Shown here: positions 1-64,000 of the stretch, piece after piece
Layout of the letters: each line of letters opens with the position of its first letter
Position numbering within the stretch: the stretch's first letter is position 1
From: Thermodesulfobacteriota bacterium
Lineage (GTDB): Bacteria > Desulfobacterota > BSN033 > UBA1163
DNA length: 64,000 bases
Assembly: GCA_030017685.1 (NCBI GenBank)
Contig: JASEHH010000006.1
Span: 3,082-67,081, forward strand
Direction: 5' to 3'
Position numbers and translations under genes: made by a program
The notes under the pieces: model-generated
Told to the model about the DNA's origin: nothing
The model's input: the letters and a program-made list of their open reading frames with translations, nothing else
Databases searched by the model: none

Positions 1-242
1 TCAAGCCCTTCCGCGCCTCTCGTTGCAGATATGTCGGTTAACCACTGCTGGACTTGTATGACCGCAAGTTTCATTTCCGTTGCATAGTTTGCAAAAACAA
101 CCGATTCTTCTTTAGCGTGTGTTGCTTTCTCAACATTTGAATTTGATGAAATGAAATTCCATACTCCAATGGCAACAATAAAAACCAGTAAAATCCCGAA
201 ACCAAATCCAATTTTGGTTCCAAGTTTCATGTTCTTAAACAT
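1..242 (-). CDS. Methyl-accepting chemotaxis protein, N-terminal part (runs off window start)
   Basis: Manual translation from ATG at 242: MFKNMKLGTKIGFGFGILLVFIVAIGVWNF...VIQVQQWLTDISATRG; TM1 followed by a periplasmic sensor; SD GAGGAG upstream; directly follows cheW, mirroring the 1938-4173 cassette. Confidence 0.75.
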   Translation of the reverse strand, partial: MFKNMKLGTKIGFGFGILLVFIVAIGVWNFISSNSNVEKATHAKEESVVFANYATEMKLAVIQVQQWLTDISATRGAEGL

Positions 243-282
243 TTTAATTCCTCCTCTCATAGATTTTTTGCTTGGATATACT

Positions 283-795
283 TTATGCCGCCTTATCTAA
301 GACGGCAATTTCTTCATCACCGAGCACCTTATCGATATCGAGGAGGATCTTGACCCCTCCGTTCATCTTCGCCATCCCCAGGATATAATCCGTATCCAGC
401 CTCGCCCCAAACGTCGGCGTCTCCTCGATATCTCCACCCTTGATGTTTAAAACCTCCGAGACCGAATCGACCACGATCCCTATCAACACCGATCCCCTCT
501 CACCCCGGATCTCCACCACGATGATGCACGTCCTCTCCGTATATCCCATCTCCTCCATCCCGAATTTGAGCCGCAGGTCCACCACCGGGATCACCTTGCC
601 CCGGAGGTTGATCACCCCCTTGACGAAGGAAGGGGTCCGGGGAACCGTTGTAATCGGCATCATCCCGATGATCTCTTTCACCTTTAAAATACCGATTCCA
701 TATTCCTCGCCTGCCAATGAAAAGGTTAGATACTTACCCTCCCGGTTTGCCATCGCCTTAACCGCCTGATCCATGGTCCTGGTCACTTCTGTCAT
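283..795 (-). CDS. cheW: Chemotaxis coupling protein CheW (copy 1)
   Basis: YLTFSLAGEEYGI...VKGVINLRGKVIPVVDLRLKFG...IVVDSVSEV motifs; 14 aa differences from the copy at 3661-4173. Confidence 0.96.
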   Translation of the reverse strand: MTEVTRTMDQAVKAMANREGKYLTFSLAGEEYGIGILKVKEIIGMMPITTVPRTPSFVKGVINLRGKVIPVVDLRLKFGMEEMGYTERTCIIVVEIRGERGSVLIGIVVDSVSEVLNIKGGDIEETPTFGARLDTDYILGMAKMNGGVKILLDIDKVLGDEEIAVLDKAA

Positions 796-861
796 CTTAT
801 TGCCTCCTTTCTAAAAGCATAGAGCAGAGAGCAAAGCGCATAGCGAGCTTCGTATTAAGGA

Positions 862-960
862 TTATTTTTTTACCCTATGCCCTATGCTCCTTGCTAACGT
901 TTCCCCTTGTTTTGCTTTTTTGATCACATCTACGACTTCTTCCATATCGAACCGCCAGTA
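862..960 (-). pseudogene. C-terminal remnant of an excisionase-like HTH gene
   Basis: Translates YWRFDMEEVVDVIKKAK, matching SWRFDMDEILKRIKEAKK of 4280-4522, in the same position upstream of cheW; the frame upstream hits a TAG inside the palindrome at 962-1003. Confidence 0.6.
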
Positions 961-961
961 A

Positions 962-1003
962 ACCCCGTTAGAAATTCCAGCGGGGCATTATTTCTAACGG
1001 GGT
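962..1003. repeat. Palindromic REP/MITE-like element
   Basis: Perfect 14-bp inverted repeat ACCCCGTTAGAAAT / ATTTCTAACGGGGT with 14-nt spacer. Confidence 0.7.
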
Positions 1004-1080
1004 AATTTGACATTGTTGACATTAAAAAATAACTCTCTCCTCTTTCAGGTTTCTACTAAGGGTAATTCTTCCGAACAAAT

Positions 1081-1860
1081 TCAAAACCTGAATGCAATAC
1101 CCACCAATAGTGTTAAGTCGGTCTCCGGCTTGTTGAGACCATACTTGACTCCGAAATCGATATCGAAATATTTCGTAAACGAGTAGATGACGCCTCCGAG
1201 AAGAAAAGCGGGATTTCGATGAGAATCCTTCTCAGGATTTCTTTCCATCCCAATATTTCCGACTATTTTCAGATCCTTCACCACTTCAACTTCCGTCGCC
1301 AGCGAGACATGCCAGAGATCTTTCCGCTTATTCACCTTGTTTTCATTTCTGAAATAACCAAAATTCGCATGAAACGCCAAAGGACCGATCTCCTTTGTCA
1401 CAATGGAATGGAAGCTATAAGTCACCCTGCCTGCCCCCAATCCCTTCCTCTCATTGCCTGCGGGCAATGTAATCCCTGGCTTCACAGCAAAGCTGAATCC
1501 CTCTATCTCGTAGAAACGCCACTTCACTTCAAAGGAGATATCTGAAAGCCCTCCTTCCCTATTTTTTTCCCATTCTTCTTCCACCTTTTCTTTAGTCCTA
1601 ATGGATTGATAGGGAATACCCAGTACAAGATCCAAATTATCAAACAGACCATAAGTGATGATGGAAGAAATCTCAAAGGCCTGCTCTTTAACCCCGTCTT
1701 CTTTTTCATGTCCATACTCACCGTTTAACTCCAATTGGAATTTCCCTTTCCCCTGAGTCCCTGCGTCATCAGTGATCAAGGGATGGGCGGCAAAAACCGA
1801 AGTTGAGGTTAAGATTAAGGTTAAGGTCAAGGCAAAGGTTAAGGTTTTCGAACAAATCAT
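1081..1860 (-). CDS. Putative outer-membrane beta-barrel (MetA-pathway/transporter-like)
   Basis: Signal peptide ending VFA, AHPLITDDAGTQGKG start of mature protein, alternating amphipathic strands, C-terminal Phe (GIAFRF). Confidence 0.65.
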   Translation of the reverse strand: MICSKTLTFALTLTLILTSTSVFAAHPLITDDAGTQGKGKFQLELNGEYGHEKEDGVKEQAFEISSIITYGLFDNLDLVLGIPYQSIRTKEKVEEEWEKNREGGLSDISFEVKWRFYEIEGFSFAVKPGITLPAGNERKGLGAGRVTYSFHSIVTKEIGPLAFHANFGYFRNENKVNKRKDLWHVSLATEVEVVKDLKIVGNIGMERNPEKDSHRNPAFLLGGVIYSFTKYFDIDFGVKYGLNKPETDLTLLVGIAFRF

Positions 1861-1878
1861 TCATACCTCCAAGGAAAT

Positions 1879-1912
1879 GTGTCCGTGTCCTTTGCATTAC
1901 GGACACGGACAC
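1879..1912. repeat. 12-bp perfect inverted repeat (hairpin) downstream of the MCP stop
   Basis: GTGTCCGTGTCC-N10-GGACACGGACAC. Confidence 0.55.
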
Positions 1913-1937
1913 GAATCACTGACACGTTATTCTCGAT

Positions 1938-3584
1938 TCAGAACTCCTTAAAATCTCCCTCTCCCATAGGGATGACCTGCTCCGGTCTCACTTCCTTGGT
2001 CCTTGGAATCAGTCCTTTCAACTCCTTACCCTTCTTTACCAGACTTGCCTGAACCTTCTTCACCTCAACCTTCGGATGATGACTCAGGGCCGGAATATGA
2101 CCCCCATTGCCGCTCTTATGAGTTGAGGCCCTCTCATATACCACCCCATTGCCATTCCGACTCCCCCCCACTACAGCCGCTAACTCTCCGACAAACGCCT
2201 TCATCTGCTCCGCCTGGGCATTCATCTCCTCGGCCGCCGAGGCCGACTCCTCCGCAGAGGCCGCATTCTTCTGAACCACCTTGTCCATCTCTGCCACCGC
2301 CTTGTTGATCTGATCGATCCCCTGCGCCTGCTCATTGGAAGCTGCTGAAATCTCTCCCACCAGCTCCCCTACCTTCTTCGCTCCGGTTGCCACCTTCCCA
2401 AAGGCCTCGTTGGTCTTCGAGACTATCTCCGAACCATTCTTGATTTTCTTGACCGTGCCTTCGATCAAATTCGCCGTGTTCTTGGCCGCATCTGCTGCAC
2501 GCATCGCTAAATTCCTCACCTCATCTGCCACTACCGCAAACCCGGCCCCTGCTTCTCCGGCTCTCGCTGCTTCCACCGCCGCATTCAATGCTAACAAATT
2601 CGTCTGAAAAGCGATCTCGTCGATCGTCTTGATGATCTTGGCCGTCTCTTCGCTGGCCGTAGAAATCTCTTTCATAGATCCGGTCAGTTCACTCATGGAG
2701 CGGTTGGCTTCTTCCACAACCCTGCTCGTATCGGCCATCAGGGTATTGGCCTGGTTGGCGTTGTCCGCATTCTGCTTCGTCATAGACGACATCTCCTCGA
2801 TCGATGAGGAGGTCTCCTCAATCCCTGCGGCCTGCTCCGAGGCCCCTTCCGCCAGGGACTGGCTGGCCGAGGATACCTGTGTTGAAGCCGATGCCACCTG
2901 CTCAGAGCCATCCGTGAGACCGGCTACAACTTTATTGATGGGCTTGGTGATAGAACGGGATAAGAAAAACCCCAGGAGCAGAGCAACAATGGTGCCAATG
3001 ATCATACCAGCCAATGACATATATTCAGCTTTATAGGCATCGGCATGGGCTCTCTTCTCGAATTCTTCCGCGTCTTTCACAGTATGCTCCGTTAGTTCAT
3101 GGAGGAGTTTCTCTGACTTAAGGAATGCCTCTTCGGCCTTGCCAAAGCTCAGGGAAAAAGCGCCCTTATGGTCTCCCTTCTTGACAAGTTCGAGGACCTC
3201 TTTGTGTTTCGTCTTCCATTCCTCCCATTTTGTTCCAAACTCCTTCCAGAGGGTTTCTTCCTCTTTTGTTTTATGCAGCGGCTCAAATAATTTCCGCCCC
3301 GTCTCCGCAAGCTTCCATCCCTCCTCTATCTGGGCAAACTGCTTCTGGACAATCCCCGGATTTTTCTCATAGAGTAATATGTGCTCAGAACTCGAAATCA
3401 GCATCTCGGCTTCATTCAATTTCGCGAGTGCCAAGACAGCTTTCAGGTGATTCTCGGTCACTTCTTTTAAGGCATCGTCGGTCTGTGCAATGCCCCTGTA
3501 TCCTATAAAACCCACGATTAACGTAATGAGGGCCACGATGATAAAGCCCCCGATTAACTTTACACTTAACCTCAAGTTCTTCAT
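1938..3584 (-). CDS. Methyl-accepting chemotaxis protein with four-helix-bundle sensor
   Basis: Two TM segments; signalling hairpin [37 protein letters not shown]. Confidence 0.96.
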
Positions 3585-3660
3585 GTTATTTCCTCCTTTA
3601 TTCTTGATTTATCTCTCAAAAACTGTTTGTGAAAAAATGATTGCTCATTACCCAAATCTT

Positions 3661-4173
3661 CTATGCTGCCTTATCCAGAACGGCAACTTCTTCCGCACTG
3701 AGCACCTTGTCAATATCGAGCAGAATCTTCACTCCGCCATTCATCTTCGCCATCCCCAGGATGTAATCCGTATCCAACCTGGCGCCAAATGTGGGCGTCT
3801 CCTCGATATCCGCACTCTTGATGTTCAATACCTCTGAGACCGAATCGACTACGATCCCAATGAGAACCGAACCCCCTTGGCCTCTCGTCTCCACCACAAT
3901 AATGCAGGTCCTCTCCGTATATCCTATCTCCTCCATCCCGAATTTGAGCCTCAGGTCCACCACCGGGATCACCTTGCCCCGGAGGTTGATTACACCCTTG
4001 ACATACGAGGGAGTCCGGGGAACCGTTGTAATCGGCATCATCCCGATAATCTCCTTCACCTTCAATATTCCGACCCCATATTCCTCGCCGGCAAGGGAGA
4101 AAGTGAGATATTTCCCTTCCCTGTCTCCCATCGCCTTCACCGCCTGATCCATGGTCCTGGTCATTTCCGTCAT
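3661..4173 (-). CDS. cheW: Chemotaxis coupling protein CheW (copy 2)
   Basis: Same CheW motifs as 283-795. Confidence 0.96.
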   Translation of the reverse strand: MTEMTRTMDQAVKAMGDREGKYLTFSLAGEEYGVGILKVKEIIGMMPITTVPRTPSYVKGVINLRGKVIPVVDLRLKFGMEEIGYTERTCIIVVETRGQGGSVLIGIVVDSVSEVLNIKSADIEETPTFGARLDTDYILGMAKMNGGVKILLDIDKVLSAEEVAVLDKAA

Positions 4174-4279
4174 CTCTTTACCTCCTCTCTTTTTTGCTAA
4201 AAACGTGTCACGTGTCCGCTAACCCATGCAAACAAGAAAAATTCGTGCATAGCCTTCCTTCCTGCGGGGCAGGCAGGTA

Positions 4280-4522
4280 CTACCGACGACATCTCTCGTC
4301 GCCCTCAGTAAATGAGGGCGCTACAGCCTTGCCTCTTATTTTGTTCCGATGATTCACTTTTTTGGCCTCTTTGATCCGTTTCAGGATCTCATCCATGTCG
4401 AATCGCCACGAGTCTCCGATCTTAAACCCGGGAAGTTCTCCCCCAGAGGCTAATTTGTAAATCGTCGATTCGGACAGTTTCAGATATTTCCCCAGTTCCC
4501 TGGCTGTCACGATATTCGGCAT
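4280..4522 (-). CDS. Excisionase-like (HTH_17) small DNA-binding protein
   Basis: IVTARELGKYLKLSESTIYKLASGGELPGFKIGDSWRF signature. Confidence 0.85.
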   Translation of the reverse strand: MPNIVTARELGKYLKLSESTIYKLASGGELPGFKIGDSWRFDMDEILKRIKEAKKVNHRNKIRGKAVAPSFTEGDERCRR

Positions 4523-4814
4523 ATTGTCCCCTCATTCTTATTTAACTGTAATTCAGACACTGGACTTCAGACTTTAGACATCAGACTTTTCTAATATAGG
4601 AAATTAACTCTATTCCACTCTTTTGAAATTCTTTCGTATATGCAAGAGTGTCATTCCTTCTGGTAGCTGTCAGCCGTTCGGCTAACCTCACGCCGAAGCC
4701 CTTATCCATGTGCATTCTCCAGCCATTTTTCTTTCTTCAGTCTAATGTCTGCCCGCAGCGCCAGCGCTTGCGCGGCGTGAGGTCTATAGTCTTACTGTCT
4801 GAATCACAGCTTAT

Positions 4815-5030
4815 TTAAGGCTGGGAGTAGGCAACCGACCTCTCCGTCCCTCTCTTCCGTTCTTCAAAAAGAAACCTGATCATCACATCGGGGCTTTCGC
4901 AGAACTTGACATCCCCGTCACAGATCGACCAGATGACACCGAGATCGCAATACCCGATGCCACGGCCAAAGTGAGGGCTGTCAGTGTCCCTGTAAAACCG
5001 ACAACCTTTCTTCATCAACATACCCATCAC
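4815..5030 (-). CDS. Small hypothetical protein with four Cys
   Basis: 71-aa ORF with SD GGAGG upstream; C-x16-C-x8-C-x6-C-like spacing (CRFY...YCDLG...ICDGD...FCESP). Confidence 0.55.
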   Translation of the reverse strand: MMGMLMKKGCRFYRDTDSPHFGRGIGYCDLGVIWSICDGDVKFCESPDVMIRFLFEERKRGTERSVAYSQP

Positions 5031-5054
5031 CTCCTTCCTCCCCGTCTCCTTTTT

Positions 5055-5088
5055 GAGAGAGCTCTGAAAAACTAATTTTCGCTCTCTC
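5055..5088. repeat. Hairpin repeat, copy 1
   Basis: GAGAGCTCTGAAAAACTAATTTTCGCTCTC; near-identical inverted copy at 33948-33979. Confidence 0.6.
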
Positions 5089-5190
5089 GATTACGCACCT
5101 GCCTACCGCAGGCAGGGATTCCAAAAATGATTACACAGAAATTTTTTTAATTTTAGTATGTTTCGGTCTTTGTAATCGCTTTATAATTCA
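5089..5190. repeat. GATTACACAGATT-type inverted repeat element carrying a 19-bp palindrome insert
   Basis: GATTACGCA[CCTGCCTACCGCAGGCAGG]GATT ... GATTACACAGA ... TTGTAATCG; related units at 13157-13190 and 63089-63160. Confidence 0.5.
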
Positions 5191-5220
5191 GGACTTTTAA
5201 AGAAAACGCATTTAATTCCC

Positions 5221-5352
5221 CCCTCACCCCCTCCTTCTCCCCCCTGCCTACCGGCCCCGGTCCCGACCGAGGGCGGGGCAGGCAGGCAAGGGGAGAGGGG
5301 GAATGGTGGGTGCCCTCTCCCGCCTGGTAGAGGGAAAGGGTAAGTGAGAGGG
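5221..5352. repeat. CCCTCACCCC...GGGAGAGGG REP-like hairpins with a 44-bp insert at 5243-5286
   Basis: GC-rich hairpins; the 44-mer CCTGCCTACCGGCCCCGGTCCCGACCGAGGGCGGGGCAGGCAGG recurs at 16246-16289 (inverted) and 35240-35303. Confidence 0.7.
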
Positions 5353-5380
5353 TTGATATTTAAGAAGCATTTCAATGAAC

Positions 5381-5408
5381 TTTTCGACATATAGGCGCAA
5401 AAACTTTA
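5381..5408 (-). promoter_or_regulatory. Possible sigma28 promoter for the 5030-HTH-cheW-MCP run
   Basis: TAAAGTTT...GTCGAAAA with TAAA-N16 spacing; weaker than consensus TAAA-N15-GCCGATAA. Confidence 0.35.
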
Positions 5409-5509
5409 ATAAAGTTTAAGTTGGAAATGCGGGTTAAAAAGGAAGGAATAAGAAAGAAGAAGAAAATAGACGGGATAACCTCATGTTTCGCCAAGATAAA
5501 TATTCTTGT

Positions 5510-5538
5510 TTGACATAACAGGGTTTTGCGGGTATCAT
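5510..5538 (+). promoter_or_regulatory. Sigma70-type promoter of the toxin-antitoxin pair
   Basis: TTGACA-N17-TATCAT. Confidence 0.65.
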
Positions 5539-5548
5539 GAATTTAAAT

Positions 5549-6139
5549 ATGAAAAAAATGAAACTTTATCTCGATCTTTGCGTTTTTAATAGACCTTTTG
5601 ACTACCAGGGCCAAGAGAGGATTGCTCTTGAGACAGGAGCATTTATCTATTTGCTTGAACAGATAGAAAAAGAGAACTATATTCTTATATGCTCGGAGGC
5701 GCTTGTATATGAAAATAACCAGAATCCGGACAGCCTAAGAAGAGAGAGGGTATCGACCTATTTTGAGTTAGCAAAAGATTTCATTAAATTAGAAGAATCC
5801 GATTTCAATAGGGCAAGATTCCTGAATGAAATAGGGTTTCCAGATATGATGGTCTCGTAAAAAGTCTGAAAAGGCTATTTTCTGTCATTCCTGCGCAAGC
5901 AGGAATCCAGTATTTTCAGGTAGTTAGAATTTTCTGGATTCCCGTTTTCACGGGAATGACGACTTTTTACGAGACCATCAGATATGGATGCCCTGCATAT
6001 CGCAATGGCAGAAAAGGGGGGCATAGATTTTTTTGTTACCTCTGATGATCGAATAGTGCATCATTATAAGGAAAATATTCAGGCCATCAAGGTTAGCATC
6101 ATCAATTTGTTGGAATTTGTATTAAAGGAGGTGAAATAA
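5549..6139 (+). pseudogene. PIN-domain (VapC-like) toxin interrupted by a MITE
   Basis: N-part MKLYLDLCVFNRPFD...; removing the 138 bp (element plus one TSD) restores ...GFPDMDALHIAMAEKGGIDFFVTSDD...KEVK* ending at 6139. Confidence 0.85.
5848..5979. mobile_element. 132-bp MITE, copy 1
   Basis: 19-bp TIR GATGGTCTCGTAAAAAGTC / GACTTTTTACGAGACCATC; 6-bp TSD AGATAT at 5842-5847 and 5980-5985. Confidence 0.9.
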
Positions 6140-6331
6140 ATGGGTCTTGCTTTTCCAGAAATCAGACAGAAGGGCTGGAATGCCCTTATTAAAGAGCTCG
6201 GTTACGGAGGGGCTACGAAATTTATTCTTCTCTATGAGCAAGGAGAAGGAAATTACGTCGAGAACAGGAAAGAAATTTTAAAAGGTATATCCCTCGAAAA
6301 AATTAAAAAAGAGGTATTGCTTAAAAAATAA
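6140..6331 (+). CDS. Small putative antitoxin downstream of the PIN toxin
   Basis: 63 aa; ATG abuts the restored toxin stop (TAAATG); SD AAGGAGG. Confidence 0.65.
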   Translation: MGLAFPEIRQKGWNALIKELGYGGATKFILLYEQGEGNYVENRKEILKGISLEKIKKEVLLKK

Positions 6332-6338
6332 CTTCTTA

Positions 6339-6428
6339 AAATCCCTCCCAGCCTCCCTTTGGTCTACGACCCATAGCGCCTGCCTGCCGGTAGGCGGGGT
6401 CTCTGACCCGGAGGGCAAAGGGAGGGGT
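6339..6428. repeat. AAATCCCTCCC...GGGAGGGG element with 20-bp palindrome insert at 6379-6398
   Basis: Related host element at 35222-35330; insert CCTGCCTGCCGGTAGGCGGG. Confidence 0.55.
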
Positions 6429-6433
6429 AATTA

Positions 6434-8389
6434 TCACTTCTTATCCAGAATCTCCCTCAGCTTCTGCGAAAGTTCCTTGATCGAGAAGGGTTTCTGGATG
6501 AAGCCCTTGCAGCCGCGTCTCATGATCTCCTCGGTTTGCCCGTTCATGCTGTATCCGCTCGAAAGAAGCACCTTCATTTCTGAATGGATCTCTCTCAGGG
6601 CATCGAAGGTCTCCCCTCCTCCTTTCTGAGGCATGATGAGATCGAGAATGACCAGGTCGATTTGATCCCGGTTCGTCTTATAAAGTTCGACAGCTTTCTC
6701 ACCTCTATCGGCGATCAGGACTTTGTAGCCTAACGTCTTTAATATCTTTTCTCCCACATCGAGGACATGTTCCTCATCATCCACAAGGAGGACCGTTTCT
6801 CTCCCCATCAGGACCTCTTCATCCTTCTTGATCTGTTCCTCGACCTTCCCTTCCGAAGCCGGAAGGTAGGTGAGGAAGGTGGCTCCCTTCCCCGCCTCAG
6901 ACCGGACATTGATGTATCCGTTATGCCCCTTGATAATCCCGTAGACCGAGGCCAGTCCCAGCCCTGTGCCTCTGCCCAGTTCTTTCGTGGTGAAGAAGGG
7001 GTCGAAGATGCGCTCCATCGTCTTCCGATCCATCCCGATTCCTGTATCAGTGACCGAGAGCAGAACATAGTTTCCCGGAACCGCCTCATAGAGATCTCCC
7101 TGGATCTCCAGGTGGGTCACATTAGCCGTTTTCAGAAATAGGTTTCCTCCCACGGGCATGGCATCGGCCGCATTGACCAGCAGATTCATTAGCACCTGCT
7201 CCATCTGACCCGGATCGGCTTCCAGAGGATGAAGGTCCCTGTAAAGGTCCATATGGATCACGATATTCTTTCTGGTCCGACCAAATGCCTCTGCAGTCTC
7301 TTCCACCAACTGATTCAAAAGAATGGGTTTGACTTCATAGCGGCCCTTTCTCGCATAGCCCAAAAGCTGCGCCGTCAGTCTTGACCCGTTCTGCACCTTC
7401 TTCTCGATGCTTCGGAGCATCTCATAATGGGGATGGGAGGGGTTCATATCGAGAAGCATGAGCGAAACATTTCCCTGAACCACCATGAGAAGATTATTGA
7501 AGTCGTGGGCAATGCCTCCTGCCAGGGTGCCGATCGCCTCCATCTTCTGGGCTTGAAGAAGCTGGGTCTCCATCTTCTTTCGCTCACTCACATCGTTGAG
7601 AAGAATGATGGTCGTCCGGTGCTCCTTGTCCAGGATAGGTAAAAGGCTGAGGGAAACCTGTTTGCCGTCCAGTTGCAACGGGGGATCACCGTTGACCGTC
7701 TTTCGGTGAGTGTTGAAGGTGGAGAGAAGCCCTTTCATTCTTTCTTGGTCTTTATCGTGAAACAGGTTGAGGAGGTTGGAGGCCAACAACTTCTCTTCAG
7801 GGATTCCAATCAGGGAAACGGCTGACGGATTGCTGTAGACAATTCTTCCCTGAGGGGTAATCTCCAGGATTCCTTCCGCCATACTTCCCAGAATAACTTC
7901 AAAATGCTTTCTGTCACTAAGTAACTCCTTTGTAATCTGCCGTGGAAAGGAATCCTCAAGGCCGATGACATGTCCTGTCCCCGCGACGGGAGCCCTTCGA
8001 TCCACTTCGTCCAGAGCCTTTTGAATATGTTTAGTCATCTTATCGAATGAACATTTTGCAATACAAAGGTCCGCTCCAAATTGAAGGATGTTCGTCTCTT
8101 CCTCCGATGCCGTGGCGGAAAAGACCACCAGGAATACATTCTTCAGGTCAGGGTCTTTCCGGATCATCTCACAGAGTTTCTCTCCGTCGATATTCGGCAT
8201 GATGAGGTCGGTGAAGATGATATCCGGCCTGTAGGTTTTCAAAATATCCAGGGCCGACAGACCGTCCTCCCCGGTTAAGACTTGATACCCTTCCTTTTCG
8301 AGGAGGTTCGTTATCCACTTCAACATGACCGGATCATTATCGACAACAAGGCTTTTTTTCTCCATCTCTCCCGTCCTTTCTCTTATCAT
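6434..8389 (-). CDS. Hybrid sensor kinase REC-PAS-HisKA-HATPase-REC (CckA-like)
   Basis: N-terminal receiver, PAS, H-box GGIAHDFNN, DPFFTTKELGRGTGLGLA, C-terminal receiver LVILDLIMP. Confidence 0.93.
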   Translation of the reverse strand: MIRERTGEMEKKSLVVDNDPVMLKWITNLLEKEGYQVLTGEDGLSALDILKTYRPDIIFTDLIMPNIDGEKLCEMIRKDPDLKNVFLVVFSATASEEETNILQFGADLCIAKCSFDKMTKHIQKALDEVDRRAPVAGTGHVIGLEDSFPRQITKELLSDRKHFEVILGSMAEGILEITPQGRIVYSNPSAVSLIGIPEEKLLASNLLNLFHDKDQERMKGLLSTFNTHRKTVNGDPPLQLDGKQVSLSLLPILDKEHRTTIILLNDVSERKKMETQLLQAQKMEAIGTLAGGIAHDFNNLLMVVQGNVSLMLLDMNPSHPHYEMLRSIEKKVQNGSRLTAQLLGYARKGRYEVKPILLNQLVEETAEAFGRTRKNIVIHMDLYRDLHPLEADPGQMEQVLMNLLVNAADAMPVGGNLFLKTANVTHLEIQGDLYEAVPGNYVLLSVTDTGIGMDRKTMERIFDPFFTTKELGRGTGLGLASVYGIIKGHNGYINVRSEAGKGATFLTYLPASEGKVEEQIKKDEEVLMGRETVLLVDDEEHVLDVGEKILKTLGYKVLIADRGEKAVELYKTNRDQIDLVILDLIMPQKGGGETFDALREIHSEMKVLLSSGYSMNGQTEEIMRRGCKGFIQKPFSIKELSQKLREILDKK

Positions 8390-8443
8390 CCTTTACTCGC
8401 CGCACCTTTTAAACGTCGGCTCATCTATCCGGTTGATCCCTCT

Positions 8444-9073
8444 TCATAAATCCGACAGGGGGGTCTCCTTTTTCAATCTCTCCAATTCCGGCTCTACAAT
8501 CCTTTGAAAGCATTCCGGGCAAATCCCATGAGTAAATTGAACTTCCGTATGCTCGGAAATATAGGATTCAACCTTTTGCCAGTAGTTCTGGTCATTGCGT
8601 ATATTTTTACAATAGCTGCAGATCGGCAGAAGCCCCTGAAGCTGCTTGACCCGGCGAAGGGATGCCTCAAGCTCTGTCACCCGGTCTGATAGGAGTCTTT
8701 GCAGTCTCACAACTCGCACCCCCACCTTGATGCGGGCCTGAAATTCTTCGTCATCAAAGGGCTTGGTGATGTAGTCATCCGCTCCAGCCTGCAATCCTTT
8801 TGTGATATCTTCACTCCGGTCCTTTGCTGTGAGGAGGATAATGTAGGCCGGTCTAATCTGGCTTGATTCGCGTGCCTTCCCGCAGACCTCCGCACCGTCC
8901 ATATCAGGCATCATCCAATCAAGGATGGCCAGCGGAGGCGCATCCTCCCTTTTAAGGACCTCCCAAGCCTCAATGCCATTGTGGGTGACCACAGTCTCAT
9001 ACCCCCATTTGACCAGTTTGGTCTCTATCAGACGGCAGAAAACCGGGTCGTCTTCAGCAATGAGCACTTTCAT
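8444..9073 (-). CDS. Response regulator with C-terminal Cys-rich domain
   Basis: MKVLIAEDD...LAILDWMMP...GADDYITKPF; tail ICSYCK...HGICPEC; start set at MKVLIAED. Confidence 0.9.
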   Translation of the reverse strand: MKVLIAEDDPVFCRLIETKLVKWGYETVVTHNGIEAWEVLKREDAPPLAILDWMMPDMDGAEVCGKARESSQIRPAYIILLTAKDRSEDITKGLQAGADDYITKPFDDEEFQARIKVGVRVVRLQRLLSDRVTELEASLRRVKQLQGLLPICSYCKNIRNDQNYWQKVESYISEHTEVQFTHGICPECFQRIVEPELERLKKETPLSDL

Positions 9074-9186
9074 CTTTACTCCCCCAGAAAGATCGATTTC
9101 CATCTCTCCCCTTGTAGGATATGCCTGTCTCTTCTTTGGCAGAAACTAAAAATACAGGCCAGGGCAAAGGTTTTAGCGTTGCCAGC

Positions 9187-9525
9187 TTAGCCATTCCTCG
9201 CTGTTGAGGATACCGAAACCAGTTCAGCAACCCGTTCCATCTCGGCTTTGATGGTTTGAACTGCTCTGCCGGCCCCTGTCAGGTTATTCGCGCGGGCATT
9301 CGCCTCCATCCCCCAGGCGACTCCGGAGATTCCCGTCAATCCAAGGCTGGCCGCAGAACCTTTTATGGAATGAGCCGATTCGATAACCTTCCTTGTGTCT
9401 TCCGTTTCTATGGCGGTCTCCAGTTGAATGAGGTGCAGAGAGGTCGTCTTCAGGAAGAGGTCTATCATATCCTGATATTCAGCTTCATCCAGATCCACTT
9501 TTTCCGCCAATGTCTTCAAGTTCAT
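9187..9525 (-). CDS. Hpt phosphotransfer protein
   Basis: AHSIKGSAASLG Hpt motif in a 112-aa helical protein. Confidence 0.9.
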   Translation of the reverse strand: MNLKTLAEKVDLDEAEYQDMIDLFLKTTSLHLIQLETAIETEDTRKVIESAHSIKGSAASLGLTGISGVAWGMEANARANNLTGAGRAVQTIKAEMERVAELVSVSSTARNG

Positions 9526-9564
9526 GGTTAACTCCTTTCCATTTACTTAGAAAATAAAAGTCTA

Positions 9565-9677
9565 TCGGTAAGGGTAACGAGGCCCGTATCGTTAATAAAA
9601 GGCTACGTTGATCGTCTTTTAATTCTTTTTACGTAACCGTTACCGAATGACGAAACGGGCTTCGTTACCGTAGCCGA
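9565..9677. repeat. Long inverted-repeat element, family GGT(A/T)ACG...GCCCGTATCG, copy 1
   Basis: ~23-bp imperfect IR; related copies at 16157-16314 and 22858-23012. Confidence 0.65.
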
Positions 9678-9680
9678 AAC

Positions 9681-11867
9681 CTAATCTCGAATCCATTTCT
9701 TGATCATTTCAGAAACAGCCTCTTTTTGAACAGGTTTGGACATGTAATCGTCCATACCCGCTTTCAGACAGCGCTCGCGGTCTTCGGCCATGGCATGGGC
9801 TGTCACTGCAATAATCGGGATATGCCCGGATGGCCCTTCCCTCTGACGGATCTCCGCGGTGGCAGTATAGCCGTCCATCTCAGGCATCTGGCAGTCCATC
9901 AACACCAGATCATAAGCAAATTGTTCAATTCTTCCGATCGCTTCTATCCCATTCCCAGCCGTATCAACACCACAGCCAAGTTTCTCAAGGATTTTTACCA
10001 TCATCTTTTGATTGACCGGATTGTCCTCTGCCACAAGAATGCGAAGCGGATGCTTGATCCCATCCTTGGTCTGTCGATCCCTTTCGCACCCAATCCGTAT
10101 CGATTCCTCCTCTTTCTTTTCTTCTCCGAAGCGCCGCTCCAGGAGTTGAAAAAGCCTGTCCCTGCGGACCGGCCTGTTGAGAAAACCATCAAACCCCGCC
10201 TCCCTGAACTTCTGTGCATTCCGCTCCAATGGCGGAGAGAGGCTCAGAATGAAGAGGTCTGTCATCCCGGCCTGCCTGATCTTTTGGGCCGCCCCGAATC
10301 CCCACGGGATCTCAATATCGATGAAACAGAGATGAAACGGAGTTCCTCCATCAAAGGATCTTTTCAATGTGGGGAGAATCTCTTCTTCCTTCGTGAGTGT
10401 GGTCACGCGAATCCCGGCGGATTCGAGAATCGATTGCATCAGGTTCATGCGGGCCTGATGGCGATCGACAAGGAGAATCCTTTTAGAGGAAAAAGACGGG
10501 GAAATAAATCTTTTTACCTGATCGTTTTCCGATTTTTCAAACCAGGCTATAAAATGGAAGAGGCTTCCCTTACCGGGCTCGCTCTCGGCCCAGACATCTC
10601 CGCCCATCGCCCCGGAAATCTGTTTGCAGATCGACAGCCCAAGCCCTGTCCCTCCATATCTTCTGGTCGTGGAGCCATCCGCCTGCTGAAAAAGTTCAAA
10701 GATGACGGTCAATTTATCCTTCGGGATGCCGATCCCCGTGTCCCGGACCATCACATGGAGCTTCACGCGGTCGGCCTGCTCTTCTTCCCGATCGATGGTC
10801 ATTTCGATCTCGCCTGACTCCGTGAATTTGGCGGCGTTTCCCGCAAGGTTCAACAGGACCTGTCTGAACCGGTGCATATCCCCTTTTACAGAAGAGGGAA
10901 GATTTTTCCCGATTCGGCATAAGACTTCCACGGGTTTCCGGTTGATCTTAGGGACGACCATCTTGCAAACCTCATAAACCGCCATCTCCGGGTCAAAATC
11001 GATCTTTTCAAGATGGACCTGCCCCGCTTCCATTTTTGAAAAATCGAGAATGTCATTGATCAAGGAAAGCAGGGCTTCGCCGCTGCTCCTGATCGTGATA
11101 GTATAGTCGAACTGTTCCTCTTCGAGCTTTGTTTCGAGGAGCATATCCGTGAAACCGATCACGGCATTGAGCGGCGTCCGTATCTCGTGGCTCATGTTTG
11201 CAAGAAACTGGCCTTTTGTCACACTGGCCACTTTTGCCAACTCGAGCGCTTTCCGCAGTTCATCGGTCCTCTTCTGAACGATCCTTTCGAGATTCTGGTT
11301 TTGATCATGAATTCTCCGGTAGAGGACCGAATGCTCAATCGCATGGGCGGTATTGAATAGAATGAGCGTCAACAGATTGGACTGCACATCGCTCAAGGAA
11401 TGGCTCTCCGAAGTCAGGGCGCCTGCAAACATTCCCACCACATTCGATCTCGTCACCAGGGGATGAAGGATCATGGGCTGGTCGAAATACCTCGGTGAAA
11501 CCGTCAGGCTTCGATTCTGTTGAAGGGCCCAGGCAAAGTGTCCCTCCTCGATCTGGAACTCCAGCTCCTTCCGGAGCAGAGGCCGGTCGGCTTCCGGCTC
11601 GCAATGGGTGAGAACGAAATCGAAATCCTCCTCGTCGACAGTCATAAATGCGAGGGTCTGGAATTGCATCAGCCGCCTCAAATACAGCCGGGCCGTGCTG
11701 AAAATTTTGAAAGGCTCCTGGTCCGGCGAGAAACTGGCCTGGACATCGCCGAGGGAAACCATCCATTCCAGCGATTCCATCATCCACCGGTTATGATCCT
11801 CTAACTGTTTGATACGAGTGTTCAGTTTAACGATGTCCGGGCCTTCATCCAAAAAAGGGGTCATCAC
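9681..11867 (-). CDS. Hybrid sensor kinase GAF-HisKA-HATPase-REC-REC (BarA/RpfC-like)
   Basis: [37 protein letters not shown], degenerate REC then intact [12 protein letters not shown]. Confidence 0.93.
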
Positions 11868-12718
11868 TGTTCACCGTTCAAGATCGAATGGATGACATCG
11901 TTGACCTGGCCTCTCAAATCATTCAATATGGAAGGCAGGACGCTCACCGGAAGTCCGATGCGCTCCCATGCCTCCGCCTTTAAAGGAGGGACTGTCCGCT
12001 CTCCGCTCGTCCCCCAGCGGAAACCATTGACCATGATGTCCGCTATATGAACCACCGCTGTTTCAACAGGGTATCGGCTTGCTCCAAGGGGATGATGATG
12101 GAAGGCGACCGCTTCCTCCAAACTGGAGGGGAGGTTCCAGGTTTGTAATAAGATTCTGCCCATTTGGGCATGGTCGAACCCGATGATCTCCTGTTCTGCA
12201 AGAAAGAGAGGAATACCGCTCGTTTTGCACCGGATCAAAGCAGAACGCGACTGGTCGCCGATCTTCTTATACATGATGAGGCGACCGATGTCGTGAACCA
12301 TACCGGCAATGAGGAATTGCTCGATATTGGTTTCACGCCGGTACTTGGCGATCGTCTTGGCCGCAAGGCCGCAGGCGATGCTGTGATGCCAGAACGATTC
12401 CATGCTGACCAGATCTTTCGGAATTCCCTGGAAGAGGTTGACAATGGAGGTGGCCAGGACAAAATCTCGAAGCTGTTTGGTCCCGATCACGATGAGGGCC
12501 TGGGTGATCGTCTCAATTTTTGAAGGAAAGCTGTAAAAGGCGCTGTTGACCAGACGGAGCAGTCTCACCGTCAGGCCGGGATCCTCACTTACGATCCTGC
12601 CAATATCGGCCATGGAACCATTCGGACGGTTGATGGCTTCGTCAATTTTATAGTAAACCATCGGCAGGGACGAGACCTCCACGTATCCCTTCAAAAGGTC
12701 ATGGGGATGAAGTGCCAC
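11864..12718 (-). CDS. HDOD domain protein
   Basis: LPMVYYKI...DPGLTVRLLRLVNSAFY...FWHHS...HDIGRL...DHAQMG. Confidence 0.92.
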   Translation of the reverse strand: MALHPHDLLKGYVEVSSLPMVYYKIDEAINRPNGSMADIGRIVSEDPGLTVRLLRLVNSAFYSFPSKIETITQALIVIGTKQLRDFVLATSIVNLFQGIPKDLVSMESFWHHSIACGLAAKTIAKYRRETNIEQFLIAGMVHDIGRLIMYKKIGDQSRSALIRCKTSGIPLFLAEQEIIGFDHAQMGRILLQTWNLPSSLEEAVAFHHHPLGASRYPVETAVVHIADIMVNGFRWGTSGERTVPPLKAEAWERIGLPVSVLPSILNDLRGQVNDVIHSILNGEQ

Positions 12719-13058
12719 GGCGCTTCTCCTCTGGTGTGCGGAGGGTCTCGAGGGTGATCAGGTGGAATAATTCCCTGATGAAGGGATGGGCAAGGTCATT
12801 GTGACAGAACAGCTCAGCCGTTCTACTCTCTGCCTCACGGAGCAGATCCGGGTCGATCTCCGAAGCGGTTTTCGAATAGGCATCTTCTTGCTCTCCCCCC
12901 TGGATATGGGCTTCGAGAATGCCCCACATCTTAAAAATTCTAAGATGTTTTTCAGTGATCTCCGCTCCGGCCGAAAGCAGCGCCCTGCCATTTCGATCCT
13001 TGACATCGCCGGCCAGGATCATACCCGGTTTGATCGCATCGAGAGAGATGACTCCCAT
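12699..13058 (-). CDS. Hypothetical protein resembling the N-terminal module of HD-GYP/HDOD-associated proteins
   Basis: ISLDAIKPGMILAGDVKDRNGRALLSAGAEITEKHLRIFKMWGI; SD GGAGG upstream of ATG 13058; overlaps HDOD start. Confidence 0.7.
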   Translation of the reverse strand: MGVISLDAIKPGMILAGDVKDRNGRALLSAGAEITEKHLRIFKMWGILEAHIQGGEQEDAYSKTASEIDPDLLREAESRTAELFCHNDLAHPFIRELFHLITLETLRTPEEKRRGTSSP

Positions 13059-13102
13059 CGGACAGATAGACTCCTCCGGCCTCCTCTTTCTAATCGAATC
13101 AC

Positions 13103-13130
13103 TTATCGGCATTTTTCTGATTTTTCTTGA
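13103..13130 (-). promoter_or_regulatory. Putative sigma28 promoter for the HDOD/kinase/Hpt run
   Basis: TCAAG-N15-GCCGATAA (perfect -10). Confidence 0.55.
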
Positions 13131-13192
13131 GATTTCTGGAAAAGGTTAGAAATCTCTGATTACACAGATTATGAAACGATTACGGCGATTAG

Positions 13193-13323
13193 GAGACTGT
13201 GTCACAAGTCCGTTCATGGTTCGACAAGCTCACCACGAACGGAAAAGGACACATTTAAATCCATTAGTTAGCCGTTCGCCCTGAGCGTGTCGAAGGGGAA
13301 ACGGCGTATTACCACACAGTCTC
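13193..13323. mobile_element. MITE-like element with TTCGACAAGCTCA / CCTGAGCGTGTCGAAGG core
   Basis: 10-bp TIR GAGACTGTGT / ACACAGTCTC. Confidence 0.6.
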
Positions 13324-13354
13324 AGAGGGGATAGGGAAGGGAGGGGTTAAATCG

Positions 13355-15790
13355 TTATGTTTTGAAGGATTCAATCTTTTTTAGTTTTTTTTTCGTCTGG
13401 TCCAGAATTTCTCTGACTTTCTTCCCTAAGTCCCGCAGGGTCACGGGCTTATGGAGCATGGGAACCTTTAACCTCTGGCTGAAATATCTCTGGACAATCT
13501 CTTCGCTATATCCCGATAAGAAGAGACAGGGCAGATTAGGAGAGGAGGAGATGATATGTTCATAGACCTGGGGACCATTCAGTTTCGGCATCACCGCATC
13601 GAGGATGGCGAGATCGATCCGGCCTCGATAAGCTGAGAAGACTTCGATTGCCTCCTCTCCATCGCAGGCGATCAAAACTTTATAACCCAGCCCTTCGAGG
13701 AGGGGCTTAAATAGTTCCCGGACCTCTTTCTCATCTTCGGCAACCAGAAGCGTCTCTGTCCCTCGTGGGATCTCCTCCGAAAGCGCCTCCACGGCCTCCT
13801 GAGTAAAGGCGTCCTGATGAACAGTGAAGTAGAGATCGAACCTGGACCCTTCGCCCGGCCGGCTCGATACGAAAATATGCCCCTTGTGCTGTTTCACAAT
13901 TCCGTAAACCACGGAAAGCCCAAGTCCGGAACCTTTCTCTCTCGTGGTAAAGAAGGGGTCGAAGATCCTCGACAGCGTCTCCTTATCCATTCCCTTGCCC
14001 GTATCGATGACCGATACCTGGACATACTCGCCCGGCGTGACAAAGGGGTGTTGATTGCAGAAGCCTCCATCGAGTCGGATATTCCGGGCTTGAAGGGTCA
14101 GGATTCCTCCCCGTGGCATCGCATCCCTTGCATTGACGATCAGGTTCATCAGGACCTGATCCATTGCGGAAGGGTCCACATAGATCGGACTGAGGCCGGG
14201 CCTGAGCTCCATTCTCAACTCGATATCTTCACCGATCAGACGGGAGAGCATACGGGAAAGATTTCCGATCATATCCGCCACATTGAGGACTTTTGGGTTA
14301 AGCATCTGGCGACGTCCAAAGGCAAGAAGTTGCCGGGTCAGGTCTGATGCTTTTTGGGTTCCCTCTTCAATTTTTAAAAGGGATTCGTGGATGGGGTGGG
14401 AGGGGTCAACATTCATCAGGCCCAACTCCACATTTCCCTGGATCACCATGAGCAGGTTGTTGAAGTCGTGGGCCACGCCTCCAGCCAGCATTCCGATGGC
14501 CTCCATCTTCTGTGACTGAAAGAGCTGTTCTTCAAGAATCTTCCTTTCGGTCACATCCCTGACGATCCCCCGATAGCCAACCACCTCTCCCTGGTCATTG
14601 TGAATCGTCGTCGCCGTCAACAGAACGATGAGCTTCTCTCCATTCTTCTTCTTCAACTGCAACTCCAGATCTTTGACAAACCCCTGCCGATCCAACAGGT
14701 TTCTAACCCTTCCTCTCTCCTCAACGCTGAAATAAATGTCTCTTCCAACATTGACTTTAAAAAGCTCCTCTTTTGAATCGTATCCGAATAGCTTCACGCC
14801 GGCCGGATTGATATCGATAAATCTTCCTTCTGTGGTCGTGATGAAGATAGCATCCTCCGATTCTTCAAAGAGGCTTCGATACTTCTCCTCGGACTGCTTG
14901 CGTAAATCCTCTGCCCGCCTCCACTCTGTGATGTCGCTGGCGACAAAGATCATTCCTTTTACTTTTCCCTTCTCGTCCCGGAAGATGGAATTGGTCAGGA
15001 GGACCGGGAAGGCGCTCCCATCCTTCTTCTTTCCAATACATTCACCTTCCCAGTAACCGGACTGTTTGAGTGTCGAAAGATTGCTGGGAGAGATGATTTC
15101 CGTGATGTGCTTTCCATTGATTTCATCATTTCGCCATTGAAAAAGGCGTTCTGCAAATCTATTCCCGAAGATAATCCTTCGATCCAGATCCGTTGCGATC
15201 AACGCATTCCGGGTCTGGTCAAGAAGGGATGCCTGGAAAAACATCCTCTCCTCCATTCGCCTGTGCTCGCTAAACAGTTTTGCGCTATTAATGGCTCCGG
15301 CGATCTGACAGCTGATATTTTCGGCAAGCCTGAGATCGTTTCCAGAATAGGCATTCGGTCTCTTCGATCTCAGATGAAGAACTCCGATGATCTGATTCTT
15401 CGAAATCAGCGGGACGGAAATCATCGATTGAAGCCCGGCCTGAACAGTATGGAAGAGCCTCTCATCCCGTTCGATCCATTTCTGGATCTTTTCTCCCTGG
15501 ATCAGCATCCCCTTCCGGGTTTTGACGATCTCTTCGACGATCGTTCCTGAGATGGTTCCCTTATCCCCGGGCCCACAGAGCGGGACCTTAAGACCTTTCA
15601 CATAGTCGTAGTTGGTGGAATGTCCTTCGGAGTCAATCAGGACAATGGCAATCCGGTCAAAGGGGATGAGTTTCCTGACCGCCCCGGCAAAGCGTTCATA
15701 AATCTCTCCGATATCGAGAGAGGAGCTGACGATCCGGCCGATCTCCGCCACGACCGCATTCTCTCTGGCCAGACGTTCCAACTCATCCAT
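13355..15790 (-). CDS. Hybrid sensor kinase GAF-PAS-PAS-HisKA-HATPase-REC
   Basis: GAF, two PAS, GGVAHDFNN, DPFFTTREKGSGLGLS, REC LAILDAVMP. Confidence 0.93.
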   Translation of the reverse strand: MDELERLARENAVVAEIGRIVSSSLDIGEIYERFAGAVRKLIPFDRIAIVLIDSEGHSTNYDYVKGLKVPLCGPGDKGTISGTIVEEIVKTRKGMLIQGEKIQKWIERDERLFHTVQAGLQSMISVPLISKNQIIGVLHLRSKRPNAYSGNDLRLAENISCQIAGAINSAKLFSEHRRMEERMFFQASLLDQTRNALIATDLDRRIIFGNRFAERLFQWRNDEINGKHITEIISPSNLSTLKQSGYWEGECIGKKKDGSAFPVLLTNSIFRDEKGKVKGMIFVASDITEWRRAEDLRKQSEEKYRSLFEESEDAIFITTTEGRFIDINPAGVKLFGYDSKEELFKVNVGRDIYFSVEERGRVRNLLDRQGFVKDLELQLKKKNGEKLIVLLTATTIHNDQGEVVGYRGIVRDVTERKILEEQLFQSQKMEAIGMLAGGVAHDFNNLLMVIQGNVELGLMNVDPSHPIHESLLKIEEGTQKASDLTRQLLAFGRRQMLNPKVLNVADMIGNLSRMLSRLIGEDIELRMELRPGLSPIYVDPSAMDQVLMNLIVNARDAMPRGGILTLQARNIRLDGGFCNQHPFVTPGEYVQVSVIDTGKGMDKETLSRIFDPFFTTREKGSGLGLSVVYGIVKQHKGHIFVSSRPGEGSRFDLYFTVHQDAFTQEAVEALSEEIPRGTETLLVAEDEKEVRELFKPLLEGLGYKVLIACDGEEAIEVFSAYRGRIDLAILDAVMPKLNGPQVYEHIISSSPNLPCLFLSGYSEEIVQRYFSQRLKVPMLHKPVTLRDLGKKVREILDQTKKKLKKIESFKT

Positions 15791-15874
15791 GATTTGTCAA
15801 CCCTGTTTTAAGATAGAAGGATAATAAATCAAAATGAATGATGAATCAAGGCAGCATTGGGGTCACATCTTCAC

Positions 15875-16112
15875 GGGCTGTTGCCCAAATCGATTTCATG
15901 CTTCGACAAGCCTGTCCTGAGTCCCGCGCTGAGCGGGATTCACCCTTCGAGAGCCTGAGGGCGAACGGTTTTTTCCGAATGTCCTGAGCGAAGTCGAAGG
16001 AAGGGCTCATGCTTCGACAAACTCAGCAGACCGGAAAAGTTATATGATTTCAATATATCACCGCTCGCCCTGAGCCTGTCGAAGGGCAAATGGTGAGTTT
16101 GAGCAACAGCCT
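15875..16112. mobile_element. MITE-like element with multiple TTCGACAA / GTCGAAGG units
   Basis: TIR GGGCTGTTGCCCAA / TTGAGCAACAGCCT (12/14); core shared with 13193-13323. Confidence 0.55.
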
Positions 16113-16156
16113 GTTCAACTGTCAATTGCTCAGAAAATAAAAGTTTAAAGTCCAAA

Positions 16157-16314
16157 GGTAATGGTAAAGATGCCCGTATCGTCATTCGGTTACGTTGTTC
16201 GTCTTCTCAATCTTTAACCGTAACCATTCGACGATTTACGAAACGCCTGCCTGCCCAGCCCTCGGTCGGGACCGGGGCCGGTAGGCAGGGGCTTCGTCAC
16301 CGTAACCGAAACCT
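16157..16314. repeat. Inverted-repeat element copy 2 with 44-bp insert at 16246-16289
   Basis: Removing 16246-16289 restores ACGAAACGGGCTTCG, as at 9650-9664. Confidence 0.7.
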
Positions 16315-16421
16315 AAGGACTTGATTGATTTTTATTGTTCGTGCCTGTCCCGTATAAACGGGAGGTGACGTAGCCGTTGCCCATCAATTAATGAGGTATT
16401 CTAACTTCGCAGAGAAACAGC

Positions 16422-18422
16422 CTACGGCCTGTGCTCGATTGATTCGGTCACGAGGTTGAGAATCCGGCTGAAATCAAAGGGTTTGGAGATGACGAAATCG
16501 ACTCCGCTTTCCTCTTTTTTCGTCTCATCAATCTCCATTCCCCAGCCGGTGATCATACCTACTGGAGTTTTCGGACTCATTCTCTTGATGGCTTTGCATA
16601 CTTCCCAACCTGACACATTGGGCATTCCGAGATCGGTCAAGACAATATCAAACTTCTTCTCTCTGAATAACTGCAGCCCTTCCTCCCCGTTCTTGGCCGT
16701 CATGACCTGATGGTTGACTTGAGAGAGGCCCCGCATCAGCACACCCCTCACATGTTCCTCATCATCAATCACCAGGATCCTGGCCTCTCTTCCCTGCTTG
16801 ATCGTCTCGACAGGTCCACGATCTTCCTTCTCTTCACCGCCGGTGTGAAGTGAGATGGTAAAGGCCGTCCCTCTTCCCGGCTCGCTTTCGACTTCGATCT
16901 CGCCTCTGAACCGTTTGATGATTCCGTAGGCCATGCTTAATCCCAGCCCTGTATTCGTGAAGGGTTTGGTGGTGAAGAAGGGTTCGAAGACCTTCTTTCT
17001 GATCTCCTCAGACATTCCGAGGCCCGTATCCGATACCTGAATGCAAACCTTCTCCGGCTCCTGGAAGGTCCTGATCTCGATTCTTCCACCTTCAGGCATT
17101 GCCTCAACAGCATTGAAGACCATATTGGTGATCACCTCTCTCAGCTCTGAGACATTGCCTGCCGCATGAGGAACTTTCTCAAAGTGAGTGATCATCTCGA
17201 TATGAATTCCCCTGCCCTGGGCTTCATCCCTCCATTTCGGACGGGTGATTTCAACCGCATCTTTTACAATGGCATTGATATCCATCTTGAAAAGATCCTG
17301 CCGCACCTTACTCTTCGTAAACTCCTGAAGGCGCCGGACGGTCTGGGCGCCATCTTTAGCTACCTTCTCAATAATCTTCAATGCATCCACCTGCTCCTTA
17401 TCCTTTGTGCCGAGGAGTAATAACTGAGCATTTCCGAGGATAATGGCCAAAGCGTTGTTGAAGTCGTGGGCCACACCGCTCGCCATCTCTCCCACGGCCC
17501 TCAGTTTTTCTGCCTGAAAGAGCTGTTCTTCCATCTTCCGTTTCTCGGTGATGTCCTTCAGAAATGCAATCTTGTTCGTATTCCCATGATAATCGAGGAT
17601 CGTCGTGGAGCTGACTTCCACATTCCGGACTTCTCCGTTTTTCCGGAGGATATTGATTTCATATCGGGGCGGCACCTCCGCTCCTCTTTGACGCAGGAGA
17701 CTCCTCTCTGTCAGGATTTGCCGGCTTCTCTCGTCGAGGAAGTCCAGAAATTCGGCCCCGACCAGCTCTTCTCTTTGAAAACCTAAAAGCTCAGCCAGCC
17801 TCTCATTCACATAGGTCAACCGAAAGCCCTCTCCCATCACCAGGACTCCGTCGAGCGCGCTTTCGACCACTGTTCTATATCGCTCCTCGGATCTCACATT
17901 CTCGATGATGCTGGCCAGATGTCCTCCTGCTGTTTCAAACAACTGGAGGTCCCCGTTCGAGAACGCATTCTGCCTCTGGCTTTGGGCATCGATGACCCCG
18001 ATCACTTTTCCACCCACTCCGAGAGGGGCGCACATTTCTGAAAGAACACACTCTCCATTCCCAATATATCTCGGATCGTTCCGGACATCGTTGACCAGAA
18101 GCGAGGCCCCGTCCTCAGCCACCCATCCGGTGATGCCCTTTCCCACTCTGAGATGGAGAGCCTCAATTGCATCGGCGGAAAAACCGATGGAAGAGGGATG
18201 CAGGGTGAACCGGCCGGTGGTTTGATCGATCAATAGCACGGAGAGCATTTCGAAGTTAAAAAAGTCGTAAAGGGTTTTAGTAATCTCACTTAACATCTGG
18301 TCGAAATTGAGTGCGGAGTGAGAAATCTTCGTCATCTCATAGAGAATGGTCAATTCGTCCAGTCTCTTCTTCGTCTCCTCGTAAAGTAATGCCATTCGGT
18401 CTGAATCAAAGTCTCTCTCCAT
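16422..18422 (-). CDS. Hybrid sensor kinase GAF-PAS-HisKA-HATPase-REC
   Basis: SGVAHDFNN, EPFFTTKPFTNTGLGLS, REC IVLTDLGMP. Confidence 0.93.
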   Translation of the reverse strand: MERDFDSDRMALLYEETKKRLDELTILYEMTKISHSALNFDQMLSEITKTLYDFFNFEMLSVLLIDQTTGRFTLHPSSIGFSADAIEALHLRVGKGITGWVAEDGASLLVNDVRNDPRYIGNGECVLSEMCAPLGVGGKVIGVIDAQSQRQNAFSNGDLQLFETAGGHLASIIENVRSEERYRTVVESALDGVLVMGEGFRLTYVNERLAELLGFQREELVGAEFLDFLDERSRQILTERSLLRQRGAEVPPRYEINILRKNGEVRNVEVSSTTILDYHGNTNKIAFLKDITEKRKMEEQLFQAEKLRAVGEMASGVAHDFNNALAIILGNAQLLLLGTKDKEQVDALKIIEKVAKDGAQTVRRLQEFTKSKVRQDLFKMDINAIVKDAVEITRPKWRDEAQGRGIHIEMITHFEKVPHAAGNVSELREVITNMVFNAVEAMPEGGRIEIRTFQEPEKVCIQVSDTGLGMSEEIRKKVFEPFFTTKPFTNTGLGLSMAYGIIKRFRGEIEVESEPGRGTAFTISLHTGGEEKEDRGPVETIKQGREARILVIDDEEHVRGVLMRGLSQVNHQVMTAKNGEEGLQLFREKKFDIVLTDLGMPNVSGWEVCKAIKRMSPKTPVGMITGWGMEIDETKKEESGVDFVISKPFDFSRILNLVTESIEHRP

Positions 18423-18486
18423 TTAACATTCCTTCCTTACAGGTTCCATTTTTGATTCACTCAAGGGACAGATTTATTGATATTCA

Positions 18487-18536
18487 CCTTCACCCTCCCC
18501 TCTCTCCCGACTACAGGGGAGAGGGTAAAGGTGAGG
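18487..18536. repeat. CCTTCACCCTCCCCTCTCTCCC...GGGGAGAGGG REP-like hairpin
   Basis: Same family as 5221-5352. Confidence 0.5.
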
Positions 18537-18553
18537 CAGGTCTATCAATTATT

Positions 18554-18569
18554 TGCATCTCCTATGCCA
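18554..18569 (-). promoter_or_regulatory. Putative sigma54 promoter for kinase 16422-18422
   Basis: TGGCAT-N5-ATGCA (GG-N10-GC). Confidence 0.45.
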
Positions 18570-19039
18570 TAAGTGTCCTGAATTTCGCCAAAATTGGTAT
18601 AACGTCCTCATAACTTATTGATTTTATTTAAATGTCGATGCAAGCTCGGAATAACAATTTGCATCATTGTATTATTTTGAAACGCCCTTACACATCCCAA
18701 TTTAACTGATATCATGTCATTAAAATGACATTTCCCCGTCAAAAAATTTTGATCCACCGCCTGACATTGGACTGTAAGACGGTGAGACTACAATCCTAAG
18801 AATGGTAGCATCATTTTTTCCGTGATAGAAATCCATGGGAATGTCAACTCCAGAGGAGCAGGCGGGCCAGCGGAGAAAGATTTAGGGCGGCACCGCTTAA
18901 GGAGTGACTCCAGACGCTCCAAGACCAACAAAAACCTCATTTTCATTGACTACGAAAGTTTCCCTTAACCGTCTAATGATCCGCAATCCTAAAGATTTCG
19001 GAGTCTGGCTTGCCTGCCCCTCTGGAGTCCATTCTGCCA

Positions 19040-20266
19040 TCACGAAATTGTAGACGCTTCCACTAAAAATCCTGAGCTCCACTCCACGGCATTCATGTAA
19101 AGATGGGCAGTCCTCCCCTCATCGATTCCAAGCTTGAGCCCCTGTTCGGAGAGTTTATTCCATTCTCCTCTTTCATAAGAGAGGACATATTGATAAACCT
19201 CTCCCAAACGGTTCTCTTCTCCCAATAATGCCTTCTTGACGTCCTCCGCAATCGGAATCTCCAGGAGAATTTCGGAAAGCGGCCGGCCCAGGATGGCATC
19301 GATCATCGAGAACATTCCCATGAGAAAGAGATCTTCGGAACGGCGGAAGAGTCCGGTAAATGGGGCGAGTGATTCACAAAATTTTGCCCGGAGGATCGAT
19401 TGCGTGACCACATCCTCCGGTTTATCCTCTCCAAGGGTGGCGAGCGTGACGAGTGTGATCCACTTTCTGATCTCCCTCTCTCCTAACAGCAGAAGGGCCT
19501 GCTTGAGGGACGAGATCTTATTTCTCAATCCGAAGAATGCGGAATTGATGTAACGGAGGAGTTTGAACGAAAGGGAGACCTCTCTCTTGATGATTTCCGT
19601 TAACCTCCCGAAATCAAGCTCGGGCCGGTGGATCTCCTGAAGCACACTCAGATAATGAAGCTTGAACCCCGGGATGTCCTTTCCCGAAATGATCTTCGGT
19701 TTGCTGAAAAAATAGCCCTGGCAGTAGGTATAGCCCATCCCCTTTGCCTCTTCCAGCATCTCCAGGGTCTCCACCTTCTCGGCCAGAAACCGGACTCCCG
19801 AAGGTCCAAATTCCTGCACCAGACCGCTTCGAGCCTCCTTCTCCGTCGACAAAAAATCGACCTTTATAAAGTCCGTCAATTCGATCAGAGGCTGGTACCG
19901 GTCGTCATAGACAAAATCGTCCAAGGCCAGAAGGTAGCCGGCGCGTTTCAATTTTTCGCAGGCGGCCACCACCTTGCCATCCGGGGCTACATTTTCAAGA
20001 ATCTCTACGACGATCCGTTCCTTCGGGATGAGAAAGAGAAACTCATTGAGGAGGATGTCCCGTGTGATGTTGATGAAAGCCCTTTTCCCTCCGGTCAGGG
20101 ACTGGATGCCCAGGAGAAAGAAACTGTCCGCAATGACTTTGGAGGTGGCCTGATCAGGATCCGTATGCCGGAAGACATTGTCTAATCCTGAACGGAAGAG
20201 GAGTTCATAGCCATAGACCTTCTGGTTCATATCGAAGATGGGCTGTCTGGCGATGAAGGTCTCCAT
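19040..20266 (-). CDS. EAL-HDOD protein (YuxH/PdeH/CdgJ-like c-di-GMP phosphodiesterase)
   Basis: FIARQPIFD...GYELLFR...ALDDF...LAEKVET...QGYFFSKP followed by HDOD (SLSFKLLRYINSAFFG). Confidence 0.92.
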   Translation of the reverse strand: METFIARQPIFDMNQKVYGYELLFRSGLDNVFRHTDPDQATSKVIADSFFLLGIQSLTGGKRAFINITRDILLNEFLFLIPKERIVVEILENVAPDGKVVAACEKLKRAGYLLALDDFVYDDRYQPLIELTDFIKVDFLSTEKEARSGLVQEFGPSGVRFLAEKVETLEMLEEAKGMGYTYCQGYFFSKPKIISGKDIPGFKLHYLSVLQEIHRPELDFGRLTEIIKREVSLSFKLLRYINSAFFGLRNKISSLKQALLLLGEREIRKWITLVTLATLGEDKPEDVVTQSILRAKFCESLAPFTGLFRRSEDLFLMGMFSMIDAILGRPLSEILLEIPIAEDVKKALLGEENRLGEVYQYVLSYERGEWNKLSEQGLKLGIDEGRTAHLYMNAVEWSSGFLVEASTIS

Positions 20267-20270
20267 TCCC

Positions 20271-22823
20271 CTAACCCCATAAGATCAACCCCATCGAATA
20301 GGGATTGGCAAGCAGTGGATGGAAGGGAAGGATGCGGATTCTGAAGCCGAAACGGCCAACAGACTGACAGGGGATCTCCCCTTTGAATGTGGTCTTATCT
20401 CCATTCTGTTGAGAAGGCTGAAGTGAAAGGAACGACCGGCTGAAGAAATTCGCTTTCGAATCGACAGGGCCATAGTAGACCTCTACGGAGAGGTCCTGAG
20501 GCGTCAGTTCTAACAGGCTGATGTCCACTTCCACAGGGAGGGTTTCTCCGAGAGCAACCCCCTTTCTCGCATCGGTTCTCTTTCCCTTAATCTCGATTCT
20601 ACTCCAATTCTTTCTCAATCGGTTCGTCCAGGCGGTCAGGTCCCGGAGACCTTTAAAATTTTCCGCCCGGATCTGGTCCCACCTCAGGGATGACGGAATA
20701 TAGAAATGGTGAAGATAGTCCTGGACCATCCGGTGTGAGTTGAAATAGGCGGCCAGGGTCTTCATCGACTGTTTCATCATCCGTATCCATTCTCTGGGAA
20801 GATTATCCCTTCCCCTTTCATAGAACAGGGGAACGATCTCCTTCTCCAATAGACCGTAGATGGCGTGGCTTTCGATCTCGTCCTGATCCCTTTGATCATC
20901 ATACTCCTCACCGCCTCCGATGGCCCATCCCAGGCCGGGAGCATACCCTTCCACCCACCAGCCGTCGAGGATACTCAGGTTGAGCGCTCCGTTGGCCGCT
21001 GCTTTCATTCCGCTCGTTCCGCACGCCTCGAGCGGACGCCTGGGGTTGTTGAGCCAGACATCGACTCCCTGCACAAGATAACGGGCCACATTGAGATCGT
21101 AATCTTCGATGAAGACGATCCGGTGTTTGAACTCGGGCCGGCGGGCCAGATGGACAATATTCTTAATCACCTCTTTTCCAGGATGATCCTGGGGATGGGC
21201 CTTTCCGGCAAAGATGATTTGAACAGGCATCTGAGGATCATTGAGAATTTTCGCCAGCCGCTCCGGATCGCTCAGGATCATATCCCCCCGTTTGTAAGTG
21301 GCGAACCTTCTTGCGAAGCCGATGGTCAGCGCCTCCGGGTTCAACACCTCGGAGGCCATCTGAACCGCTCCCTTCTTTGCGCCCTGGTGGATGAGCTGAT
21401 CGATAAGTCTTCGCCGTGCGAAGCCGATCAACCGCTCCCTTCTTCGTTCATGGGTCCGCCAGAGTTCCGAATCGGGAATCCGTTCCACCCTCTCCCAGAT
21501 TTTTCTGTTATCGGGATCCTCTGCCCAGCGCCTGCCCAAATAGCGGTCCAGAAGTCCGGCTAAATCGCCGGAGATCCACGAAGGGATGTGGATTCCATTT
21601 GTAATGGCGTCGATCGGAACATCCGCTTCAGGCAACCGGGGCCATAATTGGCTCCACATCCGCCGGGATACGACTCCGTGGAGCCGGCTGACCCCGTTAG
21701 ACCTTGCTGAATGCTTGAGCGCCAGAACGGCCATATTAAAGGAACGGTCCACTCCTCTCTCTCCCTGAATGCCGAGGGCCATAAAATCATCGAGCGAGAT
21801 GCCAAGAGAAGAGATATATTGTCCGAGCACAACGGAGACCAGGTTCCGGTCAAAGACATCGATCCCCGCCGGAACAGGGGTATGAGTCGTAAAAACGCTG
21901 TTTGTATGGACAGCCTCTTGCGCCTCTTCAAAAGAGAGATTGGATTTTTCCATGAGACAGCGGATCCTCTCGAGGATGGCAAATGCGGAGTGGCCTTCAT
22001 TCATGTGGAAGACCGAAGGCCTCACTCCCAGTCGGTCCAGGGCTCTGATTCCGCCGATGCCGAGGATGGCCTCCTGTTTCAAACGCATCGCTCCATCTCC
22101 TCCGTAAAGAGCGAAGGTGATATTCCGATCCCTCTCCTCGTTTTCAACCGTATTGGTATCGAGCATCCACAGAGGGATTCTTCCCACCCGGACTCTCCAT
22201 ATCCGGATTTTGACTTTCCGGTTCTCGATCTCCACCTCGACGGACAGAGGCTCGCCCTTCTCATCCCTTTCGAGTTCAACCGGAAGAATGTGAAAATCGT
22301 TGTCCGGATAGGTCTCCAATTGCCAGCCATCTCCATTCAGATACTGTCGGAAATAACCCTTCTGATAGAGCAGGCCCATCCCCACCATATTGATGCAGAG
22401 GTCGCTTGCTGACTTCAGGTGGTCGCCTGAGAGGACTCCGAGGCCTCCCGAGTAGATGGGAAGGCAATCCGTCAGCCCGTACTCCGCTGAGAAATAGGCC
22501 ACGGTAAATTCGACAGGAGTCTCCAGGCCGAAATCATAAGGCTTTCTCGCCTTGCAATAATGGCGGATCTCCTGATAGATGCGGTCCATCTCGAGCAGAA
22601 ATCCCTCATCATCAAGAAGTTCTTCGAGCCGTTCTCTTCCCAGGCGGCCGAGCATGGCGATCGGGTTATGCCGGGTCTCCTCCCAGAGATTCGAATCAAT
22701 GGACCTGAAAAGGTCGATGGCCTCAATGTTCCAGCAGAACCAGATGTTTCGCGCCATCTCCTCCAAGGGTTTCAGACGTTCCGGAATCTGCGGAACCACG
22801 GTGTAGAGTGTGATCTCTTTCAT
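20271..22823 (-). CDS. glgP: Alpha-glucan (glycogen) phosphorylase
   Basis: YFSAEYG...YSGGLGVLSGDHLKSASDL; FARRFATYKR; PLP-site EACGTSGMKAAANG. Confidence 0.96.
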   Translation of the reverse strand: MKEITLYTVVPQIPERLKPLEEMARNIWFCWNIEAIDLFRSIDSNLWEETRHNPIAMLGRLGRERLEELLDDEGFLLEMDRIYQEIRHYCKARKPYDFGLETPVEFTVAYFSAEYGLTDCLPIYSGGLGVLSGDHLKSASDLCINMVGMGLLYQKGYFRQYLNGDGWQLETYPDNDFHILPVELERDEKGEPLSVEVEIENRKVKIRIWRVRVGRIPLWMLDTNTVENEERDRNITFALYGGDGAMRLKQEAILGIGGIRALDRLGVRPSVFHMNEGHSAFAILERIRCLMEKSNLSFEEAQEAVHTNSVFTTHTPVPAGIDVFDRNLVSVVLGQYISSLGISLDDFMALGIQGERGVDRSFNMAVLALKHSARSNGVSRLHGVVSRRMWSQLWPRLPEADVPIDAITNGIHIPSWISGDLAGLLDRYLGRRWAEDPDNRKIWERVERIPDSELWRTHERRRERLIGFARRRLIDQLIHQGAKKGAVQMASEVLNPEALTIGFARRFATYKRGDMILSDPERLAKILNDPQMPVQIIFAGKAHPQDHPGKEVIKNIVHLARRPEFKHRIVFIEDYDLNVARYLVQGVDVWLNNPRRPLEACGTSGMKAAANGALNLSILDGWWVEGYAPGLGWAIGGGEEYDDQRDQDEIESHAIYGLLEKEIVPLFYERGRDNLPREWIRMMKQSMKTLAAYFNSHRMVQDYLHHFYIPSSLRWDQIRAENFKGLRDLTAWTNRLRKNWSRIEIKGKRTDARKGVALGETLPVEVDISLLELTPQDLSVEVYYGPVDSKANFFSRSFLSLQPSQQNGDKTTFKGEIPCQSVGRFGFRIRILPFHPLLANPYSMGLILWG

Positions 22824-22857
22824 CTTTATTTATCCTCGAACATAGCCTAAAGGCCAA

Positions 22858-23012
22858 GGTTACGGTGACGAAGCCCGTATCGAACAATGAACGATGGACA
22901 ACGAACAATAAACAAAATGAAAAAAGGATGATACACTGTTCATCGTTCATCGTTTAATGTTCATTGTCTCTAATTGATACGGGCAGGTTAACCTTGACCG
23001 TATAACGAAACC
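22858..23012. repeat. Inverted-repeat element copy 3 filled with heptamer arrays
   Basis: GGTTACGGTGACGAAGCCCGTATCG ... GATACGGGC with internal (AACGATG/CATCGTT)-like tandem units. Confidence 0.55.
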
Positions 23013-23018
23013 TTTTTT

Positions 23019-25337
23019 CTAACTAAGTCTTACAGCATTACTTCTCGTCTCTGCGGTTTGATGAAAGGCAGCGTTTTCCTTCTTTAAAGGAGAGGCCCGA
23101 TCGATTTGGAAAATGCCGTGGATGTCGAGGATGAGACCGGCCCGGCCATCCCCCATGATCGTAGCGCCTGCCACTCCTTTCACATCCCTCAACCTCTCCC
23201 CTAAATTTTTAATCACGACCTCTTGTTTCCCGACCAGATCGTCCACCAAGAGGCACTTCTGCGCTCCTTCGTTTTCAACCACAATGACCAGCGTCTCCCA
23301 TGGAGCCTGCCTCTCCGTGGCGACTCCGAGGAGTTGATGAAGCCGGATCAAAGGGAGAAAATTCTCTCTCACCTTGATCAGATCTCCCTTCTGATGGATG
23401 GAAAAGACATCTTCCCGCCGCGGCTTCAGGGTCTCTTTGATGAAGACGGTGGGAATGATGTATCGCTCCTCGCCGACCCGGACGATAATTCCGTCCATGA
23501 TCGCCAGGGTGAGTGGAATGCGCATGATAAAACGGGCGCCCTTTCCCTCACACGAGAAGATCTCGACCTTTCCCCTCAGTTTCTCAATCGCCTTCTTCAC
23601 CACATCCATCCCCACTCCGCGGCCTGAAATATCGGTGACCTGATCCGCCGTTGAAAACCCGGCCTCGAAGATGAGGTTATCGATCTGGTAATCGGTCAAC
23701 ATCTCATCGGAGACGAGCCCCCGCTCTCTTGCCTTTCTTAAAATCTTTTCCCGGTTCAGACCCTGGCCATCATCCCCGATCTCGATGACCACATTTCCTC
23801 CCTTCTGGTAGGCCCTCAAAAAGATATTTCCCGTCTCCGTTTTCCCTGTGTTCCGCCTCTCTTCCGGAGGTTCGATCCCGTGATCGATGGCATTGCGAAT
23901 CATATGAACCAGGGGGTCATAGAGGCTCTCCACCATATTGCGGTCAATCTCCGTCTCCTCGCCGGACATGATCAACTCCACCTGCTTCCCGGATTTCTTC
24001 GCCAGGTCCCGGACCAGACGAACCATCTTCTGGAAGGTCTGCCGGATCGGGACCATCCGGAGGGACATGGAGGTCTTCTGGAGATCGGCTGTGATCCTTT
24101 TAAACTGTGAAAAATCCCGCACCAGCTTCTGATCCCGGAGGGATGAAAAGAGAGGATTTTGTTCCACCAGGGACTGGGCAATCACCAGTTCACCGATCAT
24201 ATCGACCAGGTTGTCCAGCTTATCCGTGTCAACCTTTACCGAAGCCTCATTGAACTGGGATGAGATTCGTTTCTGTTCTCTCAGGGCATCGAGGACCTGC
24301 TTCGGTCTGGCCTTGTTCTCCTTGATCAGAATCTCCCCTAATTTTAAACTTCCCCCCTCTCCCTGTTCCTTCAGGGCTTCGGAAATATCCTCGGAAGAGA
24401 CCACGCCCTTTGAGCTGAGGATCTCTCCGAGACGCGGGGCTTTCTCGGTTTCGAGTCGTACCGACTTATCCTCAGGATCTGCTTCCGTCCTCCCCTGTTC
24501 GACGCCTTCAGCCGGCGGACCGCTCCCCTTGAGGATCTCGATCTTCTTCAGATAGGGTTCCAGTTCAAATGTGGAACATTCCATCCTGCCCGATTCAATA
24601 TGGCCCCTCAAATCGAGAATCATATTTTTCAGCAAGTCTACCGATTCGAGAATAAAATCAACCATTCCCTGCGTGATTCGAAGCCTCCCGTTTCTTGCCT
24701 CATCGAGCAGGGATTCCACGGCATGGGAAAATTTTTGAATATCGTGGAGGTTAAGAAACCCCGAAACTCCCTTGATGGTATGAAAGGGGCGGAAGATCGC
24801 ATTGATATACTCTCTGTTTTCCGGAGATTGTTCCAGACTGATCAGATTCAGCTCGATCGTTCCAAGATGGTCCAGAGCCTCTGAAATAAAATCCTTGTAA
24901 AATTCGATATCCTGATCCACAGGAAATGAAGATGAAACCTTCTCCCCTCTTTCGCCGCAGGTTTCACTCTCGCTCCCGGCAGGCCTCTTCTCCCCGGTCA
25001 GAGACTTCCATCTTTTCCATAACGATTCCTCTTCGGACGACTCCGGATGATCGGGGAAGGCGATCCGATTCTGGATCACCTTCACTCCGGTTCTAATCAG
25101 GCTGAGGCCCTCCTGGAGATCCGGACACTCATTCAGGACGATTTTTTCAACCACCTTTCTAATGGCCTGGCCCAGCGGCTGAATGGAATGAAAGCCGCTT
25201 TCCATGCCTATCTTTTCCGCTTTCTCCAGTTTCTCGAGGATGGCGCCCAGGCCGGGGAGATCGTCCGGCTCAACCATCACGCTTTGAATCGCTAATTGCT
25301 CGATCAGCTCGAAAAGGTCCGCCCTATTTTCAACCAT
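23019..25337 (-). CDS. cheA: Chemotaxis histidine kinase CheA with MshEN-like tandem motif
   Basis: Hpt FRPFHTIKG, KLDNLVDMIGELVI, HMIRNAIDHGIE, GFSTADQVTDISGRGVGMDVV, C-terminal CheW domain; RLGEIL...Q repeats at aa 302-355. Confidence 0.96.
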   Translation of the reverse strand: MVENRADLFELIEQLAIQSVMVEPDDLPGLGAILEKLEKAEKIGMESGFHSIQPLGQAIRKVVEKIVLNECPDLQEGLSLIRTGVKVIQNRIAFPDHPESSEEESLWKRWKSLTGEKRPAGSESETCGERGEKVSSSFPVDQDIEFYKDFISEALDHLGTIELNLISLEQSPENREYINAIFRPFHTIKGVSGFLNLHDIQKFSHAVESLLDEARNGRLRITQGMVDFILESVDLLKNMILDLRGHIESGRMECSTFELEPYLKKIEILKGSGPPAEGVEQGRTEADPEDKSVRLETEKAPRLGEILSSKGVVSSEDISEALKEQGEGGSLKLGEILIKENKARPKQVLDALREQKRISSQFNEASVKVDTDKLDNLVDMIGELVIAQSLVEQNPLFSSLRDQKLVRDFSQFKRITADLQKTSMSLRMVPIRQTFQKMVRLVRDLAKKSGKQVELIMSGEETEIDRNMVESLYDPLVHMIRNAIDHGIEPPEERRNTGKTETGNIFLRAYQKGGNVVIEIGDDGQGLNREKILRKARERGLVSDEMLTDYQIDNLIFEAGFSTADQVTDISGRGVGMDVVKKAIEKLRGKVEIFSCEGKGARFIMRIPLTLAIMDGIIVRVGEERYIIPTVFIKETLKPRREDVFSIHQKGDLIKVRENFLPLIRLHQLLGVATERQAPWETLVIVVENEGAQKCLLVDDLVGKQEVVIKNLGERLRDVKGVAGATIMGDGRAGLILDIHGIFQIDRASPLKKENAAFHQTAETRSNAVRLS

Positions 25338-25462
25338 CTTTCACCCCTTTTATTGAATGACCTAGGTGGCACGGGCATCTTGCCCGTGGCCTTTTGACCA
25401 ATGATTTTTAGTTTCTACATAAATTGAGGTTGATCTTTGTCTTTTTCCGTTATTCATTCTAT

Positions 25463-25489
25463 TTATCGGGTAAAACGCAATTTTCCTTA
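25463..25489 (-). promoter_or_regulatory. Putative sigma28 promoter for cheA
   Basis: TAAG-N15-CCCGATAA. Confidence 0.55.
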
Positions 25490-25497
25490 AATGGCAT

Positions 25498-25525
25498 TAA
25501 AGTTAGCCTCTTTTAGAGCCGATGA
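25498..25525 (+). promoter_or_regulatory. Putative sigma28 promoter for flbD-motA
   Basis: TAAAGTTA...GCCGATGA (TAAA-N16). Confidence 0.5.
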
Positions 25526-25556
25526 ATAATTAAAACTGTTCAAAGGCTGTCTCTTT

Positions 25557-25757
25557 ATGATTACCGTCACCCGGTTGAATAACACTCCTATTGTGGTTAA
25601 TCCCGATCTCATCGTTTTTATTGAAGAAACACCCGACACCATCATTACGCTTTCCAATGGAGAGAAGATAACGGTTCAGGAGTCGGTGAGCGAGGTCATT
25701 AAAAGGGTGACCGATTACAGGAGATGTATTTTCAATCCATCGATACCAATCGAATAA
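25557..25757 (+). CDS. flbD: Flagellar protein FlbD
   Basis: MITVTRLNNTPIVVNPDLIVFIEETPDTIITLSNGEK. Confidence 0.9.
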   Translation: MITVTRLNNTPIVVNPDLIVFIEETPDTIITLSNGEKITVQESVSEVIKRVTDYRRCIFNPSIPIE

Positions 25758-25869
25758 AAGACCTGGGATATTGGAATGATGGAATGATGGGAAAGGATGT
25801 AAACAGGAATAGGAGCAATTCGTTTTTCTTCCGAAAAACCTATTCTTCCAATCTCTTGCGCGTTCTCTT

Positions 25870-26649
25870 ATGGATAAAGCCACTTTAATCGGACTCATAC
25901 TCGGCATAGGAGCAATCCTAGGAGGACAAGTCCTCGAGGGAGGTAGCATTCATTCCATCATGCAGGCGACGGCGGCCCTCATCGTTCTGGGTGGGACCTT
26001 CGGAGCTGTCTTTGTCAGCTTCTCCTTTGATGGAGTCATGGACGCCTTTAAGGGAGTGAAGATTGCCCTCAAAGAACCTTCTCATGATCCTCATCAGATG
26101 ATTGCCCAGATTACCGGTTATGCCAATAAGGCCCGGAAAGAGGGCATTCTCTCTCTCGAAAAAGAGATCAAGAATGTCGAAGATCCCTTTTTAAAAAAGG
26201 CCCTCACCATGGCGGTCGATGGCATCGAGCCTCATGCCATTCGTGATGCAATGGAAATGGAATTGGGGTATCTCGATGAACATGGCAAGACGAGCTCAAA
26301 GGTCTTCAAGGCCGCAGGAGGATATGCTCCAACCATCGGCATCCTCGGGGCGGTGCTGGGCCTGATCCATGTGATGGAGAATTTGAATGACCCCTCGAAA
26401 CTCGGATCAGGGATCGCAACCGCTTTTGTTGCGACGGTCTACGGAGTGGGATCGGCCAATCTCCTGTTTCTGCCCATCGCAAGCAAATTGGAGCTTAGAC
26501 ACCGAGGTGAGATGATCCTGAAGGAGCTAACCCTTGAAGGAGTGGTGGCGGTCTCCACGGGTGAAAACCCGAGATTGATCGAAGAGAAGTTGAATGCTTT
26601 TCTGACGGAGAAGCAGAAGAGCCTCAACGCTACGGAATCGAAGAAATAG
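25870..26649 (+). CDS. motA: Flagellar stator protein MotA
   Basis: ARKEGILSLE, GYAPTIGILGAVLGLI, IATAFVATVYG, GENPRLIEEKL. Confidence 0.95.
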   Translation: MDKATLIGLILGIGAILGGQVLEGGSIHSIMQATAALIVLGGTFGAVFVSFSFDGVMDAFKGVKIALKEPSHDPHQMIAQITGYANKARKEGILSLEKEIKNVEDPFLKKALTMAVDGIEPHAIRDAMEMELGYLDEHGKTSSKVFKAAGGYAPTIGILGAVLGLIHVMENLNDPSKLGSGIATAFVATVYGVGSANLLFLPIASKLELRHRGEMILKELTLEGVVAVSTGENPRLIEEKLNAFLTEKQKSLNATESKK

Positions 26650-26669
26650 GATGATTAACCCAGATGTTG

Positions 26670-26850
26670 CAATATCGAACCCGGGCAGGGGTACTTCCAA
26701 ACCCTTGCAATTGCGGATTTTTAGAAAAGGAAGGGTTACAGAGGATTTCACTTTAGGTGAAGTCCCGGTTTTGCCTAAAAACGCATGTAGCCAAATCCCA
26801 AAGGTGCCGCTGCAAGGCTTTGCCAGCCCCCCCGCCCGGGTCCGATATTG
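26670..26850. mobile_element. 181-bp MITE-like element between motA and motB
   Basis: 22-bp imperfect TIR CAATATCGAACCCGGGCAGGGG / CCCCCGCCCGGGTCCGATATTG. Confidence 0.6.
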
Positions 26851-26982
26851 TTTATTTGCATCCGGTGGGTTAGGTAACAAAAATTTTAACCTTTTGACAA
26901 AAAGTCGTTTTGAGAAAGACCGCCCCGCTTGATTAGTAATAAATTTCTTTATGATCCCAATCGCTTACGAGGATTTTGAATG

Positions 26983-26998
26983 TGGTATGTCTCTTGCA
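26983..26998 (+). promoter_or_regulatory. Putative sigma54 promoter directly upstream of motB
   Basis: TGGTAT-N5-TTGCA, 35 nt before the motB ATG. Confidence 0.55.
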
Positions 26999-27032
26999 GA
27001 TATGGAACCTGATGGAGGAAATCATTTAACCA

Positions 27033-27866
27033 ATGGCCAGAAAGAAGAAAAAGCACGGCGAAGAAGAACATGAAAACATGGAAAGATGGCTGGTCTCCTA
27101 TGCGGACTTCATCACCCTTCTCTTCGCTTTCTTTGTGACGATGTATTCAATGTCGAGGGTGGATGAAAAGAAGATGGGTTCTGCCGTCGAGTCCCTTCAG
27201 AGGGCTCTGGGCTCTGTGATGCCAATCCAGATGACCCATAAGGAGCCGGGGGTATTTTCGAATCAGGTCGTTCCCATCCATTTCAGCATCAGCCCTCCCA
27301 TAGAAGGAAAGGCTTATAGTCCGGATGGAAGGGCTCTCATTAAGATGGCCGAGGACATCAAGAAGGGGATTGAGGATATTTCAAAGGGAAAAACATCTAA
27401 AACCAGCTCAAATTTAGCCCATCAGATCAAATTCATTCTTGAAAAAAGGGGGTTGGTTATCCGTGTCTCTGAACACATCTTTTTTAACTCCGGAGAGGCT
27501 TTTATTCGTCCGGACATGGAGCCAATCCTCAATGTCCTGGCCCAGACCCTCGAAAAGATTCCCAACCACATCCGGATCGAAGGGCATACCGATAATGTTC
27601 CCATTAATACTCCCAGATTTCCTTCCAACTGGGAGCTTTCAACCTCAAGGGCAACAATGATCGTCCGTTATCTGCTTGACCACTTCCGGTTCGATCCGGA
27701 CTGTCTCTCAGCCACAGGTTATGCTGAATTCCGGCCTGTCGATACGAACAGCACCCCCGAGGGAAGGCTCCAAAACCGGAGGGTCGATTTTGTCATCCTG
27801 AGCAACAAGGAGATGGAATCCGAACCTCAGAAGGAAACTGTCCAGGAGCAGAAGAACCCGATTTAG
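27033..27866 (+). CDS. motB: Flagellar stator protein MotB
   Basis: WLVSYADFITLLFAFFVTMY; OmpA-like IEGHTDN...NWELSTSRA...NRRVD. Confidence 0.96.
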   Translation: MARKKKKHGEEEHENMERWLVSYADFITLLFAFFVTMYSMSRVDEKKMGSAVESLQRALGSVMPIQMTHKEPGVFSNQVVPIHFSISPPIEGKAYSPDGRALIKMAEDIKKGIEDISKGKTSKTSSNLAHQIKFILEKRGLVIRVSEHIFFNSGEAFIRPDMEPILNVLAQTLEKIPNHIRIEGHTDNVPINTPRFPSNWELSTSRATMIVRYLLDHFRFDPDCLSATGYAEFRPVDTNSTPEGRLQNRRVDFVILSNKEMESEPQKETVQEQKNPI

Positions 27867-27911
27867 TCCTTTATGAATGAAATTGTGCGCAAAATGGTAA
27901 CAAAGAAAAAA

Positions 27912-28175
27912 CTCTAAACCCTAAACACGAAACCCTAAATAAACTCAAAACACAAATTAAAAAACTCGTATCACTTTAGCTCTTTGAAAAAGTCCCCACT
28001 TATGTCATTCCCGTGAAAACGGGAATCCAGAATCTAAAACCTCTGGATTCCTGCTTCCGCAGGAATGACAAGCTTATTGGGCTAAATCACCAAACAATTT
28101 TCAAAGCACTAAATTGATGCCATATTTTAAACTTTAGGCTTTGGATTTTGGGTTTGTTTAGAGTTTAGGGTTTCA
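27912..28175. mobile_element. Nested element: heptamer arrays around a TTTGAAAA/TTTTCAAA wrapper around a GTCATTCCC...GGAATGAC core (28004-28069)
   Basis: Core matches the inside of the 132-bp MITE; lies between convergent motB and the kinase. Confidence 0.6.
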
Positions 28176-28226
28176 ATTCTTTGCTTTGTATTTCCTTGTA
28201 GTCTGTTGGATTCTGACTGAGCCGGT

Positions 28227-28991
28227 TTACGATTTTTTGGGGAAGGTGGAAGGAGGAGTCAGCGGAAACTTTACGGAGAAGAAGGTCTCGCCTTCCTTGA
28301 AATGAGGCTCGATGGAAACTCCGTAGGGAGTGAGGAGTTTCCGGGCCATAAATAATCCCAATCCGTAATGGCCTCCGTTTTTCGTGGTGAAGAAAGGGGA
28401 AAAGAGGCGGGGCCGAAGCTCACCCGGGATCCCACAACCCGTATCCGTGATCACCGCCTGAATATGATCGTTCCCGGCCCGGGTGCTCAGCGTCAGCTCC
28501 TTTCGGGGGGTCTCTTCCATTGCCTCCACCGCATTCTCGATCAGGCTCGACAGACCCTCGCTGAAATCGACCTCATGGCCCTGGAGCGAAGGCAAACGGC
28601 CGGAGAAGTTCTTCTTCACCTTTACATGGTGCTTAAAAAAGAGGTGGTGATGAAACAGTCCAATCTCCCTTTCGATCACCTCATTCAAATTGATCCTCCG
28701 GGAACCCTCCTCATCTCTTTCTCTCAGATGCAACCCCTCTAACATCGACTTCAACTTATCGATCTGGGCCATGCACTGGTCCATCTTCTCCTGGATGGAG
28801 GAATGGCTCTTTCCGTCCTTTCTGGCCATCGTCCTTTGAATCATCTCCATCTGCATGGAGAGGATCTGGATGGATCCGTTCAGGTTATGGACGACCCCGC
28901 CAATCAATGATCCCATCCTCGAATGCCTGGAACGGCCTTTCAGGACGGCAAAGAGCGTCTCGATGTTTTCAAAAATCTTCTGATCAACCAT
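28227..28991 (-). CDS. Sensorless cytoplasmic histidine kinase
   Basis: H-box GGVVHNLNG, ENAVEAM, DTGCGI, FSPFFTTKNGGHYGLGL; only ~30 aa before the H-box. Confidence 0.8.
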   Translation of the reverse strand: MVDQKIFENIETLFAVLKGRSRHSRMGSLIGGVVHNLNGSIQILSMQMEMIQRTMARKDGKSHSSIQEKMDQCMAQIDKLKSMLEGLHLRERDEEGSRRINLNEVIEREIGLFHHHLFFKHHVKVKKNFSGRLPSLQGHEVDFSEGLSSLIENAVEAMEETPRKELTLSTRAGNDHIQAVITDTGCGIPGELRPRLFSPFFTTKNGGHYGLGLFMARKLLTPYGVSIEPHFKEGETFFSVKFPLTPPSTFPKKS

Positions 28992-29098
28992 GGTTTTCAG
29001 GTGTCCATCTGAAAGGGGGATTGAATAGCATTAGCGGCCTCACATTAACCTGATCCCATTCCCTTTGTCAAACCCAAATTTCAAATAACTCCTCCCTT

Positions 29099-29812
29099 TT
29101 ATCTCTCGATCAGCTTCTTCAACAGAATCTTCTTGAAGGTGGAGAATTCCTCCTCCGTGATCGATCTTTCCTTTTTAAGGTCAGCCAGACGCTGAAGACT
29201 CTCAAGCGCCTTTTCCTCAGCCTCCCTCTTCTTCAAATCGAAATCCGGGGCAAGGGGACTGACCTGTTTGAGGATCAGTTCCATCTCCGGATTCTTCTTT
29301 TCTCCGAACATCATCCAGCAGATGCTCAACACATGGCTCAAATGTTCATCCCAGGTCTCTTTCAACCGCCCCAGTTCTTCCTTCGTCTCTTTCAGCATCC
29401 GGAGGAGGTCCCTGTTCTCCCGGACCAGCGAAATCTTTTCACAACCATTCTGAATGAGGATCTCCAGTTCATCCAGTTTGAAAGGTTTCCGGATATAATC
29501 ATAGGCCCCTCCCCGGATGGCCTGAATGGCCGAATCGAGGGAAGCGTAACCGGTCATGATGATGACGATGCTGTCGGGATGGCGGCTCTTGACTTCATTG
29601 AGAAGTTGAATCCCATCCACCTCCGGCATGATGAGGTCGGTGAGGAGGATATCGAAAACCTCCTTTTTCAGCGCCTCGAGCACCTCTCTTCCATTCTGAA
29701 ACAATCGGACAGTCCGGTTCCCTCCGGAAAGAGAGTCTCTCAGAATCTCTCGAAGTTCATCCTCATCCTCTGCGATCCAGATACGAATTGGCTGTGCTGG
29801 ACCTGGGTTCAT
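29099..29812 (-). CDS. Response regulator with C-terminal SHOCT-like domain
   Basis: IWIAEDE...ILLTDLIMP...GAYDYIRKPF; tail LQRLADLKKERSITEEEFSTFKKILL; start set at MNPGP because the ORF-track extension runs through a hairpin element. Confidence 0.8.
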   Translation of the reverse strand: MNPGPAQPIRIWIAEDEDELREILRDSLSGGNRTVRLFQNGREVLEALKKEVFDILLTDLIMPEVDGIQLLNEVKSRHPDSIVIIMTGYASLDSAIQAIRGGAYDYIRKPFKLDELEILIQNGCEKISLVRENRDLLRMLKETKEELGRLKETWDEHLSHVLSICWMMFGEKKNPEMELILKQVSPLAPDFDLKKREAEEKALESLQRLADLKKERSITEEEFSTFKKILLKKLIER

Positions 29813-29854
29813 TTTTAAATCCCGTTCGAATTGAAGAAAACGAGGATATCGTGA

Positions 29855-29962
29855 CCGGAACGTGCCCCGTCCCGCCGAAGCGGGATAGGCGGGGTCAAGG
29901 GGCACAATATAAAATGAGATTACCTTACCGGGAAGCCCCGCCCTGTGGGCGGAGAGCTTCAT
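29855..29962. mobile_element. Non-coding GC-rich hairpin element (resembles IS200/IS605-type end remnant)
   Basis: GTGCCCC...GGGGCAC stem enclosing CCCGCCGAAGCGGGA; terminal hairpin GCCCCGCCCTGTGGGCGGAGAGC. Confidence 0.45.
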
Positions 29963-30402
29963 TATCTTCTTACATCTAAAAACCTCGAAGGATGGGCCGC
30001 TTTCCCCATATAGCCGCGGACCGTGAGCATCCCTTGAAAGGCTTTCTGCAACTCGGCCTTGACCTCATTCCGCAAAGCCGCAATGCGTTTCTGACACTCT
30101 TCGTCAAAGGTCTTCACGGTTTGAAGCACTTCTTCGATCGCCCTGTAGAGCAGGAGAATCTCTTCCCTTAATCGCTCCGGCCATTCGGTCCCGGAAAGAG
30201 GAGGCTTACCCGCAATCCTTCTGATTTCATCGTCCATCCGGTCAATCCGGCCGATCAGCTCCTGGCGCTTCGCCATCCACCGGGTCACCTCTCCCATGTC
30301 CGGCAGGTCCAGGCTCGCCCTCATCGATTCGGAAATGGATAAAAACTCTTTCAGGGTCCTCAGCTTTTCTGTCAGGTACTGATGAAACCGAAAAGGGTCC
30401 AT
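29962..30402 (-). CDS. FlgN/FliT-like flagellar export chaperone
   Basis: Helical 146 aa directly after fliS; C-terminal YMGKAAHPSRFLDVRR. Confidence 0.7.
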   Translation of the reverse strand: MDPFRFHQYLTEKLRTLKEFLSISESMRASLDLPDMGEVTRWMAKRQELIGRIDRMDDEIRRIAGKPPLSGTEWPERLREEILLLYRAIEEVLQTVKTFDEECQKRIAALRNEVKAELQKAFQGMLTVRGYMGKAAHPSRFLDVRR

Positions 30403-30409
30403 GCTCTCC

Positions 30410-30856
30410 TCAACGCAACAGGATTCCTTCCTCCGGAGTGGAGAAAGACAGATCCTCCTTCTGGGGGAAGATGTTTTTACCGCCTGGCTGGCGATACAAG
30501 GCTTCCTCCCAGGCTGATTTCAACTGTTCAAGCATTCCCGCCACCTCGCTAAACCCGTTCACATCCCTTCTGTGATCGCTTTTCAGAATATGACCGATCA
30601 TAAATCCATAAAGGCGATCCAGTTGTTTTGCGATCTCTCCCCCTCTTTCAAAGTCGAGGGTCTCTCTCAAATGATTGAGGAGGTCCAGCGTCTTTTGAAC
30701 CGCCCTGCCCTTTGCCTCATAATCCCGGGACAGATATTTCGTTTTCGCCTGAACCAGACCCTGGATGGCCTCCTCATAACAGAGGATGATCAGTCTCTTC
30801 GGGTCTGCTGTCAGGATGGAAGATTTCTGGTAAGCCTGGTATCCGGATCCAAACAT
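30410..30856 (-). CDS. fliS: Flagellin chaperone FliS
   Basis: YQKSSILTADPKRLIILCYEEAI...LDFERGGEIAKQLDRLYGFM...LKSAWEE. Confidence 0.93.
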   Translation of the reverse strand: MFGSGYQAYQKSSILTADPKRLIILCYEEAIQGLVQAKTKYLSRDYEAKGRAVQKTLDLLNHLRETLDFERGGEIAKQLDRLYGFMIGHILKSDHRRDVNGFSEVAGMLEQLKSAWEEALYRQPGGKNIFPQKEDLSFSTPEEGILLR

Positions 30857-30913
30857 ATTGACAATGCCTCCTCCCTCTAAAAACCTAAATCCAAATTTCT
30901 AAACTCTCAATTC

Positions 30914-31031
30914 TTAAGGCTACCTCTAAAAATGTCATTTCTGCGAAAGCAGGAATCCATAAGTTTTTGACATTACTGGACTCCCGCCTTCGCGGGAGTG
31001 ACAAATTGGGAATTATTAGAGGTTCCCTTAA
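30914..31031. mobile_element. MITE-like element with GTCATT...GAGTGAC core (30934-31002)
   Basis: Wrapper IR TTAAGGCTACCTCTAA / TTAGAGGTTCCCTTAA (14/16). Confidence 0.6.
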
Positions 31032-31068
31032 CTCTAACCTCTTAACTCTAAACTTTAACCTCTCTCCC

Positions 31069-33432
31069 TTACCACCAGCCCCGGCTGACTGTATTGATCT
31101 GGCCCGTGAGCCAGCTCGTCTGGCTCTGCAATGTGCTGAGAGCCGTCTCCATGGCGACGAATCTACGCTCCAATTCGGCCATCCTCTGGTCCAGTCGAGC
31201 TTTCATGGTCTCAATATTATCCTCCAAACGATCGATCGTATCCTGGTTCGTCTCCTTTTTATGGGTGATCGTCCCATCGACTGAATCCGTAATGGAATAG
31301 AGGGAACGATCCAGGAGCTCGGCGATGCCATAAGTGAGGGAAAAACTTCCCACTCCCCCTGTGGCCGTTCCAGAGTAACGGACGACAAGGCCCTTGGCAT
31401 TTCCGTTTATGCCTTTCAGGAACTCACCCTCTCCGGTAGCATCCCCTGGGGTCTCAAAATAGCCTGCTACCGGATCCACGCCCGTGATTTGAACGTTGTA
31501 GGTCCCCGCCTTGGTATCGATCGTATGATAGAGATAGCTTAAATTGTTGTTGGTGGATGACCAATCGGCGGCAAACAGTTTTTTAACATCAACAAAGTTA
31601 GTCTCAAAATAATCTTGAAGCTTGCTGCCATCGATAGTCAACCTACTATTCGTCCCCATACTGATGCCGATCAGTCCGAGGGTTGAAAAATTGGCCGACA
31701 CTCCTGAGACCTGGTTCAAAACGATTCTGGTAAGATTCGATTTGATCGTCCGCAGTGTGCCATCCCCAAAAAGAGGACCCCCGGGTTTCCGTGTCTCCGA
31801 ATTGTAAGCCAACTGTCCATTGATGGCGTCCACGGCGTCATTATAGGCGGTCACAAACTCTTCAATTTTTTCCTTCACGCCATCGTAGTCTCTTCCCACC
31901 GTGAGGGAAACCGTGGTATCGCTGGCTGCCTTTTTCAGATTGAGAGTGACACCGGGGATGATGTCATCCGCTGTATTGGAGGAGGGGGCCATGGCCACCC
32001 CGTCGACTGAGATGCTCGCATTGGCGCCGGCCTGGATTTGTCGCGACCGGAGGGTCGAAATGGCTCCAAAATTGTTGTCGGTGTCAAACTTGAGGCTGGT
32101 TTTGCCGGGGGTCAGGGTGACAGCCAAATTCGTATCACCGATTTTATTGTTCACGATCTGGATTTTCCCATCTGCGGTGATCGAAGCGGCCACCTCCCCG
32201 TACCTCGTCTGAATCTCCGTCAGAAGGGCTCCGATGGTGGTGGCATCGTTAATGGTAAAAACACTATTGACTGCGGTGCCGTCGGTGTTAGTTCCAGTCA
32301 GGGTGATCGTATCTCCAGAGATGTAATCAACATAACCATCGATATCTTTAATCAAAGTGGATGAAGTAATGGCAGCCCCACCCGATGTATTGGCCACATC
32401 GCCTGTCACTCCTCTTACATCAGAAACACCCGCCCTTTTAAGGATACCGAGGGTCTCCAGGATGTTGCCGGCATCGGTATAAGTGATCGTATTCCCTTCG
32501 ATGAGTAACCTATATTTCGTCGTTCCATCGACCGTCTCGCTCACGACGGAGGCAGGATTGGAGGAGAACACACCGCTGAAGACCGTGTTGATGGCATCCC
32601 GGATCGTATTTAAAGAATCGGTTGCCAGATCGATCGCAAAGGACCTAACAGTGCCGTTGATGGTGATCGTCACTTCCCCGCTCTGGGGGCTGGTGAGGTT
32701 GAGCAGATCGGAGCCGCCCACTGCCTTGTCCGCTGCCGAAAAGGCATCGCTTTTATGGCCAGCCGCAACCGCATTCTTTGCGGTCTTCGCCGAGGCATCG
32801 ACAAAACCAAGGGATCCGAGAAGGTCTGATGGACCACCATTCAAAAGGCTCATCCCTGCAGAGCCCTCATCATCGCTGGTCAGGATCAGCCGGTAACCAC
32901 TCGTCCCATAGTTGACAATGGAAGCCGTAACCTTGGAGGCGTTCGTTCCGGTGTTAACCGCATTGATCTTGTCCCGAATGGAAGCGAGGCTGTCGGTGGC
33001 CGAAATTTTAACAGTCCGGCCTCCTGCGACGAGGTCTCCCGATAGGTTGAGACCCTCGCTCTGGCTGGCGTAGCTGTTGGAGGAGAGCCTCTGGGCGCTG
33101 GCTAATTGGCTGACGACAATTCGATAAGTCCCCGGAGAACCATCCGTGCTCGTAGTCACGGAAAGGATGTCTTCAGCCTTCGTCGTCGTGTCGGAAGAGA
33201 GCGCGGTGGTATAGAGGTTGAAACCGGCGGGTTTATTTAAGGCGCCTGCTGAGTTTTTTAAAGAGAGCAATTTAGTATTGAGGCTCTGCCAGGCGCTGGT
33301 CCTCTCCTCATGGATCTTTTTCCGGCCTTCGACCATTTCGATTTTTTTATATTCGATTTGTCTCAATTGATCAATGATCTTCCGCCAGTCCAGGCCGCTT
33401 GCAAGACCGCTGACTACACTGGTTGCAGCCAT
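31069..33432 (-). CDS. fliD: Flagellar filament cap FliD (enlarged)
   Basis: SGLASGLDWRKIIDQL N-terminus, IIPGVTLNLK, FVTAYND, LERRFVAMETALSTLQSQTSWLTGQI C-terminus. Confidence 0.94.
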   Translation of the reverse strand: MAATSVVSGLASGLDWRKIIDQLRQIEYKKIEMVEGRKKIHEERTSAWQSLNTKLLSLKNSAGALNKPAGFNLYTTALSSDTTTKAEDILSVTTSTDGSPGTYRIVVSQLASAQRLSSNSYASQSEGLNLSGDLVAGGRTVKISATDSLASIRDKINAVNTGTNASKVTASIVNYGTSGYRLILTSDDEGSAGMSLLNGGPSDLLGSLGFVDASAKTAKNAVAAGHKSDAFSAADKAVGGSDLLNLTSPQSGEVTITINGTVRSFAIDLATDSLNTIRDAINTVFSGVFSSNPASVVSETVDGTTKYRLLIEGNTITYTDAGNILETLGILKRAGVSDVRGVTGDVANTSGGAAITSSTLIKDIDGYVDYISGDTITLTGTNTDGTAVNSVFTINDATTIGALLTEIQTRYGEVAASITADGKIQIVNNKIGDTNLAVTLTPGKTSLKFDTDNNFGAISTLRSRQIQAGANASISVDGVAMAPSSNTADDIIPGVTLNLKKAASDTTVSLTVGRDYDGVKEKIEEFVTAYNDAVDAINGQLAYNSETRKPGGPLFGDGTLRTIKSNLTRIVLNQVSGVSANFSTLGLIGISMGTNSRLTIDGSKLQDYFETNFVDVKKLFAADWSSTNNNLSYLYHTIDTKAGTYNVQITGVDPVAGYFETPGDATGEGEFLKGINGNAKGLVVRYSGTATGGVGSFSLTYGIAELLDRSLYSITDSVDGTITHKKETNQDTIDRLEDNIETMKARLDQRMAELERRFVAMETALSTLQSQTSWLTGQINTVSRGWW

Positions 33433-33538
33433 TTCAACCTCCTGCTCAGTTTAAGGCAAGCCCTCTTGATCCTCAGGGAAGAGAATTTCATCTCGATAGA
33501 GAAGAAGAGGTATAGGGAATGTAAAAAGTTCATGGCCC

Positions 33539-33916
33539 TTATAGCTTCGAATTTAATAAGATCCCGATACTCTCTCCGATCTTCGAAGAGAGGGACTGAA
33601 TGGCTTCGGGCGGTATCTGGCGGATCACATTTCCGTTTTCGTCCAGGACCTTGATGATGACGATCCCTGCTTCCCGGTCCGGAATGAATTGCAGGTTGTA
33701 ATCGATGCTCCTCATAAACTGGTTGAGATTTTCAGCTAACTGTCTGATGGTCTCCTCTTGTTCCCCCGTCACTTTTTCAATGGAATCCCTGTGGGGCAAC
33801 TCCACCGCTTTGGTCTGAGCCGGCTTTTTAAGGACCTTCTGGGAAGGATCATGAAGCATCGACCGGATGAGGGTATCTTTTATGGTCGGGGTTTCCATCT
33901 CAACCTTCTCCGTCAT
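33539..33916 (-). CDS. flaG: FlaG family protein
   Basis: YNLQFIPDREAGIVIIKVLDENGNVIRQIPPE; between fliC and fliD; start may be 33898. Confidence 0.9.
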   Translation of the reverse strand: MTEKVEMETPTIKDTLIRSMLHDPSQKVLKKPAQTKAVELPHRDSIEKVTGEQEETIRQLAENLNQFMRSIDYNLQFIPDREAGIVIIKVLDENGNVIRQIPPEAIQSLSSKIGESIGILLNSKL

Positions 33917-33947
33917 GATGAGATTTCTGAAAAAGTCTAAAAAATCA

Positions 33948-33979
33948 AGAGAGCGAAAAATAGTTTTTCAGAGCTCTCT
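33948..33979. repeat. Hairpin repeat, copy 2
   Basis: Inverted near-copy of 5055-5088. Confidence 0.6.
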
Positions 33980-33983
33980 ATGG

Positions 33984-34025
33984 GAAAAGAGGAGAGAGGA
34001 GAAAGGAATCATCCTTTCCCCTCTC
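33984..34025 (-). terminator. Putative intrinsic terminator after fliC
   Basis: GAGAGGGGAAAGGA / TCCTTTCTCCTCTC stem (13/14) followed by CUCUUUU on the minus strand. Confidence 0.55.
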
Positions 34026-34042
34026 AACATTAACCTTCAGGA

Positions 34043-34876
34043 TTAACGACCCCCGAGTAAGGCAAGGATACCCTGGGGCGCCATGTTGGCCTGAGCAAGC
34101 ATGGCTGTGCCTGCCTGGAGCAGGATCTGATTCTTTGTGAAATTGACCATCTCATAGGCCATATCCACCTCCCGAATGGTCGATTCGGAGGCTGCGAGGT
34201 TTTCAATAGAAATCGCCAAGTTGGCTGAAGCAAAGTCGAGCCGGCTCTGGGCCGCTCCGATTTCTCCCTGGACAATGCTCAAAGAGGTAAGAGAATTATC
34301 GATGGCGGTTAAGGCCGCCTGGGCGCTTGCAAGATTGGCCAAGCTCAGACCATTTAATCCCAAATTACTGGAGAGCAATCCACTTGAGGTCGTAACCGAA
34401 ACCCTGTCTTCTGTGGCTGTATTTGCGGATCCGATTTGAAATGTGAAACTGAGGGCTCCGCTGAGCAAGTTCGTGGTGCCGTATTTCGTATCATAGGCAA
34501 TTCGATCAATTTCTGAAAGGAGGGCGCTTGCCTCGGCATTGATTCGAGCTCTGGCATTGGTGTCGCTGTTATCCGATGAAGCGGTCGTCGCCAATTCCTT
34601 CAGACGTTCGATAATCGCCTCAATTTGATTGGTTCCTCCATCTGCCACCTGCAGCATCGCCGTGCCCTGGGCAACATTCTGCTGGGCCATCCTCAGCCCT
34701 CTGACCTCCATTCTGAACTTATTGGCAATGGAAAGTCCGGCGACATCGTCTTTGGCCTTATTGATCCGGTAGCCCGATGAGAGCCTTTCCATCGATACAG
34801 ACAGCCGGGTGTCGGTATCGGCAAGCTGACGGTGAGCATTTAACGCAGCGATATTGGTGTTAATTCGAAGTGCCAT
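34043..34876 (-). CDS. fliC: Flagellin (minimal, 277 aa)
   Basis: MALRINTNIAALNAHR...LSSGYRINKAKDDVAGL; IREVDMAYEMVNFTKNQILLQAGTAMLAQAN. Confidence 0.97.
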   Translation of the reverse strand: MALRINTNIAALNAHRQLADTDTRLSVSMERLSSGYRINKAKDDVAGLSIANKFRMEVRGLRMAQQNVAQGTAMLQVADGGTNQIEAIIERLKELATTASSDNSDTNARARINAEASALLSEIDRIAYDTKYGTTNLLSGALSFTFQIGSANTATEDRVSVTTSSGLLSSNLGLNGLSLANLASAQAALTAIDNSLTSLSIVQGEIGAAQSRLDFASANLAISIENLAASESTIREVDMAYEMVNFTKNQILLQAGTAMLAQANMAPQGILALLGGR

Positions 34877-34883
34877 AGTCTTT

Positions 34884-34918
34884 TCCTCCTTGGATTTTAA
34901 TTTTGGGCTTCCATGCCC
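34884..34918 (-). promoter_or_regulatory. Two putative CsrA-binding sites in the fliC leader
   Basis: Hairpin GGGC-AUGGAA-GCCC (34905-34918) and AAGGAGGA overlapping the SD (34884-34893). Confidence 0.65.
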
Positions 34919-35016
34919 GGTGGTTAAAGGTTAATAGTTGTCACTTGACACTTGCAACTTGTAACTTTTTACCCCTCCTTTCCTCTGAATTTAAGCCCGG
35001 ACTTCTTTCACCATAT

Positions 35017-35043
35017 CTATCGACGGATGGAGGGAAAAACTTA
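35017..35043 (-). promoter_or_regulatory. Putative sigma28 promoter of fliC
   Basis: TAAG-N15-GTCGATAG. Confidence 0.65.
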
Positions 35044-35046
35044 AAT

Positions 35047-35178
35047 GATGGTTTCGTAAAAAGTCTGAAAATCCCAATATCAGTCATTCCTGCGCAAGCA
35101 GGAATCCAGTATTTTTAGATAGTTAGAATTCTCTGGATTCCCGTTTTCACGGGAATGACGACTTTTTACGATTCCATC
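35047..35178. mobile_element. 132-bp MITE, copy 2
   Basis: TIR GATGGTTTCGTAAAAAGTC / GACTTTTTACGATTCCATC; 6-bp TSD TTAAAT at 35041-35046 and 35179-35184; same length as copy 1. Confidence 0.9.
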
Positions 35179-35221
35179 TTAAATGGTTTGTATCAATTTA
35201 GCGCTTTGAAAAAGCTTCATA

Positions 35222-35400
35222 AAATCCCTCCCCACCTCCCCTGCCTACCGGCCCCCTGCCTACCGGCAGGCAGGCGGTCCCGACCGAGGGCGGGGCAGGC
35301 AGGCGCTCTGGGTCGGAGACCAAAGGGAGGAGAAACACTTCCCCCTTTGTAATCTTTTTCCTGTCAAAGACAGGCAAAAGGGGGATTGAAGGGGATTTAG
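35222..35400. repeat. AAATCCCTCCCC...GGGGATTT element with nested 44-bp and 20-bp inserts (35240-35303)
   Basis: 44-mer of 5243-5286 with CCTGCCTACCGGCAGGCAGG inserted at 35255-35274. Confidence 0.7.
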
Positions 35401-35464
35401 GATAGACGATATCTTGATCAGACCTCTTTTTCAAAAAACTTAAGTGTTACAATGGTTTATCATT

Positions 35465-37222
35465 TCAGCCCGGCCCTTCAGGGCTAAGCATAGAGTTACA
35501 GGACTTTTCAAATAAGGAGACCGACGGGTCTATTTGATGAAAGCCCAGGACATCCTTAATTTTTTCCATGGAGCGCTCCAACCCCCCTGAAATGCCAGCC
35601 TGGGAGATGATCTTATCCAGTACGTCTCCGGAGGGATGGATCAGAAAGGAGAGATGATACGCCATAAGGGAAAGGGCGCCTCTTCCCCTGTCTAAAAAGA
35701 CTTCGCCAATCCTTTCATAAAGATCACCTAAATCTTTAAAACTCTCGATGCTGACATTTGTGGGAAGGTTCAGACCCTTCAGCAATGCATCACATTGCTC
35801 GACCAGAGGATCAAGATCACAATGTAGGAAATGAATCTCACTCAATGTGAGCCTTACATCCGGCAGGTTAGGGTCCATATTCAGAGCCTTTATAAAAAAT
35901 TGCAAAGCCTTTGATTCTTCCTCCATCTCCCGGTAAAGATAGGCGAGATTGGTAAGGACCTCGATCCTTTCAGGGTTAATCTCTAATGCCTGAAGTAGAG
36001 CTTTCTCCGCTTCGGCCCATTGGCCGAGTTTTCGGTAGGCAAGTCCCAAATTAGCGCAGTTTTGATCGGAGATTCCTCCCTCTCGAATGGCCTTACTAAA
36101 AAATTCAGCCGCTTCTTTATATTTCCGTTCCTTTAAACTCAGAAGCCCAAGGGCTTCAAAGCTTTTATAGTGGCCTTGGTAACCATCGAGAAATCTTGAT
36201 AGAATCTCTTTTGCCATCTCGATCTCTCCTGTCTCCAAATAACACTGGGCCAGTGTCTGGTATTGGGAATAACGAATCTGGTCAGGGTTGATGGGTAAGA
36301 GGCTCACGTTGATGGGAAAAAGAAGTGATTTCCGCAACGCCTCGATGGCCCCCTTATAATCTTTAACCATAAACAGGCTTTCCCCCAGACAAAAATGGAC
36401 CAGACTCTTCTTTTCATATCCGTTGGAGAGGTTTTTGAAGATGGAAATGGCTTCATCGTACAATTTTAATTCCACGTAGTATTTCCCCAAGAGCAAGGAG
36501 GCATCCATAAAAAATTGTTTCTCATTTTTTTCTATCCTTTCATTCTCTGTAATTTTCCTCATGTGAAAGACCGCCTCGCCCGGTCGTCCCATGCCCGACA
36601 GGGTCCGGCTTGTATAAAAATGGAGCAGAAGATTTTCAGGATCCTTCTCCAATTCTTTTAGAAGAATCCTTAAATTCCTCTCTGATTTTTCTTGTATGGT
36701 TGTGAGGTCTCGATATCCGGAATGTCTGATGTGGATATCCGTATTGACCAGTCTCAGACCTAAACGCTGAAGGTTGTAGACGACCTGCTCATGGATCTTC
36801 CCCTCAAATTTCACTCCGTCCGCCTTCGGAAAAATCCTGATCTGATAAAAGAGGGTTTCCCCATCGATCGGAGATTGACTGTTGATGATGAAATAATAGG
36901 CATCATTCTTTCTGAAAGGGAATCCTCTCTTGAGTCGTCTAATTTTCTCAACCTCCGATTCATCCATTCGATCATCCGCATCGAGCCACAGGATATAATC
37001 TCCGGTGGCATGCCGGATCGATTCATTCCGGGCGGCGCTGAAATCATCGCACCATGTAAAATCATAAACTTTCGCGCCCAATTCGTTTGCAATCTCTTTC
37101 GTTTGATCCGTTGACCCGGTATCGACAACAACCACTTCATCAACCACTCGCTTCACCGAATGGATACAATCCCTTAAATTTTTGGCCTCGTCCTTGACGA
37201 TCATGCACAACGAGAGTTTCAT
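35465..37222 (-). CDS. GT2 glycosyltransferase with TPR repeats (candidate flagellin O-glycosyltransferase)
   Basis: LSLCMIVKDEAKNL...VVVDTGSTD...DFSAARNESI...WLDADD; TPR C-half; last gene before fliC. Confidence 0.88.
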   Translation of the reverse strand: MKLSLCMIVKDEAKNLRDCIHSVKRVVDEVVVVDTGSTDQTKEIANELGAKVYDFTWCDDFSAARNESIRHATGDYILWLDADDRMDESEVEKIRRLKRGFPFRKNDAYYFIINSQSPIDGETLFYQIRIFPKADGVKFEGKIHEQVVYNLQRLGLRLVNTDIHIRHSGYRDLTTIQEKSERNLRILLKELEKDPENLLLHFYTSRTLSGMGRPGEAVFHMRKITENERIEKNEKQFFMDASLLLGKYYVELKLYDEAISIFKNLSNGYEKKSLVHFCLGESLFMVKDYKGAIEALRKSLLFPINVSLLPINPDQIRYSQYQTLAQCYLETGEIEMAKEILSRFLDGYQGHYKSFEALGLLSLKERKYKEAAEFFSKAIREGGISDQNCANLGLAYRKLGQWAEAEKALLQALEINPERIEVLTNLAYLYREMEEESKALQFFIKALNMDPNLPDVRLTLSEIHFLHCDLDPLVEQCDALLKGLNLPTNVSIESFKDLGDLYERIGEVFLDRGRGALSLMAYHLSFLIHPSGDVLDKIISQAGISGGLERSMEKIKDVLGFHQIDPSVSLFEKSCNSMLSPEGPG

Positions 37223-37290
37223 CCCGGAGGACCTGAAACCCTTCCGAATATAGATGGGGGATCTGGGTTGCCATCTCCTTTGTTTTCTCT

Positions 37291-40200
37291 TCAAAGGGCT
37301 ACCCTCCTTTCAGTTTCAATTGACTTCACTCTCTCCAACCCTGCAAGAATCTCTCTGACCTTTGTCTGTGTGCCGTCGAGCCGGTAAGACCGGGTATAAA
37401 TCTCTTCTGCCCTGAGAAAATCTCCTGTCTGAATGAGACAATTACCGAGGGAATTTAACAAGGACAGATCACCGGGCTTGAACTCCAGGACTTTTTCAAA
37501 ACACCGGATGGCCTCTTTGTAGGACTTTTTTATAACCAGGCAGTGTCCGAGATTTTCAAAAGCGTCGAGGTGATCGGGGTTTAGTGTTAAAACCCTATTA
37601 AAGTAAGACATCGATTCATCGAACTTTCCCTCCTGATAAGCGATAACACCAAGGTTATTGATTGCATCGACATCTTCAATATTTTCTTGAAGGAGTCTAT
37701 TAAAAAGGTCTCTTGCCCCCTCCACATCTCCTGACTGGAAAAGCTCTTCCCCTAATGAGACAGAATATTCTTCCGGTTTGAGGGGGGAGTAGTGTCGGCC
37801 GGGGATAAAACCCTGCCTCAAAATCTCCGTCAAATCATAAGGATCTCCGCATTTTAGGTCTTCAGGAATACCCCATTTCTTCTTGAAGATCTCCCAGTTT
37901 CTTTTCAAACTCTCACTATAGTCGATGCCGGATCCCGCAAAAGTTCGACTCCCGAAGTGGTGGACAAAACAGTCCTCTGCGATCCAGGATTCAAAGCCTG
38001 CCAATCTTGCCCGTAAAGAGAAATCGTCATCCTCAAAATTTCCCAGACCGTATCGGCTATCCAAGCCTCCGATCTTCTCCACAACCGCGCTCTTAATGAG
38101 CATACAGAAACCGACCACCCTCCAGAAAGGCTTGGCCTGCCCCCTATGTGTCTGTGCATAATCCTGGGCAAATTGATTTAGACCGGCCAACGATTGGAGA
38201 TCATAAGTGACTTCTTTAATCCATTGAGGTCCCGAAACATAATTCGACATCGGCCCAACAATGCCAATCTTAGGTTCCCGTTCGGCCACAGCGATCATCC
38301 GTTCCAGCCAGCCAGGTGTGACAACCACATCATTGTTCATGAGGAGAAGGTAATCCCCCTTCGCCTCTGCCATGCCCTGATTGTTTCCCCTGGCAAATCC
38401 AAGATTCCTTTCATTAGGAATTACCTTAATGGTCTTACAAAATAATTTGTTTTCCTCTAATTTCCTTTCCTTTTTTTTCTTCTTCTTCTTGATCTTACCT
38501 TTACCCTTCAGATCTCCATCCCACCCTTCCACTTTTCCATCCTTATCTGCTTTTAATCTCCATCCATCAATATCGTCTCTTCCCTTCCTGATCCCGTCTA
38601 AATATTGTAGTGTTCCATCAGTGGATCCATTATCGACAAGGATCAATTCAAAAGGTTCACGGGTATATTTAAAGAGACTTTCAATGCACTTCTTTGTATA
38701 TTCAAGCTGATTGTGGACTAAAATCACAATAGAGACCAGCGGGATATTGATACTTTCGGATTCTTGCAAAACCCCCTCGTCACCCCTGTTTGGTAAGGAA
38801 TAAGGTCGGATGAAACCGAAATTGGAGTGAGTAAAGGAACCATCCTTTTTAAGGATAAAGTCGTGATCAATCTTGCCCAACCACCTTCTATGCAAGAGAC
38901 GTGTGTTTTCATCAGTTCTTCTATGCCGTTCCGGCCCACTTTTCGATTCATGATGGATCACCACACTTTCAGGTTGATACACGAGCTTCCATGACCTCTC
39001 CTGGAATTTGAAACATAAATCCACATCTTCGTATCCATTCCAGAACTCTTCTTCAAATCCTCCAGCCTGCCGGAAGGCTGATTTTCTCACTAACAGACAG
39101 GCGGCCGTGAGTGCCTGAAACGTCCGTCTCTGATTCGCATCATTATAATCTCCCGGCTTTTCATAGTAGACATGACGGGCAACCAAAGGGTCTGGTAATT
39201 TCCTGTCGTCGATGATGACCACACCAGCATGCTGAATCTTCCCGTCGGGGAAGAGAAGCTTGCTCCCTGCGGCGGCGACAGAGGGATCATTCTCCAGGAT
39301 CTCGAGAAGAGGTTCCAGCCATCCTTTTTGAGGTTCCGTGTCATTATTGAGAAACATGAGATAACTCGATCGGGCCGCCTCCGCTCCTTGGTTACAGGCT
39401 TTCGCAAAGCCGAGGTTTGCGTCGTTCCGTATGACCCGCAGAAGCCCCTTTGCCGCCTCATGACGCAGGAAATCGGTTGTTCCGTCCGTCGAGGCGTTAT
39501 CCACGACAATAATTTCATAATTTGAATCCTGCGTATTCTGATAAATAGATTTCAGGCATTGTCGATTCAGGCACAGGTTGTTGAAAACGGGAATAATGAT
39601 GGAGACCTTCGGATTCTCAATCTTCTCTTTCTCTTCTTTGGGCGGTAAAGCTGTTAAAGGTTGAGATTCTCCATTTACTCTTAATTCCGGAGAAACCCCC
39701 TCTTCTTCTGGATTTGCCAAGGCATCAAGGTATTCCTTGGCAGCCATGTTCTCAGGTTCGATTTCCAAAACCTGTTTAAAAAAATAGGAAGCGTCCCCAA
39801 GCCGACCTGCTCTGAGGCAGTAATTTCCCACTCCCAGGAGCGCCTCTACATCCATCGGCTGGTCAGCAAGCACCATTTGATAAAGCTGAAGGGCTTCCTT
39901 CATCTGCCCTAATTCCATGCGCAAGTCTGCCATATTTTTCATGGCATTCCGGTTCTTTGGGTCAGCTTTGATGGATTGGATAAAATGTTCCAGAGCAAGT
40001 TTTCTGTCGCCCCGGTGAAAATAGAGGACGCCTAAATCGTCATGGGCAAGAGAATGAGCAGGAAATAGGATTAAGAGCTTTTCAAGTGCTGAAATCGCCT
40101 CTTCTATTAGGCTTTCTTTGATCAGCTGTTGTATTCGATCATATTCCCGTTTAACCATTTCATCAAAATTCTTAAAAAAGGTCTCCTGCACTTGGTGCAA

Positions 40201-43200
40201 ATTGGGCTTACCTTTTGAATATTCCCTATATTTTTCATAGATCCTTTTCATATTCCGGAGAAAATCGATCTTTTTGCCACCGGTCATTGTCGTGCCATCT
40301 TCTCTCCAGCTGAACTCACAGGTGACCTTCCGGATATGGGCGAATTTAAACTTTCTGGACAAGCGAATCCACAGGTCCCAGTCTTCCTGGGTGGTCAGAT
40401 CTTCATCGAAGCAGCCTACTTCATCTAAACAGGATTTCTCATGCATAAAACAGAGAACAGGAACAAAATTCTCCAGCAGAATCCGGTCATCATCGAAATC
40501 AAAGGAATAAGGCACATCCTGCTTTACAACAGCATATCTGCCATTCACTTTTTTTTGGTGAGCCCGGTGGGCATCCGTATAAGCAACCTTATAATCACTG
40601 CCTTCCAAGAACTGGACCAATGTCTCCAGGTGATCAGGGTAGTAAAGATCATCATCGTCCAGATAGGCAATGTATTTCCCCTTTGCCATTTTTATCCCCG
40701 TGTTCCGGGCCGCAGCCAGGCCAAGATTCCGGCCATGCCTGACATAGGTCATCCTTCCGGCCTGGTTCAAAAACGTCACCACATTCTCAACATCGACTCC
40801 TGCATCATTGACAATGATAATTTCATAGTTGGAATAAGTCTGGTTGAGAATGCTCCTTAGGGTCTCCACCAGCATGTCCGGTCGATTATAGGTCGGGACG
40901 ATGACAGAAACGAGAGGGAATTCTCCTTCGGGTTCCTCCTTCCTGATCTTGTCGATTCTCTCTCCCTCTTTTTTAAATGTGGATTCGCTGGGGGTATCCC
41001 AATGCATGATGTGCGCCTTCTCGTCGCCGGGATTCATCCGGTTGGCACAGACCTTACATTCCGCAATAGGGCAATCCTTCCCGGCCTGTGAGGAGATTCG
41101 CAATGCTCGGTACATCTCCCCATTCCAGAACTCTTCTATAGGATGGGTCAAAGCATTTCCAAAAGGATAAACCCCTCCTTCAACTTTCTCCTTGAAGTGG
41201 ACCTCGGCTCCTCCGCAGGGATAGATCTCACCGTCAAAACCGACCATCAACTGAGTCTCCGGCCACACACAAGGTCGAGGGCCAGCATATTCCTTGAATA
41301 AAGGTTCATGGAAGAAATGAATTCCATATTTCTCCGCAAGAGATTTGGCTTTCTCAACCATCTGATCGGAGAGTTCTTTATGGTAGAAAAGGGAGTCCTG
41401 ATTGTTTAATCGGTCTTCTTCCCGATCTACATTAAGATGACGAATTCGTTCAGGATAAAAACGGGTATAGAAAATATTGAGAGCATCGATTCCAATCTCC
41501 CTCCCGAGCTCAACCAGGGCCGGCAGGTCTTCGATATTCAGGCGGTTGATCGCACTGGAGAATTGCAACACCGGGCCCGTCCCTTTTTCCCTCCGGAGGG
41601 CTACAAATCTTCTGGCGTTCTGGCATACTTTATCGAAACAGTCGACTTGCATGACTCGTTTATAGACGTTTCGACTGGCCGCATTGATGGAAATGTTGAG
41701 ATCGGAAATCTTGCACCGAAGGAATGCCTCGGAGATCTCCTCGGTGAGGGCGATCCCGTTGGTGGTGATGGAGATGCCTACGCCTGAATATCGGTCATGG
41801 GTATATTGGATGATCGGGATCAGGTGGGGGTTCAATAATGGATCTCCCGCCCCAGCTAAGACGATTTTTTGAAAACGCTCCAATTTCAAATTGGCAGCCA
41901 TCCGTTGAAACTTTTCGAGAGTGATGAGCCGTTTGCTCTCGCTCCGGAAATAGTCCCCTCCGCAGAAAATGCATTTGGCGTTGCATTTGTCGATCATGAG
42001 GAAATGGACCTGAACCGGGAAGCGACTCGTCCAGCCATTTGTTGAGGTTGGGTTTTTTGGCCTTTCCGTTGCGGTATTTCTACATTCCTTCTTTTCCCTT
42101 AAACAAGGTCTTCTTTCCATTTTAATCCCCCAGACCTGATAAAGAGCCAAGAGGTTTCCAGATTGACGTTGATTTCGAGAAGGATTCAGGACATAAGACC
42201 CGCTGGGTATTTCGATATAAATCCTATCCTGAGCTATCGAGCTAAACCCCTGACTTAGAAATAAGCGGTGAAGTTCCTCCTCGCTTAGCCAATCATCCAC
42301 TGGCTGTCGGCTGTGATTTGTGAGTTTCATCCAAGTATCGAAGACCTCGGCTCGTGGGGTGGTCAAGATGACATAGCCACCCGGTTTCGTTAGAAAGCTT
42401 AGCTCACGGACAAATTGAGCCTGCTCTGCTCGGGGAACATGCTCAATAACCTCAGAAGCCAAAACTACGTCATAAGGGTGGAAATCCGGCTTGGTGAGGA
42501 TCGTTTTGGCATATCCCACACAGAAATTCAGATTGGGGAAATACCTTCTGGCAGCTGCAATCACCTCAGCGGCCGGATCAACCCCTCCGGCAATACCATA
42601 AGAAGAAGCCAAATGGGTTAACCATCCACGTCCGCAACCAACATCCAAAATTCGTAATTTTTGAGTGCAGTCCACCTTCCCCGATTGAATAATCTTGACT
42701 AAGATAGAAGATATTTTGGACCAACGAGCCTTTTCATCCTCATTCGGATCCGGTCCTGAAAAATACGAACCCTTCGTAAACAAGTTTACATAATAGGCAT
42801 CCTGTCGCGCTTTATCGGAAGAAAAGGCCCTTTTCTCTTTATAAGATAGCGAACTTCCCTCTGAGGATTTTTCCATGTCATCAGAATGACCAAAACGAGA
42901 AACCGTATTCGGATCCTTTTCTAACTCTCCATAGTCTGGTTCCTTTCCGGTTTCTATCCAGTCAAGAACCTGTCGAATTCGGTTTTCAATGGTATGAAAT
43001 CGCCGGAGTTTGCGGGAGGCATTCTCAGCAATGACTCTGCTGAAATCTGGTTCGTTCTGAAGCCTTTGTATATGGGACGCTAATTGGGAAGGATCTTTCT
43101 TGTTAAAAAGTAAAATTTCCCTGCCGTCATCAAACAGCGCTTTATTGCGTGGGCGATTCGGCACCTCCCACGAAATGACCGGTCGTCCGGCAGCCATGGC

Positions 43201-44103
43201 TTCAAAGACCCGGCCTGCATAAGACTTAACATAGTGAGGTAGATTGACCACTGCACAACCGGTTTGCAGACCCTCCAGCCACAGCGCAAATACTTCCCGG
43301 CGAATTCGGCGCAGGGAGTCGAGGTACGCAGAGAGGAAGCTCTCGTTTACTGGCAACCCATCATTCAAGTGGGCGCTGGCAGCCCGGTTCAACTCGTCAA
43401 ACTGCTTTGGATAATCCGTGGCGTCTTCCGGCGGCGCCAGGTAAACAAATAGCCCTCTCAAATCAGGGCGCTCCAGCCAAACAGCACGTTCTCCGTAGAG
43501 CGCACCACAGAAGATGGCATGGTTATTCGGTGGCCGTCTATTCTGCTCGCAGATAAAACGCTCTGGCACTGCTCCAGGCCACCACATCGCTTGCGCCAGT
43601 CCCCGCGAATTGATATCTTCTGCATCTTTCTCGTCACCCGCTAACACATGTGTCAAATACTTAAACCGTTTTTCAACCAGAGATTTTCTCCCCCTCAAAT
43701 TTGGAGCGAGAACATACTCCTCAGGAGTGTACTCTATAGATTCTGGTAAAAAGCCAACGCGTACCGGTGCCAGCGTGGCAAGCCACTCCAAAAATGTCTC
43801 ATCGAGGCTGCTATGAACGATTTCAACCCAAACCTGATCAAAATGTTTCCCGGCGCAAATCTTCTGCGCATGCCTTAGCCAGGATCCAGGTGAAGATGGA
43901 AATAGCTCATGGATTGCTGGAATGGTAAGATACTCTAAACCATTGGCTTGGAATCCTTCCTCAATGCCAAGTTGTGCGATGTAGGACCAACTCCGAGCCC
44001 TTGCCCAAGTCTGGAATTCCAGTTCTATGAGCAATACTTTTACCTTGGCTCGACCGGTTACATAAACATCGGCATGCGACTTACGATATTCCATTGAATC
44101 CAT
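37291..44103 (-). CDS. 2270-aa multidomain glycosyltransferase: GT-B(CgeB-like)-SAM MTase-radical SAM/SPASM-GT2-TPR-GT2-GT2-TPR
   Basis: YAGRVFEAMAAG; ILDVGCGRG; C707xxxC711xxC714; CVWP...YPCGG...CKVC; three VSxIxxxxN...xDxxSxD GT2 starts; two TPR blocks; one open frame. Confidence 0.88.
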   Translation of the reverse strand: MDSMEYRKSHADVYVTGRAKVKVLLIELEFQTWARARSWSYIAQLGIEEGFQANGLEYLTIPAIHELFPSSPGSWLRHAQKICAGKHFDQVWVEIVHSSLDETFLEWLATLAPVRVGFLPESIEYTPEEYVLAPNLRGRKSLVEKRFKYLTHVLAGDEKDAEDINSRGLAQAMWWPGAVPERFICEQNRRPPNNHAIFCGALYGERAVWLERPDLRGLFVYLAPPEDATDYPKQFDELNRAASAHLNDGLPVNESFLSAYLDSLRRIRREVFALWLEGLQTGCAVVNLPHYVKSYAGRVFEAMAAGRPVISWEVPNRPRNKALFDDGREILLFNKKDPSQLASHIQRLQNEPDFSRVIAENASRKLRRFHTIENRIRQVLDWIETGKEPDYGELEKDPNTVSRFGHSDDMEKSSEGSSLSYKEKRAFSSDKARQDAYYVNLFTKGSYFSGPDPNEDEKARWSKISSILVKIIQSGKVDCTQKLRILDVGCGRGWLTHLASSYGIAGGVDPAAEVIAAARRYFPNLNFCVGYAKTILTKPDFHPYDVVLASEVIEHVPRAEQAQFVRELSFLTKPGGYVILTTPRAEVFDTWMKLTNHSRQPVDDWLSEEELHRLFLSQGFSSIAQDRIYIEIPSGSYVLNPSRNQRQSGNLLALYQVWGIKMERRPCLREKKECRNTATERPKNPTSTNGWTSRFPVQVHFLMIDKCNAKCIFCGGDYFRSESKRLITLEKFQRMAANLKLERFQKIVLAGAGDPLLNPHLIPIIQYTHDRYSGVGISITTNGIALTEEISEAFLRCKISDLNISINAASRNVYKRVMQVDCFDKVCQNARRFVALRREKGTGPVLQFSSAINRLNIEDLPALVELGREIGIDALNIFYTRFYPERIRHLNVDREEDRLNNQDSLFYHKELSDQMVEKAKSLAEKYGIHFFHEPLFKEYAGPRPCVWPETQLMVGFDGEIYPCGGAEVHFKEKVEGGVYPFGNALTHPIEEFWNGEMYRALRISSQAGKDCPIAECKVCANRMNPGDEKAHIMHWDTPSESTFKKEGERIDKIRKEEPEGEFPLVSVIVPTYNRPDMLVETLRSILNQTYSNYEIIIVNDAGVDVENVVTFLNQAGRMTYVRHGRNLGLAAARNTGIKMAKGKYIAYLDDDDLYYPDHLETLVQFLEGSDYKVAYTDAHRAHQKKVNGRYAVVKQDVPYSFDFDDDRILLENFVPVLCFMHEKSCLDEVGCFDEDLTTQEDWDLWIRLSRKFKFAHIRKVTCEFSWREDGTTMTGGKKIDFLRNMKRIYEKYREYSKGKPNLHQVQETFFKNFDEMVKREYDRIQQLIKESLIEEAISALEKLLILFPAHSLAHDDLGVLYFHRGDRKLALEHFIQSIKADPKNRNAMKNMADLRMELGQMKEALQLYQMVLADQPMDVEALLGVGNYCLRAGRLGDASYFFKQVLEIEPENMAAKEYLDALANPEEEGVSPELRVNGESQPLTALPPKEEKEKIENPKVSIIIPVFNNLCLNRQCLKSIYQNTQDSNYEIIVVDNASTDGTTDFLRHEAAKGLLRVIRNDANLGFAKACNQGAEAARSSYLMFLNNDTEPQKGWLEPLLEILENDPSVAAAGSKLLFPDGKIQHAGVVIIDDRKLPDPLVARHVYYEKPGDYNDANQRRTFQALTAACLLVRKSAFRQAGGFEEEFWNGYEDVDLCFKFQERSWKLVYQPESVVIHHESKSGPERHRRTDENTRLLHRRWLGKIDHDFILKKDGSFTHSNFGFIRPYSLPNRGDEGVLQESESINIPLVSIVILVHNQLEYTKKCIESLFKYTREPFELILVDNGSTDGTLQYLDGIRKGRDDIDGWRLKADKDGKVEGWDGDLKGKGKIKKKKKKKERKLEENKLFCKTIKVIPNERNLGFARGNNQGMAEAKGDYLLLMNNDVVVTPGWLERMIAVAEREPKIGIVGPMSNYVSGPQWIKEVTYDLQSLAGLNQFAQDYAQTHRGQAKPFWRVVGFCMLIKSAVVEKIGGLDSRYGLGNFEDDDFSLRARLAGFESWIAEDCFVHHFGSRTFAGSGIDYSESLKRNWEIFKKKWGIPEDLKCGDPYDLTEILRQGFIPGRHYSPLKPEEYSVSLGEELFQSGDVEGARDLFNRLLQENIEDVDAINNLGVIAYQEGKFDESMSYFNRVLTLNPDHLDAFENLGHCLVIKKSYKEAIRCFEKVLEFKPGDLSLLNSLGNCLIQTGDFLRAEEIYTRSYRLDGTQTKVREILAGLERVKSIETERRVAL

Positions 44104-44117
44104 CCTATAACCACCTC

Positions 44118-45680
44118 TTAGGGATATCTTTCTCGCAACCTACTTGATGGATCCCTAACATTCCGTGAAAACCTGTATAATTCCCTCTCGAGCTTATAAG
44201 AAACCATCTTCTGTATGTGCTGAACGGTTGCATGACCAAACTTTCGGGCAATCATGCCCAGGTAGTCAGGTTTGTTGAAGTACCACTGGAAGGCGTTGTC
44301 CCGGAAGCGGAGCACCTCAGCCCCTGATAGGTATTTGGTCGGCAGAGGCAGTGTATCGACGGCATGTTGGGAATATCCGCTCCAAGTCTCCGGCAGCGGC
44401 CAGCCATCTTTTAGAGCGGTCTTGTACAATTGGGAGCCAGGATAGGCCATTGCACAATAAAAATTGGCGTATTCGGCATTGAGCTCGAGAGCCTGATACA
44501 GGGTTTCCTGCATGCTCGCTATATCGTCCTCGGGCAAGCCGAAGATGTAATTGGCGCCGATATGAATTCCTGACTCCCTGACTTCCTCCAAAACATGAAG
44601 CGTCTTTCCCGGTTTATAGGCCTTGCTCGCATCAGCCAGCACGCGCTCGCTCGCAGACTCGATTCCAAAGGCAAGCCAGTTGACGCCCGCCCGCTTCAGC
44701 TTTTCCAGCATTCTCTTCTTCACGGTATCGATCCGGGCATAGGCCCAGATATTGAGGTCATAGCCCCGCTTGATGATTAGGTCACAGATCGTCTCCACAT
44801 GCTTTGGGTTGAGGATAAATATCTCGTCTGCGATCTTAATATTCCGAACGCCGTATTGACGAACCAGAACGTCAATCTCTTTAATAACCAACTGGGGGTT
44901 CCAGAGCCTGTAACTGTTCACGCCACCTTTGTAACCTAATACCTTCTCGCCCTTCCGGAACGGTGCCTGGATACAACAGAAGGTACAATGGTAAGGACAT
45001 CCCAAAGTGGTATAGAGCGCCGCATAGGGTTGCCGCTTGAGATCACCGAAACAATGCCAGTTGTGGGCTCTATATTTCTCCATGGGAAGGAGGTCCCAGG
45101 CGATTCCAGGCATCTCTCCGTCAAGGTCTTTTATGAGAGGAGCCGGTGGATTCGACTTGATCATCCCATCCTCTCGATACCAGAGGTCATGCACCTTTCT
45201 GTAATCGGCTTGAGACGACTTGAGAGCTTGAAGGAGTTCCAGGATGGTATGGGGTCCTTCGCCTCCGCAGACAAAATCCGTATCTTCTTCCTGTAGCGTC
45301 CGTTCAGGCAGTGCGGCCACATGACCGCCAACCATCAATATCTTGAGTTCTGAAGCATTCTGCTTCAAAGCGGCACAGATGGCACTCGCAGCGGGCATCA
45401 CCTGGGTGGAGGCAGAAGGGTTATGTCCATAAACCACCAAGGCCGTTAACAATGGAGCGATGTCAGCGATCTGCTGAACCGTCTCCTCAATGGAAAGATT
45501 CTCCGCATTGGCATCCAAAATCTGGACTTCAAATCCTCGTTGACGAATGAAGGTAGCCATAAGACCCGCCCAAACCGGAGGTTCCACAGCGACCAGTTCT
45601 GAGGCAAGGGATTGGTAGACCTGACTTCGACCGCCAGGGTTGACCAATAAGAGGTCGAGGTGTCTTTTTCTCACCAACAT
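44118..45680 (-). CDS. B12-binding radical SAM enzyme
   Basis: LLLVNPG...MVGGHVAALPE...VCGGEG; GCPYHCTFC; IADEIF; GIESAS. Confidence 0.9.
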   Translation of the reverse strand: MLVRKRHLDLLLVNPGGRSQVYQSLASELVAVEPPVWAGLMATFIRQRGFEVQILDANAENLSIEETVQQIADIAPLLTALVVYGHNPSASTQVMPAASAICAALKQNASELKILMVGGHVAALPERTLQEEDTDFVCGGEGPHTILELLQALKSSQADYRKVHDLWYREDGMIKSNPPAPLIKDLDGEMPGIAWDLLPMEKYRAHNWHCFGDLKRQPYAALYTTLGCPYHCTFCCIQAPFRKGEKVLGYKGGVNSYRLWNPQLVIKEIDVLVRQYGVRNIKIADEIFILNPKHVETICDLIIKRGYDLNIWAYARIDTVKKRMLEKLKRAGVNWLAFGIESASERVLADASKAYKPGKTLHVLEEVRESGIHIGANYIFGLPEDDIASMQETLYQALELNAEYANFYCAMAYPGSQLYKTALKDGWPLPETWSGYSQHAVDTLPLPTKYLSGAEVLRFRDNAFQWYFNKPDYLGMIARKFGHATVQHIQKMVSYKLERELYRFSRNVRDPSSRLRERYP

Positions 45681-45756
45681 TTCATCTCCTTACCCATCCA
45701 CTCCAATCGAATCTCTACCCCGCCGTCGGTGGCAGGCCTTCTCTATCTGATATGGG

Positions 45757-46566
45757 TTAAGCCTGTCTTGCTCCTCTTTTGCACTGTCTTGGGGAAACCA
45801 AAGAACGTTGTACCTCTGGCTTCCCTGAATTGCTTCGTTGCGTCCTCTTCCGAAGCGGCACTTCTTTGATTCTATCTCTCCCCTCTCCTCCCCGAATGGT
45901 GAGCAGAGAGATTCCGTTAGGGGCAGAAAAGGTTTCTGCAAGACGGTTCAAAGTGCTCATGGATACAACATCGCCCGGTCCCACAATCGGCTCTCCTGTG
46001 CGACTTACCAGACCTCCTTCTAAAACAACGATGATCTCTTCCGGGTCCCTATGCCGAAGTTCTGAAATCTCCTCAACCCTTTCAACGGAGAGAGTATGCC
46101 CGTGGAGGTTGTAGCGTTGATCCAGACCCTTCTTCGCCGGACTCAATTGAATACAATTCTCTGTCAGCGGAACGATCGCCTCCGTCCCTTCATAAGGTTT
46201 TTCTTTGCGGCCATAGGCATCCTCCAGCCTCACCAGATTGTCTTTCTCACGGGGGGTCTCAACCTCGATCACGGCAATCCCTTCAGGCGAAACCGCCTCT
46301 GTCGAATGGAAGAGCCCCTCCCGAATCATCAATTTGCTCGGGGATTTTAGATGAACGGAGTCATTTAAAAAGGAGAGAACAGCCTCTCCGGATAGAAGAA
46401 TAAGGCCTGTCTTCTTACGGGGATGGCAATGGAGGGAGGTCTTTGCATGTTGCTTGATATAAAGATACCATATTCCAACCATGTGGTTCTGAAACATCAA
46501 GTATTCAAAACCCCAAGGTTTTTTAACGATTATCTGTTCATAACTGGTCATATCGGACTCCATCAT
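45757..46566 (-). CDS. Cupin-domain protein (sugar isomerase-like)
   Basis: VKKPWGFEY...TSLHCHP...LFHSTEA...EVETP; start may be 46551. Confidence 0.75.
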   Translation of the reverse strand: MMESDMTSYEQIIVKKPWGFEYLMFQNHMVGIWYLYIKQHAKTSLHCHPRKKTGLILLSGEAVLSFLNDSVHLKSPSKLMIREGLFHSTEAVSPEGIAVIEVETPREKDNLVRLEDAYGRKEKPYEGTEAIVPLTENCIQLSPAKKGLDQRYNLHGHTLSVERVEEISELRHRDPEEIIVVLEGGLVSRTGEPIVGPGDVVSMSTLNRLAETFSAPNGISLLTIRGGEGRDRIKEVPLRKRTQRSNSGKPEVQRSLVSPRQCKRGARQA

Positions 46567-46583
46567 TCTTCCCAGATCGGCCG

Positions 46584-48323
46584 TTATACCAGCCGGTACA
46601 AATCCAGGGCTTCAAATCTTTTTCTCCAGAAAGTGGAACCCTCCAGATAGGTTTCTGCAAAATGTTTCAGTCGTTGAGATTCGTTGTAATTACCCAGTTT
46701 TTTCTCGACAATGCCCAGGTATAAGTTAGCAAGAGGATTTTCATGGACGCGATTGCATACGTCTTTTAGCATTTTTTGCAGCATCCTCAATTTTACAGGG
46801 CGCCCCTCAAGTAAAATCTTTTCATAATTCACCTTGTAATCCATGATAAACCAAATATCTTTCAATTCTTCCCTTGTTGGAATTTTGTTAAGGCTTCCTT
46901 CAAAGGGGTTGTAAAATTCTTTTGCCTCAGTCTTTTCCTGTTTTTCACGAAGCCGTTGCCCTCCGGTTGATCCGACGAAAAATCGACTGGTAATATCGTT
47001 CGCTTCTACGATCCCTTCTTCTTCCAGGACTTTTCGGACACCTGTCGCAGGGAAAGGTGTTAGAATCTGAATCGGATACCAGTCAAGGGATAGTTCGCGA
47101 GCAAGGTGAATCGTGTCGAGTATTTGACCAAGGGTTTCGTTCAAAAAGCCCGCCATCAAGAAACCTTTTGTAAATATGTCGGGGTATTCTTGCAATATTT
47201 CTGCGGCCCTTTTGAAATGCTTTATTCCGCTGGGCTTCCGGATTGAATGAAGAATTTCTGGATTGCCTGATTCAATCCCTATGGTCAAGCCAATGCAACC
47301 AGACTCATAAGCACCAAGAGCGATTTCAGGGGTAATGCCGCTTGCCACTACACCGTTTGACGCATCCCAGGTAATATTCAGCTGCCGCCTGGTTATTTCT
47401 TTAAAAAGGTTTATAGCCCTTTTCTCATTGAACAAGAGATCGTCATCCAGCCACATAAAATGCCTAATATTATATTTTTTATACAGGGATTCCATCTCGT
47501 CCACAACCGTTGTGATATCACGTTGCCTGACTCCGTTTCCTCCATAAAAGGCCTTGACGCTGCAAAATGTGCAATTGCCTCTACAGCCTCTGTTTGAAAG
47601 AACAGTTGACGCTTTTACCTCATCGGATAGTAAGTAATGGTATGCTCCTATCTTTCCGAGATGATGATAGTTGCCGATCGGTAAATCGCCAAATTCCGGT
47701 GCGGAAGCAATATCGTCTTCCATCTTGCGATTATCAATAATAATGTAGGTGTTCTTATATTTTGTGGCAATTTGACTGAATTTATTTTTCAGAGTTTTGC
47801 CATTAATAAAATCAATTAACGTGATAAAGCTGGAATCACCTTCATATAAAGATACAAAATCTATACTCTCACAATCATTTAAGACACACTCAGGGGCAGC
47901 AGATGGATGCACCCCGCCAGCGATGACAGGTAATTTTCTGTTATATTCCTTAATAAAATCGGCGACGTCTTTCATAGATTGATGGCTCATGCTGTACAGG
48001 CAAGTGATGGCGCAGAGGTCGGGTTTAAACTGCAAGATTTTTTGTTTTAGCTGATCCTTCCAAACACTGTATCGAAACTCTTTCTGATTCAAAACCCCAT
48101 AATTCAAATCTACAATGTCAGCCAGGTAGCCGTTCTCCTTTAATTTCCTGTATATTATTCCCAAACCGTAGGGGGGAAAAACCGGATACCTTTTTTGTCG
48201 AGCCACTTCCCAATCAAATTCTTCTTCAGGGATAACTGGCGGATTTATCAATAAAATACGCCTACAATCCCTTGGAAAAACTTCCTTTATTTTATTAAAG
48301 ATAGGACTTAAGTTATGGTCCAT
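46584..48323 (-). CDS. B12-binding radical SAM enzyme (second, AT-rich)
   Basis: ILLINPP...IAGGVHPS...YEGD; RGCRGNCTFC; WLDDDL; GIESGN. Confidence 0.9.
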   Translation of the reverse strand: MDHNLSPIFNKIKEVFPRDCRRILLINPPVIPEEEFDWEVARQKRYPVFPPYGLGIIYRKLKENGYLADIVDLNYGVLNQKEFRYSVWKDQLKQKILQFKPDLCAITCLYSMSHQSMKDVADFIKEYNRKLPVIAGGVHPSAAPECVLNDCESIDFVSLYEGDSSFITLIDFINGKTLKNKFSQIATKYKNTYIIIDNRKMEDDIASAPEFGDLPIGNYHHLGKIGAYHYLLSDEVKASTVLSNRGCRGNCTFCSVKAFYGGNGVRQRDITTVVDEMESLYKKYNIRHFMWLDDDLLFNEKRAINLFKEITRRQLNITWDASNGVVASGITPEIALGAYESGCIGLTIGIESGNPEILHSIRKPSGIKHFKRAAEILQEYPDIFTKGFLMAGFLNETLGQILDTIHLARELSLDWYPIQILTPFPATGVRKVLEEEGIVEANDITSRFFVGSTGGQRLREKQEKTEAKEFYNPFEGSLNKIPTREELKDIWFIMDYKVNYEKILLEGRPVKLRMLQKMLKDVCNRVHENPLANLYLGIVEKKLGNYNESQRLKHFAETYLEGSTFWRKRFEALDLYRLV

Positions 48324-48343
48324 TTATAGCTGCCTCCCAGTTT

Positions 48344-49243
48344 TTATCGCTGAAGCATTTGTTTGACAGTTATATAAATTCTGTCTGCATTGGGTGCCGC
48401 GTTCTGCAACGGAGGGCATAGGCACTTGGTTCTATCATATAACCCTAGCGCCTTCACAGAGTGACCTGTGGCTTGGTTCAATGCATAGGCAATGGACTGG
48501 GAAGCCCCTGCGATTTCATAGCCTGAATCAATCACAAGGCCCAGTTTGCTCTGGTTCAGCGGATCGATCAGACGTCTTGTGGAAACAATTGGTTTAAGCC
48601 ACAGAAGATGGATAATGTTGCATTTTATTCCATCGGCTTTGAGCATCTGAGTGGCCCGGGTGACCTCAAATCTTGTAGATGAAATGGCATAAAGGGTGAT
48701 GTCAGCGTCATCCACGAAGACATCGTTCATTTCCTCGGTATTCGGAAAGCTGATGCGGTGCTCACTGACAATCATGGGGTCATCGTTTTCCATGAAGACC
48801 TTCCAGACCTCTTCATACTCCTTTGGAGTCATGGGAGAGCAGACGCGAAAGCCGGGGAAGTGCATGAAAATGCTGTGAAGAATCCCTGAATGGACAGGCC
48901 CTATACCCTCCGCACCGATCGCCCTGACAAAGATGGGCGCGCCTTTCCCGTGGAGTTCCTTTGTCTTGGCCGCATAAAAGATGAGGGGGCTTCCATTCAG
49001 GATGAGAAAATCCTGAAACCGGACGACGAAGATAGGCCTCCGGCCGACCAGGGACGCACCGACGGCAATGCCAGCGCCTGCGACATCGCTCATCGGAAGC
49101 TCCACGATTCCAGGACAGTCCGGAACCGTATTATTCACCCACCCGGCAGCCGTGATCGATTGGCCCAGAAGTAATCCGTTATTCTCGAGCAGGTGGCTTC
49201 TCGTTATCTCCCTAATCGTTTCCGCAACTGTTTTGGATCCCAT
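48344..49243 (-). CDS. ThDP-dependent dehydrogenase E1 beta/transketolase C-terminal subunit
   Basis: LLLGQSI...ELPMSDVAGAGIAVGASLVGRRPI...GPVHS; start set at MGSKTV (40-bp overlap with the alpha gene). Confidence 0.85.
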   Translation of the reverse strand: MGSKTVAETIREITRSHLLENNGLLLGQSITAAGWVNNTVPDCPGIVELPMSDVAGAGIAVGASLVGRRPIFVVRFQDFLILNGSPLIFYAAKTKELHGKGAPIFVRAIGAEGIGPVHSGILHSIFMHFPGFRVCSPMTPKEYEEVWKVFMENDDPMIVSEHRISFPNTEEMNDVFVDDADITLYAISSTRFEVTRATQMLKADGIKCNIIHLLWLKPIVSTRRLIDPLNQSKLGLVIDSGYEIAGASQSIAYALNQATGHSVKALGLYDRTKCLCPPLQNAAPNADRIYITVKQMLQR

Positions 49244-50163
49244 AATTTCTCTATCGACTCTCGAACCTCTTCTTCGATGTTTGATATCTTCTCCAGAAGG
49301 CCCATTTTCCTGAGCTCTTCTTTTACCAGGGTAAACCTGTCCCACTCTGTAGGCCCGTCTTGTCCTACTCCGACATGCCAGTGGGCTCTGCAGGTATCAA
49401 TGTTCAAAAAGGCGGGAAGACCCTTGATCAATTCCTGTGTCCGTTGGATGAGGGTCCATGGGTCATCGCTGGTCTCAAAGGCCTGCATGCCAAGGGCCCC
49501 TGCCACCTTGGTCATGCTCCATGACCGCCGTTTGTCCACCGTGGTTAGGATCGAGAGATTATTATCTTCGCATATAAATAAGACCGGCAATCTATGGGTC
49601 ACTGCAAACCCCATGGCCGCAAAGACATAATCTTCCTCGGCCGCTCCGTCTCCAAAGAGACATACTGTCGGTTTGTTGCTTCCCAGGGCCGCGCCCACAC
49701 CAAGGGAAACGTTCTCCCCGATGAGTCCGTGATGGCCAAACATGGTAATATTGTTTTCATGGCATTGAATGCAATTTGATCCTGCTCTGCCTCCGCTTGT
49801 CCCACCTGGCAATCCCAGAAGCTCATCTCGCAGTTTCTCCGGGGCACCTCCAAAGGCCAGATAGATCCCGTGACATCGATGCTGGGCAAAGATCATGTAT
49901 TCGGGGATGACCAGCGATAAGGCAGCCCCGATGGCTTCCTGCCCGAGAGAGAGATAGACCGGATAGGTGATCAGACCGTCCCCTGCGGCGCGAACGATTC
50001 CAAGTTCAAAATATCGGATCAGACACATCCGGCGAAAGAGGGTGAGGGAGGTGTTGGGATGGAAAGACTGGATAAGATCCGAAATCACACCCAAGGAGGG
50101 TGATCTCCCTAAGGCCTCCTCGTCTGGAACGGCTTCCCTATTTTTTTCCAAAAGATTTGCCAT
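49204..50163 (-). CDS. ThDP-dependent dehydrogenase E1 alpha subunit
   Basis: YLSLGQEAI, AQHRCHG, ThDP motif GDGAAEE...EDNN. Confidence 0.9.
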   Translation of the reverse strand: MANLLEKNREAVPDEEALGRSPSLGVISDLIQSFHPNTSLTLFRRMCLIRYFELGIVRAAGDGLITYPVYLSLGQEAIGAALSLVIPEYMIFAQHRCHGIYLAFGGAPEKLRDELLGLPGGTSGGRAGSNCIQCHENNITMFGHHGLIGENVSLGVGAALGSNKPTVCLFGDGAAEEDYVFAAMGFAVTHRLPVLFICEDNNLSILTTVDKRRSWSMTKVAGALGMQAFETSDDPWTLIQRTQELIKGLPAFLNIDTCRAHWHVGVGQDGPTEWDRFTLVKEELRKMGLLEKISNIEEEVRESIEKLWDPKQLRKRLGR

Positions 50164-50165
50164 GC

Positions 50166-50825
50166 TCAGCCCTCATAAAATAAGGCCATTTGAATCGCCA
50201 ATGAATCGTTAAAGTCCTTGATCCTCATCACCTCTTTGGGAAAGACCGCTTCCCGGTGCTCCCGGCCAATAAAGTCGATGCCCGCTCTCATGGCCCCTTC
50301 GTAATCCGTAATGGAATCGCCGATCATCACCATCTCATCCGATCTCACCTCTGACTCTGAAAGGATGGATCCGATAATCTCCCCTTTCTTTTTGGGTGCG
50401 CCGTAGACGCCTTTGAAATAGTGGCTGAGATGTCGGCCTGAGATGATCCGGGAGAGTTCGTCCTCGGGTGTTCCCGAGGCAATGTAGAAATGGGTGACTC
50501 GATAGTACCGATTGAGAAAACGATCCGCACCCGGCACCCAGGGGGCCTGTTCCACCGCCTTCTCAACGAGCTCTGAAAAACGCTCCCAGAGGCTCACTTC
50601 CTCGTCATGAGAGGGATCCCTTCCCAGAAACTCCCTATGACAATATCGAATCTTTTCGAATCTTGAGATGCCTCCGTACCGTTGATCGTATTGGACAACC
50701 TTCTCCACCACCTCAGGCCCATACTCTTTATAGAGTTCGGCGTAGGCCTTTGTCTTGATATCGGCTGATTCCACCAGGACCCCGTCGAAGTCGAAAACGA
50801 TCACACGGTATTTCAACAGCCTCAT
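50166..50825 (-). CDS. HAD-family phosphatase
   Basis: FDFDGVLVES motif I; MIGDSITD motif IV. Confidence 0.88.
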   Translation of the reverse strand: MRLLKYRVIVFDFDGVLVESADIKTKAYAELYKEYGPEVVEKVVQYDQRYGGISRFEKIRYCHREFLGRDPSHDEEVSLWERFSELVEKAVEQAPWVPGADRFLNRYYRVTHFYIASGTPEDELSRIISGRHLSHYFKGVYGAPKKKGEIIGSILSESEVRSDEMVMIGDSITDYEGAMRAGIDFIGREHREAVFPKEVMRIKDFNDSLAIQMALFYEG

Positions 50826-51346
50826 TCTCTTTCCTTTGCCATATAGTCGATGACCGCCTTCATAAAGTCACCATTATTGTTATAGTGGGGTGAGGTGATG
50901 AAATTTCCATCGATGACCACCGGGACTTTATGCTGATAGTCGGCGCCGGAATTTTTAAGGTCAACCTCCAGGCTCCAAAAGGCAGTCATCTTACGGCCTC
51001 GGGTAATCCCTGCTGTGATGAGAATCCACGGGCCATGACAGATGGCCGCAATCAATTTCTTCCGATCGTTCATCTTTTTCACAAATTCCAGAACCTCTGG
51101 TAGAAGCCGAAGTCGATCTGGAGCCTCAAACCCCCCTGGCAATAGCACAAGGTCAAAGGCATCGGCATCGAGCTCATCTGTGCTGATCGTTGGCTTGGCT
51201 GGGACACCGTATTTACCATAAACAACGGCTTTATCTTTGGTGGCCACATCGACTGAAAATCCAGCTTCAATCAGCCTGTAATACGGATAAATATATTCCT
51301 CATCCTGAAAGCCAGGACCTGTGATGATGACCGCTCTTTTCTTCAT
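50822..51346 (-). CDS. DJ-1/PfpI family protein
   Basis: GFQDEE, LLPGG, AAICHGPW nucleophile elbow. Confidence 0.9.
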   Translation of the reverse strand: MKKRAVIITGPGFQDEEYIYPYYRLIEAGFSVDVATKDKAVVYGKYGVPAKPTISTDELDADAFDLVLLPGGFEAPDRLRLLPEVLEFVKKMNDRKKLIAAICHGPWILITAGITRGRKMTAFWSLEVDLKNSGADYQHKVPVVIDGNFITSPHYNNNGDFMKAVIDYMAKERE

Positions 51347-51380
51347 TTGATCCTCCTCATCAAGTAATTCTTAATCCTTT

Positions 51381-52655
51381 CTAACGAGTCTCCAGAAACC
51401 TTCCCAATACATCCAGAACATACTCCATCTCTTCCAGTCCCAGGTCTTGGTGGACACCAATGTGTATGCCGTGTTTTCCAATATATTCCGCATTCGGGAA
51501 CTGTCCGGGTTGATAGCCAAGATAGGCAAACCCCGCACATTGGGTTGGCATGGAGGCGAAGAGGGTACGGGTCTCAACGCCATTCTCCTCAAGATAGTGG
51601 GTGAGTTCAGCACGGGTGAAAGATGCCCCTTCCTGAAAAATGATCGGAATGGCATGAGGACCAATCCGCTCATGAGGCTCCTCATGGATTGTAGTTAAAT
51701 AGGGGCTGAAGCGGTTGAATCGGTCAAGGACATAAAGGAGGTTATGACGTCGTTTCTCAACGATATCGAGATAATTTTCGATATTTCCCAGCCCGATGGC
51801 CGCTTCAATCTCGTTCATCTTAGAGGAATAACCGACCCGCTCGAATACAAACCGGATGTCCTCACCCCCGTTGCCATGAAAACGCTTCTGGCAGTACGCG
51901 GATGCCGTATTCAGTGTGCACCGCTTGCACTTACAGGCCCGGCCGTGGGAGCGGAGGGAGCGCAGGATCTCGGCGAACTCTTCCCGATTCGTCGTCACAA
52001 TGCCGCCTTCTCCCGTGGTGATGATGTGGGCTACGTAGAGACTGAAGGCCGCAAGATCCGAGAGCGTGCCAACCGGCTTTCCCTTATACATGGCTCCATG
52101 GGCCTCGGCCGCATCCTCAATGACGTAAAGTCCATGCCTTCTGGCAATCGCATTGATGACATCCATGTCGGCTGGCTTTCCCATGAGATGGACCGGCATG
52201 ATCGCTCGCGTCTTCTCTGTGATGGCTCCCTCAATCTGGCTGATATCGATGTTGAGAGTCTTCCTGTCGATATCTACAAATACCGGCTTGAAACCCGCAT
52301 GGACCACCGCATTGCCCGTGGCGACGAAGGAGAGGGCTGGAAGGATCACTTCATCGCCTCGCTTCGCTCCAAAGTCATGGAGCACGGCAAGTGCCAGAAT
52401 ATCCGCATCCGTGCCACTGCTTACGGCCACGGCTTCCTTCACCCCAAGGAGGTCTGCAAATCTTTCCTCGAACTGTCGCACGTACTTGCCGCTTGAGATA
52501 CGAGCCATCTCAAGGATGTCTCCAATAAGCCTCCTGGAGAGTTCCGGGATTTGGATCGTCCCGAAGGTAACCCTTCTCTTTTCACGGAAAAACTTCTTCC
52601 TCACAGGAGGTCTCATCGAAAGTACTGTTCGATCTCTTGCCTCATCCATCTCCAT
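51381..52655 (-). CDS. DegT/DnrJ-fold PLP enzyme with His at the catalytic Lys position (ColD/E1-type sugar C3 dehydratase candidate)
   Basis: SSGTDA, PVHLMG, IEDAAEAHG, FSLYVAH210IITTGEGG; Cys cluster GRACKCKRC...YC. Confidence 0.82.
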   Translation of the reverse strand: MEMDEARDRTVLSMRPPVRKKFFREKRRVTFGTIQIPELSRRLIGDILEMARISSGKYVRQFEERFADLLGVKEAVAVSSGTDADILALAVLHDFGAKRGDEVILPALSFVATGNAVVHAGFKPVFVDIDRKTLNIDISQIEGAITEKTRAIMPVHLMGKPADMDVINAIARRHGLYVIEDAAEAHGAMYKGKPVGTLSDLAAFSLYVAHIITTGEGGIVTTNREEFAEILRSLRSHGRACKCKRCTLNTASAYCQKRFHGNGGEDIRFVFERVGYSSKMNEIEAAIGLGNIENYLDIVEKRRHNLLYVLDRFNRFSPYLTTIHEEPHERIGPHAIPIIFQEGASFTRAELTHYLEENGVETRTLFASMPTQCAGFAYLGYQPGQFPNAEYIGKHGIHIGVHQDLGLEEMEYVLDVLGRFLETR

Positions 52656-53580
52656 TTTCTTTCTCCAAGAACCATCGAAAAGTTTCTTTTAATGCGGACT
52701 TGAAGTCATGGAAAGGCCGCCAGCCCATGGCCCAGAGTTTGCTGGAATCGAGAAGTTTCACGGGCATGCCATCTGCCTTATTGGCATCAAATCGCAACTC
52801 CCCTTTGTAACCGACGACTTCTTTGATCAAGACGGCAAGTTCCTTGATGGAGAGCGCCATCCCTGTTCCGAGATTAATGGGTCGATCATCGTCATATTCG
52901 TTCATCACGAAAATACAGGCATTCGCCAGGTCGCCAGCGAAGATAAATTCCCGCTGTGCGGCGCCCGTCCCCCAGATCTCTATATACTCTGCATGAGAGA
53001 GTTTTGCCTCATGCATCCTTCGGATGAGTCCAGCCACCACATGGGAGTTCTCTGGGCTGAAATCATCCCCTGGACCAAAGGCATTGGCCGGAATAGCTGA
53101 AATGAAATTCACCCCATACTGCTGACGATAGGCCTGACACAATTTCATGCCAGCGATCTTGGCTAGAGCATAGGCCTCATTGGTCGGTTCGAGGAGCCCG
53201 GTGAGCAAGGCGTCTTCTTTCATGGGTTGCGTGCAGAACTTTGGATAGCTACAGGAACTTGCCAGAAAAAGAAGTTTCTTCGCCCCGTGGCAGTAGGCAG
53301 AGCGAATGACATGACATTCCACCAGAAGATTGTCGAGCATGAGTTGTGCAGGATATTTCTGGTTGGCCATGATGCCACCTGATCTCCCGGCGGCCAAGAA
53401 GACGTATTCGGGCTTCTTACGAGCGAAGAAGGCGTCTACCTGAGTCCAATTGATCAACTCAGGTTCTTCTCTTGGTCTGTCGACAATGTGAGTGTACCCT
53501 TGGCGGTCCAATGCGCGCAGGATGGCTCCTCCGATCATGGTCTCGCCACCCGCCACATAAATTTTTTCATGCTTTTCCAA
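52642..53580 (-). CDS. fcl: GDP-L-fucose synthase/ColC-like epimerase-reductase
   Basis: AAGRSGGIMAN...LASSCSYPK...EPTNEAYALAK...WGTGAAQREF. Confidence 0.9.
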   Translation of the reverse strand: MEKHEKIYVAGGETMIGGAILRALDRQGYTHIVDRPREEPELINWTQVDAFFARKKPEYVFLAAGRSGGIMANQKYPAQLMLDNLLVECHVIRSAYCHGAKKLLFLASSCSYPKFCTQPMKEDALLTGLLEPTNEAYALAKIAGMKLCQAYRQQYGVNFISAIPANAFGPGDDFSPENSHVVAGLIRRMHEAKLSHAEYIEIWGTGAAQREFIFAGDLANACIFVMNEYDDDRPINLGTGMALSIKELAVLIKEVVGYKGELRFDANKADGMPVKLLDSSKLWAMGWRPFHDFKSALKETFRWFLEKENGDG

Positions 53581-53589
53581 ATCCCTCTC

Positions 53590-54654
53590 CTAAGATGGAT
53601 TAGGGGTAAGTTCTTGGAAGGACCGGATCGGCCGGCAAGCCCGATCCCTTTCCTCCGCCGAGTAATCCTCCTCCGAATCGAAAAAGATGATCTGACTTCC
53701 GGAGAATTCAATTTTGAACGGGACATGGATCAATTTGTTCAGTCTCTCTCTCACTTCTCCCTGCCTGGAAGGAGGGACGAAAAGCAAAATGAATCCGCCA
53801 CCTCCGGCTCCTGTTAATTTTCCGCCGATGGCCCCTGCTGAGATGGCTTCCTCGTAGATCTCATCCACATGAGAGTTGGAAACCTTGGAACTCAAGCTCC
53901 GTTTAGCCTGCCATGCCTCATGGAGGAGTTCGCCAAAGCCGGATATATCTTCACCGTTATTCAGGATCGAAATGCTTTCCTCAATTAAATCTTTCATAAT
54001 CCGAAGCTGCCTTTTTCTGCCTTCCATATCATTGACATAACTCTCGGCAATATTGGATGCCGTCCGTTTGATCCCTGTGTAGAAGAGCACCAGATGGGAA
54101 TTCAGTTCTTTGATCCGCTCCGGCGAAAGGGTAATAGGTCTGACAGAAAATGTGCCATTTGGAAGAAAGGTGATATGGTTGAAGCCACCGAAAGCCGCCG
54201 ACACCTGATCCTGGGACCCCACGGTCTCCTTCAGAACCTCCTGCTCAATATAGATGCTTTCTGTGGCTAATTGCTGCTTGCTTGGCATATAGCCTTTGAG
54301 GGCGTACAGGGCATGAAGGAGTCCCACGGTAAAAGAAGAACTGGTCCCCATCCCGCTCCGTGCTGGAAGATCCCCATCATGATGGATCTCCACGCCACGA
54401 TCGATATTCAAATGGCGTAAGATCTCCCGGACAGCGGGGTGGGCGATTTCGTCAATGGTCTGGCAGCTTTCGATCTTCGAGTAAACCAATCGGATCTTGT
54501 GTTCGAAAAAAGGCGGGAGATAGCGGCATGTCAGATAACAGTATTTGTCGATGGCAGTGGCGAGCACTGCCCCCCCATGTTTCCGGTACCATGCTGGATA
54601 GTCTGTTCCGCCACCGAAGAAAGAAATCCGAAAAGGAGTTCTGCTAATAATCAT
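53590..54654 (-). CDS. hddA: D-glycero-alpha-D-manno-heptose-7-phosphate kinase (GHMP kinase)
   Basis: RTPFRISFFGGGTDYP, DLPARSGMGTSS, GSQDQ, GGKLTGAGGGGF. Confidence 0.9.
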   Translation of the reverse strand: MIISRTPFRISFFGGGTDYPAWYRKHGGAVLATAIDKYCYLTCRYLPPFFEHKIRLVYSKIESCQTIDEIAHPAVREILRHLNIDRGVEIHHDGDLPARSGMGTSSSFTVGLLHALYALKGYMPSKQQLATESIYIEQEVLKETVGSQDQVSAAFGGFNHITFLPNGTFSVRPITLSPERIKELNSHLVLFYTGIKRTASNIAESYVNDMEGRKRQLRIMKDLIEESISILNNGEDISGFGELLHEAWQAKRSLSSKVSNSHVDEIYEEAISAGAIGGKLTGAGGGGFILLFVPPSRQGEVRERLNKLIHVPFKIEFSGSQIIFFDSEEDYSAEERDRACRPIRSFQELTPNPS

Positions 54655-55834
54655 GGATATTCACCTCTTTCTCTTGACCAAACAGGTCACGCTCGACCAA
54701 GGCACATAAGATGTGTTCGATCGCCAGATGGGCCTCTTGAATGTATTGGGTATCGGTGCTCGGAACTGAAATGGTCACATCCGCCCTCCCTTCCCGGTCG
54801 CCCTCCTTGCCTTTCAGAACGATGGTATGCATCTCTCCTGCTTGTGCGACTTTGACCGCACGGACCACATTAGCGGAGTTGCCACTCGTACTGATGCCGA
54901 TCAGGACATCTCCTCCCCTTCCAAGGGCCTGGATCTGACGTTCGAAAATGCCTTCGAACCCACAATCATTGGCGAAGGCTGTCAGAAAGGAGGTGTCCGT
55001 GGTCAAGGCAATGGCTGGCAGCCCGGGTCGATCAAAGTTCTTCGTCAGCCGACTGACAAATTCCGCAGCCATGTGCTGGCAATCGGCTGCACTTCCCCCA
55101 TTCCCGCACAACAGCAACTTTCCACCAGACCGGAACGTTTCCGAAATCAGGTCAGCCGCAGCGATAATCGAATCTACACAGCTCTCAACCATCTGCCGCT
55201 TCACCTCACCACTCTCAAAGAGGTGGTTCCTGACCCTATTGCGAAGCCGATCCACGCTGGGCTGCATTTTTTCTTTTGTCCCACCTGAGGCAAGAAGTTG
55301 CTGGATGAGGTTGGCCCCGGCTAATAAATCATCCACAACATAATCGGGTGGGAGCAGGGTACAAGAAGCAGAAGACTGGTCTCCATAGCCAGTACGAACC
55401 AATAGCGTCGTGGCCCCAACTCTTTTCCCAAGCTCAATGTCACATGCCTTATCGCCAATCACGAAACAGGCTTTTGGATCAAAGTCAAGTTCCTTCGCCG
55501 CCAACTCAAGGAGTCCGGGTCTGGGTTTACGGCAGGAACAATCCTCCTCGGGTCTATGGGGACAAACATAGATTCCATCCAAGTGAACATCTTCCGCCTT
55601 CAGTAGTTCACGGAGACGCTGATGAATGAGTTCCAGACGCATTGGGTCAAAGTATCCTCTTCCGATGCCGGACTGATTGGTGATCACAACGAGACCGAGG
55701 TCCATCTGACTCATTTGGTGCATGCCTTGAACGACTCCAGGGATCAATTCGACCCGATCAGGGTCCGAAAGATAATGACGCTCAATGTTTATCGTCCCGT
55801 CACGATCCAAAACTACGAAACGTCGCTGGGTCAT
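54644..55834 (-). CDS. gmhB/gmhA: Fused heptose-bisphosphate phosphatase (GmhB) and phosphoheptose isomerase (GmhA)
   Basis: LDRDGTIN...CPH...CSCRKPRPG; then CGNGGSAADCQH, ISTSGNS, IQEAH. Confidence 0.92.
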   Translation of the reverse strand: MTQRRFVVLDRDGTINIERHYLSDPDRVELIPGVVQGMHQMSQMDLGLVVITNQSGIGRGYFDPMRLELIHQRLRELLKAEDVHLDGIYVCPHRPEEDCSCRKPRPGLLELAAKELDFDPKACFVIGDKACDIELGKRVGATTLLVRTGYGDQSSASCTLLPPDYVVDDLLAGANLIQQLLASGGTKEKMQPSVDRLRNRVRNHLFESGEVKRQMVESCVDSIIAAADLISETFRSGGKLLLCGNGGSAADCQHMAAEFVSRLTKNFDRPGLPAIALTTDTSFLTAFANDCGFEGIFERQIQALGRGGDVLIGISTSGNSANVVRAVKVAQAGEMHTIVLKGKEGDREGRADVTISVPSTDTQYIQEAHLAIEHILCALVERDLFGQEKEVNIHDY

Positions 55835-56559
55835 GCCTCTGTCCTCCCAGCAAAAAAATGTTCTGCTGAAGCATAGGCTTCAGGAGTGCCAATATCTAAA
55901 AAGAGTCCCTTGCTGAGATAGCCGTAAAGTCTCTGGCCGATCCAAGCGGAAAGCATCTCCTGTTCCAAAGAGACAGGTCTGTTGGCCGGAATGCTCAGCA
56001 ATAGCTGATGATGGATAAGATAGACGCCTGCGTTAATCCAGCCGGGTGTACCGTTGTCATTTTTTTCGGCAAATTGCGTCAGACGGCTATTCGCATCCAC
56101 GTTCACCCTGCCGTAACGATTCGTATTGGGGACTTCAGTTAAGAGGATCGTGGCGTTTGCATTTCGTGCCAGATGCCAGGACCAAAAAGCACTCAAGTCG
56201 ACTGAACAATAGGAATCACCGTTCATGACCAGTACGGTATCCGACTGAAACAAAGGGGATGCTAACCGGAGGGCACCGGCCGTACCCAAGGGTTCTGCTT
56301 CCTGGGAATAGACCAAATGGAGTCCGCGGTAAGTATCTCCAAACATAGCCCGGACTTCCTCACCCCGGTGGCCTGTGCACAAGACAACATACTGGAGTCC
56401 GCCAGCGGCTACCTGATCCAGTAGGTAAGCCAAAAAAGGTCGTCCACAAACCTCTGCCAGGACCTTTTGTTGGTCTCCGATCATGGAACGAAGTCGAGTT
56501 CCCAGGCCACCAGCGAGAATGGCTGCCGTAATATTGGATAGGTCTTTCATCCTCTTCAC
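55831..56559 (-). CDS. hddC: Heptose-1-phosphate guanylyltransferase-like nucleotidyltransferase
   Basis: ILAGGLGTRLR, EPLGTAGAL, NGDSY, INAGVY, FLDIGTPE; beside hddA/gmhAB. Confidence 0.85.
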   Translation of the reverse strand: MKRMKDLSNITAAILAGGLGTRLRSMIGDQQKVLAEVCGRPFLAYLLDQVAAGGLQYVVLCTGHRGEEVRAMFGDTYRGLHLVYSQEAEPLGTAGALRLASPLFQSDTVLVMNGDSYCSVDLSAFWSWHLARNANATILLTEVPNTNRYGRVNVDANSRLTQFAEKNDNGTPGWINAGVYLIHHQLLLSIPANRPVSLEQEMLSAWIGQRLYGYLSKGLFLDIGTPEAYASAEHFFAGRTEA

Positions 56560-57494
56560 ACGTTCTTAAAGGGACTGCGTCCCAGCATATGAAATCCCTT
56601 CAACAACTCTTTGATCCCATCGTCCAGAGAACGCCGAGCCTCAAAACCTGTTTTCCGCAACCGCTCACTCGAAACGATGTAATTACGTTTGTCCGGATCG
56701 TTACCCACTTCTGAGAAATGGATGTAAAAGTGAGGCACGTGTTCTTTGATCTTCAAGGCCAGTTCAGCCTTGGAAAGGTTGGCAACATCCAACCCTACGT
56801 TGTAGGGCCTCCCGATCATCTCCTCAGCATGTTCGATGCAATGAATAAAACAATCTGCCACATCACGAATGTGGACAAAATTTCGCTTGAAATCCTTCTC
56901 GAAAATGACAAGATAGCCCTCTGTGATGGCTACACAAACGAAATGGTTTACCAGAAGATCCAACCGCAAGCGAGGTGACATGCCGAAGACCGTTGCCAGA
57001 CGGAGACTGATCACATTAGGTCTCTCCAGTAGCTCGGCTTCAGCCTGTACTTTGGTCTGGCCATAGAGGGAGATCGGTTGCATAGGCGTTTCTTCAGTGC
57101 AATAGACATCCCCTGACTGGATGCCATAGCCGCTATTGGTGGTCGGGAAGATCACCAATTGGTTTGGGCTTCGAAGACGGTTCAGCATCTGTATTGCTTC
57201 CAGATTGACTGATCTTGCGAGTTGAGGATCTTGATCACAGGCTGGCGCCCCTACAACGGCTGCGAGAGGTATCAACACGTCCGCATCCTTCATAAGATCG
57301 CGCATTAACTTTTCGTTTCGGGCATCTCCCCACACAAATTCGAAATGGGGGTGGGAGCAGAGATGAAATAAACTCTGTTGGCCATACATCAGGTTATCAA
57401 TGGCAGTCACCTGATACCCGGCATTGAGAAGATGCTCACATAAAATTGAACCCAGGTAACCAGCACTACCTGTAATTAGGACGCAAGTCCTCAT
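56556..57494 (-). CDS. Extended SDR resembling C. jejuni Cj1427 GDP-heptose C4 dehydrogenase
   Basis: GSAGYLGS, LAAVVGAPAC, PTTNSGYG, PISLYGQTK, RLATVFGMSPRLRLDLLVN, DPDKRNY. Confidence 0.82.
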   Translation of the reverse strand: MRTCVLITGSAGYLGSILCEHLLNAGYQVTAIDNLMYGQQSLFHLCSHPHFEFVWGDARNEKLMRDLMKDADVLIPLAAVVGAPACDQDPQLARSVNLEAIQMLNRLRSPNQLVIFPTTNSGYGIQSGDVYCTEETPMQPISLYGQTKVQAEAELLERPNVISLRLATVFGMSPRLRLDLLVNHFVCVAITEGYLVIFEKDFKRNFVHIRDVADCFIHCIEHAEEMIGRPYNVGLDVANLSKAELALKIKEHVPHFYIHFSEVGNDPDKRNYIVSSERLRKTGFEARRSLDDGIKELLKGFHMLGRSPFKNV

Positions 57495-57505
57495 GGGTCC
57501 TCCTT

Positions 57506-57871
57506 CTACTCCTTAAAAAAGTTATAAACTTCAACCTTAACCACCTCAGCGACACGGTGTGCTAGGAGATCAATTTTGTTTGAACTTTCTCCTCTGTAGC
57601 CGTGATGGAGTTCTCTTTTAATATCCGACAAACTCATTCCTTTATTTCTTAAGTTTTTTATCTCTTCGATCACCATGATATTTTGATGGGTATATCGCCT
57701 CTGGCCGCCTTGAGTTTTTTCAGGAATAAAGAGGCCGTCAAACTCTTTCTCCCAGAAGCGTAAGGTATGCTTTGGAAGATGAAGCCTTTGGCTTGCTTCA
57801 GATATGGTTAGAAGCCGGTTATTTTCATACATAAATTTTATCTCCAACTGGTTATTCCCTTTGATACTCAT
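57506..57871 (-). CDS. MerR-type HTH protein lacking a large effector domain
   Basis: LTISEASQRLHLPKHTLRFWEKEF...GGQRRY...GMSLSDIK. Confidence 0.85.
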   Translation of the reverse strand: MSIKGNNQLEIKFMYENNRLLTISEASQRLHLPKHTLRFWEKEFDGLFIPEKTQGGQRRYTHQNIMVIEEIKNLRNKGMSLSDIKRELHHGYRGESSNKIDLLAHRVAEVVKVEVYNFFKE

Positions 57872-57911
57872 CGGATTTGTTCCATTAAACTTTAACTTTC
57901 ACTTGAACATC

Positions 57912-57927
57912 AGCAAAGGCTGTGCCA
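57912..57927 (-). promoter_or_regulatory. Sigma54 promoter of the glycosylation operon
   Basis: TGGCAC-AGCCT-TTGCT, consensus -24/-12. Confidence 0.75.
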
Positions 57928-58150
57928 AAGGTTAAAGAAATAAATTATTTAATGATTTCAAGACATTATTTTTAGATAACCAGAAGGGCAGGCAAGAATA
58001 TCCATCTATCGAAGGTTGAAGTTGAAAGTTTTGCCGGGCGGTTAAGAATTAGAAAGAATTTTTGCGGGGTTACAAATGAAATGCCCTGTATTTTTTAACC
58101 CGTTGATTTGTAAGGGTATTTTAAATAATTGATAAGGTATTAAAAAAACT

Positions 58151-58177
58151 TAAAGTTTTTTTATAATTAGACGATAA
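58151..58177 (+). promoter_or_regulatory. Sigma28 promoter of the flgM operon
   Basis: TAAAGTTT start, TAAA-N15-GACGATAA. Confidence 0.7.
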
Positions 58178-58204
58178 AGTAAGTGAAGAAATAAAGGACC
58201 GCTT

Positions 58205-58624
58205 ATGATCATCGGTGACTTCCATGTACAGCATATTTTAAAGGCTTACAGTCAGCAACTGTCTGTGCGATCCCGTATCTCAAAAGATAGGGTCAATAAG
58301 CAAGACGGCCAAAAGGATGAGGTCACTCTATCGAAGGAGAGTAAGAAGATGCTGGTCGTTGACAAAATTGCAAAAGAACTCATTGCGCAATTGACAAATG
58401 GCTCCCAGCGCAATGAGACCAGTCAGGCAATATTGAAGCGTTTAAGCCAGGAGTATGGACGGCCGCTCGATGTTGCTTCGGATGGCGGACAGGGGATTGC
58501 TTTCAAGGTTCTGGGTGAAACCGATGGCGGGGTCAAAGAGTATCTGGCTCCTGCCGAAAACAACCAGTTGGAAAAAAGGCTTTATGAGATGACGAAATCG
58601 TTCGTCAATGAACAACTCATTTGA
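58205..58624 (+). CDS. DVU0524-like FlgM-associated protein
   Basis: MIIGDFHVQHILKAYSQQL...DEVTLS; directly upstream of flgM. Confidence 0.75.
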   Translation: MIIGDFHVQHILKAYSQQLSVRSRISKDRVNKQDGQKDEVTLSKESKKMLVVDKIAKELIAQLTNGSQRNETSQAILKRLSQEYGRPLDVASDGGQGIAFKVLGETDGGVKEYLAPAENNQLEKRLYEMTKSFVNEQLI

Positions 58625-58644
58625 ATTTGAATAAGGAGAGAATA

Positions 58645-58959
58645 ATGAAAGTCTCTGACATCAACCAGAAGAACAACATGTTGCAGAATGTCGGCCAGGC
58701 CAATTCAACTCATCCTCCGGAGAAAAATCAAAAGCCCGGAGAAGCGGATGCGAAGACTGCCTCCGGAGACAGGGTGGAGTTTTCCACCCGCTCCAGAGAG
58801 ATGCAGAAAATCTATGAGGTCCTTCAGACGACTCCGGAAGTGAGATCGGATAAGGTCTCCGAGATTAAAAAGCGGATAGAGGATGGCCAGTATCGTGTGG
58901 ACAGTGAAACCCTCGCAGAAAAGATCATCAAAGAATCCATCCTCGATCTGATCAAATAG
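58645..58959 (+). CDS. flgM: Anti-sigma28 factor FlgM
   Basis: DRVEFS...PEVRSDKVSEIKKRIEDGQYRVDSETLAEKII; SD AAGGAG before ATG 58645. Confidence 0.92.
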   Translation: MKVSDINQKNNMLQNVGQANSTHPPEKNQKPGEADAKTASGDRVEFSTRSREMQKIYEVLQTTPEVRSDKVSEIKKRIEDGQYRVDSETLAEKIIKESILDLIK

Positions 58960-58983
58960 AACCACCTTTAAATCATCTGCCTG

Positions 58984-59022
58984 AAAACCCTGAAAGCTGA
59001 GAGTAAAGGCCTTCAGGGTTTT
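58984..59022. terminator. Possible bidirectional terminator between convergent flgM and fliW
   Basis: AAAACCCTGAA-N17-TTCAGGGTTTT, overlapping the fliW stop. Confidence 0.45.
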
Positions 59023-59462
59023 TTGTTTCCATGGATGGGGACCGTATGGCGGTGAGAGTAAGGACTGCGATAAAGGACGATCTGTTTTGCCAGTCTGTTG
59101 CGTAGATTGATCACGATGGGTCCGAGGAGATTGGCGGTAATTTCGGACTTTCCGTTTGACGGGTGAATACTCACCACCACCAGGGTCTGAATCCCCTCTG
59201 AAGCCCTGTCAAGTTCAAGCCCCTCCGCATCTTCCGGACTGATTTCGATGTCGTAATCGGGTTGAAACCAGAGGGGATCGGTCAGGACGAAGGCAAGGGA
59301 GTCATTTTCGACCGATTGAAACCAGAAGAAGGGTGATTCCTCGGCGTGCCTCAAAAGGACAAACCGCTTCTCTTCCGGAAACCCGATCATTCCGTTGAGC
59401 AGATGGATGACCTGTTTCTCTTCTATCTCAATCGTTCCGAAACGGCTGGTCGATACCTTCAA
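59013..59462 (-). CDS. fliW: Flagellar assembly factor FliW
   Basis: TSRFGTIEI...GMIGFPEEKRF...PFFWFQSV...TANLLGPIVIN. Confidence 0.93.
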   Translation of the reverse strand: MKVSTSRFGTIEIEEKQVIHLLNGMIGFPEEKRFVLLRHAEESPFFWFQSVENDSLAFVLTDPLWFQPDYDIEISPEDAEGLELDRASEGIQTLVVVSIHPSNGKSEITANLLGPIVINLRNRLAKQIVLYRSPYSHRHTVPIHGNKKP

Positions 59463-59469
59463 AGGGGGC

Positions 59470-59694
59470 TTACTCCTTTCCTTCTGTAATATTGTTCAGA
59501 TGGCTTAACCCGATCTGAGTGGCAAGCCGGTTCTCCTCCGCTATCTTCTGATAGACCTCCTCGCGATGGATGGGGGTGTCTCCCGGCGCCTCAATGCCCA
59601 GGCGGACCTGCTGTCCCCTGATCTCGATGACATGGACCTTGATCCTCTCTCCGATGACAATACGCTCACCCGCCTTGCGGGTCAGAATCAGCAT
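59470..59694 (-). CDS. csrA: Carbon storage regulator CsrA
   Basis: MLILTRKAGERIVIG...QVRLGIEAP...IHREEVY. Confidence 0.96.
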   Translation of the reverse strand: MLILTRKAGERIVIGERIKVHVIEIRGQQVRLGIEAPGDTPIHREEVYQKIAEENRLATQIGLSHLNNITEGKE

Positions 59695-59738
59695 GTCCAC
59701 CTTCCCTGGCGAAAATCTTGTAGCCGCACATCCTGTGA

Positions 59739-60632
59739 CTAACGAATATAATTGAGAATGGTCAGTTCCGCAATCCTCGTCGAGGAGAGGAGGGCGGCCT
59801 GGTAGGCCAGCTCTTTCTCCCTCAGTTCCACGACCACTCTCGCATAATCCGCATCCTCGATTTGAGAAAGTCGTTCCTTCAGGTTCAAATCCAGATAATT
59901 CAGGATCTCTCTCTTTCCTTCCAGTCGACTCGTTCTCGCTCCTACATCGGCAATCCCGTTATTGAAGTCGTCCTGAGCCCCTCTTAACTGGTCGATCTGT
60001 TGACCGATGGCGCTCCGGTCATTATCCTCGAGAGCTCTCTTCAGCCTACCCAGAGTATCAAAAATTCCGGAGTCCATCAAAACGGCCTGTCCGTTTTTCC
60101 CCACGGTCAACTCCTCTCCCTTGCCGATCAGGATTCTAAAATCATTGGCATCCCCGTCATACTGTGCAGTCTCAATCCCGCCAACCGTCACTTTCAAAAA
60201 AGGAGCCGTGCCTGTTCTGTAGCCCGAAAAGATGTAAGATCCTCCCAGTCTCGTGTTGCCCAGGGATATGGCCTGATCCAGGAGATGACCCACCTCTGTG
60301 GCCGCATAAGTCCTTGACTCACCGGACTGCGTATCGCTGGCCATCTGAATGGCGATCTCTTGCGCCCGGTCAACGAGCTGGAGGGTCTGGGAAAGGACCG
60401 ACTCGCTCATGTTTAACCATGACTCCCCCCTCTTCATATTGCGCTGATACTGCTCTAATTGTGAGAGGCTTGCCTTAAGGCCGAGCGAGTCGATGAGGGA
60501 GAGCGGATCATCCGACGGCCGATTCACATTTTTCCCAGAAGAGATCTTCTCGTTGATCCTCTTCAGATCGCCTGACAGCCGGAGGATCCTCTCTTGAATG
60601 CCTTGATAGAATGACCGCGTCGCTACTCTCAT
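59739..60632 (-). CDS. flgL: Hook-associated protein FlgL
   Basis: MRVATRSFY...SSGKNVNRPSDDP...YIFSGYRT...DADYA...YQAAL. Confidence 0.93.
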   Translation of the reverse strand: MRVATRSFYQGIQERILRLSGDLKRINEKISSGKNVNRPSDDPLSLIDSLGLKASLSQLEQYQRNMKRGESWLNMSESVLSQTLQLVDRAQEIAIQMASDTQSGESRTYAATEVGHLLDQAISLGNTRLGGSYIFSGYRTGTAPFLKVTVGGIETAQYDGDANDFRILIGKGEELTVGKNGQAVLMDSGIFDTLGRLKRALEDNDRSAIGQQIDQLRGAQDDFNNGIADVGARTSRLEGKREILNYLDLNLKERLSQIEDADYARVVVELREKELAYQAALLSSTRIAELTILNYIR

Positions 60633-60697
60633 CTTCCCTCCTCTATCTCATCTCCAACAGAAACCAAGAAAGATTTTTTCCTGAGTTCCTGGCTTCC

Positions 60698-62149
60698 TTA
60701 TCTCATCTCCAGTAGGGACTGCAACATCTCATCCGCGATTGCGACCAGTTTCGAGGCGGCCTCGTGGGCCCTCTGGACCTTCATCAGTTCGACCATCTCC
60801 TCATCCAGGTTTACTCCGGATACGGAATCCCTCAACTCCGAGAGGTGAGCGAGGAAGGCCTGGGTAAACTGTTGATTCTCGGCTGATTCGTCAGTCAGAA
60901 CACCGATCTCCCCTACCAGCATACGATAATAATCGTCAAGGGTTTCCGCCTGAAGCGTGCTCAAAATAGACGCCCCCCGTTGATCGAAATTCCATTTTCT
61001 GATTTGGATGGACCCATCGGTCTGAATCGACAGGATTCTCATCGCATTTTCATTATCACCCGGGGCGCCCGATACCCCACCTGCCGCAATATTGGCCGGG
61101 ATCCCTTTCACATCACTGCTCAATCTGATATAAGAAGCCGCTCCGGTAAAATCGCTGGCGTTGGGGGTGTCAGGGGCGGTCTTAAAATTTTCGAAGAAAT
61201 ACTTTCCGGTCTCTCCCGAAAGGGTATATCCCGCAAGGTGCAGGGTATTGACCTCTCTCATCAGGGTCCCTGCCAGTTCATCCAGATTGGCGATATATTC
61301 GGGAATGATTTCATCCCGGAGATCGAGCCATGCCCCGATCTTTCCGTTCTGGAGTTTCCGGCTGATATCGCTTGCAATACCATTCCAGTAGATCGCATTC
61401 CCGTCCTGGCTCAGTTCCCAGTAATATTTGCCGTCGACCAGGATCATCCCATCCTCGCTCATGACGGTCAGTGCGCCTTGCTGATCGGTCAGGTAAACAT
61501 TGCCCACCAGTTCGGAGAGCTGTTCAATATGATTTGCCCTCTGGTCTCTCAAATCATTGGCCGCCGTCTGGTCGGACTCCGCAAACACGATCTTTTCGTT
61601 TAACTCCGCAATCTGTTTGACCAGCCGGTTTACCTCCCGAATGGAGAGTTTGAGGTTGGTGTTCATCTCCCTTTTGATCTGATAGAGAGACTCGTTCATC
61701 GATTGAAATCGGCGCGTGAGGACCTCCCCTTTTGCGAGGAGGGCCGTCCTCTCCGAAAACCCGCCCGGGTTGCTGGCCACATCCTGCCAGGCATTCCAGA
61801 ATTCATTCATGGCCCGAACCAACCCCTGTTCATTCGTCTCATTAAAAATGGTCTCCATCTGAGAGAGGACAGATGCCTTCGTTTCATATTCTTTCAGAAT
61901 GGAGGTCTTCTGATGGATATTCCGGTTGATGAACTGATCCGTATATTGGACGACGGAGTCTGCCCTGACCCCCATTCCCACCTTCAACCGGTCAGCGAAA
62001 TAAGGGGGATTCGATTCAAGAATCATCCTCTGGCGGGTGTACCCCGGAGTGTTGACATTGGCGATATTGTGACTTGTCACGCTGATCGCCTTCTGGTTAG
62101 CAAGAAGGGCTCCCTTGGCAATGTCGATCACATTCCGGATGCCGCTCAT
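60698..62149 (-). CDS. flgK: Hook-associated protein FlgK
   Basis: SHNIANVNTPGYTRQ...NDLRDQR...SVSGVNLDEEMVELMKVQRAHEA. Confidence 0.95.
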   Translation of the reverse strand: MSGIRNVIDIAKGALLANQKAISVTSHNIANVNTPGYTRQRMILESNPPYFADRLKVGMGVRADSVVQYTDQFINRNIHQKTSILKEYETKASVLSQMETIFNETNEQGLVRAMNEFWNAWQDVASNPGGFSERTALLAKGEVLTRRFQSMNESLYQIKREMNTNLKLSIREVNRLVKQIAELNEKIVFAESDQTAANDLRDQRANHIEQLSELVGNVYLTDQQGALTVMSEDGMILVDGKYYWELSQDGNAIYWNGIASDISRKLQNGKIGAWLDLRDEIIPEYIANLDELAGTLMREVNTLHLAGYTLSGETGKYFFENFKTAPDTPNASDFTGAASYIRLSSDVKGIPANIAAGGVSGAPGDNENAMRILSIQTDGSIQIRKWNFDQRGASILSTLQAETLDDYYRMLVGEIGVLTDESAENQQFTQAFLAHLSELRDSVSGVNLDEEMVELMKVQRAHEAASKLVAIADEMLQSLLEMR

Positions 62150-62151
62150 GT

Positions 62152-62658
62152 TCAAACCTCCCGATTCAACGCATAGGATGAAGAAGCAGATGGGCTTTTA
62201 TGGCCCGGATAACCCGTCGACTCGCTCCACCGGCCGATCAGAGGAGAGATCAGCTCTGAAAGAAAAGCCATATACTCCCGTATGAAGGTGGTGTTCTGAT
62301 CGTTAATCTGTCCGGCCCATGCCTTGAGCTGGTTAAGCGTCTTCTGATACGAGGAGAGACGGGTCTGATAAGTGGGGGGCAGAAGGGACGAGAGACACGA
62401 AAGCGTCCGGTCCCTTTCTCCCTTTCCCAGACCATTGAGGATCGTTTCGCTCGTTCTCCGGATCTCCTCCTCGATGATCCGGATCGTTTTGATGCGCTCC
62501 TCGATCGATCTCACCGATTTCATCAGAGAATCGGTGTCCCCTTCCCTCAACCATTTCGACTCTATCTTCATCTCTTTGATCAACCGGTGGTAGTTCGACG
62601 CCTCCTGTTCAAACAGTTGATATAAGAGATCCATATCTTCTTTCCAATCCTTCATCAT
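62152..62658 (-). CDS. flgN: Flagellar export chaperone FlgN
   Basis: Helical, upstream of flgK, INDQN motif, C-terminal LNREV. Confidence 0.8.
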   Translation of the reverse strand: MMKDWKEDMDLLYQLFEQEASNYHRLIKEMKIESKWLREGDTDSLMKSVRSIEERIKTIRIIEEEIRRTSETILNGLGKGERDRTLSCLSSLLPPTYQTRLSSYQKTLNQLKAWAGQINDQNTTFIREYMAFLSELISPLIGRWSESTGYPGHKSPSASSSYALNREV

Positions 62659-63029
62659 TCCTCCACTCCTCCTTTCCTCAAAGGGTCCCGGGAGATATCG
62701 GCCTTTTTCATCTCAAAAGAGGCGTTTTCGCCTGCCTTTTTCTCCATCTGACGAAGGAGCATCTTTCCCAGACCCAGCCCGCCGCTTTTTGAAATATTCT
62801 TGCTGATCTCTTCATCAAAGAGGGCCTGAAAGATATTTCTCTCCTTGCCCTCAGCCATGAATCCTGTTCGGGGAATGGTCTGCCGCATCGTTTTCATCAT
62901 CTGATGGATTAAGATCGATTCGAACTCCTGACAGGCCTTCTCAAGCCTCTTCTCGTCGATCCGTCCATGGCCCTGGATTTTCGAGGAGTTCCAAGACTCC
63001 GGCCGCTCCCTTACCTCATTTATCGGCAT
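62655..63029 (-). CDS. flgJ: FlgJ rod-binding domain (no muramidase domain)
   Basis: LEKACQEFESILIHQMMKTMR...FDEEISKNIS...GLGLGKML. Confidence 0.88.
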   Translation of the reverse strand: MPINEVRERPESWNSSKIQGHGRIDEKRLEKACQEFESILIHQMMKTMRQTIPRTGFMAEGKERNIFQALFDEEISKNISKSGGLGLGKMLLRQMEKKAGENASFEMKKADISRDPLRKGGVEE

Positions 63030-63088
63030 TTTCCGCCCTCTCCCTTAATCTTTATAGAGAGATCTAAAAAGCTGTTACACGCTCTCTT

Positions 63089-63160
63089 GATTACACAGAT
63101 TTTCCTGTTTTTTCAATGTATTTCGTATCTGTGTAATCGGTCTCTAATCGATGTAATCAG
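63089..63160. repeat. GATTACACAGATT / ATCTGTGTAATC inverted repeat element
   Basis: Imperfect IR between flgI and flgJ; family shared with 5089 and 13157. Confidence 0.5.
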
Positions 63161-63187
63161 AGATTTCTGGACTTTTTCAGAAATATC

Positions 63188-64000
63188 TTATAGTATCTCC
63201 AGGTCCGCCTGAAGGGCCCCCGCGGCCTTGATACTCTGCAGGATGGAGATGAGGTCCCGGGGGGTGGCTCCGATGGCATTGAGCGCCCGGATCACCTCTC
63301 CAAGGCTCACTCCCCCTGCCACAATCACCAGCGCCTGCCCTTCCTCCTTGACCGTCACACTCGATTCGGGTGTCACCACGGTTGACCCTCCCGGAGCCAC
63401 AACCGTCCCGCTGCCCGGAGGGACAATGGTCGTTCCCGTTCCTTTGGGCGGAGGCGGTGCAAAAGGAAGGGGCTGCGAAACATTTGAACCCTCCTTGATC
63501 TGGATGTTGAGATTACCGTGGGCCACTGCGACGGTTGAAATACGCACATTTTCTCCCAGGACGATTGTCCCTGTCTTCTCATTGATGATGACCTTGGCCA
63601 CTGAATCCGGAACGACTTCCACCTTCTCGAGTGATGCGATCAATTCCGTTATCCGCTCCTGATAGGTATCCGGAACGGTGATGGAAAGGGTTCCCGAATC
63701 GAGACAGGTTGAATAAGAACCGTTCAGAGAACGGTTGATTGCCTCTTTCGTCTTTTCAGCCGTTGAAAAATCGGGGTTAAAGAGGGTGAGGAAGAGTTCC
63801 TTCTTCCCGTTGAGATTCACCGGCACCTCTCTCTCGATGAGCGCGCCCTTTGTGATCATTCCCACGGTGGGATGATTTTTCTGAACGCCTCCGCCGGCCG
63901 CCCCTCCGGCGGCAAATCCACCGGTGAGAATCGGACCCTGGGCCAGGGCATAGACCTGTTGATCCACTCCCCTGAGAGGGGTCAGAAGCAGTGTTCCTCC
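63188..64000 (-). CDS. flgI: Flagellar P-ring protein FlgI (5' part outside window)
   Basis: GGTLLLTPLRG...YALAQG...AKVIINEKTGTIV...VAVAHGNL...ALNAIGATPRDLISILQSIKAAGALQADL. Confidence 0.95.
   Translation of the reverse strand, partial: GGTLLLTPLRGVDQQVYALAQGPILTGGFAAGGAAGGGVQKNHPTVGMITKGALIEREVPVNLNGKKELFLTLFNPDFSTAEKTKEAINRSLNGSYSTCLDSGTLSITVPDTYQERITELIASLEKVEVVPDSVAKVIINEKTGTIVLGENVRISTVAVAHGNLNIQIKEGSNVSQPLPFAPPPPKGTGTTIVPPGSGTVVAPGGSTVVTPESSVTVKEEGQALVIVAGGVSLGEVIRALNAIGATPRDLISILQSIKAAGALQADLEIL

Follow-up and report, generated by a model that had tools for sequence, protein, structure and literature searches.

A 20-bp palindrome in a chemotaxis/flagellar region

The DNA analysed here (the window, 64,000 nt) belongs to the chemotaxis/flagellar region of the chromosome of an uncultured Desulfobacterota bacterium from sediment. 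It carries a palindrome, hereafter X (CCTGCCTRCCGGYAGGCAGG), which consists of two 9-bp inverted arms around CG. An earlier note on this DNA had listed six places with the palindrome or a 44-bp derivative. All six places were found, but they are not equivalent to one another: only one holds the exact 20-mer, and the copy at 4252 is decayed. The sole exact X of the window, CCTGCCTACCGGCAGGCAGG in A..C orientation, lies at 35255..35274 (+ strand) inside a 44-mer, at GGCCC^CGGTC. When it is removed from the 64-nt composite of 44-mer and nested X (35240..35303, + strand), the remainder is exactly the 44-mer of 5243-5286, as the note had claimed. The composite, which sits at CCTCC^CGCTC of a host hairpin, was also present in contigs of runs X1, X2, X4, and X5. 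In the 44-mer at 5243..5286 (+ strand, at TCCCC^CAAGG), the X arms surround a 24-nt inner hairpin, and the element occupies the centre of its host, a CCTCACCCC.../...GGGGAGAGG hairpin. The third 44-mer of the window, the X-bearing one included, is found in reverse orientation with one mismatch at 16246..16289 (- strand), at GCC^CGT (read on the element strand) within a host repeat of roughly 200 nt; an empty paralogue of this repeat lies at 9540..9700 (+ strand).

A one-base-deletion variant, the 19-mer CCTGCCTACCGCAGGCAGG, is located at 5098..5116 (+ strand) within a GATTACRCA^GAT repeat. It recurs in loci L043 and L276, with a one-mismatch form in L253/L273, and in L036 X occupies the same host position. 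The copy at 6379..6398 (- strand), CCTGCCTGCCGGTAGGCGGG, is a 20-mer with one mismatch, which reads G..T on the + strand; its host is a hairpin of roughly 100 nt, and it lies in the loop region. The sequence at 4252..4277 is only a decayed relative of X, with one arm (CCTGCCTGCC) intact on the - strand; a similar neighbourhood lies beside X in L023.

In 100 shuffles, the 20-mer and the 44-mer core each gave 0 matches, and the arm CCTGCCT was observed 22 times in the window versus 8.1 expected. As single-stranded DNA, X folds to a stem of 7-8 bp, and its common variant has an A.C / G.T asymmetry. X encodes nothing; it is a hairpin-forming 20-bp mobile element, and the 19-mer and the 44-mer are derivatives that retain its arms. 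Comparison of the window with Rfam 15 gave no match at gathering score and only generic hairpin (miRNA-like) matches below threshold. The same window holds a 138-nt MITE with an 8-bp target-site duplication (TSD).

Empty and filled sites

Deletion of 16246-16289 had been said to restore an empty host as at 9650. Alignment of the paralogous host repeats 9540-9700 and 16123-16330 showed a single 44-nt gap, and a run X1 contig joins 16244 to 16289, skipping exactly 44 nt. Another X1 contig, 173 nt long and at genome depth, covers 5058-5242 with an overall shortening of 19 nt, the position of the gap not being located; this fits an empty 19-mer site, and the same site (5098..5116) is filled in the X2, X4, and X5 strains. 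In the X2 and X4 strains, host and element at 6334-6436 are replaced by 11 nt. The repeat clusters at about 16150-16320 and 34877-35464 are wholly missing from syntenic relatives, those without the latter cluster being L306/L307, and one syntenic relative has its own host hairpin with X at a place where the window is empty. X is present or absent among close relatives, its presence being polymorphic in related strains.

Across 177 20-mer and 77 44-mer sites (254 in all), direct repeats of at least 2 nt were not in excess, and the only enriched flank feature was a single C...C. By the evidence of the empty sites, this C...C is a target preference and not a duplication. X inserts cleanly, without target duplication, as the empty sites of the window, of metagenome strains, and of syntenic relatives all show. 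The description of X as an ultra-small mobile unit with clean insertion stands. X resembles MITEs in that it is non-autonomous and defined by its ends, and the 44-mer is evidence that the arms can enclose cargo. However, MITEs make TSDs (DDE chemistry), whereas X made none in excess at the 254 sites and none at the empty sites, and X is far smaller than MITEs.

The exact conservation of its sequence and the stable hairpin that it forms would also suit readings other than mobile DNA, either a host signal under selection (a terminator, or a protein- or RNA-binding hairpin) or an assembly artefact. We find these scarcely credible, as they are largely refuted by insertion polymorphisms with clean empty sites. 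In addition, X interrupts coding-like DNA and is found within pseudo-tRNA remnants, some copies are decayed, and X has no U-tract and no Rfam match. As for an artefact, isolates contain X, as do four independent metagenomes, and it is found in short-read and long-read assemblies alike.

Target choice

X inserts in a fixed orientation at 5'-[C/A]^[C/T]-3'. At the 44-mer junctions, position -1 was C in 65/77 and position +1 was C or T in 67/77; among oriented 20-mers from many phyla, the corresponding figures were 52/57 for C or A and 55/57 for C or T. X also favours structured or repeated DNA, namely small hairpins, itself, and loop or stem-loop-boundary positions of tRNA-gene copies. The Russian-doll nesting described earlier was confirmed: X lies within the 44-mer, X lies within X in six other genomes (L020, L026, L032, L059, L065, and L110), and 44-mers lie within 19-mers. 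Self-nesting is always at YC^CGG, in those six genomes and in the window. The proposal that DNA hairpins are the target held in part. Junctions in loops closed by perfect stems of at least 6 bp were enriched 3.6-4.2-fold, yet they make up only about 12% of sites, the nested X site in the 44-mer lies in a predicted stem, and the [C/A]^[C/T] junction is the more general rule.

The 44-mer has 76 distinct flank pairs, in 33 unrelated contexts. Many hosts are multi-copy repeats, three host families accounting for 33 of the 76 44-mer contexts, and filled-to-empty conversion is possible for this reason; moreover, composites of host and X recur at different loci. These features would be consistent with spread through host processes and no dedicated enzyme, for instance gene conversion among copies of host repeats, homologous recombination at tRNA genes, or template switching at hairpins, with the GIY-YIG cassette described below merely carrying or attracting X. 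We consider this unlikely, given that the 33 unrelated host contexts have only the [C/A]^[C/T] junction in common, that insertion is orientation-specific, that X also breaks into coding-like DNA by de novo insertion, and that X is exactly conserved across phyla while adjoining ORFs fall to about 45% identity. Organellar GC-rich hairpins (yeast mitochondrial GC clusters, double-hairpin elements, and sponge repetitive hairpin-forming elements, PMC2800124) are likewise very small palindromes, which spread into intergenic DNA and into one another. Like X, they have no known dedicated enzyme; unlike X, they are organellar, lineage-specific, and without an identified linked nuclease gene.

Distribution across phyla and phages

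Exact X was found in at least 120 genome loci of many phyla, isolates included, and in 48 viral stretches; by our own estimate, about 2 chance matches are expected in 596 Gb. This spread, absent from the earlier note, takes in Bacteroidota, Patescibacteria, Omnitrophota, Planctomycetota, Nitrospirota, Proteobacteria, Chloroflexota, and phages, all with an identical 20-mer, and even tiny CPR genomes bear it. The exact core of the 44-mer of 5243..5286 was present in at least 120 metagenome contigs, and the 44-mer is an amplified form whose range is seemingly a single lineage. No prior description of such a system was found in the literature.

X shares several features with REP/REPIN elements and their RAYTs: both are short, GC-rich, extragenic, non-coding palindromes without a TSD, often clustered or nested, and presumed to be trans-mobilised by a small nuclease-type enzyme. 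However, X does not have the conserved 5' GT(A/G)G head (CCTG starts both strands, and GTAG is internal only, in the G..T variant only), it is a perfect or near-perfect 20-mer whereas the REP palindrome is imperfect, it moves as a single hairpin and not as a REPIN doublet, and its linked gene is GIY-YIG and not Y1. REP-RAYT pairs are lineage-specific. REPs are specific to a species or genus and co-evolve with their RAYTs, whereas X is identical across phyla. The PATEs of IS200/IS605 match X in the lack of a TSD and in their single orientation, but they are far larger, their two subterminal hairpins differ, and their target is 4-5 nt long, whereas X is a single hairpin with about 1 nt of preference on each side; no TnpA link was found in 168 X loci.

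The earlier note had suggested an HUH/Y1 or a recombination-type mechanism. A Y1/HUH single-strand transposase (RAYT or IS200/IS605 TnpA-like), encoded elsewhere and moving X as is presumed for REPs and PATEs, would agree with the lack of a TSD and with orientation-specific insertion beside preferred nucleotides, and the A.C / G.T asymmetry of the hairpin could distinguish strands. The asymmetry of the C...C flanks is a counterpoint to the GIY-YIG explanation, as it suggests a single-strand mechanism, classically HUH chemistry, and in L047 one Y1_Tnp gene lies 14 nt from X. Nevertheless, Y1_Tnp genes were detected in only 3 of the 168 X loci by motif scan and clustering, which divergent genes could escape; they are flanked by other REP-like palindromes, with X adjacent in one locus and never on both sides. 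The missing GT(A/G)G head, the identity of X across phyla, and its presence in tiny CPR genomes point the same way. The HUH/Y1 suggestion was not supported in these loci, and we judge a Y1/HUH mobiliser to be quite improbable. Another enzyme that leaves no TSD and is unlinked in cis, such as a serine or tyrosine recombinase with X as its core site or an IS110-like system, would match the insertion without a TSD and the resemblance of X to a core site, with its two inverted arms around CG. Its involvement is very unlikely, as no recombinase family recurred near X in about 2 Mb of loci and the targets of X have no X-like sequence in common.

A GIY-YIG nuclease gene beside X

The only protein family recurrent next to X comprised GIY-YIG-only nucleases of 77-96 aa. 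X was found within about 110 nt of all 14 distinct intact GIY-YIG ORFs examined, 8 of which were homologues chosen regardless of X; in one (L118) it was a one-base variant, and L311 bears the exact X variant of the window. A search for GIY-YIG genes beside the palindrome, as recommended in the earlier note, was thus positive in other genomes. In 13 of the 14, X is inside a truncated tRNA copy, adjoining an intact tRNA, and a tRNA lies within 100 nt of X in 9/184 cases versus 1.8 at random. The ORFs are about 40-60% identical among themselves; the neighbouring X is invariant. In an independent check on members of the family clustered at 50% identity, 26 of 150 representatives had N-terminal extensions containing LPAGRQ, PACRQA, or CLPVGR, versus 0 of 120 CheA controls. 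The LPAGRQ/PACRQA N-termini are an annotation artefact, the ORFs having been miscalled and extended through X. The named family members belong to Bacteroidota, Patescibacteria, and Omnitrophota, and the same groups dominate the X loci.

No member of this family was present in the window, in agreement with the earlier statement that it holds no mobiliser gene, and 70 kb of sequence from syntenic relatives and 0.5 Mb from 44-mer contigs gave none either; the link of X with GIY-YIG comes from other genomes, not from this Desulfobacterota lineage. X is mostly a solo element: for over 90% of its copies, no nuclease gene lies within 4-8 kb. L112 is a decayed cassette without X, and in the L054 cassette the D-loop site used by X is taken up by a different palindrome. 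It may be that X and the gene are associated only indirectly, with X just invading tRNA-like remnants as the only tolerated tRNA-shaped targets.

PF01541 was the only domain of these proteins (E 1e-14 to 1e-17). They have the conserved Tyr, Arg, His/Asn, and Glu of the GIY-YIG catalytic domain, the invariant residues being Y5, Y15, G17, R25, H29, N30, and E61. An hmmsearch against the PDB gave 1ywl (3e-13) and 1zg2 (6e-13), both UPF0213 proteins, and SLX1 (1e-5). The AF2 model (pLDDT 90.7) matched UPF0213/Slx1 structures in Foldseek with probability 1.00 and TM 0.58-0.68. The best sequence and fold matches were UPF0213 (YhbQ-like) and Slx1 proteins (1ywl, 1zg2, 6seh, and 7cq3), and this similarity places the family with the UPF0213/Slx1 clade. 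It has 5,121 representatives at E<=1e-10 and a conserved C-terminal motif of its own, RKREKYLKSGxGxE; a group I intron endonuclease model scored far below its cutoff. Slx1 is a structure-specific endonuclease that cleaves branched and stem-loop DNA, as would suit an element built on a hairpin. To our knowledge, the function of bacterial UPF0213 is not known, and we know of no mobile-element role or partner palindrome described for UPF0213/Slx1. GIY-YIG enzymes hydrolyse DNA without covalent intermediates and therefore cannot transfer strands alone.

The cassette can be compared with free-standing GIY-YIG homing endonuclease genes (phage T4 seg, I-TevI-type), being likewise a small selfish gene at conserved genes, here tRNA genes, and also found in phages. 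It probably spreads by recombination-dependent homing; the evidence for homing here is its architecture, an ORF between a truncated and an intact tRNA copy. Unlike I-TevI/Seg, which have a tethered DNA-binding domain, the present proteins consist of the catalytic domain alone. Two further differences from homing endonuclease genes are that the tRNA gene is kept intact through duplication of part of it by the cassette, and that an invariant palindrome, which also proliferates alone, goes with the cassette.

Proposed mechanism and implications

The GIY-YIG nuclease is the likeliest mobiliser of X, and we infer that it acts in trans. We propose, with moderate confidence, that X is a 20-bp mobile hairpin trans-mobilised by a bare GIY-YIG (UPF0213/Slx1-type) nuclease encoded in tRNA cassettes. 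The mobiliser would be the 77-96-aa catalytic domain itself, and the cassette would have the layout truncated tRNA copy with X, ORF, intact tRNA. By recombining into tRNA genes, the cassette may pass between phyla and through phages, a route that the conservation of these genes could provide. Structured DNA would be nicked or cut by the nuclease, after which the excision, copying, and insertion of the hairpin would be completed by repair or ligation in the host. The 44-mer derivative may have been amplified in a MITE-like manner in this Desulfobacterota lineage, whose nuclease gene would then be at another place in the genome, in a phage, or lost. A bolder and more doubtful proposal is that X is the smallest known mobile DNA (20 bp) and represents a new kind of transposition, in which a structure-specific GIY-YIG nuclease of ~80 aa cuts hairpin or cloverleaf DNA, host ligation or repair does the pasting, and the cassette homes into tRNA genes across phyla via phages.

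If the link holds, this would be a very widespread selfish system, undescribed as far as we could find, whose nuclease family, present in Bacteroidota, CPR, Omnitrophota, and phages, runs to thousands of clusters at 50% identity. It would give a role to stand-alone GIY-YIG/UPF0213-type orphan proteins and would explain identical short hairpins in unrelated phyla, the 'universal' mini-hairpins of environmental genomes. The pairing of an 80-aa nuclease with a partner site that is a 20-bp palindrome would be open to direct biochemical testing. For annotation, ORFs that run through X (LPAGRQ/PACRQA N-termini) and pseudo-tRNA fragments left unexplained call for caution. For this Desulfobacterota lineage, the finding means that intergenic regions are being remodelled by small elements in nested layers, and that these elements are not the same in close relatives.

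Results

A palindrome family nested in the window

The exact 20-mer palindrome X (CCTGCCTACCGGCAGGCAGG) is found at 35255-35274 of the window. The earlier note had listed a palindrome family with a 44-bp derivative at six places, and this description was borne out at all but one of them. A 20-mer with one mismatch lies at 6379-6398, a 19-mer (CCTGCCTACCGCAGGCAGG) at 5098-5116, a 44-mer (CCTGCCTACCGGCCCCGGTCCCGACCGAGGGCGGGGCAGGCAGG) at 5243-5286, a reversed 44-mer with one mismatch at 16246-16289, and a third 44-mer copy, with X nested within it, at 35240-35303; the sequence at 4252-4277 proved to be merely a decayed relative. No copy form turned up in shuffled sequence. In the 44-mer, a 24-nt inner hairpin interrupts X close to its centre, and X, the 19-mer and the 44-mer are all predicted to fold as stable hairpins when single-stranded. 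The Rfam search returned nothing specific in either gathering or E-value mode. The window, part of the chromosome of an uncultured Desulfobacterota bacterium, carries chemotaxis, two-component, flagellar and sugar-modification genes, and neither tRNA nor transposase genes were found in its 64 kb. Its CheA is 72% identical to that of Desulfobacterota-named MAGs and 85-96% identical to that of sediment and groundwater contigs.

Clean and polymorphic insertion

The claim that the elements insert without a target-site duplication (TSD) was supported by empty sites and by flank counts. The host repeat at 16123-16330 has a paralogue at 9540-9700, and one 44-nt gap is all that breaks their alignment. 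In a contig of metagenome run X1 (X1, X2, X4 and X5 are runs with strains related to the window), position 16244 is followed directly by 16289, so that exactly 44 nt are missing. An X1 contig of 173 nt, present at genome depth, covers 5058-5242 and is 19 nt less in total length (a whole-length difference); the X2, X4 and X5 strains carry the 19-mer at this site. In the syntenic relatives (L306 and L307; CheA 92% and 85% identity), the entire repeat clusters at ~16150-16320 and 34877-35464 are missing, and in one relative the FlaG/FliD spacer, which is empty in the window, contains that relative's own host hairpin together with X (128 nt). Presence is polymorphic, both among the metagenome strains and in the syntenic contigs. 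At 177 non-redundant 20-mer and 77 44-mer sites, flanking direct repeats of >=2 nt were no more frequent than expected. An assembly artefact was ruled out because the copies have diverged, are present in isolates, turn up with several sequencing technologies and have junctions reproduced in four metagenomes.

Other differences were seen in the same strains. In contigs from each of the four metagenome runs, GTT stands in place of the 277-nt segment at 4537-4813, which is another recent insertion. At 5228, the X2, X4 and X5 strains bear an additional 32-nt hairpin, TCTCCGAGCCGTAGGCTCATACGAGCCGGAGG, in the host hairpin arm beside the 44-mer.

Orientation and junction rules

X could be oriented through its common variant, which has A as base 8 and C as base 13 (G..T when read on the opposite strand), and the 44-mer through its asymmetric core. 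The 44-mer is preceded by C at 65 of 77 sites and followed by C at 53 and by T at 14. Among oriented 20-mers from many phyla, position -1 is C/A in 52/57 and position +1 is C/T in 55/57. The resulting element-strand rule, 5'-[C/A]^[C/T]-3', also fits 72% of perfect-palindrome copies and nearly all tRNA sites, an exception being the second X of contig L093. Nested sites obey the same rule: X within X is found at YC^CGG every time (L020, L026, L032, L059, L065, L110), X within the window's 44-mer at CCC^CGG, and 44-mers within 19-mers at TAC^CGC. The elements insert in a single orientation. Their flanks are asymmetric, reading C...C and not C...G, and this points to a strand-specific step in insertion.

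Two other readings of these sites were rejected. The variant frequencies (118 / 57 / 2) agree with independent addition of two half-sites, but this model predicts mostly G|C flanks on perfect copies, which were seen in just 9/118. As for a mini-intron, most ORFs seemingly split by X were spurious frames from high-GC viral contigs, and the apparently interrupted tRNAs proved to be truncated duplicates adjoining intact genes.

The proposal that the elements target DNA hairpins held in part. With perfect stems of >=6 bp and loops of <=12 nt, junctions fell in loops at 12% of sites versus 3-4% of controls (odds ratio 3.6-4.2), and the odds ratio was 6-13 when stems of >=7 bp were required; a looser, MFE-based loop assignment gave no enrichment. 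The 76 distinct 44-mer contexts fell into 33 unrelated groups, with three host-repeat families making up 33/76.

Distribution of X and the 44-mer

In a scan of one genome per species, exact X was found in at least 120 stretches, against a chance expectation that we estimate at ~2. The bearers include Bacteroidota (cultured isolates too), Patescibacteria/CPR, Omnitrophota, Planctomycetota, Nitrospirota, Proteobacteria, Chloroflexota and others, the flanks are unrelated among genomic matches, and the GC content of the loci ranges from 26% to 72%. X was also present in 48 IMG/VR stretches. The 44-mer core occurred in at least 120 metagenome contigs, which have a window-like GC content of 46-49% and further repeats in common with the window; this suggests that the 44-mer is a derivative amplified in one lineage and restricted to it. 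Its word depth in run X1 was ~55,000, versus ~75 for unique window sequence. No match to the 44-mer was found among PLSDB plasmids.

A GIY-YIG nuclease gene adjoins X in other genomes

Clustering of the ORFs around X yielded housekeeping families only, save one small ORF directly adjoining X, which encodes a bare GIY-YIG catalytic domain (77-96 aa, PF01541). An HMM placed this gene beside X in seven contigs (L025, L052, L089, L093, L118, L138, L163), and none was detected in the window, its relatives or the 44-mer contigs. The family has >7,800 relatives at E<=1e-8 in a word-indexed search and 5,121 clusters (50% identity) at E<=1e-10 in a representative search, with named members mainly in Bacteroidota, Patescibacteria and Omnitrophota; GenBank phages contained distant relatives only. 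Eight homologues were then picked without regard to X (P0053, P0062, P0026, P0013, P0044, P0119, P0006, P0260), and all eight had exact X ~20-110 nt away. The earlier note had named GIY-YIG genes beside the palindrome as a search target, and such genes do exist in other genomes. The HUH/Y1 mobiliser that it also suggested fared differently, with Y1_Tnp genes at just 3/168 X loci, flanked by palindromes of their own.

In a larger, independent sample, N-terminal extensions through X encode LPAGRQ, PACRQA or CLPVGR in 26/150 family representatives and in 0/120 CheA controls, and these are the most frequent peptides in upstream gene-call extensions. In P0246-P0288 and other members, gene callers start the ORF too far upstream, so that it takes in X and the tRNA remnant and gains artefactual N-termini with these peptides and the tRNA-Leu-derived AELVD.

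X and the nuclease gene form a tRNA cassette

The recurrent arrangement is a 5' tRNA-gene part interrupted by X, the ORF, and an intact tRNA, involving tRNA-Leu(CAA), Lys, Asn, Arg and Met. X is tightly linked to the GIY-YIG family at tRNA genes. Within the tRNA copies it occupies the D-loop (e.g. GGTA^GAGC), the anticodon-loop edges (31|32 or 38|39) or the T-loop. A 3' tRNA fragment bearing X comes after the ORF in L297 and L301, and the L311 cassette carries X in the window's exact variant. Two decayed ORFs depart from this pattern: the one in L112 is without X, and beside the one in L054 the same D-loop site holds another palindrome. Overall, 9/184 copies of X lie within 100 nt of a tRNA gene, versus 1.8 expected.

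Eleven cassettes were compared by eye. The remnant left of X matched the intact tRNA with 0 differences in ~190 nt, and the X-to-ORF segment had 8 differences in ~230 nt, mostly within ~13 nt of X. In the remnants of L025, L118, L291, L298, L302 and L304, every tRNA difference lies right of X and none left. This pattern suggests either scarring confined to one side or an X-to-ORF segment of foreign origin; synthesis on one flank of X that was error-prone or copied a foreign template could be involved.

Two further tRNA loci were noted. Contigs L302 and L303 of one assembly share a GIY-YIG / tRNA-Arg(ACG) locus but differ in what lies after it, an integrase island in one contig and a sulfatase gene in the other; this tRNA doubles as an integration site. 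In an IMG/VR contig (L152:2239-2330), a phage-borne tRNA-Met has X in its variable loop, yet ARAGORN continues to call a 92-nt tRNA; at this position X may act as a long variable arm that the tRNA tolerates.

The AlphaFold model of the GIY-YIG protein is confident (pLDDT 90.7). Among solved structures, two uncharacterised UPF0213 proteins, 1ywl and 1zg2, come closest to this protein in both sequence and fold, and the structure-specific endonuclease Slx1 ranks next. The catalytic residues and a C-terminal RKREKYLKSGxGxE are invariant. Overall identity among the ORFs is ~40-60%, while X is letter-perfect, which argues that X is constrained as a functional partner. Alternatively, X may be a mere coloniser of tRNA remnants, its link to the GIY-YIG gene being indirect.

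Other small elements

A PIN-like ORF that is uninterrupted in an X1 contig is split in the window by a 138-nt MITE-like element at 5841-5978 (second copy, 35045-35186), which has terminal inverted repeats (ATGGTCTCGTAAAAAGTC...) and is flanked by an 8-bp TSD, CAGATATG. A ~256-nt repeat at 18807-19062 is 90-94% identical to pieces of two unrelated metagenome contigs (L230, L281) and of the relative L306. The GTCATTCCYGCGMAAGCRGGAATCCAG hairpins (5884-5920, 28004-28040, 30934-30970 and 35083-35119; also L017, L085, a Flavobacteriaceae isolate and other phyla) are a second cross-phylum conserved mini-hairpin. Host hairpins of the form CCTCACCCC..CCCTCTCC-loop-GGAGAGGG..GGGGTGAGG (window 5215-5330; L076, L098, L146, L147, L218, L221, L232) occur in many phyla, with X or the 44-mer repeatedly at the centre. 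Other GC-rich mini-palindromes share the niches of X (L054:~890-925; L148:8914-8927 and 10517-10530; L014, L022): CCCGCCCGTACCGAACGGGTACGTTCGGGCGGG next to a decayed GIY-YIG ORF, at position 21|22 of a tRNA D-loop, TCCGCCGCGGCGGA in loops of REP-like hairpins, and TCCGCCAGCTGGCGGA in a gammaproteobacterial and a Saccharibacteria MAG.

Discussion

X and its derivatives are insertion-polymorphic elements that leave no TSD, take a single orientation and occur across phyla. We infer that X is mobilised by the GIY-YIG nuclease together with host repair, that the cassette spreads via tRNA genes and phages, and that the window's lineage went through a non-autonomous burst. The nuclease would recognise or cut structured DNA, such as the X hairpin or cruciform, tRNA-gene cloverleaves and other hairpins, and host repair or ligation would finish the movement. 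Besides the chance that X just colonises tRNA remnants, two points weigh against this reading: GIY-YIG chemistry is unable to carry out strand transfer unaided, and no gene for the nuclease turned up in the window, its relatives or the 44-mer contigs. The cassette could spread through recombination into conserved tRNA genes, with phages as possible carriers between hosts, and the window's lineage would have undergone a burst of non-autonomous copies.

In its behaviour X resembles REP/RAYT systems, PATEs and organellar mobile hairpins. However, X is without the GTAG head of REP/RAYT, a lineage-specific system, whereas X is cross-phylum. The TSD that defines MITEs was looked for in X and is lacking, and the partner gene is like a free-standing GIY-YIG homing gene but has no DNA-binding domain. 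In the searchable literature, no account was found of the X sequence, the peptides, the related hairpins or a link between GIY-YIG, tRNA and palindrome, and the half-site sequences matched E. coli DHFR primers only. We rate X as a non-autonomous palindromic element with a nuclease that probably acts in trans; neither the class of the enzyme nor the reach of the element across phyla was expected.

Follow-up and report, generated by a model that had tools for sequence, protein, structure and literature searches.

What does a long operon lodged between flgM and fliC, two flagellar genes of an uncultured bacterium of the sulfate-reducer type, make, and which molecule receives its product? The operon (35465-57871, minus strand, starting at the 57871 end) comprises 16 co-oriented, closely packed ORFs with intergenic spacings of -40 to +76 nt (Table 1), and 588 nt separate its end from fliC, which is followed by flaG and fliD. 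Chemotaxis and motility genes fill the remainder of the window, as we call the whole 64-kb stretch of DNA analyzed. We read the locus, with a probability of roughly 60%, as a flagellin O-glycosylation island with a modified-heptose pathway, at a fixed flgM-fliC site in a clade of uncultured Thermodesulfobacteriota (deltaproteobacteria). The operon most probably turns GDP-heptose into an unusual 3-deoxy sugar and puts it on flagellin. The preliminary description of this DNA had proposed a new system. The predicted sugar pathway has indeed no earlier description and its product is probably undescribed, but the claim was overstated, because the architecture is of a type already known, flagellin glycosylation islands whose cargo can be swapped, and because the sugar module is also found at a distance from flagellar genes and within a Wzx-type polysaccharide locus.

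Table 1. Features of the operon and its flanks, in the order of operon transcription; numbers in brackets give the gene order.
Feature	Position	Strand	Evidence
FlgM	58621-58959		PF04316
Sigma28-type promoter, divergent ORF139-flgM pair	58151-58177	+	
Sigma54-type -24/-12 element, TGGCACAGCCTTTGC	57913-57927	-	Exact consensus; first ATG 42 nt downstream
(1) MerR-family HTH regulator	57506-57871	-	PF13411 at 3e-20; GC 0.39
(2) Cj1427-like SDR, predicted GDP-heptose C4-dehydrogenase	56556-57494	-	PDB 6VO6, E 3.5e-104, full length
(3) HddC-like sugar-1-phosphate guanylyltransferase	55831-56559	-	NCBIfam mannose-1-P guanylyltransferase 171 bits, HddC 139 bits, each under cut-off
(4) GmhB-GmhA fusion, N-terminal HAD phosphatase and C-terminal SIS isomerase	54644-55834	-	NCBIfam matches
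(5) HddA-like GHMP kinase (heptose-7-phosphate 1-kinase)	53590-54654	-	Nearest solved 3K85, 4USK, 4N3O, 1e-41 to 1e-35
(6) Fcl/ColC-like GDP-4-keto-sugar 3,5-epimerase/4-reductase	52642-53580	-	1BSV at E 8e-87
(7) DegT-family PMP-dependent 3-dehydrase, E1 (Fe-S) type	51381-52655	-	His210 and four-Cys motif
(8) DJ-1/PfpI family, AICHG nucleophile elbow	50822-51346	-	PF01965 at 6e-47; TIGR01382 143.9, above cut-off 139
(9) HAD-IA phosphatase-like	50166-50825	-	PF13419
(10) TPP-dependent E1 alpha (PDH-like), GDG...NN thiamine-diphosphate motif	49204-50163	-	PF00676; human PDH E1-alpha 2.6e-17
(11) TPP-dependent E1 beta	48344-49243	-	PF02779 + PF02780
(12) B12-binding radical SAM, 579 aa, CRGNCTFC	46584-48323	-	PF02310 + PF04055; GC 0.41
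(13) Bicupin, HxH...H metal motif in N-terminal barrel, disordered basic tail	45757-46566	-	Invariant residues in alignment
(14) B12-binding radical SAM, 520 aa, CPYHCTFC	44118-45680	-	PF02310 + PF04055
(15) Soluble multidomain assembly protein, 2270 aa	37291-44103	-	Segment scan; no membrane segment
(16) GT2-TPR glycosyltransferase, 609 aa, conserved fliC-adjacent island anchor	35465-37294	-	Orthologues in L171-L173
Candidate operon terminator, GC-rich hairpin then AUUUUAU	35215-35345	-	Fold -70.9 kcal/mol, z-score -2.6
Sigma28-type fliC promoter, TAAG-N15-GTCGATAG	35017-35043	-	1 of 2 window matches vs 0.07 expected
FliC flagellin, 277 aa, proposed acceptor	34043-34876	-	PF00669 + PF00700

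The ORFs and the promoter element agree with the inventory given earlier, namely 16 co-oriented genes running from a sigma54 box to fliC. The window holds two exact matches to TGGCAC-N5-TTGC (0.08 expected), that of the operon being the only intergenic one, and L001/L002, from the same clade, keep an exact box at the homologous site despite diverged flanking DNA; there the MerR gene also comes first (68% identity). The regulatory class differs between the island and fliC, which has a sigma28-type promoter of its own. If the island is transcribed from its sigma54 promoter, unlike sigma28-driven fliC, donors and transferases might be present when flagellin is made. The candidate terminator region includes a 15-nt tandem repeat (35238-35267).

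The entry into the pathway would be GDP-heptose, as previously suggested and as the GmhB-GmhA fusion, the HddA-like kinase and the HddC-like transferase indicate; the GDP linkage is predicted because this transferase best matches guanylyltransferase models. The HddA-like, HddC-like, E1-like and Fcl-like proteins all score under NCBIfam equivalog cut-offs, as do the two parts of the fusion (GmhB, 176.5 bits against 178; GmhA, 208 against 276 and 187 against 209). The substrate could in principle be a hexose or another sugar, with the kinase and nucleotidyltransferase forming a salvage-type pair: both fall far under their cut-offs, the mannose-1-P guanylyltransferase model outscores HddC, and most related loci lack GmhA/GmhB, which the cassette includes in the window and in L001, L012 and L167. 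We consider this improbable, given that the fusion gene lies between the kinase and transferase genes in the window, that the best solved relatives of the kinase, annotated as heptose kinases or putative sugar kinases, outrank fucokinase (only 1e-16) by some 25 orders of magnitude, and that the SDR shares 51% identity over 308 aa with 6VO6, which we take to be the heptose-specific Cj1427.

From GDP-heptose, the predicted path to a 4-keto and then a 3-deoxy-4-keto sugar with C6 and C7 kept is well supported by homology and active-site residues. The SDR would oxidize C4 without 4,6-dehydration, so that C6 and C7 would be retained; its match to 6VO6 and its TNSGYG motif, without the Asp/Glu acid/base residue of dehydratases, uphold the Cj1427-like role assigned to it before. 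In agreement with the preliminary description, the entire 64-kb window contains no 4,6-dehydratase or Pse/Leg genes, nor any for Maf, an E3 reductase, Wzx/Wzy or transporters. The DegT protein is of the His type, as claimed, with His210 in place of the catalytic Lys (its counterparts in the alignment are E1 His220 and the Lys of perosamine synthase), and can be narrowed to the Fe-S E1 type, as opposed to the ColD type, by the four-Cys motif C241, C243, C246 and C255, invariant across 12 homologues. The real start of the protein probably lies slightly downstream of 52655. By the E1 route it would strip the 3-hydroxyl to yield GDP-3-deoxy-4-keto-heptose, a step requiring PMP and an outside electron donor, e.g. 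ferredoxin or flavodoxin; no electron-transfer partner was found in the window. The same type of compound, GDP-D-glycero-3-deoxy-4-keto-heptose, has been obtained in vitro with Cj1427 and a 3-dehydratase (PMC10680097). The Fcl/ColC-type assignment likewise stands, on the match to 1BSV and a full set of catalytic residues (Ser107, Cys109, Tyr136, Lys140, His179; NCBIfam Fcl score 409 against a cut-off of 500), and this enzyme may epimerize C5 and reduce C4, or else reduce a side-chain ketone.

Beyond this point, family membership suggests that the PDH-like TPP alpha/beta pair might transfer a two-carbon unit to a sugar carbonyl, C4 being the obvious site for a yersiniose-like branch, and that the two B12 radical SAMs might C-methylate the sugar, with the bicupin and DJ-1/PfpI proteins possibly modifying it as well. 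Three earlier claims on these steps were not established: branching at C4, for which the PDH-like model enzymes cited have themselves a hypothesized role (PMC10338323); methylation by the B12 radical SAMs, whose nearest curated families are far under cut-off and whose nearest solved structures, both weak, are the uncharacterized 9CCB and the diol dehydratase AprD4; and one single sugar product, because any enzyme branching C4 would be in competition with the Fcl-like reductase for one and the same ketone. The window has no E2 or E3 gene to go with the E1 pair; the E1 beta ORF is open to 49345, with Met35 as its likely start. The bicupin model (AlphaFold, pLDDT 82) gave only generic metal cupins as Foldseek matches. 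The 520-aa B12 radical SAM is of the type that accompanies the core module (42-65% identity in most related loci). The 579-aa one is probably a recent insertion, as deduced from its GC content, and another radical-SAM gene occupies its position in L001. Among the compared loci, the HAD-IA gene is limited to the window and L001/L002. The preliminary description was silent on the MerR, DJ-1/PfpI, HAD and bicupin genes.

Alternatively, although we find it doubtful, the same island and target might serve a plain colitose-type 3-deoxy-L-heptose, made by Cj1427-like oxidation, E1-like 3-dehydration and Fcl/ColC-like 5-epimerization and 4-reduction, the separate block of DJ-1, HAD, E1 alpha/beta, radical-SAM and bicupin genes providing a second sugar or a non-sugar substituent instead of a C4 branch. 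The overlap of the Fcl-like and DegT genes and the intact epimerase/reductase residues do parallel ColD/ColC; L167 has the entry steps only, and L169 these plus TPP alpha/beta and Fcl, without B12 radical SAM. Moreover, DJ-1/PfpI, the PDH-type E1 pair and the bicupin are inherited jointly as a separable block, co-occurring in L001, L042, L074 and L170 and likewise scored in the locus tables of L013 and L090. However, in most loci DegT(His) is accompanied by some type of TPP alpha/beta (the PDH-type one giving way to a split transketolase-type pair in most other phyla), usually next to a B12 radical-SAM gene, which argues for one pathway.

Flagellin, already put forward as acceptor, is the likely target of the sugar in view of the synteny of the last operon gene: GT2-TPR orthologues lie directly upstream of fliC-flaG-fliD-fliS in three of three relatives (L171, L172, L173), each with different sugar genes upstream. 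The 2270-aa protein combines, in order, a GT-B-like domain (PF13524), a SAM methyltransferase, radical-SAM/SPASM, GT2, TPR, two consecutive GT2 modules after the TPR, and a final TPR; all its domains recur beside flaG in Geobacter sp. L005 (44-62% identity). Its methyltransferase and radical-SAM/SPASM domains had gone unmentioned before. Two soluble proteins, the GT2-TPR enzyme and its large neighbor with four glycosyltransferase domains, would assemble a short glycan on Ser/Thr residues of FliC, whose central stretch (residues 140-195) is 29% Ser/Thr, in the cytoplasm and ahead of export. No membrane segment is predicted in any operon protein, nor does the window contain a flippase, polymerase, priming transferase or oligosaccharyltransferase.

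The sugar module itself is not flagellin-specific and is found in MAGs of more than 10 phyla. The cassette adjoins flagellar genes in L001/L002, in Geobacter sp. L005 (flaG), in a Nitrospiraceae locus (L018, fliC-flaG-fliD) and in L168, next to a Maf-like protein and flagellin, but most related cassettes are distant from such genes. Could the sugar then be destined for LPS, exopolysaccharide or an S-layer, its flagellar position being incidental? Among contigs whose DegT is more than 50% identical, only the four kinds just named have flagellar genes in the vicinity, the L169 cassette sits in a Wzz/Wzx/Bac_transf polysaccharide locus (one case), and GDP-heptose is thought to supply the S-layer glycans of anammox bacteria (bioRxiv 10.64898/2026.04.20.719630). 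Nevertheless, such a destination seems very unlikely for an operon that lacks membrane proteins and lipid-carrier enzymes, ends in TPR-glycosyltransferases with fliC-adjacent orthologues in 3/3 relatives, and is flanked on both sides by sigma28 flagellar promoters.

Islands for flagellin glycosylation by TPR-containing cytoplasmic O-glycosyltransferases are exemplified by Listeria GmaR and by those of Pseudomonas and Burkholderia. FlmG of Caulobacter is another such case (PMC7591256). The operon resembles such islands in being fliC-adjacent, in its soluble glycosyltransferases fused to TPR modules, in having its own nucleotide-sugar genes but no lipid carrier or flippase, and in a cargo that varies among relatives. 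It differs in its predicted heptose-based donor, instead of Pse/Leg, GlcNAc, rhamnose or viosamine, in an assembly machinery consisting largely of one 2270-aa protein with methyltransferase and radical-SAM/SPASM domains, and in its sigma54-type promoter. As in the pathways to 3,6-dideoxyhexoses and yersiniose (E1/E3 RfbH/AscC, ColD/ColC, YerE/YerF), there is a PMP enzyme in which His replaces Lys, with a Cys cluster like that of E1, as well as a ColC/Fcl-like partner and a TPP enzyme potentially able to branch a 3-deoxy-4-keto intermediate by two carbons. By contrast, the sugar is predicted to be a GDP-heptose and not a CDP-hexose, 6-deoxygenation and an E3 reductase gene are missing, and the TPP enzyme, a heterodimer of the PDH-E1 type, is unlike YerE, an acetolactate-synthase-type flavoprotein.

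In orthosomycin biosynthesis, the PDH-like heterodimer AviB1/AviB2 has been proposed to make C4-acetyl branched sugars. The same role has been hypothesized for EvdU5/EvdS3 (PMC10338323). As described, these pairs are likewise E1 alpha/beta without E2/E3, in a nucleotide-sugar cluster and beside a 4-keto-sugar-forming SDR, whereas the pair described here travels with DJ-1/PfpI and the bicupin. The capsular GDP-heptose pathways of C. jejuni include Cj1427, an HS:5 C3-dehydratase and Fcl-like C4-reductases, but natural 3-deoxygenation there comes after 4,6-dehydration and relies on a glutamate-dependent enzyme without Fe-S cluster, whereas Cj1427 was combined with a 3-dehydratase solely in an artificial mixture in vitro (PMC10680097). 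In the operon, a Cj1427-like SDR and an E1-type Fe-S enzyme form a natural gene set, and the predicted target is a protein instead of a capsule.

The locus is best read as a flagellin glycosylation island with a predicted sigma54 promoter, a known kind of locus, and the sugar pathway that it carries as cargo is an undescribed natural combination, widespread in uncultured anaerobes. The novelty that the preliminary description had claimed for the whole system holds for the cargo but not for the type of island. Its account of the interval was accurate when the gene set was re-derived with Pfam and NCBIfam models, although four genes and several domains had gone unmentioned. The operon opens with a MerR-family gene, followed in order by genes for an SDR, a nucleotidyltransferase, a HAD-IIIA/SIS fusion (GmhB-GmhA), a GHMP kinase, an Fcl-like SDR, a DegT-family protein, a DJ-1/PfpI protein, a HAD-IA protein, TPP E1-alpha and E1-beta subunits, a 579-aa B12-binding radical SAM protein, a cupin, a 520-aa B12-binding radical SAM protein, a 2270-aa protein and a 609-aa GT2-TPR protein. 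In the 2270-aa protein a segment scan found eight domains, in the order GT-B-like (PF13524), class-I methyltransferase, radical-SAM/SPASM, GT2, TPR, GT2, GT2 and TPR. The third of its GT2 domains carries a Lys-rich insert (KKKKKKKERK) coded by (AAG)4 and then an A8 run, which, although short, might allow strand slippage. The gene order around the operon is flgN-flgK-flgL-(csrA)-fliW, flgM, operon, fliC-flaG-fliD, which places it inside the flagellar cluster, by the flagellin gene. The other 40 kb of the window code for chemotaxis, Mot and two-component proteins, and contain no further sugar genes, E3-type reductase or polysaccharide export genes.

The sigma54 box that had been reported at the head of the operon was borne out. 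Exact matches to its consensus occur twice in the window against 0.08 expected, the second one inside an MCP gene, and L001 and L002, related contigs from the window's own clade, have an exact box at the same site upstream of the MerR gene despite diverged intergenic DNA. With its GG and GC elements, canonical spacing, intergenic position and conservation, the box has the attributes of a predicted sigma54 promoter. No gene for an AAA+ activator (cognate enhancer-binding protein) was found in the window. Just downstream of the box there are runs of an (A)AAGTT repeat, present also in L001, possibly a conserved element of the 5'-UTR or an operator, for which the product of the MerR-type first gene is an obvious candidate binder. 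The window has exactly two copies of a sigma28-type pattern, TAAR-N15-GNCGATAR (0.07 expected), one upstream of fliC and the other upstream of a divergent pair formed by a 139-aa ORF and flgM. This ORF matches no Pfam family, overlaps flgM by 4 nt (translational coupling) and has a counterpart of 66% identity in L001; the anti-sigma-28 factor thus has a conserved, uncharacterised partner with a sigma28-type promoter. A GC-rich hairpin followed by a U-run separates the operon from fliC. In this spacer a 15-nt unit in two copies and related motifs make up a GC-rich repeated element and together form a long hairpin (see table).

Coordinates and contents of the features discussed in the text (window positions unless a contig is named)
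Feature	Contig	Positions	Strand	Content
Operon	window	35465-57927	-	16 ORFs, spacing -40 to +76 nt
sigma54 element	window	57913-57927	-	TGGCACAGCCTTTGC; exact TGGCAC-N5-TTGC
(A)AAGTT repeats	window	57875-57912		e.g. CAAGTGAAAGTTAAAGTTTAA
(A)AAGTT repeats	L001	4730-4775
139-aa ORF	window	58205-58624
579-aa radical SAM gene	window	46584-48323	-	GC 0.41, GC3 0.42
Bicupin C-terminal tail	window	45757-45880	-	~40 residues, basic
Lys-rich insert of 2270-aa protein	window	38465-38490	-	KKKKKKKERK
GC-rich repeated element	window	35238-35330		15-nt unit CCCCTGCCTACCGGC x2 and related CCTGCCTGCC motifs
Genes by GT2-TPR orthologue (56% identity)	L171			TagF-like protein, APS kinase, ATP sulfurylase, more GT2-TPR proteins
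Genes by GT2-TPR orthologue (59% identity)	L172			radical-SAM/SPASM protein, SDR, 383-aa DegT protein, 1689-aa multidomain glycosyltransferase
Genes by GT2-TPR orthologue (51% identity)	L173			nucleotidyltransferase, methyltransferase, 1701-aa multidomain protein, sited between flgM and fliC
Genes between heptose cassette and GT2-TPR genes	L171	1-4400		TagF-like glycerophosphotransferase/TPR, APS kinase, ATP sulfurylase, pyruvate-kinase-like gene
Related cassette of Geomonas limicola (L170)	GCA_014193675.1, BLXZ01000004.1	31259-51963

Flagellin is the likely acceptor of the glycan. None of the 16 operon proteins has a 19-residue hydrophobic (membrane-spanning) segment, and the window lacks Pfam families for lipid carriers, flippases and oligosaccharyltransferases. 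The 609-aa GT2-TPR protein is one member of a large family, and its orthologues (51-59% identity) lie directly upstream of a ~277-aa flagellin gene, then flaG-fliD-fliS, in all three contigs examined (L171, L172 and L173), the genes upstream of them differing from one contig to another. A conserved anchor beside fliC combined with exchangeable cargo is, at the level of sequence, the signature of a glycosylation island. The gene content of L171, which comes from the lineage of L001, is a hint that the flagellin glycan there may be sulfated or phospho-linked.

A search of genomes for the cassette beside fliC, proposed in the preliminary description, found it in a flagellar context in L001/L002, in Geobacter sp. 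L005, where flaG is its neighbour and all domains of the 2270-aa protein have counterparts at 44-62% identity, in L168, alongside a 554-aa flagellin and a Maf-like/PF13524 protein, and in the Nitrospiraceae contig L018, where it follows fliC-flaG-fliD. However, most cassettes listed have no flagellar neighbour within 10 kb, and that of contig L169 sits amid Wzz, Wzx and Bac_transf genes. This suggests that the sugar module is a general donor pathway that the clade of the window has recruited for flagellin. As a universal co-occurring heptosyltransferase, PF13524 was only partly supported, with clear homologues in L005/L006 and L169 and too much divergence in L003, L167 and L168.

The beginning of the donor pathway, from GDP-heptose to a 4-keto and then a 3-deoxy sugar, is probably as the gene content indicates. 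Four GDP-heptose activities are encoded together by consecutive genes (the SIS + HAD-IIIA fusion, the GHMP kinase and the nucleotidyltransferase), all four scoring below their NCBIfam equivalog cut-offs: 208 vs 276 for GmhA, 176.5 vs 178 for GmhB, 152 vs 600 for HddA and 139 vs 300 for HddC. Among solved structures the kinase comes closest to 3K85, 4USK and 4N3O (1e-41 to 1e-35, vs 1e-16 for fucokinase), which carry annotations as heptose kinase or putative sugar kinase. The first SDR matches PDB 6VO6, which we take to be Cj1427, a GDP-heptose C4-dehydrogenase, over its full length (E 3.5e-104, 51% identity). Its TNSGYG motif aligns with NTNSGYG of 6VO6 and is devoid of the Asp/Glu acid/base residue of 4,6-dehydratases, so that the C6-OH should stay. 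Cj1427 has a tightly bound NADH that is recycled by alpha-ketoglutarate, and Fcl-like reductases complete the product in combinations that were presented as novel in vitro; the m/z reported there for GDP-3-deoxy-4-keto-heptose is 616.08 (PMC10680097). The operon resembles a naturally occurring form of that in vitro route.

The DegT-family protein had been likened to both ColD and E1, C3 deoxygenases, and only the second likeness stood. His210 occupies the position of E1 His220 and of the Schiff-base Lys of perosamine synthase, and a CxCxxCx8C insert (C241, C243, C246 and C255, putative cluster ligands) falls opposite the Cys-rich Fe-S stretch of E1 (GRDCYCAPGCDNTC) in the alignment. Since neither His210 nor any of the four Cys varies across 12 homologues from several phyla (74-80% identity), the enzyme appears to be of the E1/SpnQ type (Fe-S, electron-dependent); the four-Cys insert speaks against the ColD type, which is glutamate-dependent and has no Fe-S cluster. 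The window contains no gene for a dedicated E3 reductase partner and the score against the RfbH equivalog is below cut-off (276 vs 423), which implies a protein acting like E1/SpnQ rather than an RfbH orthologue. Electrons for the DegT protein would then have to come from a general ferredoxin or flavodoxin, SpnQ being the precedent for such a supply. A look-up of its exact sequence returned 0 contigs on record.

The Fcl-like SDR retains Ser107, Cys109, Tyr136, Lys140 and His179 of the E. coli GDP-fucose synthase 1BSV, the ColC/Fcl catalytic set, which upholds its earlier assignment as an Fcl/ColC-type enzyme; its score against the Fcl equivalog (409, cut-off 500) indicates that it is not a bona fide fucose synthase. 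A database protein of 738 aa (P0084) fuses a DegT(His) enzyme to an SDR epimerase/dehydratase domain, which favours the view that the 3-dehydrase and an SDR partner are directly coupled in function.

The later steps are harder to predict. E1-alpha and E1-beta form a PDH-like heterodimer within the sugar cluster, without E2 or E3, and read from the sequence their TPP motif (GDG...NN) is intact; the best solved match of E1-alpha is human PDH E1-alpha (2.6e-17), and the role of the pair in branching is a prediction. Homology to YerE, which has the acetolactate-synthase fold, is absent, the pair matching E1_dh and Transket_pyr/Transketolase_C and not TPP_enzyme_N/M/C. Two-carbon branching of a 4-keto sugar by a TPP enzyme is proven for YerE, whose fold family differs from the PDH-like one, and is only hypothesized for PDH-like heterodimers such as EvdU5/EvdS3 (PMC10338323). 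A two-carbon branch at C4 is consequently a reasonable hypothesis, not a finding, and one that we regard as less likely than not. An Fcl-type 4-reductase and a C4-branching enzyme would, moreover, compete for a single ketone.

C-methylation is likewise a reasonable hypothesis and not a finding, tentative at slightly short of even odds. Both B12-binding radical SAM proteins have an N-terminal PF02310 domain, PF04055 and a CX3CX2C motif (at residues 247 and 228, respectively). Their best curated families (HpnJ, BchE and PhpK-like) all score far under the cut-off, and their nearest solved relatives, namely 9CCB (uncharacterised), AprD4 (a diol dehydratase), CysS and TsrM, are all weak matches. 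A function in phosphonate metabolism or P-methylation, suggested by the PhpK-like models that are the best NCBIfam matches of the 579-aa protein, was rejected because the scores are ~106 vs cut-offs of 575-600 and the window has no PEP mutase or phosphonopyruvate decarboxylase. The gene for this protein has a lower GC content than the genes on either side (~0.51), and L001 has a different radical SAM gene and a NUDIX gene at the same site, so that it looks like a swapped cassette gene, a recent and variable addition.

The cupin was modelled with 25 homologues (pLDDT 82) as a bicupin with an invariant HxH...H site, and in fold searches the model resembles only generic metal cupins (PMI, KdgF and the cupin domain of CapF). 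Identification as an RmlC-like 3,5-epimerase was unsupported, as sequence searches gave no match among solved structures and the fold pointed only to those generic cupins. Its basic C-terminal tail, predicted to be disordered (pLDDT below 50), is missing from nearly all homologues, which are ~225 aa long. The DJ-1/PfpI protein passes the cut-off of its subfamily and has the Cys-His elbow.

The sugar module extends well beyond this clade. The DegT(His/4Cys) family is large and highly conserved: more than 7000 database proteins match it below 1e-30, the best 120 at 72-95% identity. Loci were drawn from two scans, one of species-representative genomes and one of metagenomes, each covering up to 600 matches, and their partners scored in a tblastn presence table. 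The scans returned loci from Thermodesulfobacteriota, Geobacteraceae, Nitrospirota (including magnetotactic members), Omnitrophota, Planctomycetota (including Brocadiia and anammox bacteria), Elusimicrobiota, Chloroflexota and several other phyla; the metagenomes contributed at least 28 more related loci among the matches listed, none of these with a further flagellar context. The recurring partners (approximate identities) are the Cj1427-like SDR (50%), the HddA-like kinase (57%), the HddC-like transferase (37%) and the 520-aa-type B12 radical SAM protein (48%), together with the TPP alpha/beta pair and often the Fcl-like SDR (~44%). In most phyla the TPP pair is of a split transketolase type. 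The PDH-type pair accompanied by DJ-1 and bicupin occurs in the window, L001, L042, L074 and L170, and tblastn also scores all three in L013 and L090. GmhA/GmhB lie within the cassette in some loci but not in others, those that have them being the window, L001, L012 and L167. Genes of the DegT(His) family were also seen in bins labelled as Woesearchaeota or other archaea (L074, with most of the cassette, and L077/L082/L085), reflecting either horizontal transfer or mis-binning.

A related cassette is present in Geomonas limicola (L170), a cultured Geobacteraceae isolate; it comprises genes for an SDR, a nucleotidyltransferase, a kinase, a GD_AH-family dehydratase, DJ-1, E1 alpha/beta, the bicupin, three radical SAM proteins, an aldo-keto reductase, two further SDRs and a DegT protein. 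This species offers a tractable organism for solving the chemistry of the module, which would probably add a new monosaccharide to bacterial glycobiology and, given the recurrence of the module across many phyla, would annotate hundreds of loci at once.

Full-text literature searches turned up no flagellin described as carrying a heptose-derived or C-branched sugar. GDP-heptose and oligoheptose S-layer glycans have been reported for anammox bacteria (recent preprints; bioRxiv 10.64898/2026.04.20.719630), and GDP-heptose-based protein glycosylation therefore exists in one phylum carrying the module. We assign a probability of about 0.3 to the reading in which a Cj1427-like dehydrogenase, an Fe-S PMP 3-dehydrase, a TPP alpha/beta pair and a class-B radical SAM enzyme would build from GDP-heptose an undescribed 3-deoxy sugar of at least nine carbons, C-branched or chain-extended, with which anaerobes from over ten phyla, most of them uncultured, would decorate flagellin and other glycoconjugates of the cell surface. 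The locus itself points to a heptose-derived donor, for which some confidence attaches to the prediction of the first three modification steps, and to an island design at a fixed flagellar site, with a conserved anchor transferase and a swappable sugar cargo. We know of no characterised precedent for the combination of TPP enzyme, cobalamin radical SAM protein, DJ-1 and bicupin. Flagellin glycans influence filament assembly, phage recognition and immune detection, and those known to us come almost all from pathogens and are nonulosonic acids or common hexoses. If the proposed pathway is correct, its sugar of at least nine carbons would be the functional equivalent, though non-ulosonic, of the pseudaminic and legionaminic acids found on better-known flagella.

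What the first reader, a model, noticed from the sequence alone, without database searches (positions are those of the whole stretch)
48344..50163. Stand-alone ThDP E1 alpha/beta pair without E2 or E3
No lipoyl E2 or E3 gene is nearby, and the two ORFs overlap by 40 bp inside a sugar operon. This fits a carboligase that transfers a 2-carbon unit to a 4-keto nucleotide sugar, by analogy to AviB1/B2 and YerE.
Basis: partly seen in the sequence, partly recalled or inferred. Interest (0 to 1): 0.62.

Follow-up and report, generated by a model that had tools for sequence, protein, structure and literature searches.

The report
Partner-free thiamine enzyme in flagellar-sugar operon
Two overlapping genes encode a thiamine-dependent enzyme that resembles the first part of pyruvate dehydrogenase but belongs to a large, unstudied, partner-free family in surface-sugar gene clusters of bacteria, archaea and large phages, and it most likely adds a small carbon side chain to an activated seven-carbon sugar that decorates the flagellum.

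Summary
Window 49204-50163(-) encodes an E1-alpha-like protein of 319 aa. Window 48344-49243(-) encodes an E1-beta-like protein of 299 aa. The two genes overlap by 40 bp inside a 14-gene GDP-heptose operon flanked by flagellar genes.

The pair is not a housekeeping E1:
- It scores far below the NCBIfam PDH cut-offs.
- On the alpha-subunit tree the family forms a fully supported clade on a long stem, apart from E2/E3-linked E1s.
- No E2 or E3 lies in the window or in 80 related loci.
- 15 of 24 carrier genomes have no E2 at all.
- Complete phage genomes of about 175 kb carry the pair.
- Natural alpha-beta fusions exist.

The ThDP motif and both active-site histidines are kept. The cofactor-activating Glu of E1-beta is usually Asp.

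Constant neighbours are extended SDRs, a His-type 3-dehydratase and B12 radical SAM enzymes. Two alternative "supply" modules occur: DJ-1/HAD/sugar-acid dehydratase, or aminotransferase/isopropylmalate-synthase-like.

The best reading is a lipoyl-independent carboligase that branches a keto sugar nucleotide. This is the job of the actinomycete alphaKADH2 enzymes (KbDH, AlmDI/DII, AviB1/B2), here in a cell-surface glycan. Reaction, donor and acceptor are inferred, not shown. I class it as a new variant of a known kind.

The parts
49204..50163 (-). E1-alpha-like ThDP-binding subunit (319 aa). It carries GDGAAEEDY...CEDNN, the ThDP/Mg motif, and R259-x-H-W-H263, which aligns with human 'RYHGH263'.
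   Evidence: Pfam E1_dh scores 70.7 bits. TIGR03182 scores 111 bits against a cut-off of 394. The model has pLDDT 90.6 and superposes on human PDH E1-alpha at TM 0.77 with 25% identity. Invariant residues are listed.
48344..49243 (-). E1-beta-like subunit (299 aa, start ATG 49243). Asp53 stands at the position of the cofactor-activating Glu, and His118 is invariant. It overlaps alpha by 40 bp.
   Evidence: Pfam Transket_pyr scores 50.7 bits and Transketolase_C 32.6 bits. PRK09212 scores 77.6 bits against a cut-off of 321. The model has pLDDT 94.5 and TM about 0.86.
50166..50825 (-). HAD-family phosphatase (beta-PGM/phosphoglycolate-phosphatase-like), 2 nt upstream of alpha. It is a possible donor-supply enzyme.
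   Evidence: HAD_2 scores 57.6 bits. A HAD family is present in 25 of 81 loci.
50822..51346 (-). DJ-1/PfpI protein (Cys-His 'ICHG' elbow), overlapping the HAD start by 4 nt.
   Evidence: DJ-1_PfpI scores 159.9 bits. The family is in 33 of 81 genome loci and 50 of 80 phage loci.
51381..52655 (-). RfbH/ColD-like PLP/PMP sugar 3-dehydratase. It reads 'SLYVAHIITTGEGG', with His where aminotransferases have Lys, and has a Cys-rich loop.
   Evidence: DegT scores 338 bits and RfbH 276 bits. The family is in 45 of 81 loci, and in 33 of 47 long loci.
52642..53580 (-). GDP-L-fucose-synthase-like SDR (epimerase/reductase). It points to GDP as the nucleotide and is a possible reductase of the ring or the branch carbonyl.
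   Evidence: NF047922 scores 409 bits against a cut-off of 500. The family is in 55 loci, plus 14 Fcl::cupin fusions.
53590..54654 (-). GHMP kinase, HddA-like (heptose-7-P 1-kinase).
   Evidence: GHMP domains are found. HddA scores 152 bits against a cut-off of 600.
54644..55834 (-). GmhB (7-phosphatase) fused to GmhA (sedoheptulose-7-P isomerase).
   Evidence: GmhA scores 208 bits and GmhB 176.5 bits.
55831..56559 (-). Sugar-1-phosphate guanylyltransferase (HddC/ManC-like).
   Evidence: NTP_transferase scores 102.9 bits. HddC scores 138.6 bits and man1P guanylyltransferase 171 bits.
56556..57494 (-). Extended SDR ('SDR312'), the first enzyme of the operon. It has YGQTK but 'TTNSGYG' instead of the TDE/TSE of 4,6-dehydratases, so it is a candidate C4 oxidase that makes the keto acceptor.
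   Evidence: Epimerase scores 100.8 bits. No equivalog is reached. The motif is read. The family is in 34 of 81 loci and directly upstream of alpha in Brocadia.
46584..48323 (-). B12-binding radical SAM enzyme directly downstream of beta.
   Evidence: Pfam finds B12-binding plus Radical_SAM. This is the commonest downstream neighbour of the pair (18 of 68 pairs). The family is in 40 of 47 long loci.
45757..46566 (-). Double cupin (PMI-like). It is fused to the Fcl-like SDR in other genomes.
   Evidence: The Pfam hits are weak. A 575-aa Fcl::cupin fusion family occurs in 14 loci. A cupin is in 78 of 80 phage loci.
44118..45680 (-). Second B12-binding radical SAM enzyme.
35465..44103 (-). Glycosyltransferases that would use the product: a 2270-aa GT/methyltransferase/rSAM/TPR protein and a GT2-TPR protein. 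Flagellin (34043-34876) and FliD follow.

Best explanation
The two genes encode the subunits of one ThDP enzyme of E1 (alpha/beta) architecture. It works alone, without lipoyl-E2 or E3, as a carboligase in a nucleotide-sugar pathway.

Inferred sequence of steps:
1. GmhA/GmhB, the HddA-like kinase and the HddC-like transferase make GDP-D-glycero-D-manno-heptose.
2. The leading SDR oxidises the sugar to a 4-keto sugar, and the His-type RfbH/ColD-like enzyme removes the 3-OH. The result is a 3-deoxy-4-keto sugar.
3. The alpha/beta enzyme decarboxylates a 2-oxo acid on ThDP. In this operon the donor is probably pyruvate or a small hydroxylated 2-oxo acid, perhaps with help from the HAD and DJ-1 proteins.
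4. The resulting acyl-anion equivalent adds to the sugar's ketone, giving a tertiary alcohol that carries an acyl branch.
5. Fcl-like SDR and cupin proteins then reduce or epimerise the product.
6. The B12 radical SAM enzymes C-methylate it.
7. The TPR-glycosyltransferases put it on flagellin.

Shown here:
- the fold and the intact cofactor site;
- independence from E2;
- membership of a distinct family tied to sugar clusters.

Inferred:
- the carboligation itself;
- the donor, the acceptor and the order of steps.
For: Fold and cofactor site are intact.
- E1_dh plus Transket_pyr/Transketolase_C are found.
- Confident models match solved E1 subunits.
- GDG...NN, alpha His263 and beta His118 are invariant across the family.
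- These two histidines align with human alpha-His263 and beta-His128 (the alpha alignment is my own reading of the motif).

The two chains form one enzyme.
- The overlap of 13-40 bp is conserved; 40 bp is the commonest value.
- Natural alpha-beta fusions exist: P0122 (628 aa) and P0128 (619 aa).

It is not an E2-dependent E1.
- NCBIfam scores are 111 against 394 and 77.6 against 321.
- The genome has its own canonical E1-alpha/beta, E2 and E3 elsewhere.
- No E2 or E3 occurs in the window or in 80 loci.
- 15 of 24 carrier genomes lack any E2 domain. These are 7/7 DPANN, 2/2 CPR, 4/4 Elusimicrobia, an Acutalibacter isolate and a Methanosarcinales MAG.
- 84 viral contigs carry the pair. Two are complete phages of 173 and 186 kb with a terminase.
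- In the tree the family is one clade (SH-aLRT 100). It is sister to other sugar-cluster pairs (97) and apart from E2/E3-linked E1s.

The context matches sugar branching.
- In 47 loci of at least 18 kb, extended SDRs occur in 42, B12-rSAM in 40, SDR312 or GMD in 38, the RfbH-like dehydratase in 33, and GHMP kinase or NTP transferase in 34.
- Enzymes of families that act on 2-oxo acids (a UxaA/GarD-like dehydratase, an isopropylmalate-synthase-like protein, a class I/II aminotransferase) sit beside the pair in 24 of 47 loci.

There is precedent.
- E1-type 'alphaKADH2' enzymes branch keto sugars. KbDH-alpha/beta was shown in vitro with pyruvate and ketone acceptors, and aldgamycin by feeding and knock-out (PMC12247030).
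- pau11 is needed for paulomycin (PMC4425429).
- YerE-type systems use a 3,6-dideoxy-4-keto acceptor plus a donor-supplying aldolase (PMC9306805).
Against: - No biochemical datum exists for any member of this clade.
- The canonical cofactor-activating Glu of E1-beta is Asp in most members (59 of 66), so catalytic competence is presumed rather than shown.
- An Fcl-like 4-reductase in the same operon would compete for a C4 ketone, so the branch point may not be C4.
- GmhA/GmhB lie within 10 kb in only 9 of 80 loci, so heptose may not be the family's general substrate.
- The window lacks both the sugar-acid dehydratase and the isopropylmalate-synthase-like gene, so the donor here is a guess.
- The tree used a quick search. 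The family's stem is very long (2.2 changes per site), and the canonical sample came from relatives of one class.
- AviB/KbDH sequences were not included in the tree.
Confidence: 0.6

Rival explanations
1. The pair builds a precursor rather than branching a nucleotide sugar. It would act on free or phosphorylated small molecules. One option is DXS/transketolase-like joining of a 2-oxo-acid-derived unit to an aldose phosphate. Another is plain decarboxylation of a 2-keto-3-deoxy acid. The resulting unusual sugar would then be dephosphorylated (HAD), isomerised (PMI-like cupin), phosphorylated (GHMP kinase) and activated (NTP transferase).
For: - The recurrent block E1-alpha, E1-beta, DJ-1, Fcl::cupin, UxaA/GarD-like dehydratase, HAD contains enzymes that normally act on free sugar acids or phosphates.
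- GmhA/GmhB are near the pair in only 9 of 80 loci, while a GHMP kinase is present in 39-45.
- The kinase matches HddA only weakly (152 bits against a cut-off of 600).
- The beta model also resembles transketolase and DXS (TM 0.72-0.81).
Against: - In this window a complete GmhA/GmhB/kinase/transferase set already explains the activated heptose.
- The pair co-occurs most steadily with enzymes that act on nucleotide sugars. Extended SDRs occur in 42 of 47 long loci and the RfbH-like 3-dehydratase in 33 of 47.
- Its nearest relatives on the tree are other pairs inside nucleotide-sugar or polysaccharide clusters.
Confidence: 0.22
2. The pair is an alternative E1 that docks on the cell's housekeeping E2/E3 core and makes an acyl-CoA used to O- or N-acylate the flagellar glycan.
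For: - This genome does encode one E2 and an E3-like gene elsewhere.
- The beta subunit keeps the C-terminal domain that binds E2 in canonical E1s.
- Both histidines used in reductive acylation are kept.
Against: - 15 of 24 carrier genomes have no E2 domain, and complete phages carry the pair.
- No E2 or E3 occurs in 80 loci.
- No acyltransferase is a recurrent neighbour.
- The family is phylogenetically apart from E2-linked E1s.
- The conserved 'GE(D/E)' and 'TPxxE' motifs of E2-linked beta subunits are changed.
Confidence: 0.04
3. The pair is a catalytically dead or purely structural relic, because the cofactor-activating glutamate is lost.
For: Asp replaces the canonical Glu of E1-beta, and Gln replaces the Glu of the 'GE(D/E)' motif.
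Against: - Conservation is extreme. The best 120 of 1494 homologues are 62-89% identical across phyla.
- The ThDP/Mg motif and the active-site histidines are invariant.
- The position is always acidic. It is Asp in most members and Glu in some subclades, which fits a working cofactor-activating residue.
- Phages retain the genes.
Confidence: 0.03

Closest known systems
alphaKADH2-type sugar C-branching E1 alpha/beta enzymes of actinomycete antibiotic pathways: KbDH-alpha/beta (kibdelomycin), AlmDI/DII (aldgamycin), AviB1/AviB2 (avilamycin), Pau11/Pau12 (paulomycin)
   Same: - Two-subunit E1 architecture.
- No E2 or E3 partner.
- Encoded inside a sugar pathway next to enzymes that make a keto sugar and reduce the product.
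- The proposed chemistry is the same: ThDP-bound acyl anion from a 2-oxo acid added to a sugar ketone, giving a tertiary alcohol (PMC12247030; PMC4425429).
   Different: - The organisms differ: uncultured anaerobes, CPR bacteria, DPANN archaea and phages, not actinomycetes.
- The pathway type differs: a primary cell-surface or flagellin glycan, not an antibiotic. The review assigns surface glycans to YerE-like enzymes only.
- The substrate is GDP-heptose-derived rather than dTDP-deoxyhexose.
- The subunits are shorter (about 301 + 300 aa, against 325 + 345 aa for Pau11/12).
- Asp stands at the cofactor-activating position.
- B12 radical SAM enzymes are constant partners.
- The neighbouring 'supply' modules vary.
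- Sequence kinship with these proteins could not be tested.
YerE / ErwE / MMAR_2332 / MyGE (decarboxylase-superfamily ThDP carboligases of LPS branched sugars: yersiniose, erwiniose, caryophyllose, 'gastriose')
   Same: - The pathway logic is the same: a 3-deoxy-4-keto nucleotide sugar made by an E1/RfbH-type 3-dehydrase, then a ThDP carboligase, then a reductase.
- A neighbouring enzyme supplies a functionalised 2-oxo-acid donor (PMC9306805).
- Both serve cell-surface glycans.
   Different: - The fold is unrelated: a single-chain acetolactate-synthase-like protein against an E1 alpha/beta pair (Pfam).
- The substrates are CDP-hexose rather than GDP-heptose.
- The donor-supply enzymes are BphI/HpaI-type aldolases. 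Here the neighbours are UxaA/GarD-like dehydratase, HAD and DJ-1, or isopropylmalate-synthase-like protein plus aminotransferase.
E1 components of 2-oxoacid dehydrogenase complexes (human PDH E1 1NI4/3EXE, G. stearothermophilus 1W85, BCKDH 1DTW/1UM9; acetoin dehydrogenase AcoA/B)
   Same: - The fold of both subunits is the same, with TM 0.75-0.87.
- The ThDP/Mg motif is kept.
- Both active-site histidines are kept.
   Different: - Identity is only 18-25%.
- Scores are below every NCBIfam cut-off.
- There is no E2/E3 linkage.
- 'TPxxE' is changed to 'LPMxD' and 'GE(D/E)' to 'GQx' in beta.
- Alpha is about 60 residues shorter.
- The family forms a separate clade.
Split-gene transketolases proposed to add a hydroxyacetyl branch in miharamycin/amipurimycin
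   Same: - A two-chain ThDP enzyme in a sugar cluster is proposed to branch a keto sugar (PMC12247030).
- Some relatives' loci carry such a transketolase/DXS-like pair right next to this family's pair (L003/L013).
   Different: - It belongs to a different superfamily.
- The window's pair matches E1 far better than transketolase.
- The transketolase function is itself unproven.

Membership tests
E2-dependent 2-oxoacid dehydrogenase E1 (PDH / BCKDH / acetoin DH) | E1-alpha (E1_dh) and E1-beta (Transket_pyr + Transketolase_C) folds with a GDG...NN ThDP motif | tested here: met
   Pfam, models and Foldseek, and the motif.
E2-dependent 2-oxoacid dehydrogenase E1 (PDH / BCKDH / acetoin DH) | Scores above the curated family cut-offs (TIGR03181/03182, PRK09212) | tested here: not met
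   Scores are 111 against 394, 56 against 411, and 77.6 against 321 bits.
E2-dependent 2-oxoacid dehydrogenase E1 (PDH / BCKDH / acetoin DH) | Genomic and functional partnership with lipoyl-E2 and E3 | tested here: not met
   No E2 or E3 occurs in the window or in 80 loci. There is no E2 domain in 15 of 24 carrier genomes. Complete phages carry the pair.
E2-dependent 2-oxoacid dehydrogenase E1 (PDH / BCKDH / acetoin DH) | Beta-subunit 'GE(D/E)' and 'TP(I/L)xE' acidic motifs (cofactor-activating Glu) | tested here: not met
   The family has 'GQ(S/A/C)I' and 'ELPM(S/T)D'. Canonical relatives and the genome's own E1-beta have 'GED' and 'DTPxxE'.
E2-dependent 2-oxoacid dehydrogenase E1 (PDH / BCKDH / acetoin DH) | Groups phylogenetically with E2/E3-linked E1-alpha | tested here: not met
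   The family is a separate clade (SH-aLRT 100). The sugar-cluster pairs are split from canonical ones at 97. This was a quick search with a long stem branch.
alphaKADH2-type sugar C-branching E1 alpha/beta enzymes (KbDH, AlmDI/DII, AviB1/B2, Pau11/12) | E1 alpha/beta pair without E2/E3 encoded inside a sugar-biosynthesis cluster | tested here: met
alphaKADH2-type sugar C-branching E1 alpha/beta enzymes (KbDH, AlmDI/DII, AviB1/B2, Pau11/12) | Co-encoded enzymes that create a keto-sugar acceptor and reduce or modify the new branch | tested here: inconclusive
   SDRs occur in 42 of 47 long loci, the RfbH-like dehydratase in 33 of 47 and Fcl-like reductases in 37 of 47. Which of them makes the acceptor or reduces the branch is unknown.
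alphaKADH2-type sugar C-branching E1 alpha/beta enzymes (KbDH, AlmDI/DII, AviB1/B2, Pau11/12) | Sequence or phylogenetic grouping with the characterised members | not testable with these tools
   The AviB1 (AAK83190), Pau11/12 and KbDH sequences could not be retrieved. Only other uncharacterised sugar-cluster pairs (L013, L067, L091) could be placed, and they came out as sister groups.
alphaKADH2-type sugar C-branching E1 alpha/beta enzymes (KbDH, AlmDI/DII, AviB1/B2, Pau11/12) | 2-oxo-acid-dependent acyloin formation on a ketone acceptor in vitro | not testable with these tools
   This needs enzyme assays.
YerE-type carboligases (decarboxylase superfamily) | Single chain with TPP_enzyme_N/M/C domains | tested here: not met
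   Alpha matches E1_dh, with only a 24.5-bit local hit of TPP_enzyme_C over the shared ThDP motif. It can work like YerE but is not a member.

The most novel reading that the evidence does not exclude
The pair is the core of a mobile, modular 'acyl-branch' cassette shared by bacteria, DPANN archaea and large phages.
- Interchangeable supply modules sit beside it: HAD/DJ-1/sugar-acid dehydratase, or aminotransferase/isopropylmalate-synthase-like. They would feed different 2-oxo acids to an Asp-activated, E2-free E1 enzyme.
- The enzyme would weld these donors onto a GDP-keto-(deoxy)heptose.
- B12 radical SAM enzymes would then extend or methylate the new branch.
- The outcome would be a so far undescribed class of branched, higher-carbon heptoses. 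In this organism they would sit on flagellin, so motility-organelle glycosylation would depend on both vitamin B1 and B12.
Probability: 0.3. Interest if true: 0.8.

Novelty: new variant of a known kind. Interest (0 to 1): 0.6.

Why it matters
ThDP-dependent sugar branching by E1-type enzymes is documented only for actinomycete antibiotics. One enzyme has been studied in vitro and no structure exists (PMC12247030).

This clade would move that chemistry into the primary surface glycans of many uncultured lineages:
- flagellin in this genome;
- probably S-layer or LPS-type glycans in other carriers;
- the cassette is also carried by large phages.

It offers several things:
- a compact enzyme of about 300 + 300 aa that forms tertiary alcohols and has an unusual Asp at the cofactor-activating site;
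- possibly a range of donor specificities, hinted at by the neighbouring modules;
- a concrete prediction of undescribed branched heptoses.

The prediction can be tested in a few cultured carriers: Geomonas limicola, Paramagnetospirillum kuznetsovii, Magnetospirillum sp. UT-4 and Acutalibacter intestini.

Tried and rejected
- Apparent alpha-beta fusions in L012 and L044 (564-569 aa ORFs) turned out to be out-of-frame read-through of high-GC alpha genes. They were dropped. Real fusions were later seen in P0122 and P0128.
- The avilamycin AviB paper (PMC544256) is not held.
- Literature searches joining flagellin glycosylation, heptose, radical SAM and E1/thiamine found nothing relevant.
- The promoter/terminator scan of 43.5-58.5 kb gave fewer sites than shuffles. 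It shows no internal boundary and nothing more.
- I looked for a UxaA/GarD-like dehydratase in the window's own genome to explain the donor. None was found. The isopropylmalate-synthase-like hits elsewhere in the genome look like housekeeping genes.
- The 130-155-bit E1-alpha hits in relatives were considered as possible orthologues. They were rejected because they sit next to E2 and E3.
- I considered that the pair supplies the housekeeping E2, and that it is a dead enzyme. Both rank low (see rivals).
Full report
OBSERVATION. The window holds two minus-strand ORFs at the stated place. The upstream one (49204-50163, 319 aa) matches Pfam E1_dh at 70.7 bits. That match covers only profile positions 2-186 of 300. 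The downstream one matches Transket_pyr (50.7 bits) and Transketolase_C (32.6 bits). The longest downstream ORF starts at a GTG (49345). Fifty-one homologues begin at the residue encoded by ATG 49243 (A2; sequence).

All flanking ORFs were assigned. Reading with the operon, the order is:
- MerR-like regulator;
- extended SDR (56556-57494);
- HddC-like guanylyltransferase;
- GmhB-GmhA fusion;
- HddA-like GHMP kinase;
- GDP-fucose-synthase-like SDR (409 bits, cut-off 500);
- RfbH-like DegT protein;
- DJ-1/PfpI;
- HAD;
- E1-alpha and E1-beta;
- B12 radical SAM, double cupin, B12 radical SAM;
- a 2270-aa multi-glycosyltransferase and a GT2-TPR protein;
- flagellin and FliD.
FlgK and a FlgL-like gene lie on the other side. 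This is a flagellin-glycosylation island built on a GDP-heptose pathway.

No E2 or E3 homologue exists anywhere in the 64 kb. A consensus scan shows no internal promoter or terminator above chance.

THE FAMILY. A search of about 5.8 billion proteins gave 1494 hits. The best 120 are all 62-89% identical and about 301 aa long. They come from Elusimicrobia, Deltaproteobacteria, KSB1, CPR bacteria and many unnamed metagenome contigs.
- In one genome per species, 159 loci encode a relative. Eighty were fetched.
- They include Brocadia, Nitrospirae, Planctomycetota, Magnetospirillum, Geomonas limicola, Acutalibacter intestini, a Pelagibacteraceae genome, a Methanosarcinales MAG and DPANN archaea.
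- In the library clustered at 50% identity, 54 representatives match at E <= 1e-30 and 1426 at E <= 1e-10.
- The alpha/beta overlap is a family trait. It ranges from 13 to 40 bp, and 40 bp is the commonest value.
- Two representatives, P0122 (628 aa) and P0128 (619 aa), are genuine alpha-linker-beta fusions. The two chains therefore act as one enzyme.
- Among 40 relatives of the window's organism only one same-genus genome has an orthologue. The distribution is patchy, as expected for a variable glycan island.

NOT A HOUSEKEEPING E1. Five results bear on this.
1. Curated models reject it. TIGR03182 gives 111 bits against a cut-off of 394, and PRK09212 gives 77.6 against 321.
2. The same genome has a canonical E1-alpha (356 aa, 312.6 bits to E1_dh) followed by an E1-beta with 'GED' and 'DTPLAE'. 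It also has a lipoyl-E2 and an E3-like gene on other contigs.
3. None of the 80 related loci (10 kb either side) holds an E2 or E3.
4. Of 24 carrier genomes searched whole, 15 have no E2 catalytic domain. These are all 7 DPANN archaea, both CPR bacteria, all 4 Elusimicrobia, the 4.3-Mb Acutalibacter isolate and the Methanosarcinales MAG. MAG incompleteness weakens single cases but not the pattern.
5. A tree of 81 alpha subunits puts the 68 family members in one clade (SH-aLRT 100) on a stem of 2.2 changes per site. Their sisters are three other stand-alone pairs from sugar or polysaccharide clusters (L013, L067, L091). This whole group is split at 97 from E1s of relatives that sit next to E2 and E3.
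Three caveats apply: the tree search was quick, the stem is long, and the antibiotic-pathway enzymes are absent from the tree.

ACTIVE SITE. The ThDP/Mg motif is GDGAAEEDY-x20-CEDNN. It is invariant, and 'EED' is a family signature.
- Alpha R259-x-x-W262-H263 matches the human 'R-Y-H-G-H263' stretch. H263 is invariant. This alignment is my reading of the motif.
- Beta His118 aligns with human beta-His128 and is invariant.
- These are the two histidines studied for catalysis in human BCKDH (entry titles).
- One feature is unusual. The glutamate of E1-beta that activates the cofactor (human Glu59, 'TPISE') is Asp here ('LPMSD'). It is Asp in 59 of 66 family members and Glu in a few subclades.
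- The Glu of the 'GE(D/E)' motif is Gln. The other sugar-cluster pairs share that second change but keep 'TPLSE'.
- The position is always acidic and the rest of the site is frozen. I therefore take the enzyme as active, but this is an inference.
- Both AlphaFold models are confident (pLDDT 90.6 and 94.5). They match only E1 subunits at the top of the PDB ranking, with 18-25% identity.

NEIGHBOURS. ORFs of the 80 loci plus the window were clustered de novo. Counts in the 47 loci of at least 18 kb are:
- extended SDRs, 42;
- B12 radical SAM, 40;
- SDR312 or a GMD-like dehydratase, 38;
- Fcl-like SDR, 37;
- GHMP kinase or nucleotidyltransferase, 34;
- RfbH-like enzyme, 33;
- DJ-1, 23;
- cupin, 23;
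- UxaA/GarD-like sugar-acid dehydratase, 16;
- HAD, 15.

Further points from the neighbourhood analysis:
- The cupin is fused to the Fcl-like SDR in 14 loci.
- A frequent block is SDR, E1-alpha, E1-beta, (B12-rSAM), DJ-1, Fcl::cupin, sugar-acid dehydratase, HAD.
- An alternative block is class I/II aminotransferase, truncated isopropylmalate-synthase-like protein, E1-alpha, E1-beta. The synthase-like protein scores 498 bits against a cut-off of 532.
- In the 47 long loci the two blocks never coincide. One shorter locus, L037, has both.
- The block type is clustered on the alpha tree. It needs 4 changes, against 8.3 in shuffles, and 0 of 300 shuffles were as low.
- GmhA/GmhB are within 10 kb in only 9 of 80 loci. 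The heptose assignment is therefore firm for this window but not for the family.
- The RfbH-like protein reads 'SLYVAHIITTGEGG', with His where aminotransferases have Lys.
- The leading SDR has YGQTK but 'TTNSGYG' rather than TDE/TSE. It is probably an oxidase or epimerase, not a 4,6-dehydratase. This is my reading of the motif.

PHAGES. A scan of IMG/VR found 84 contigs with a relative (37-45% identity, nearly full length).
- All 80 fetched contigs have both subunits. A cupin is in 78, the RfbH-like gene in 69, DJ-1 in 50 and B12-rSAM in 48.
- Two records rated 100% complete are 173,246 bp (with terminal repeats) and 185,927 bp. Both encode a large terminase.
- The cassette is thus carried by real large phages. 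This supports its autonomy and mobility.

MECHANISM. The best-supported reading is a lipoyl-independent carboligase. The enzyme decarboxylates a 2-oxo acid on ThDP. It then adds the acyl-anion equivalent to the carbonyl of a nucleotide keto sugar, giving a tertiary alcohol with an acyl branch. SDRs then reduce the product and B12 radical SAM enzymes C-methylate it.
- In this operon the acceptor would be a GDP-4-keto-heptose, probably 3-deoxy, made by the leading SDR and the 3-dehydratase.
- The donor is unknown. Pyruvate or a small hydroxylated 2-oxo acid is the simplest guess, since this operon has neither the sugar-acid dehydratase nor the synthase-like gene.
- Shown: the fold, the intact cofactor site, E2 independence, one-enzyme behaviour of the two chains, and the tight tie to nucleotide-sugar genes.
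- Inferred: the reaction, the substrates and the order of steps.
- I put this reading at 0.6.
- The main rival (0.22) is that the pair builds an unusual free or phosphorylated precursor that is activated afterwards. An alternative E1 for the housekeeping E2 (0.04) and a dead enzyme (0.03) are unlikely.

COMPARISON WITH WHAT IS KNOWN. The closest known systems are the 'alphaKADH2' E1 alpha/beta enzymes of actinomycete antibiotic pathways.
- Aldgamycin was shown by feeding and knock-out.
- KbDH-alpha/beta of kibdelomycin was assayed in vitro, with pyruvate as the only donor and ketones including sugar mimics as acceptors.
- About 120 gene clusters are known and no structure exists (PMC12247030).
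- AviB1/B2 and Pau11/12 belong to this group. Inactivation of pau11 was used to confirm the role of the pau cluster in paulomycin production, and Pau11/12 are 325 and 345 aa (PMC4425429).
- The same review assigns cell-surface branched sugars to YerE-like enzymes and places alphaKADH2 enzymes mainly in specialised metabolites.
- The YerE/ErwE/MMAR_2332/MyGE systems (PMC9306805) share the pathway logic seen here: a 3-deoxy-4-keto acceptor, a carboligase, a reductase and a neighbour that supplies the donor. They have an unrelated fold.

The window's pair thus works like these systems. It fails every test for membership of E2-dependent E1s. It fits the operational definition of an alphaKADH2 sugar-branching pair. 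Kinship with the characterised members could not be tested.

NOVELTY AND VERDICT. This is a new variant of a known kind. It is a deep, very conserved, uncharacterised clade of E2-free E1 pairs. It is found in primary surface-glycan clusters (here flagellin), in archaea and in phages. It has Asp at the cofactor-activating site, constant B12 radical SAM partners and exchangeable neighbour modules. Earlier notes of this scan on other genomes reached the same reading. They were used as leads only and are not independent evidence. Interest is 0.6.

Noticed in passing
L095-L174 (IMG/VR contigs); e.g. L098 and L145: 84 predicted viral contigs carry the E1 alpha/beta pair. With it come a cupin (78 of 80), an RfbH-like dehydratase (69), DJ-1 (50) and B12-rSAM (48). 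Two CheckV-complete genomes (173 kb with terminal repeats, 186 kb) also encode a large terminase, so large phages carry this sugar cassette.
   Followed up: partly
P0122 (628 aa), P0128 (619 aa): These are natural alpha-linker-beta fusion proteins of divergent family members. Both again have Asp at the acidic beta position ('SMGD', 'SMDD'). They would suit single-chain structure prediction.
   Followed up: partly
window 56556-57494 (-): The first SDR of the operon has the YxxxK dyad but 'TTNSGYG' where 4,6-dehydratases have TDE/TSE. It is more likely a C4 oxidase or epimerase than a dehydratase. The operon has no GMD-type dehydratase, so the sugar may keep its 6-OH.
   Followed up: no
window 45757-46566 and 52642-53580; L008, L009, L013, L016, L042 and others: The separate Fcl-like SDR and PMI-like cupin of the window occur as one 570-586-aa fusion protein in 14 related loci. 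This implies that they act together.
   Followed up: partly
L026, L040, L052, L063, L070, L081 versus L009, L016, L023, L042: There are two alternative neighbour modules. One is class I/II aminotransferase plus truncated isopropylmalate-synthase-like protein, directly upstream of alpha. The other is DJ-1, UxaA/GarD-like dehydratase and HAD. They never coincide in the 47 long loci; one exception is the short locus L037. The module type is clustered on the alpha tree.
   Followed up: partly
L013:7969-9940, L067:4698-6706, L070:1-1713: A second ThDP pair, more transketolase/DXS-like, lies next to the family's pair in some Elusimicrobia, Nitrospiraceae and Planctomycetia loci. This suggests two ThDP-dependent C-C steps in one pathway.
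   Followed up: partly
L091:6913-8869 (same-genus genome G008): Another stand-alone E1 alpha/beta pair (327 + 329 aa, 'TPVSE' kept) sits in a polysaccharide cluster. Its neighbours are a DegT aminotransferase, a methyltransferase, a PglF-like dehydratase and an initiating sugar transferase. It is a different sugar-linked E1 lineage in a close relative.
   Followed up: partly
own genome C248:25183-27205, C80:367-1635, C149: The organism's canonical E1-alpha, E1-beta, E2 and E3 are split over three contig ends. A 'missing E2' next to the housekeeping E1 is therefore an assembly artefact.
   Followed up: yes
window 46001-48000: The B12 radical SAM gene directly after beta lies in the most AT-rich 2 kb of the window (GC 0.435, against about 0.50 on either side).
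   Followed up: no
genomes G001-G040 (relatives): Only 1 of 40 related genomes (same genus, G002) has an orthologue of the pair. The flagellar glycan island is strain- or species-variable.
   Followed up: partly
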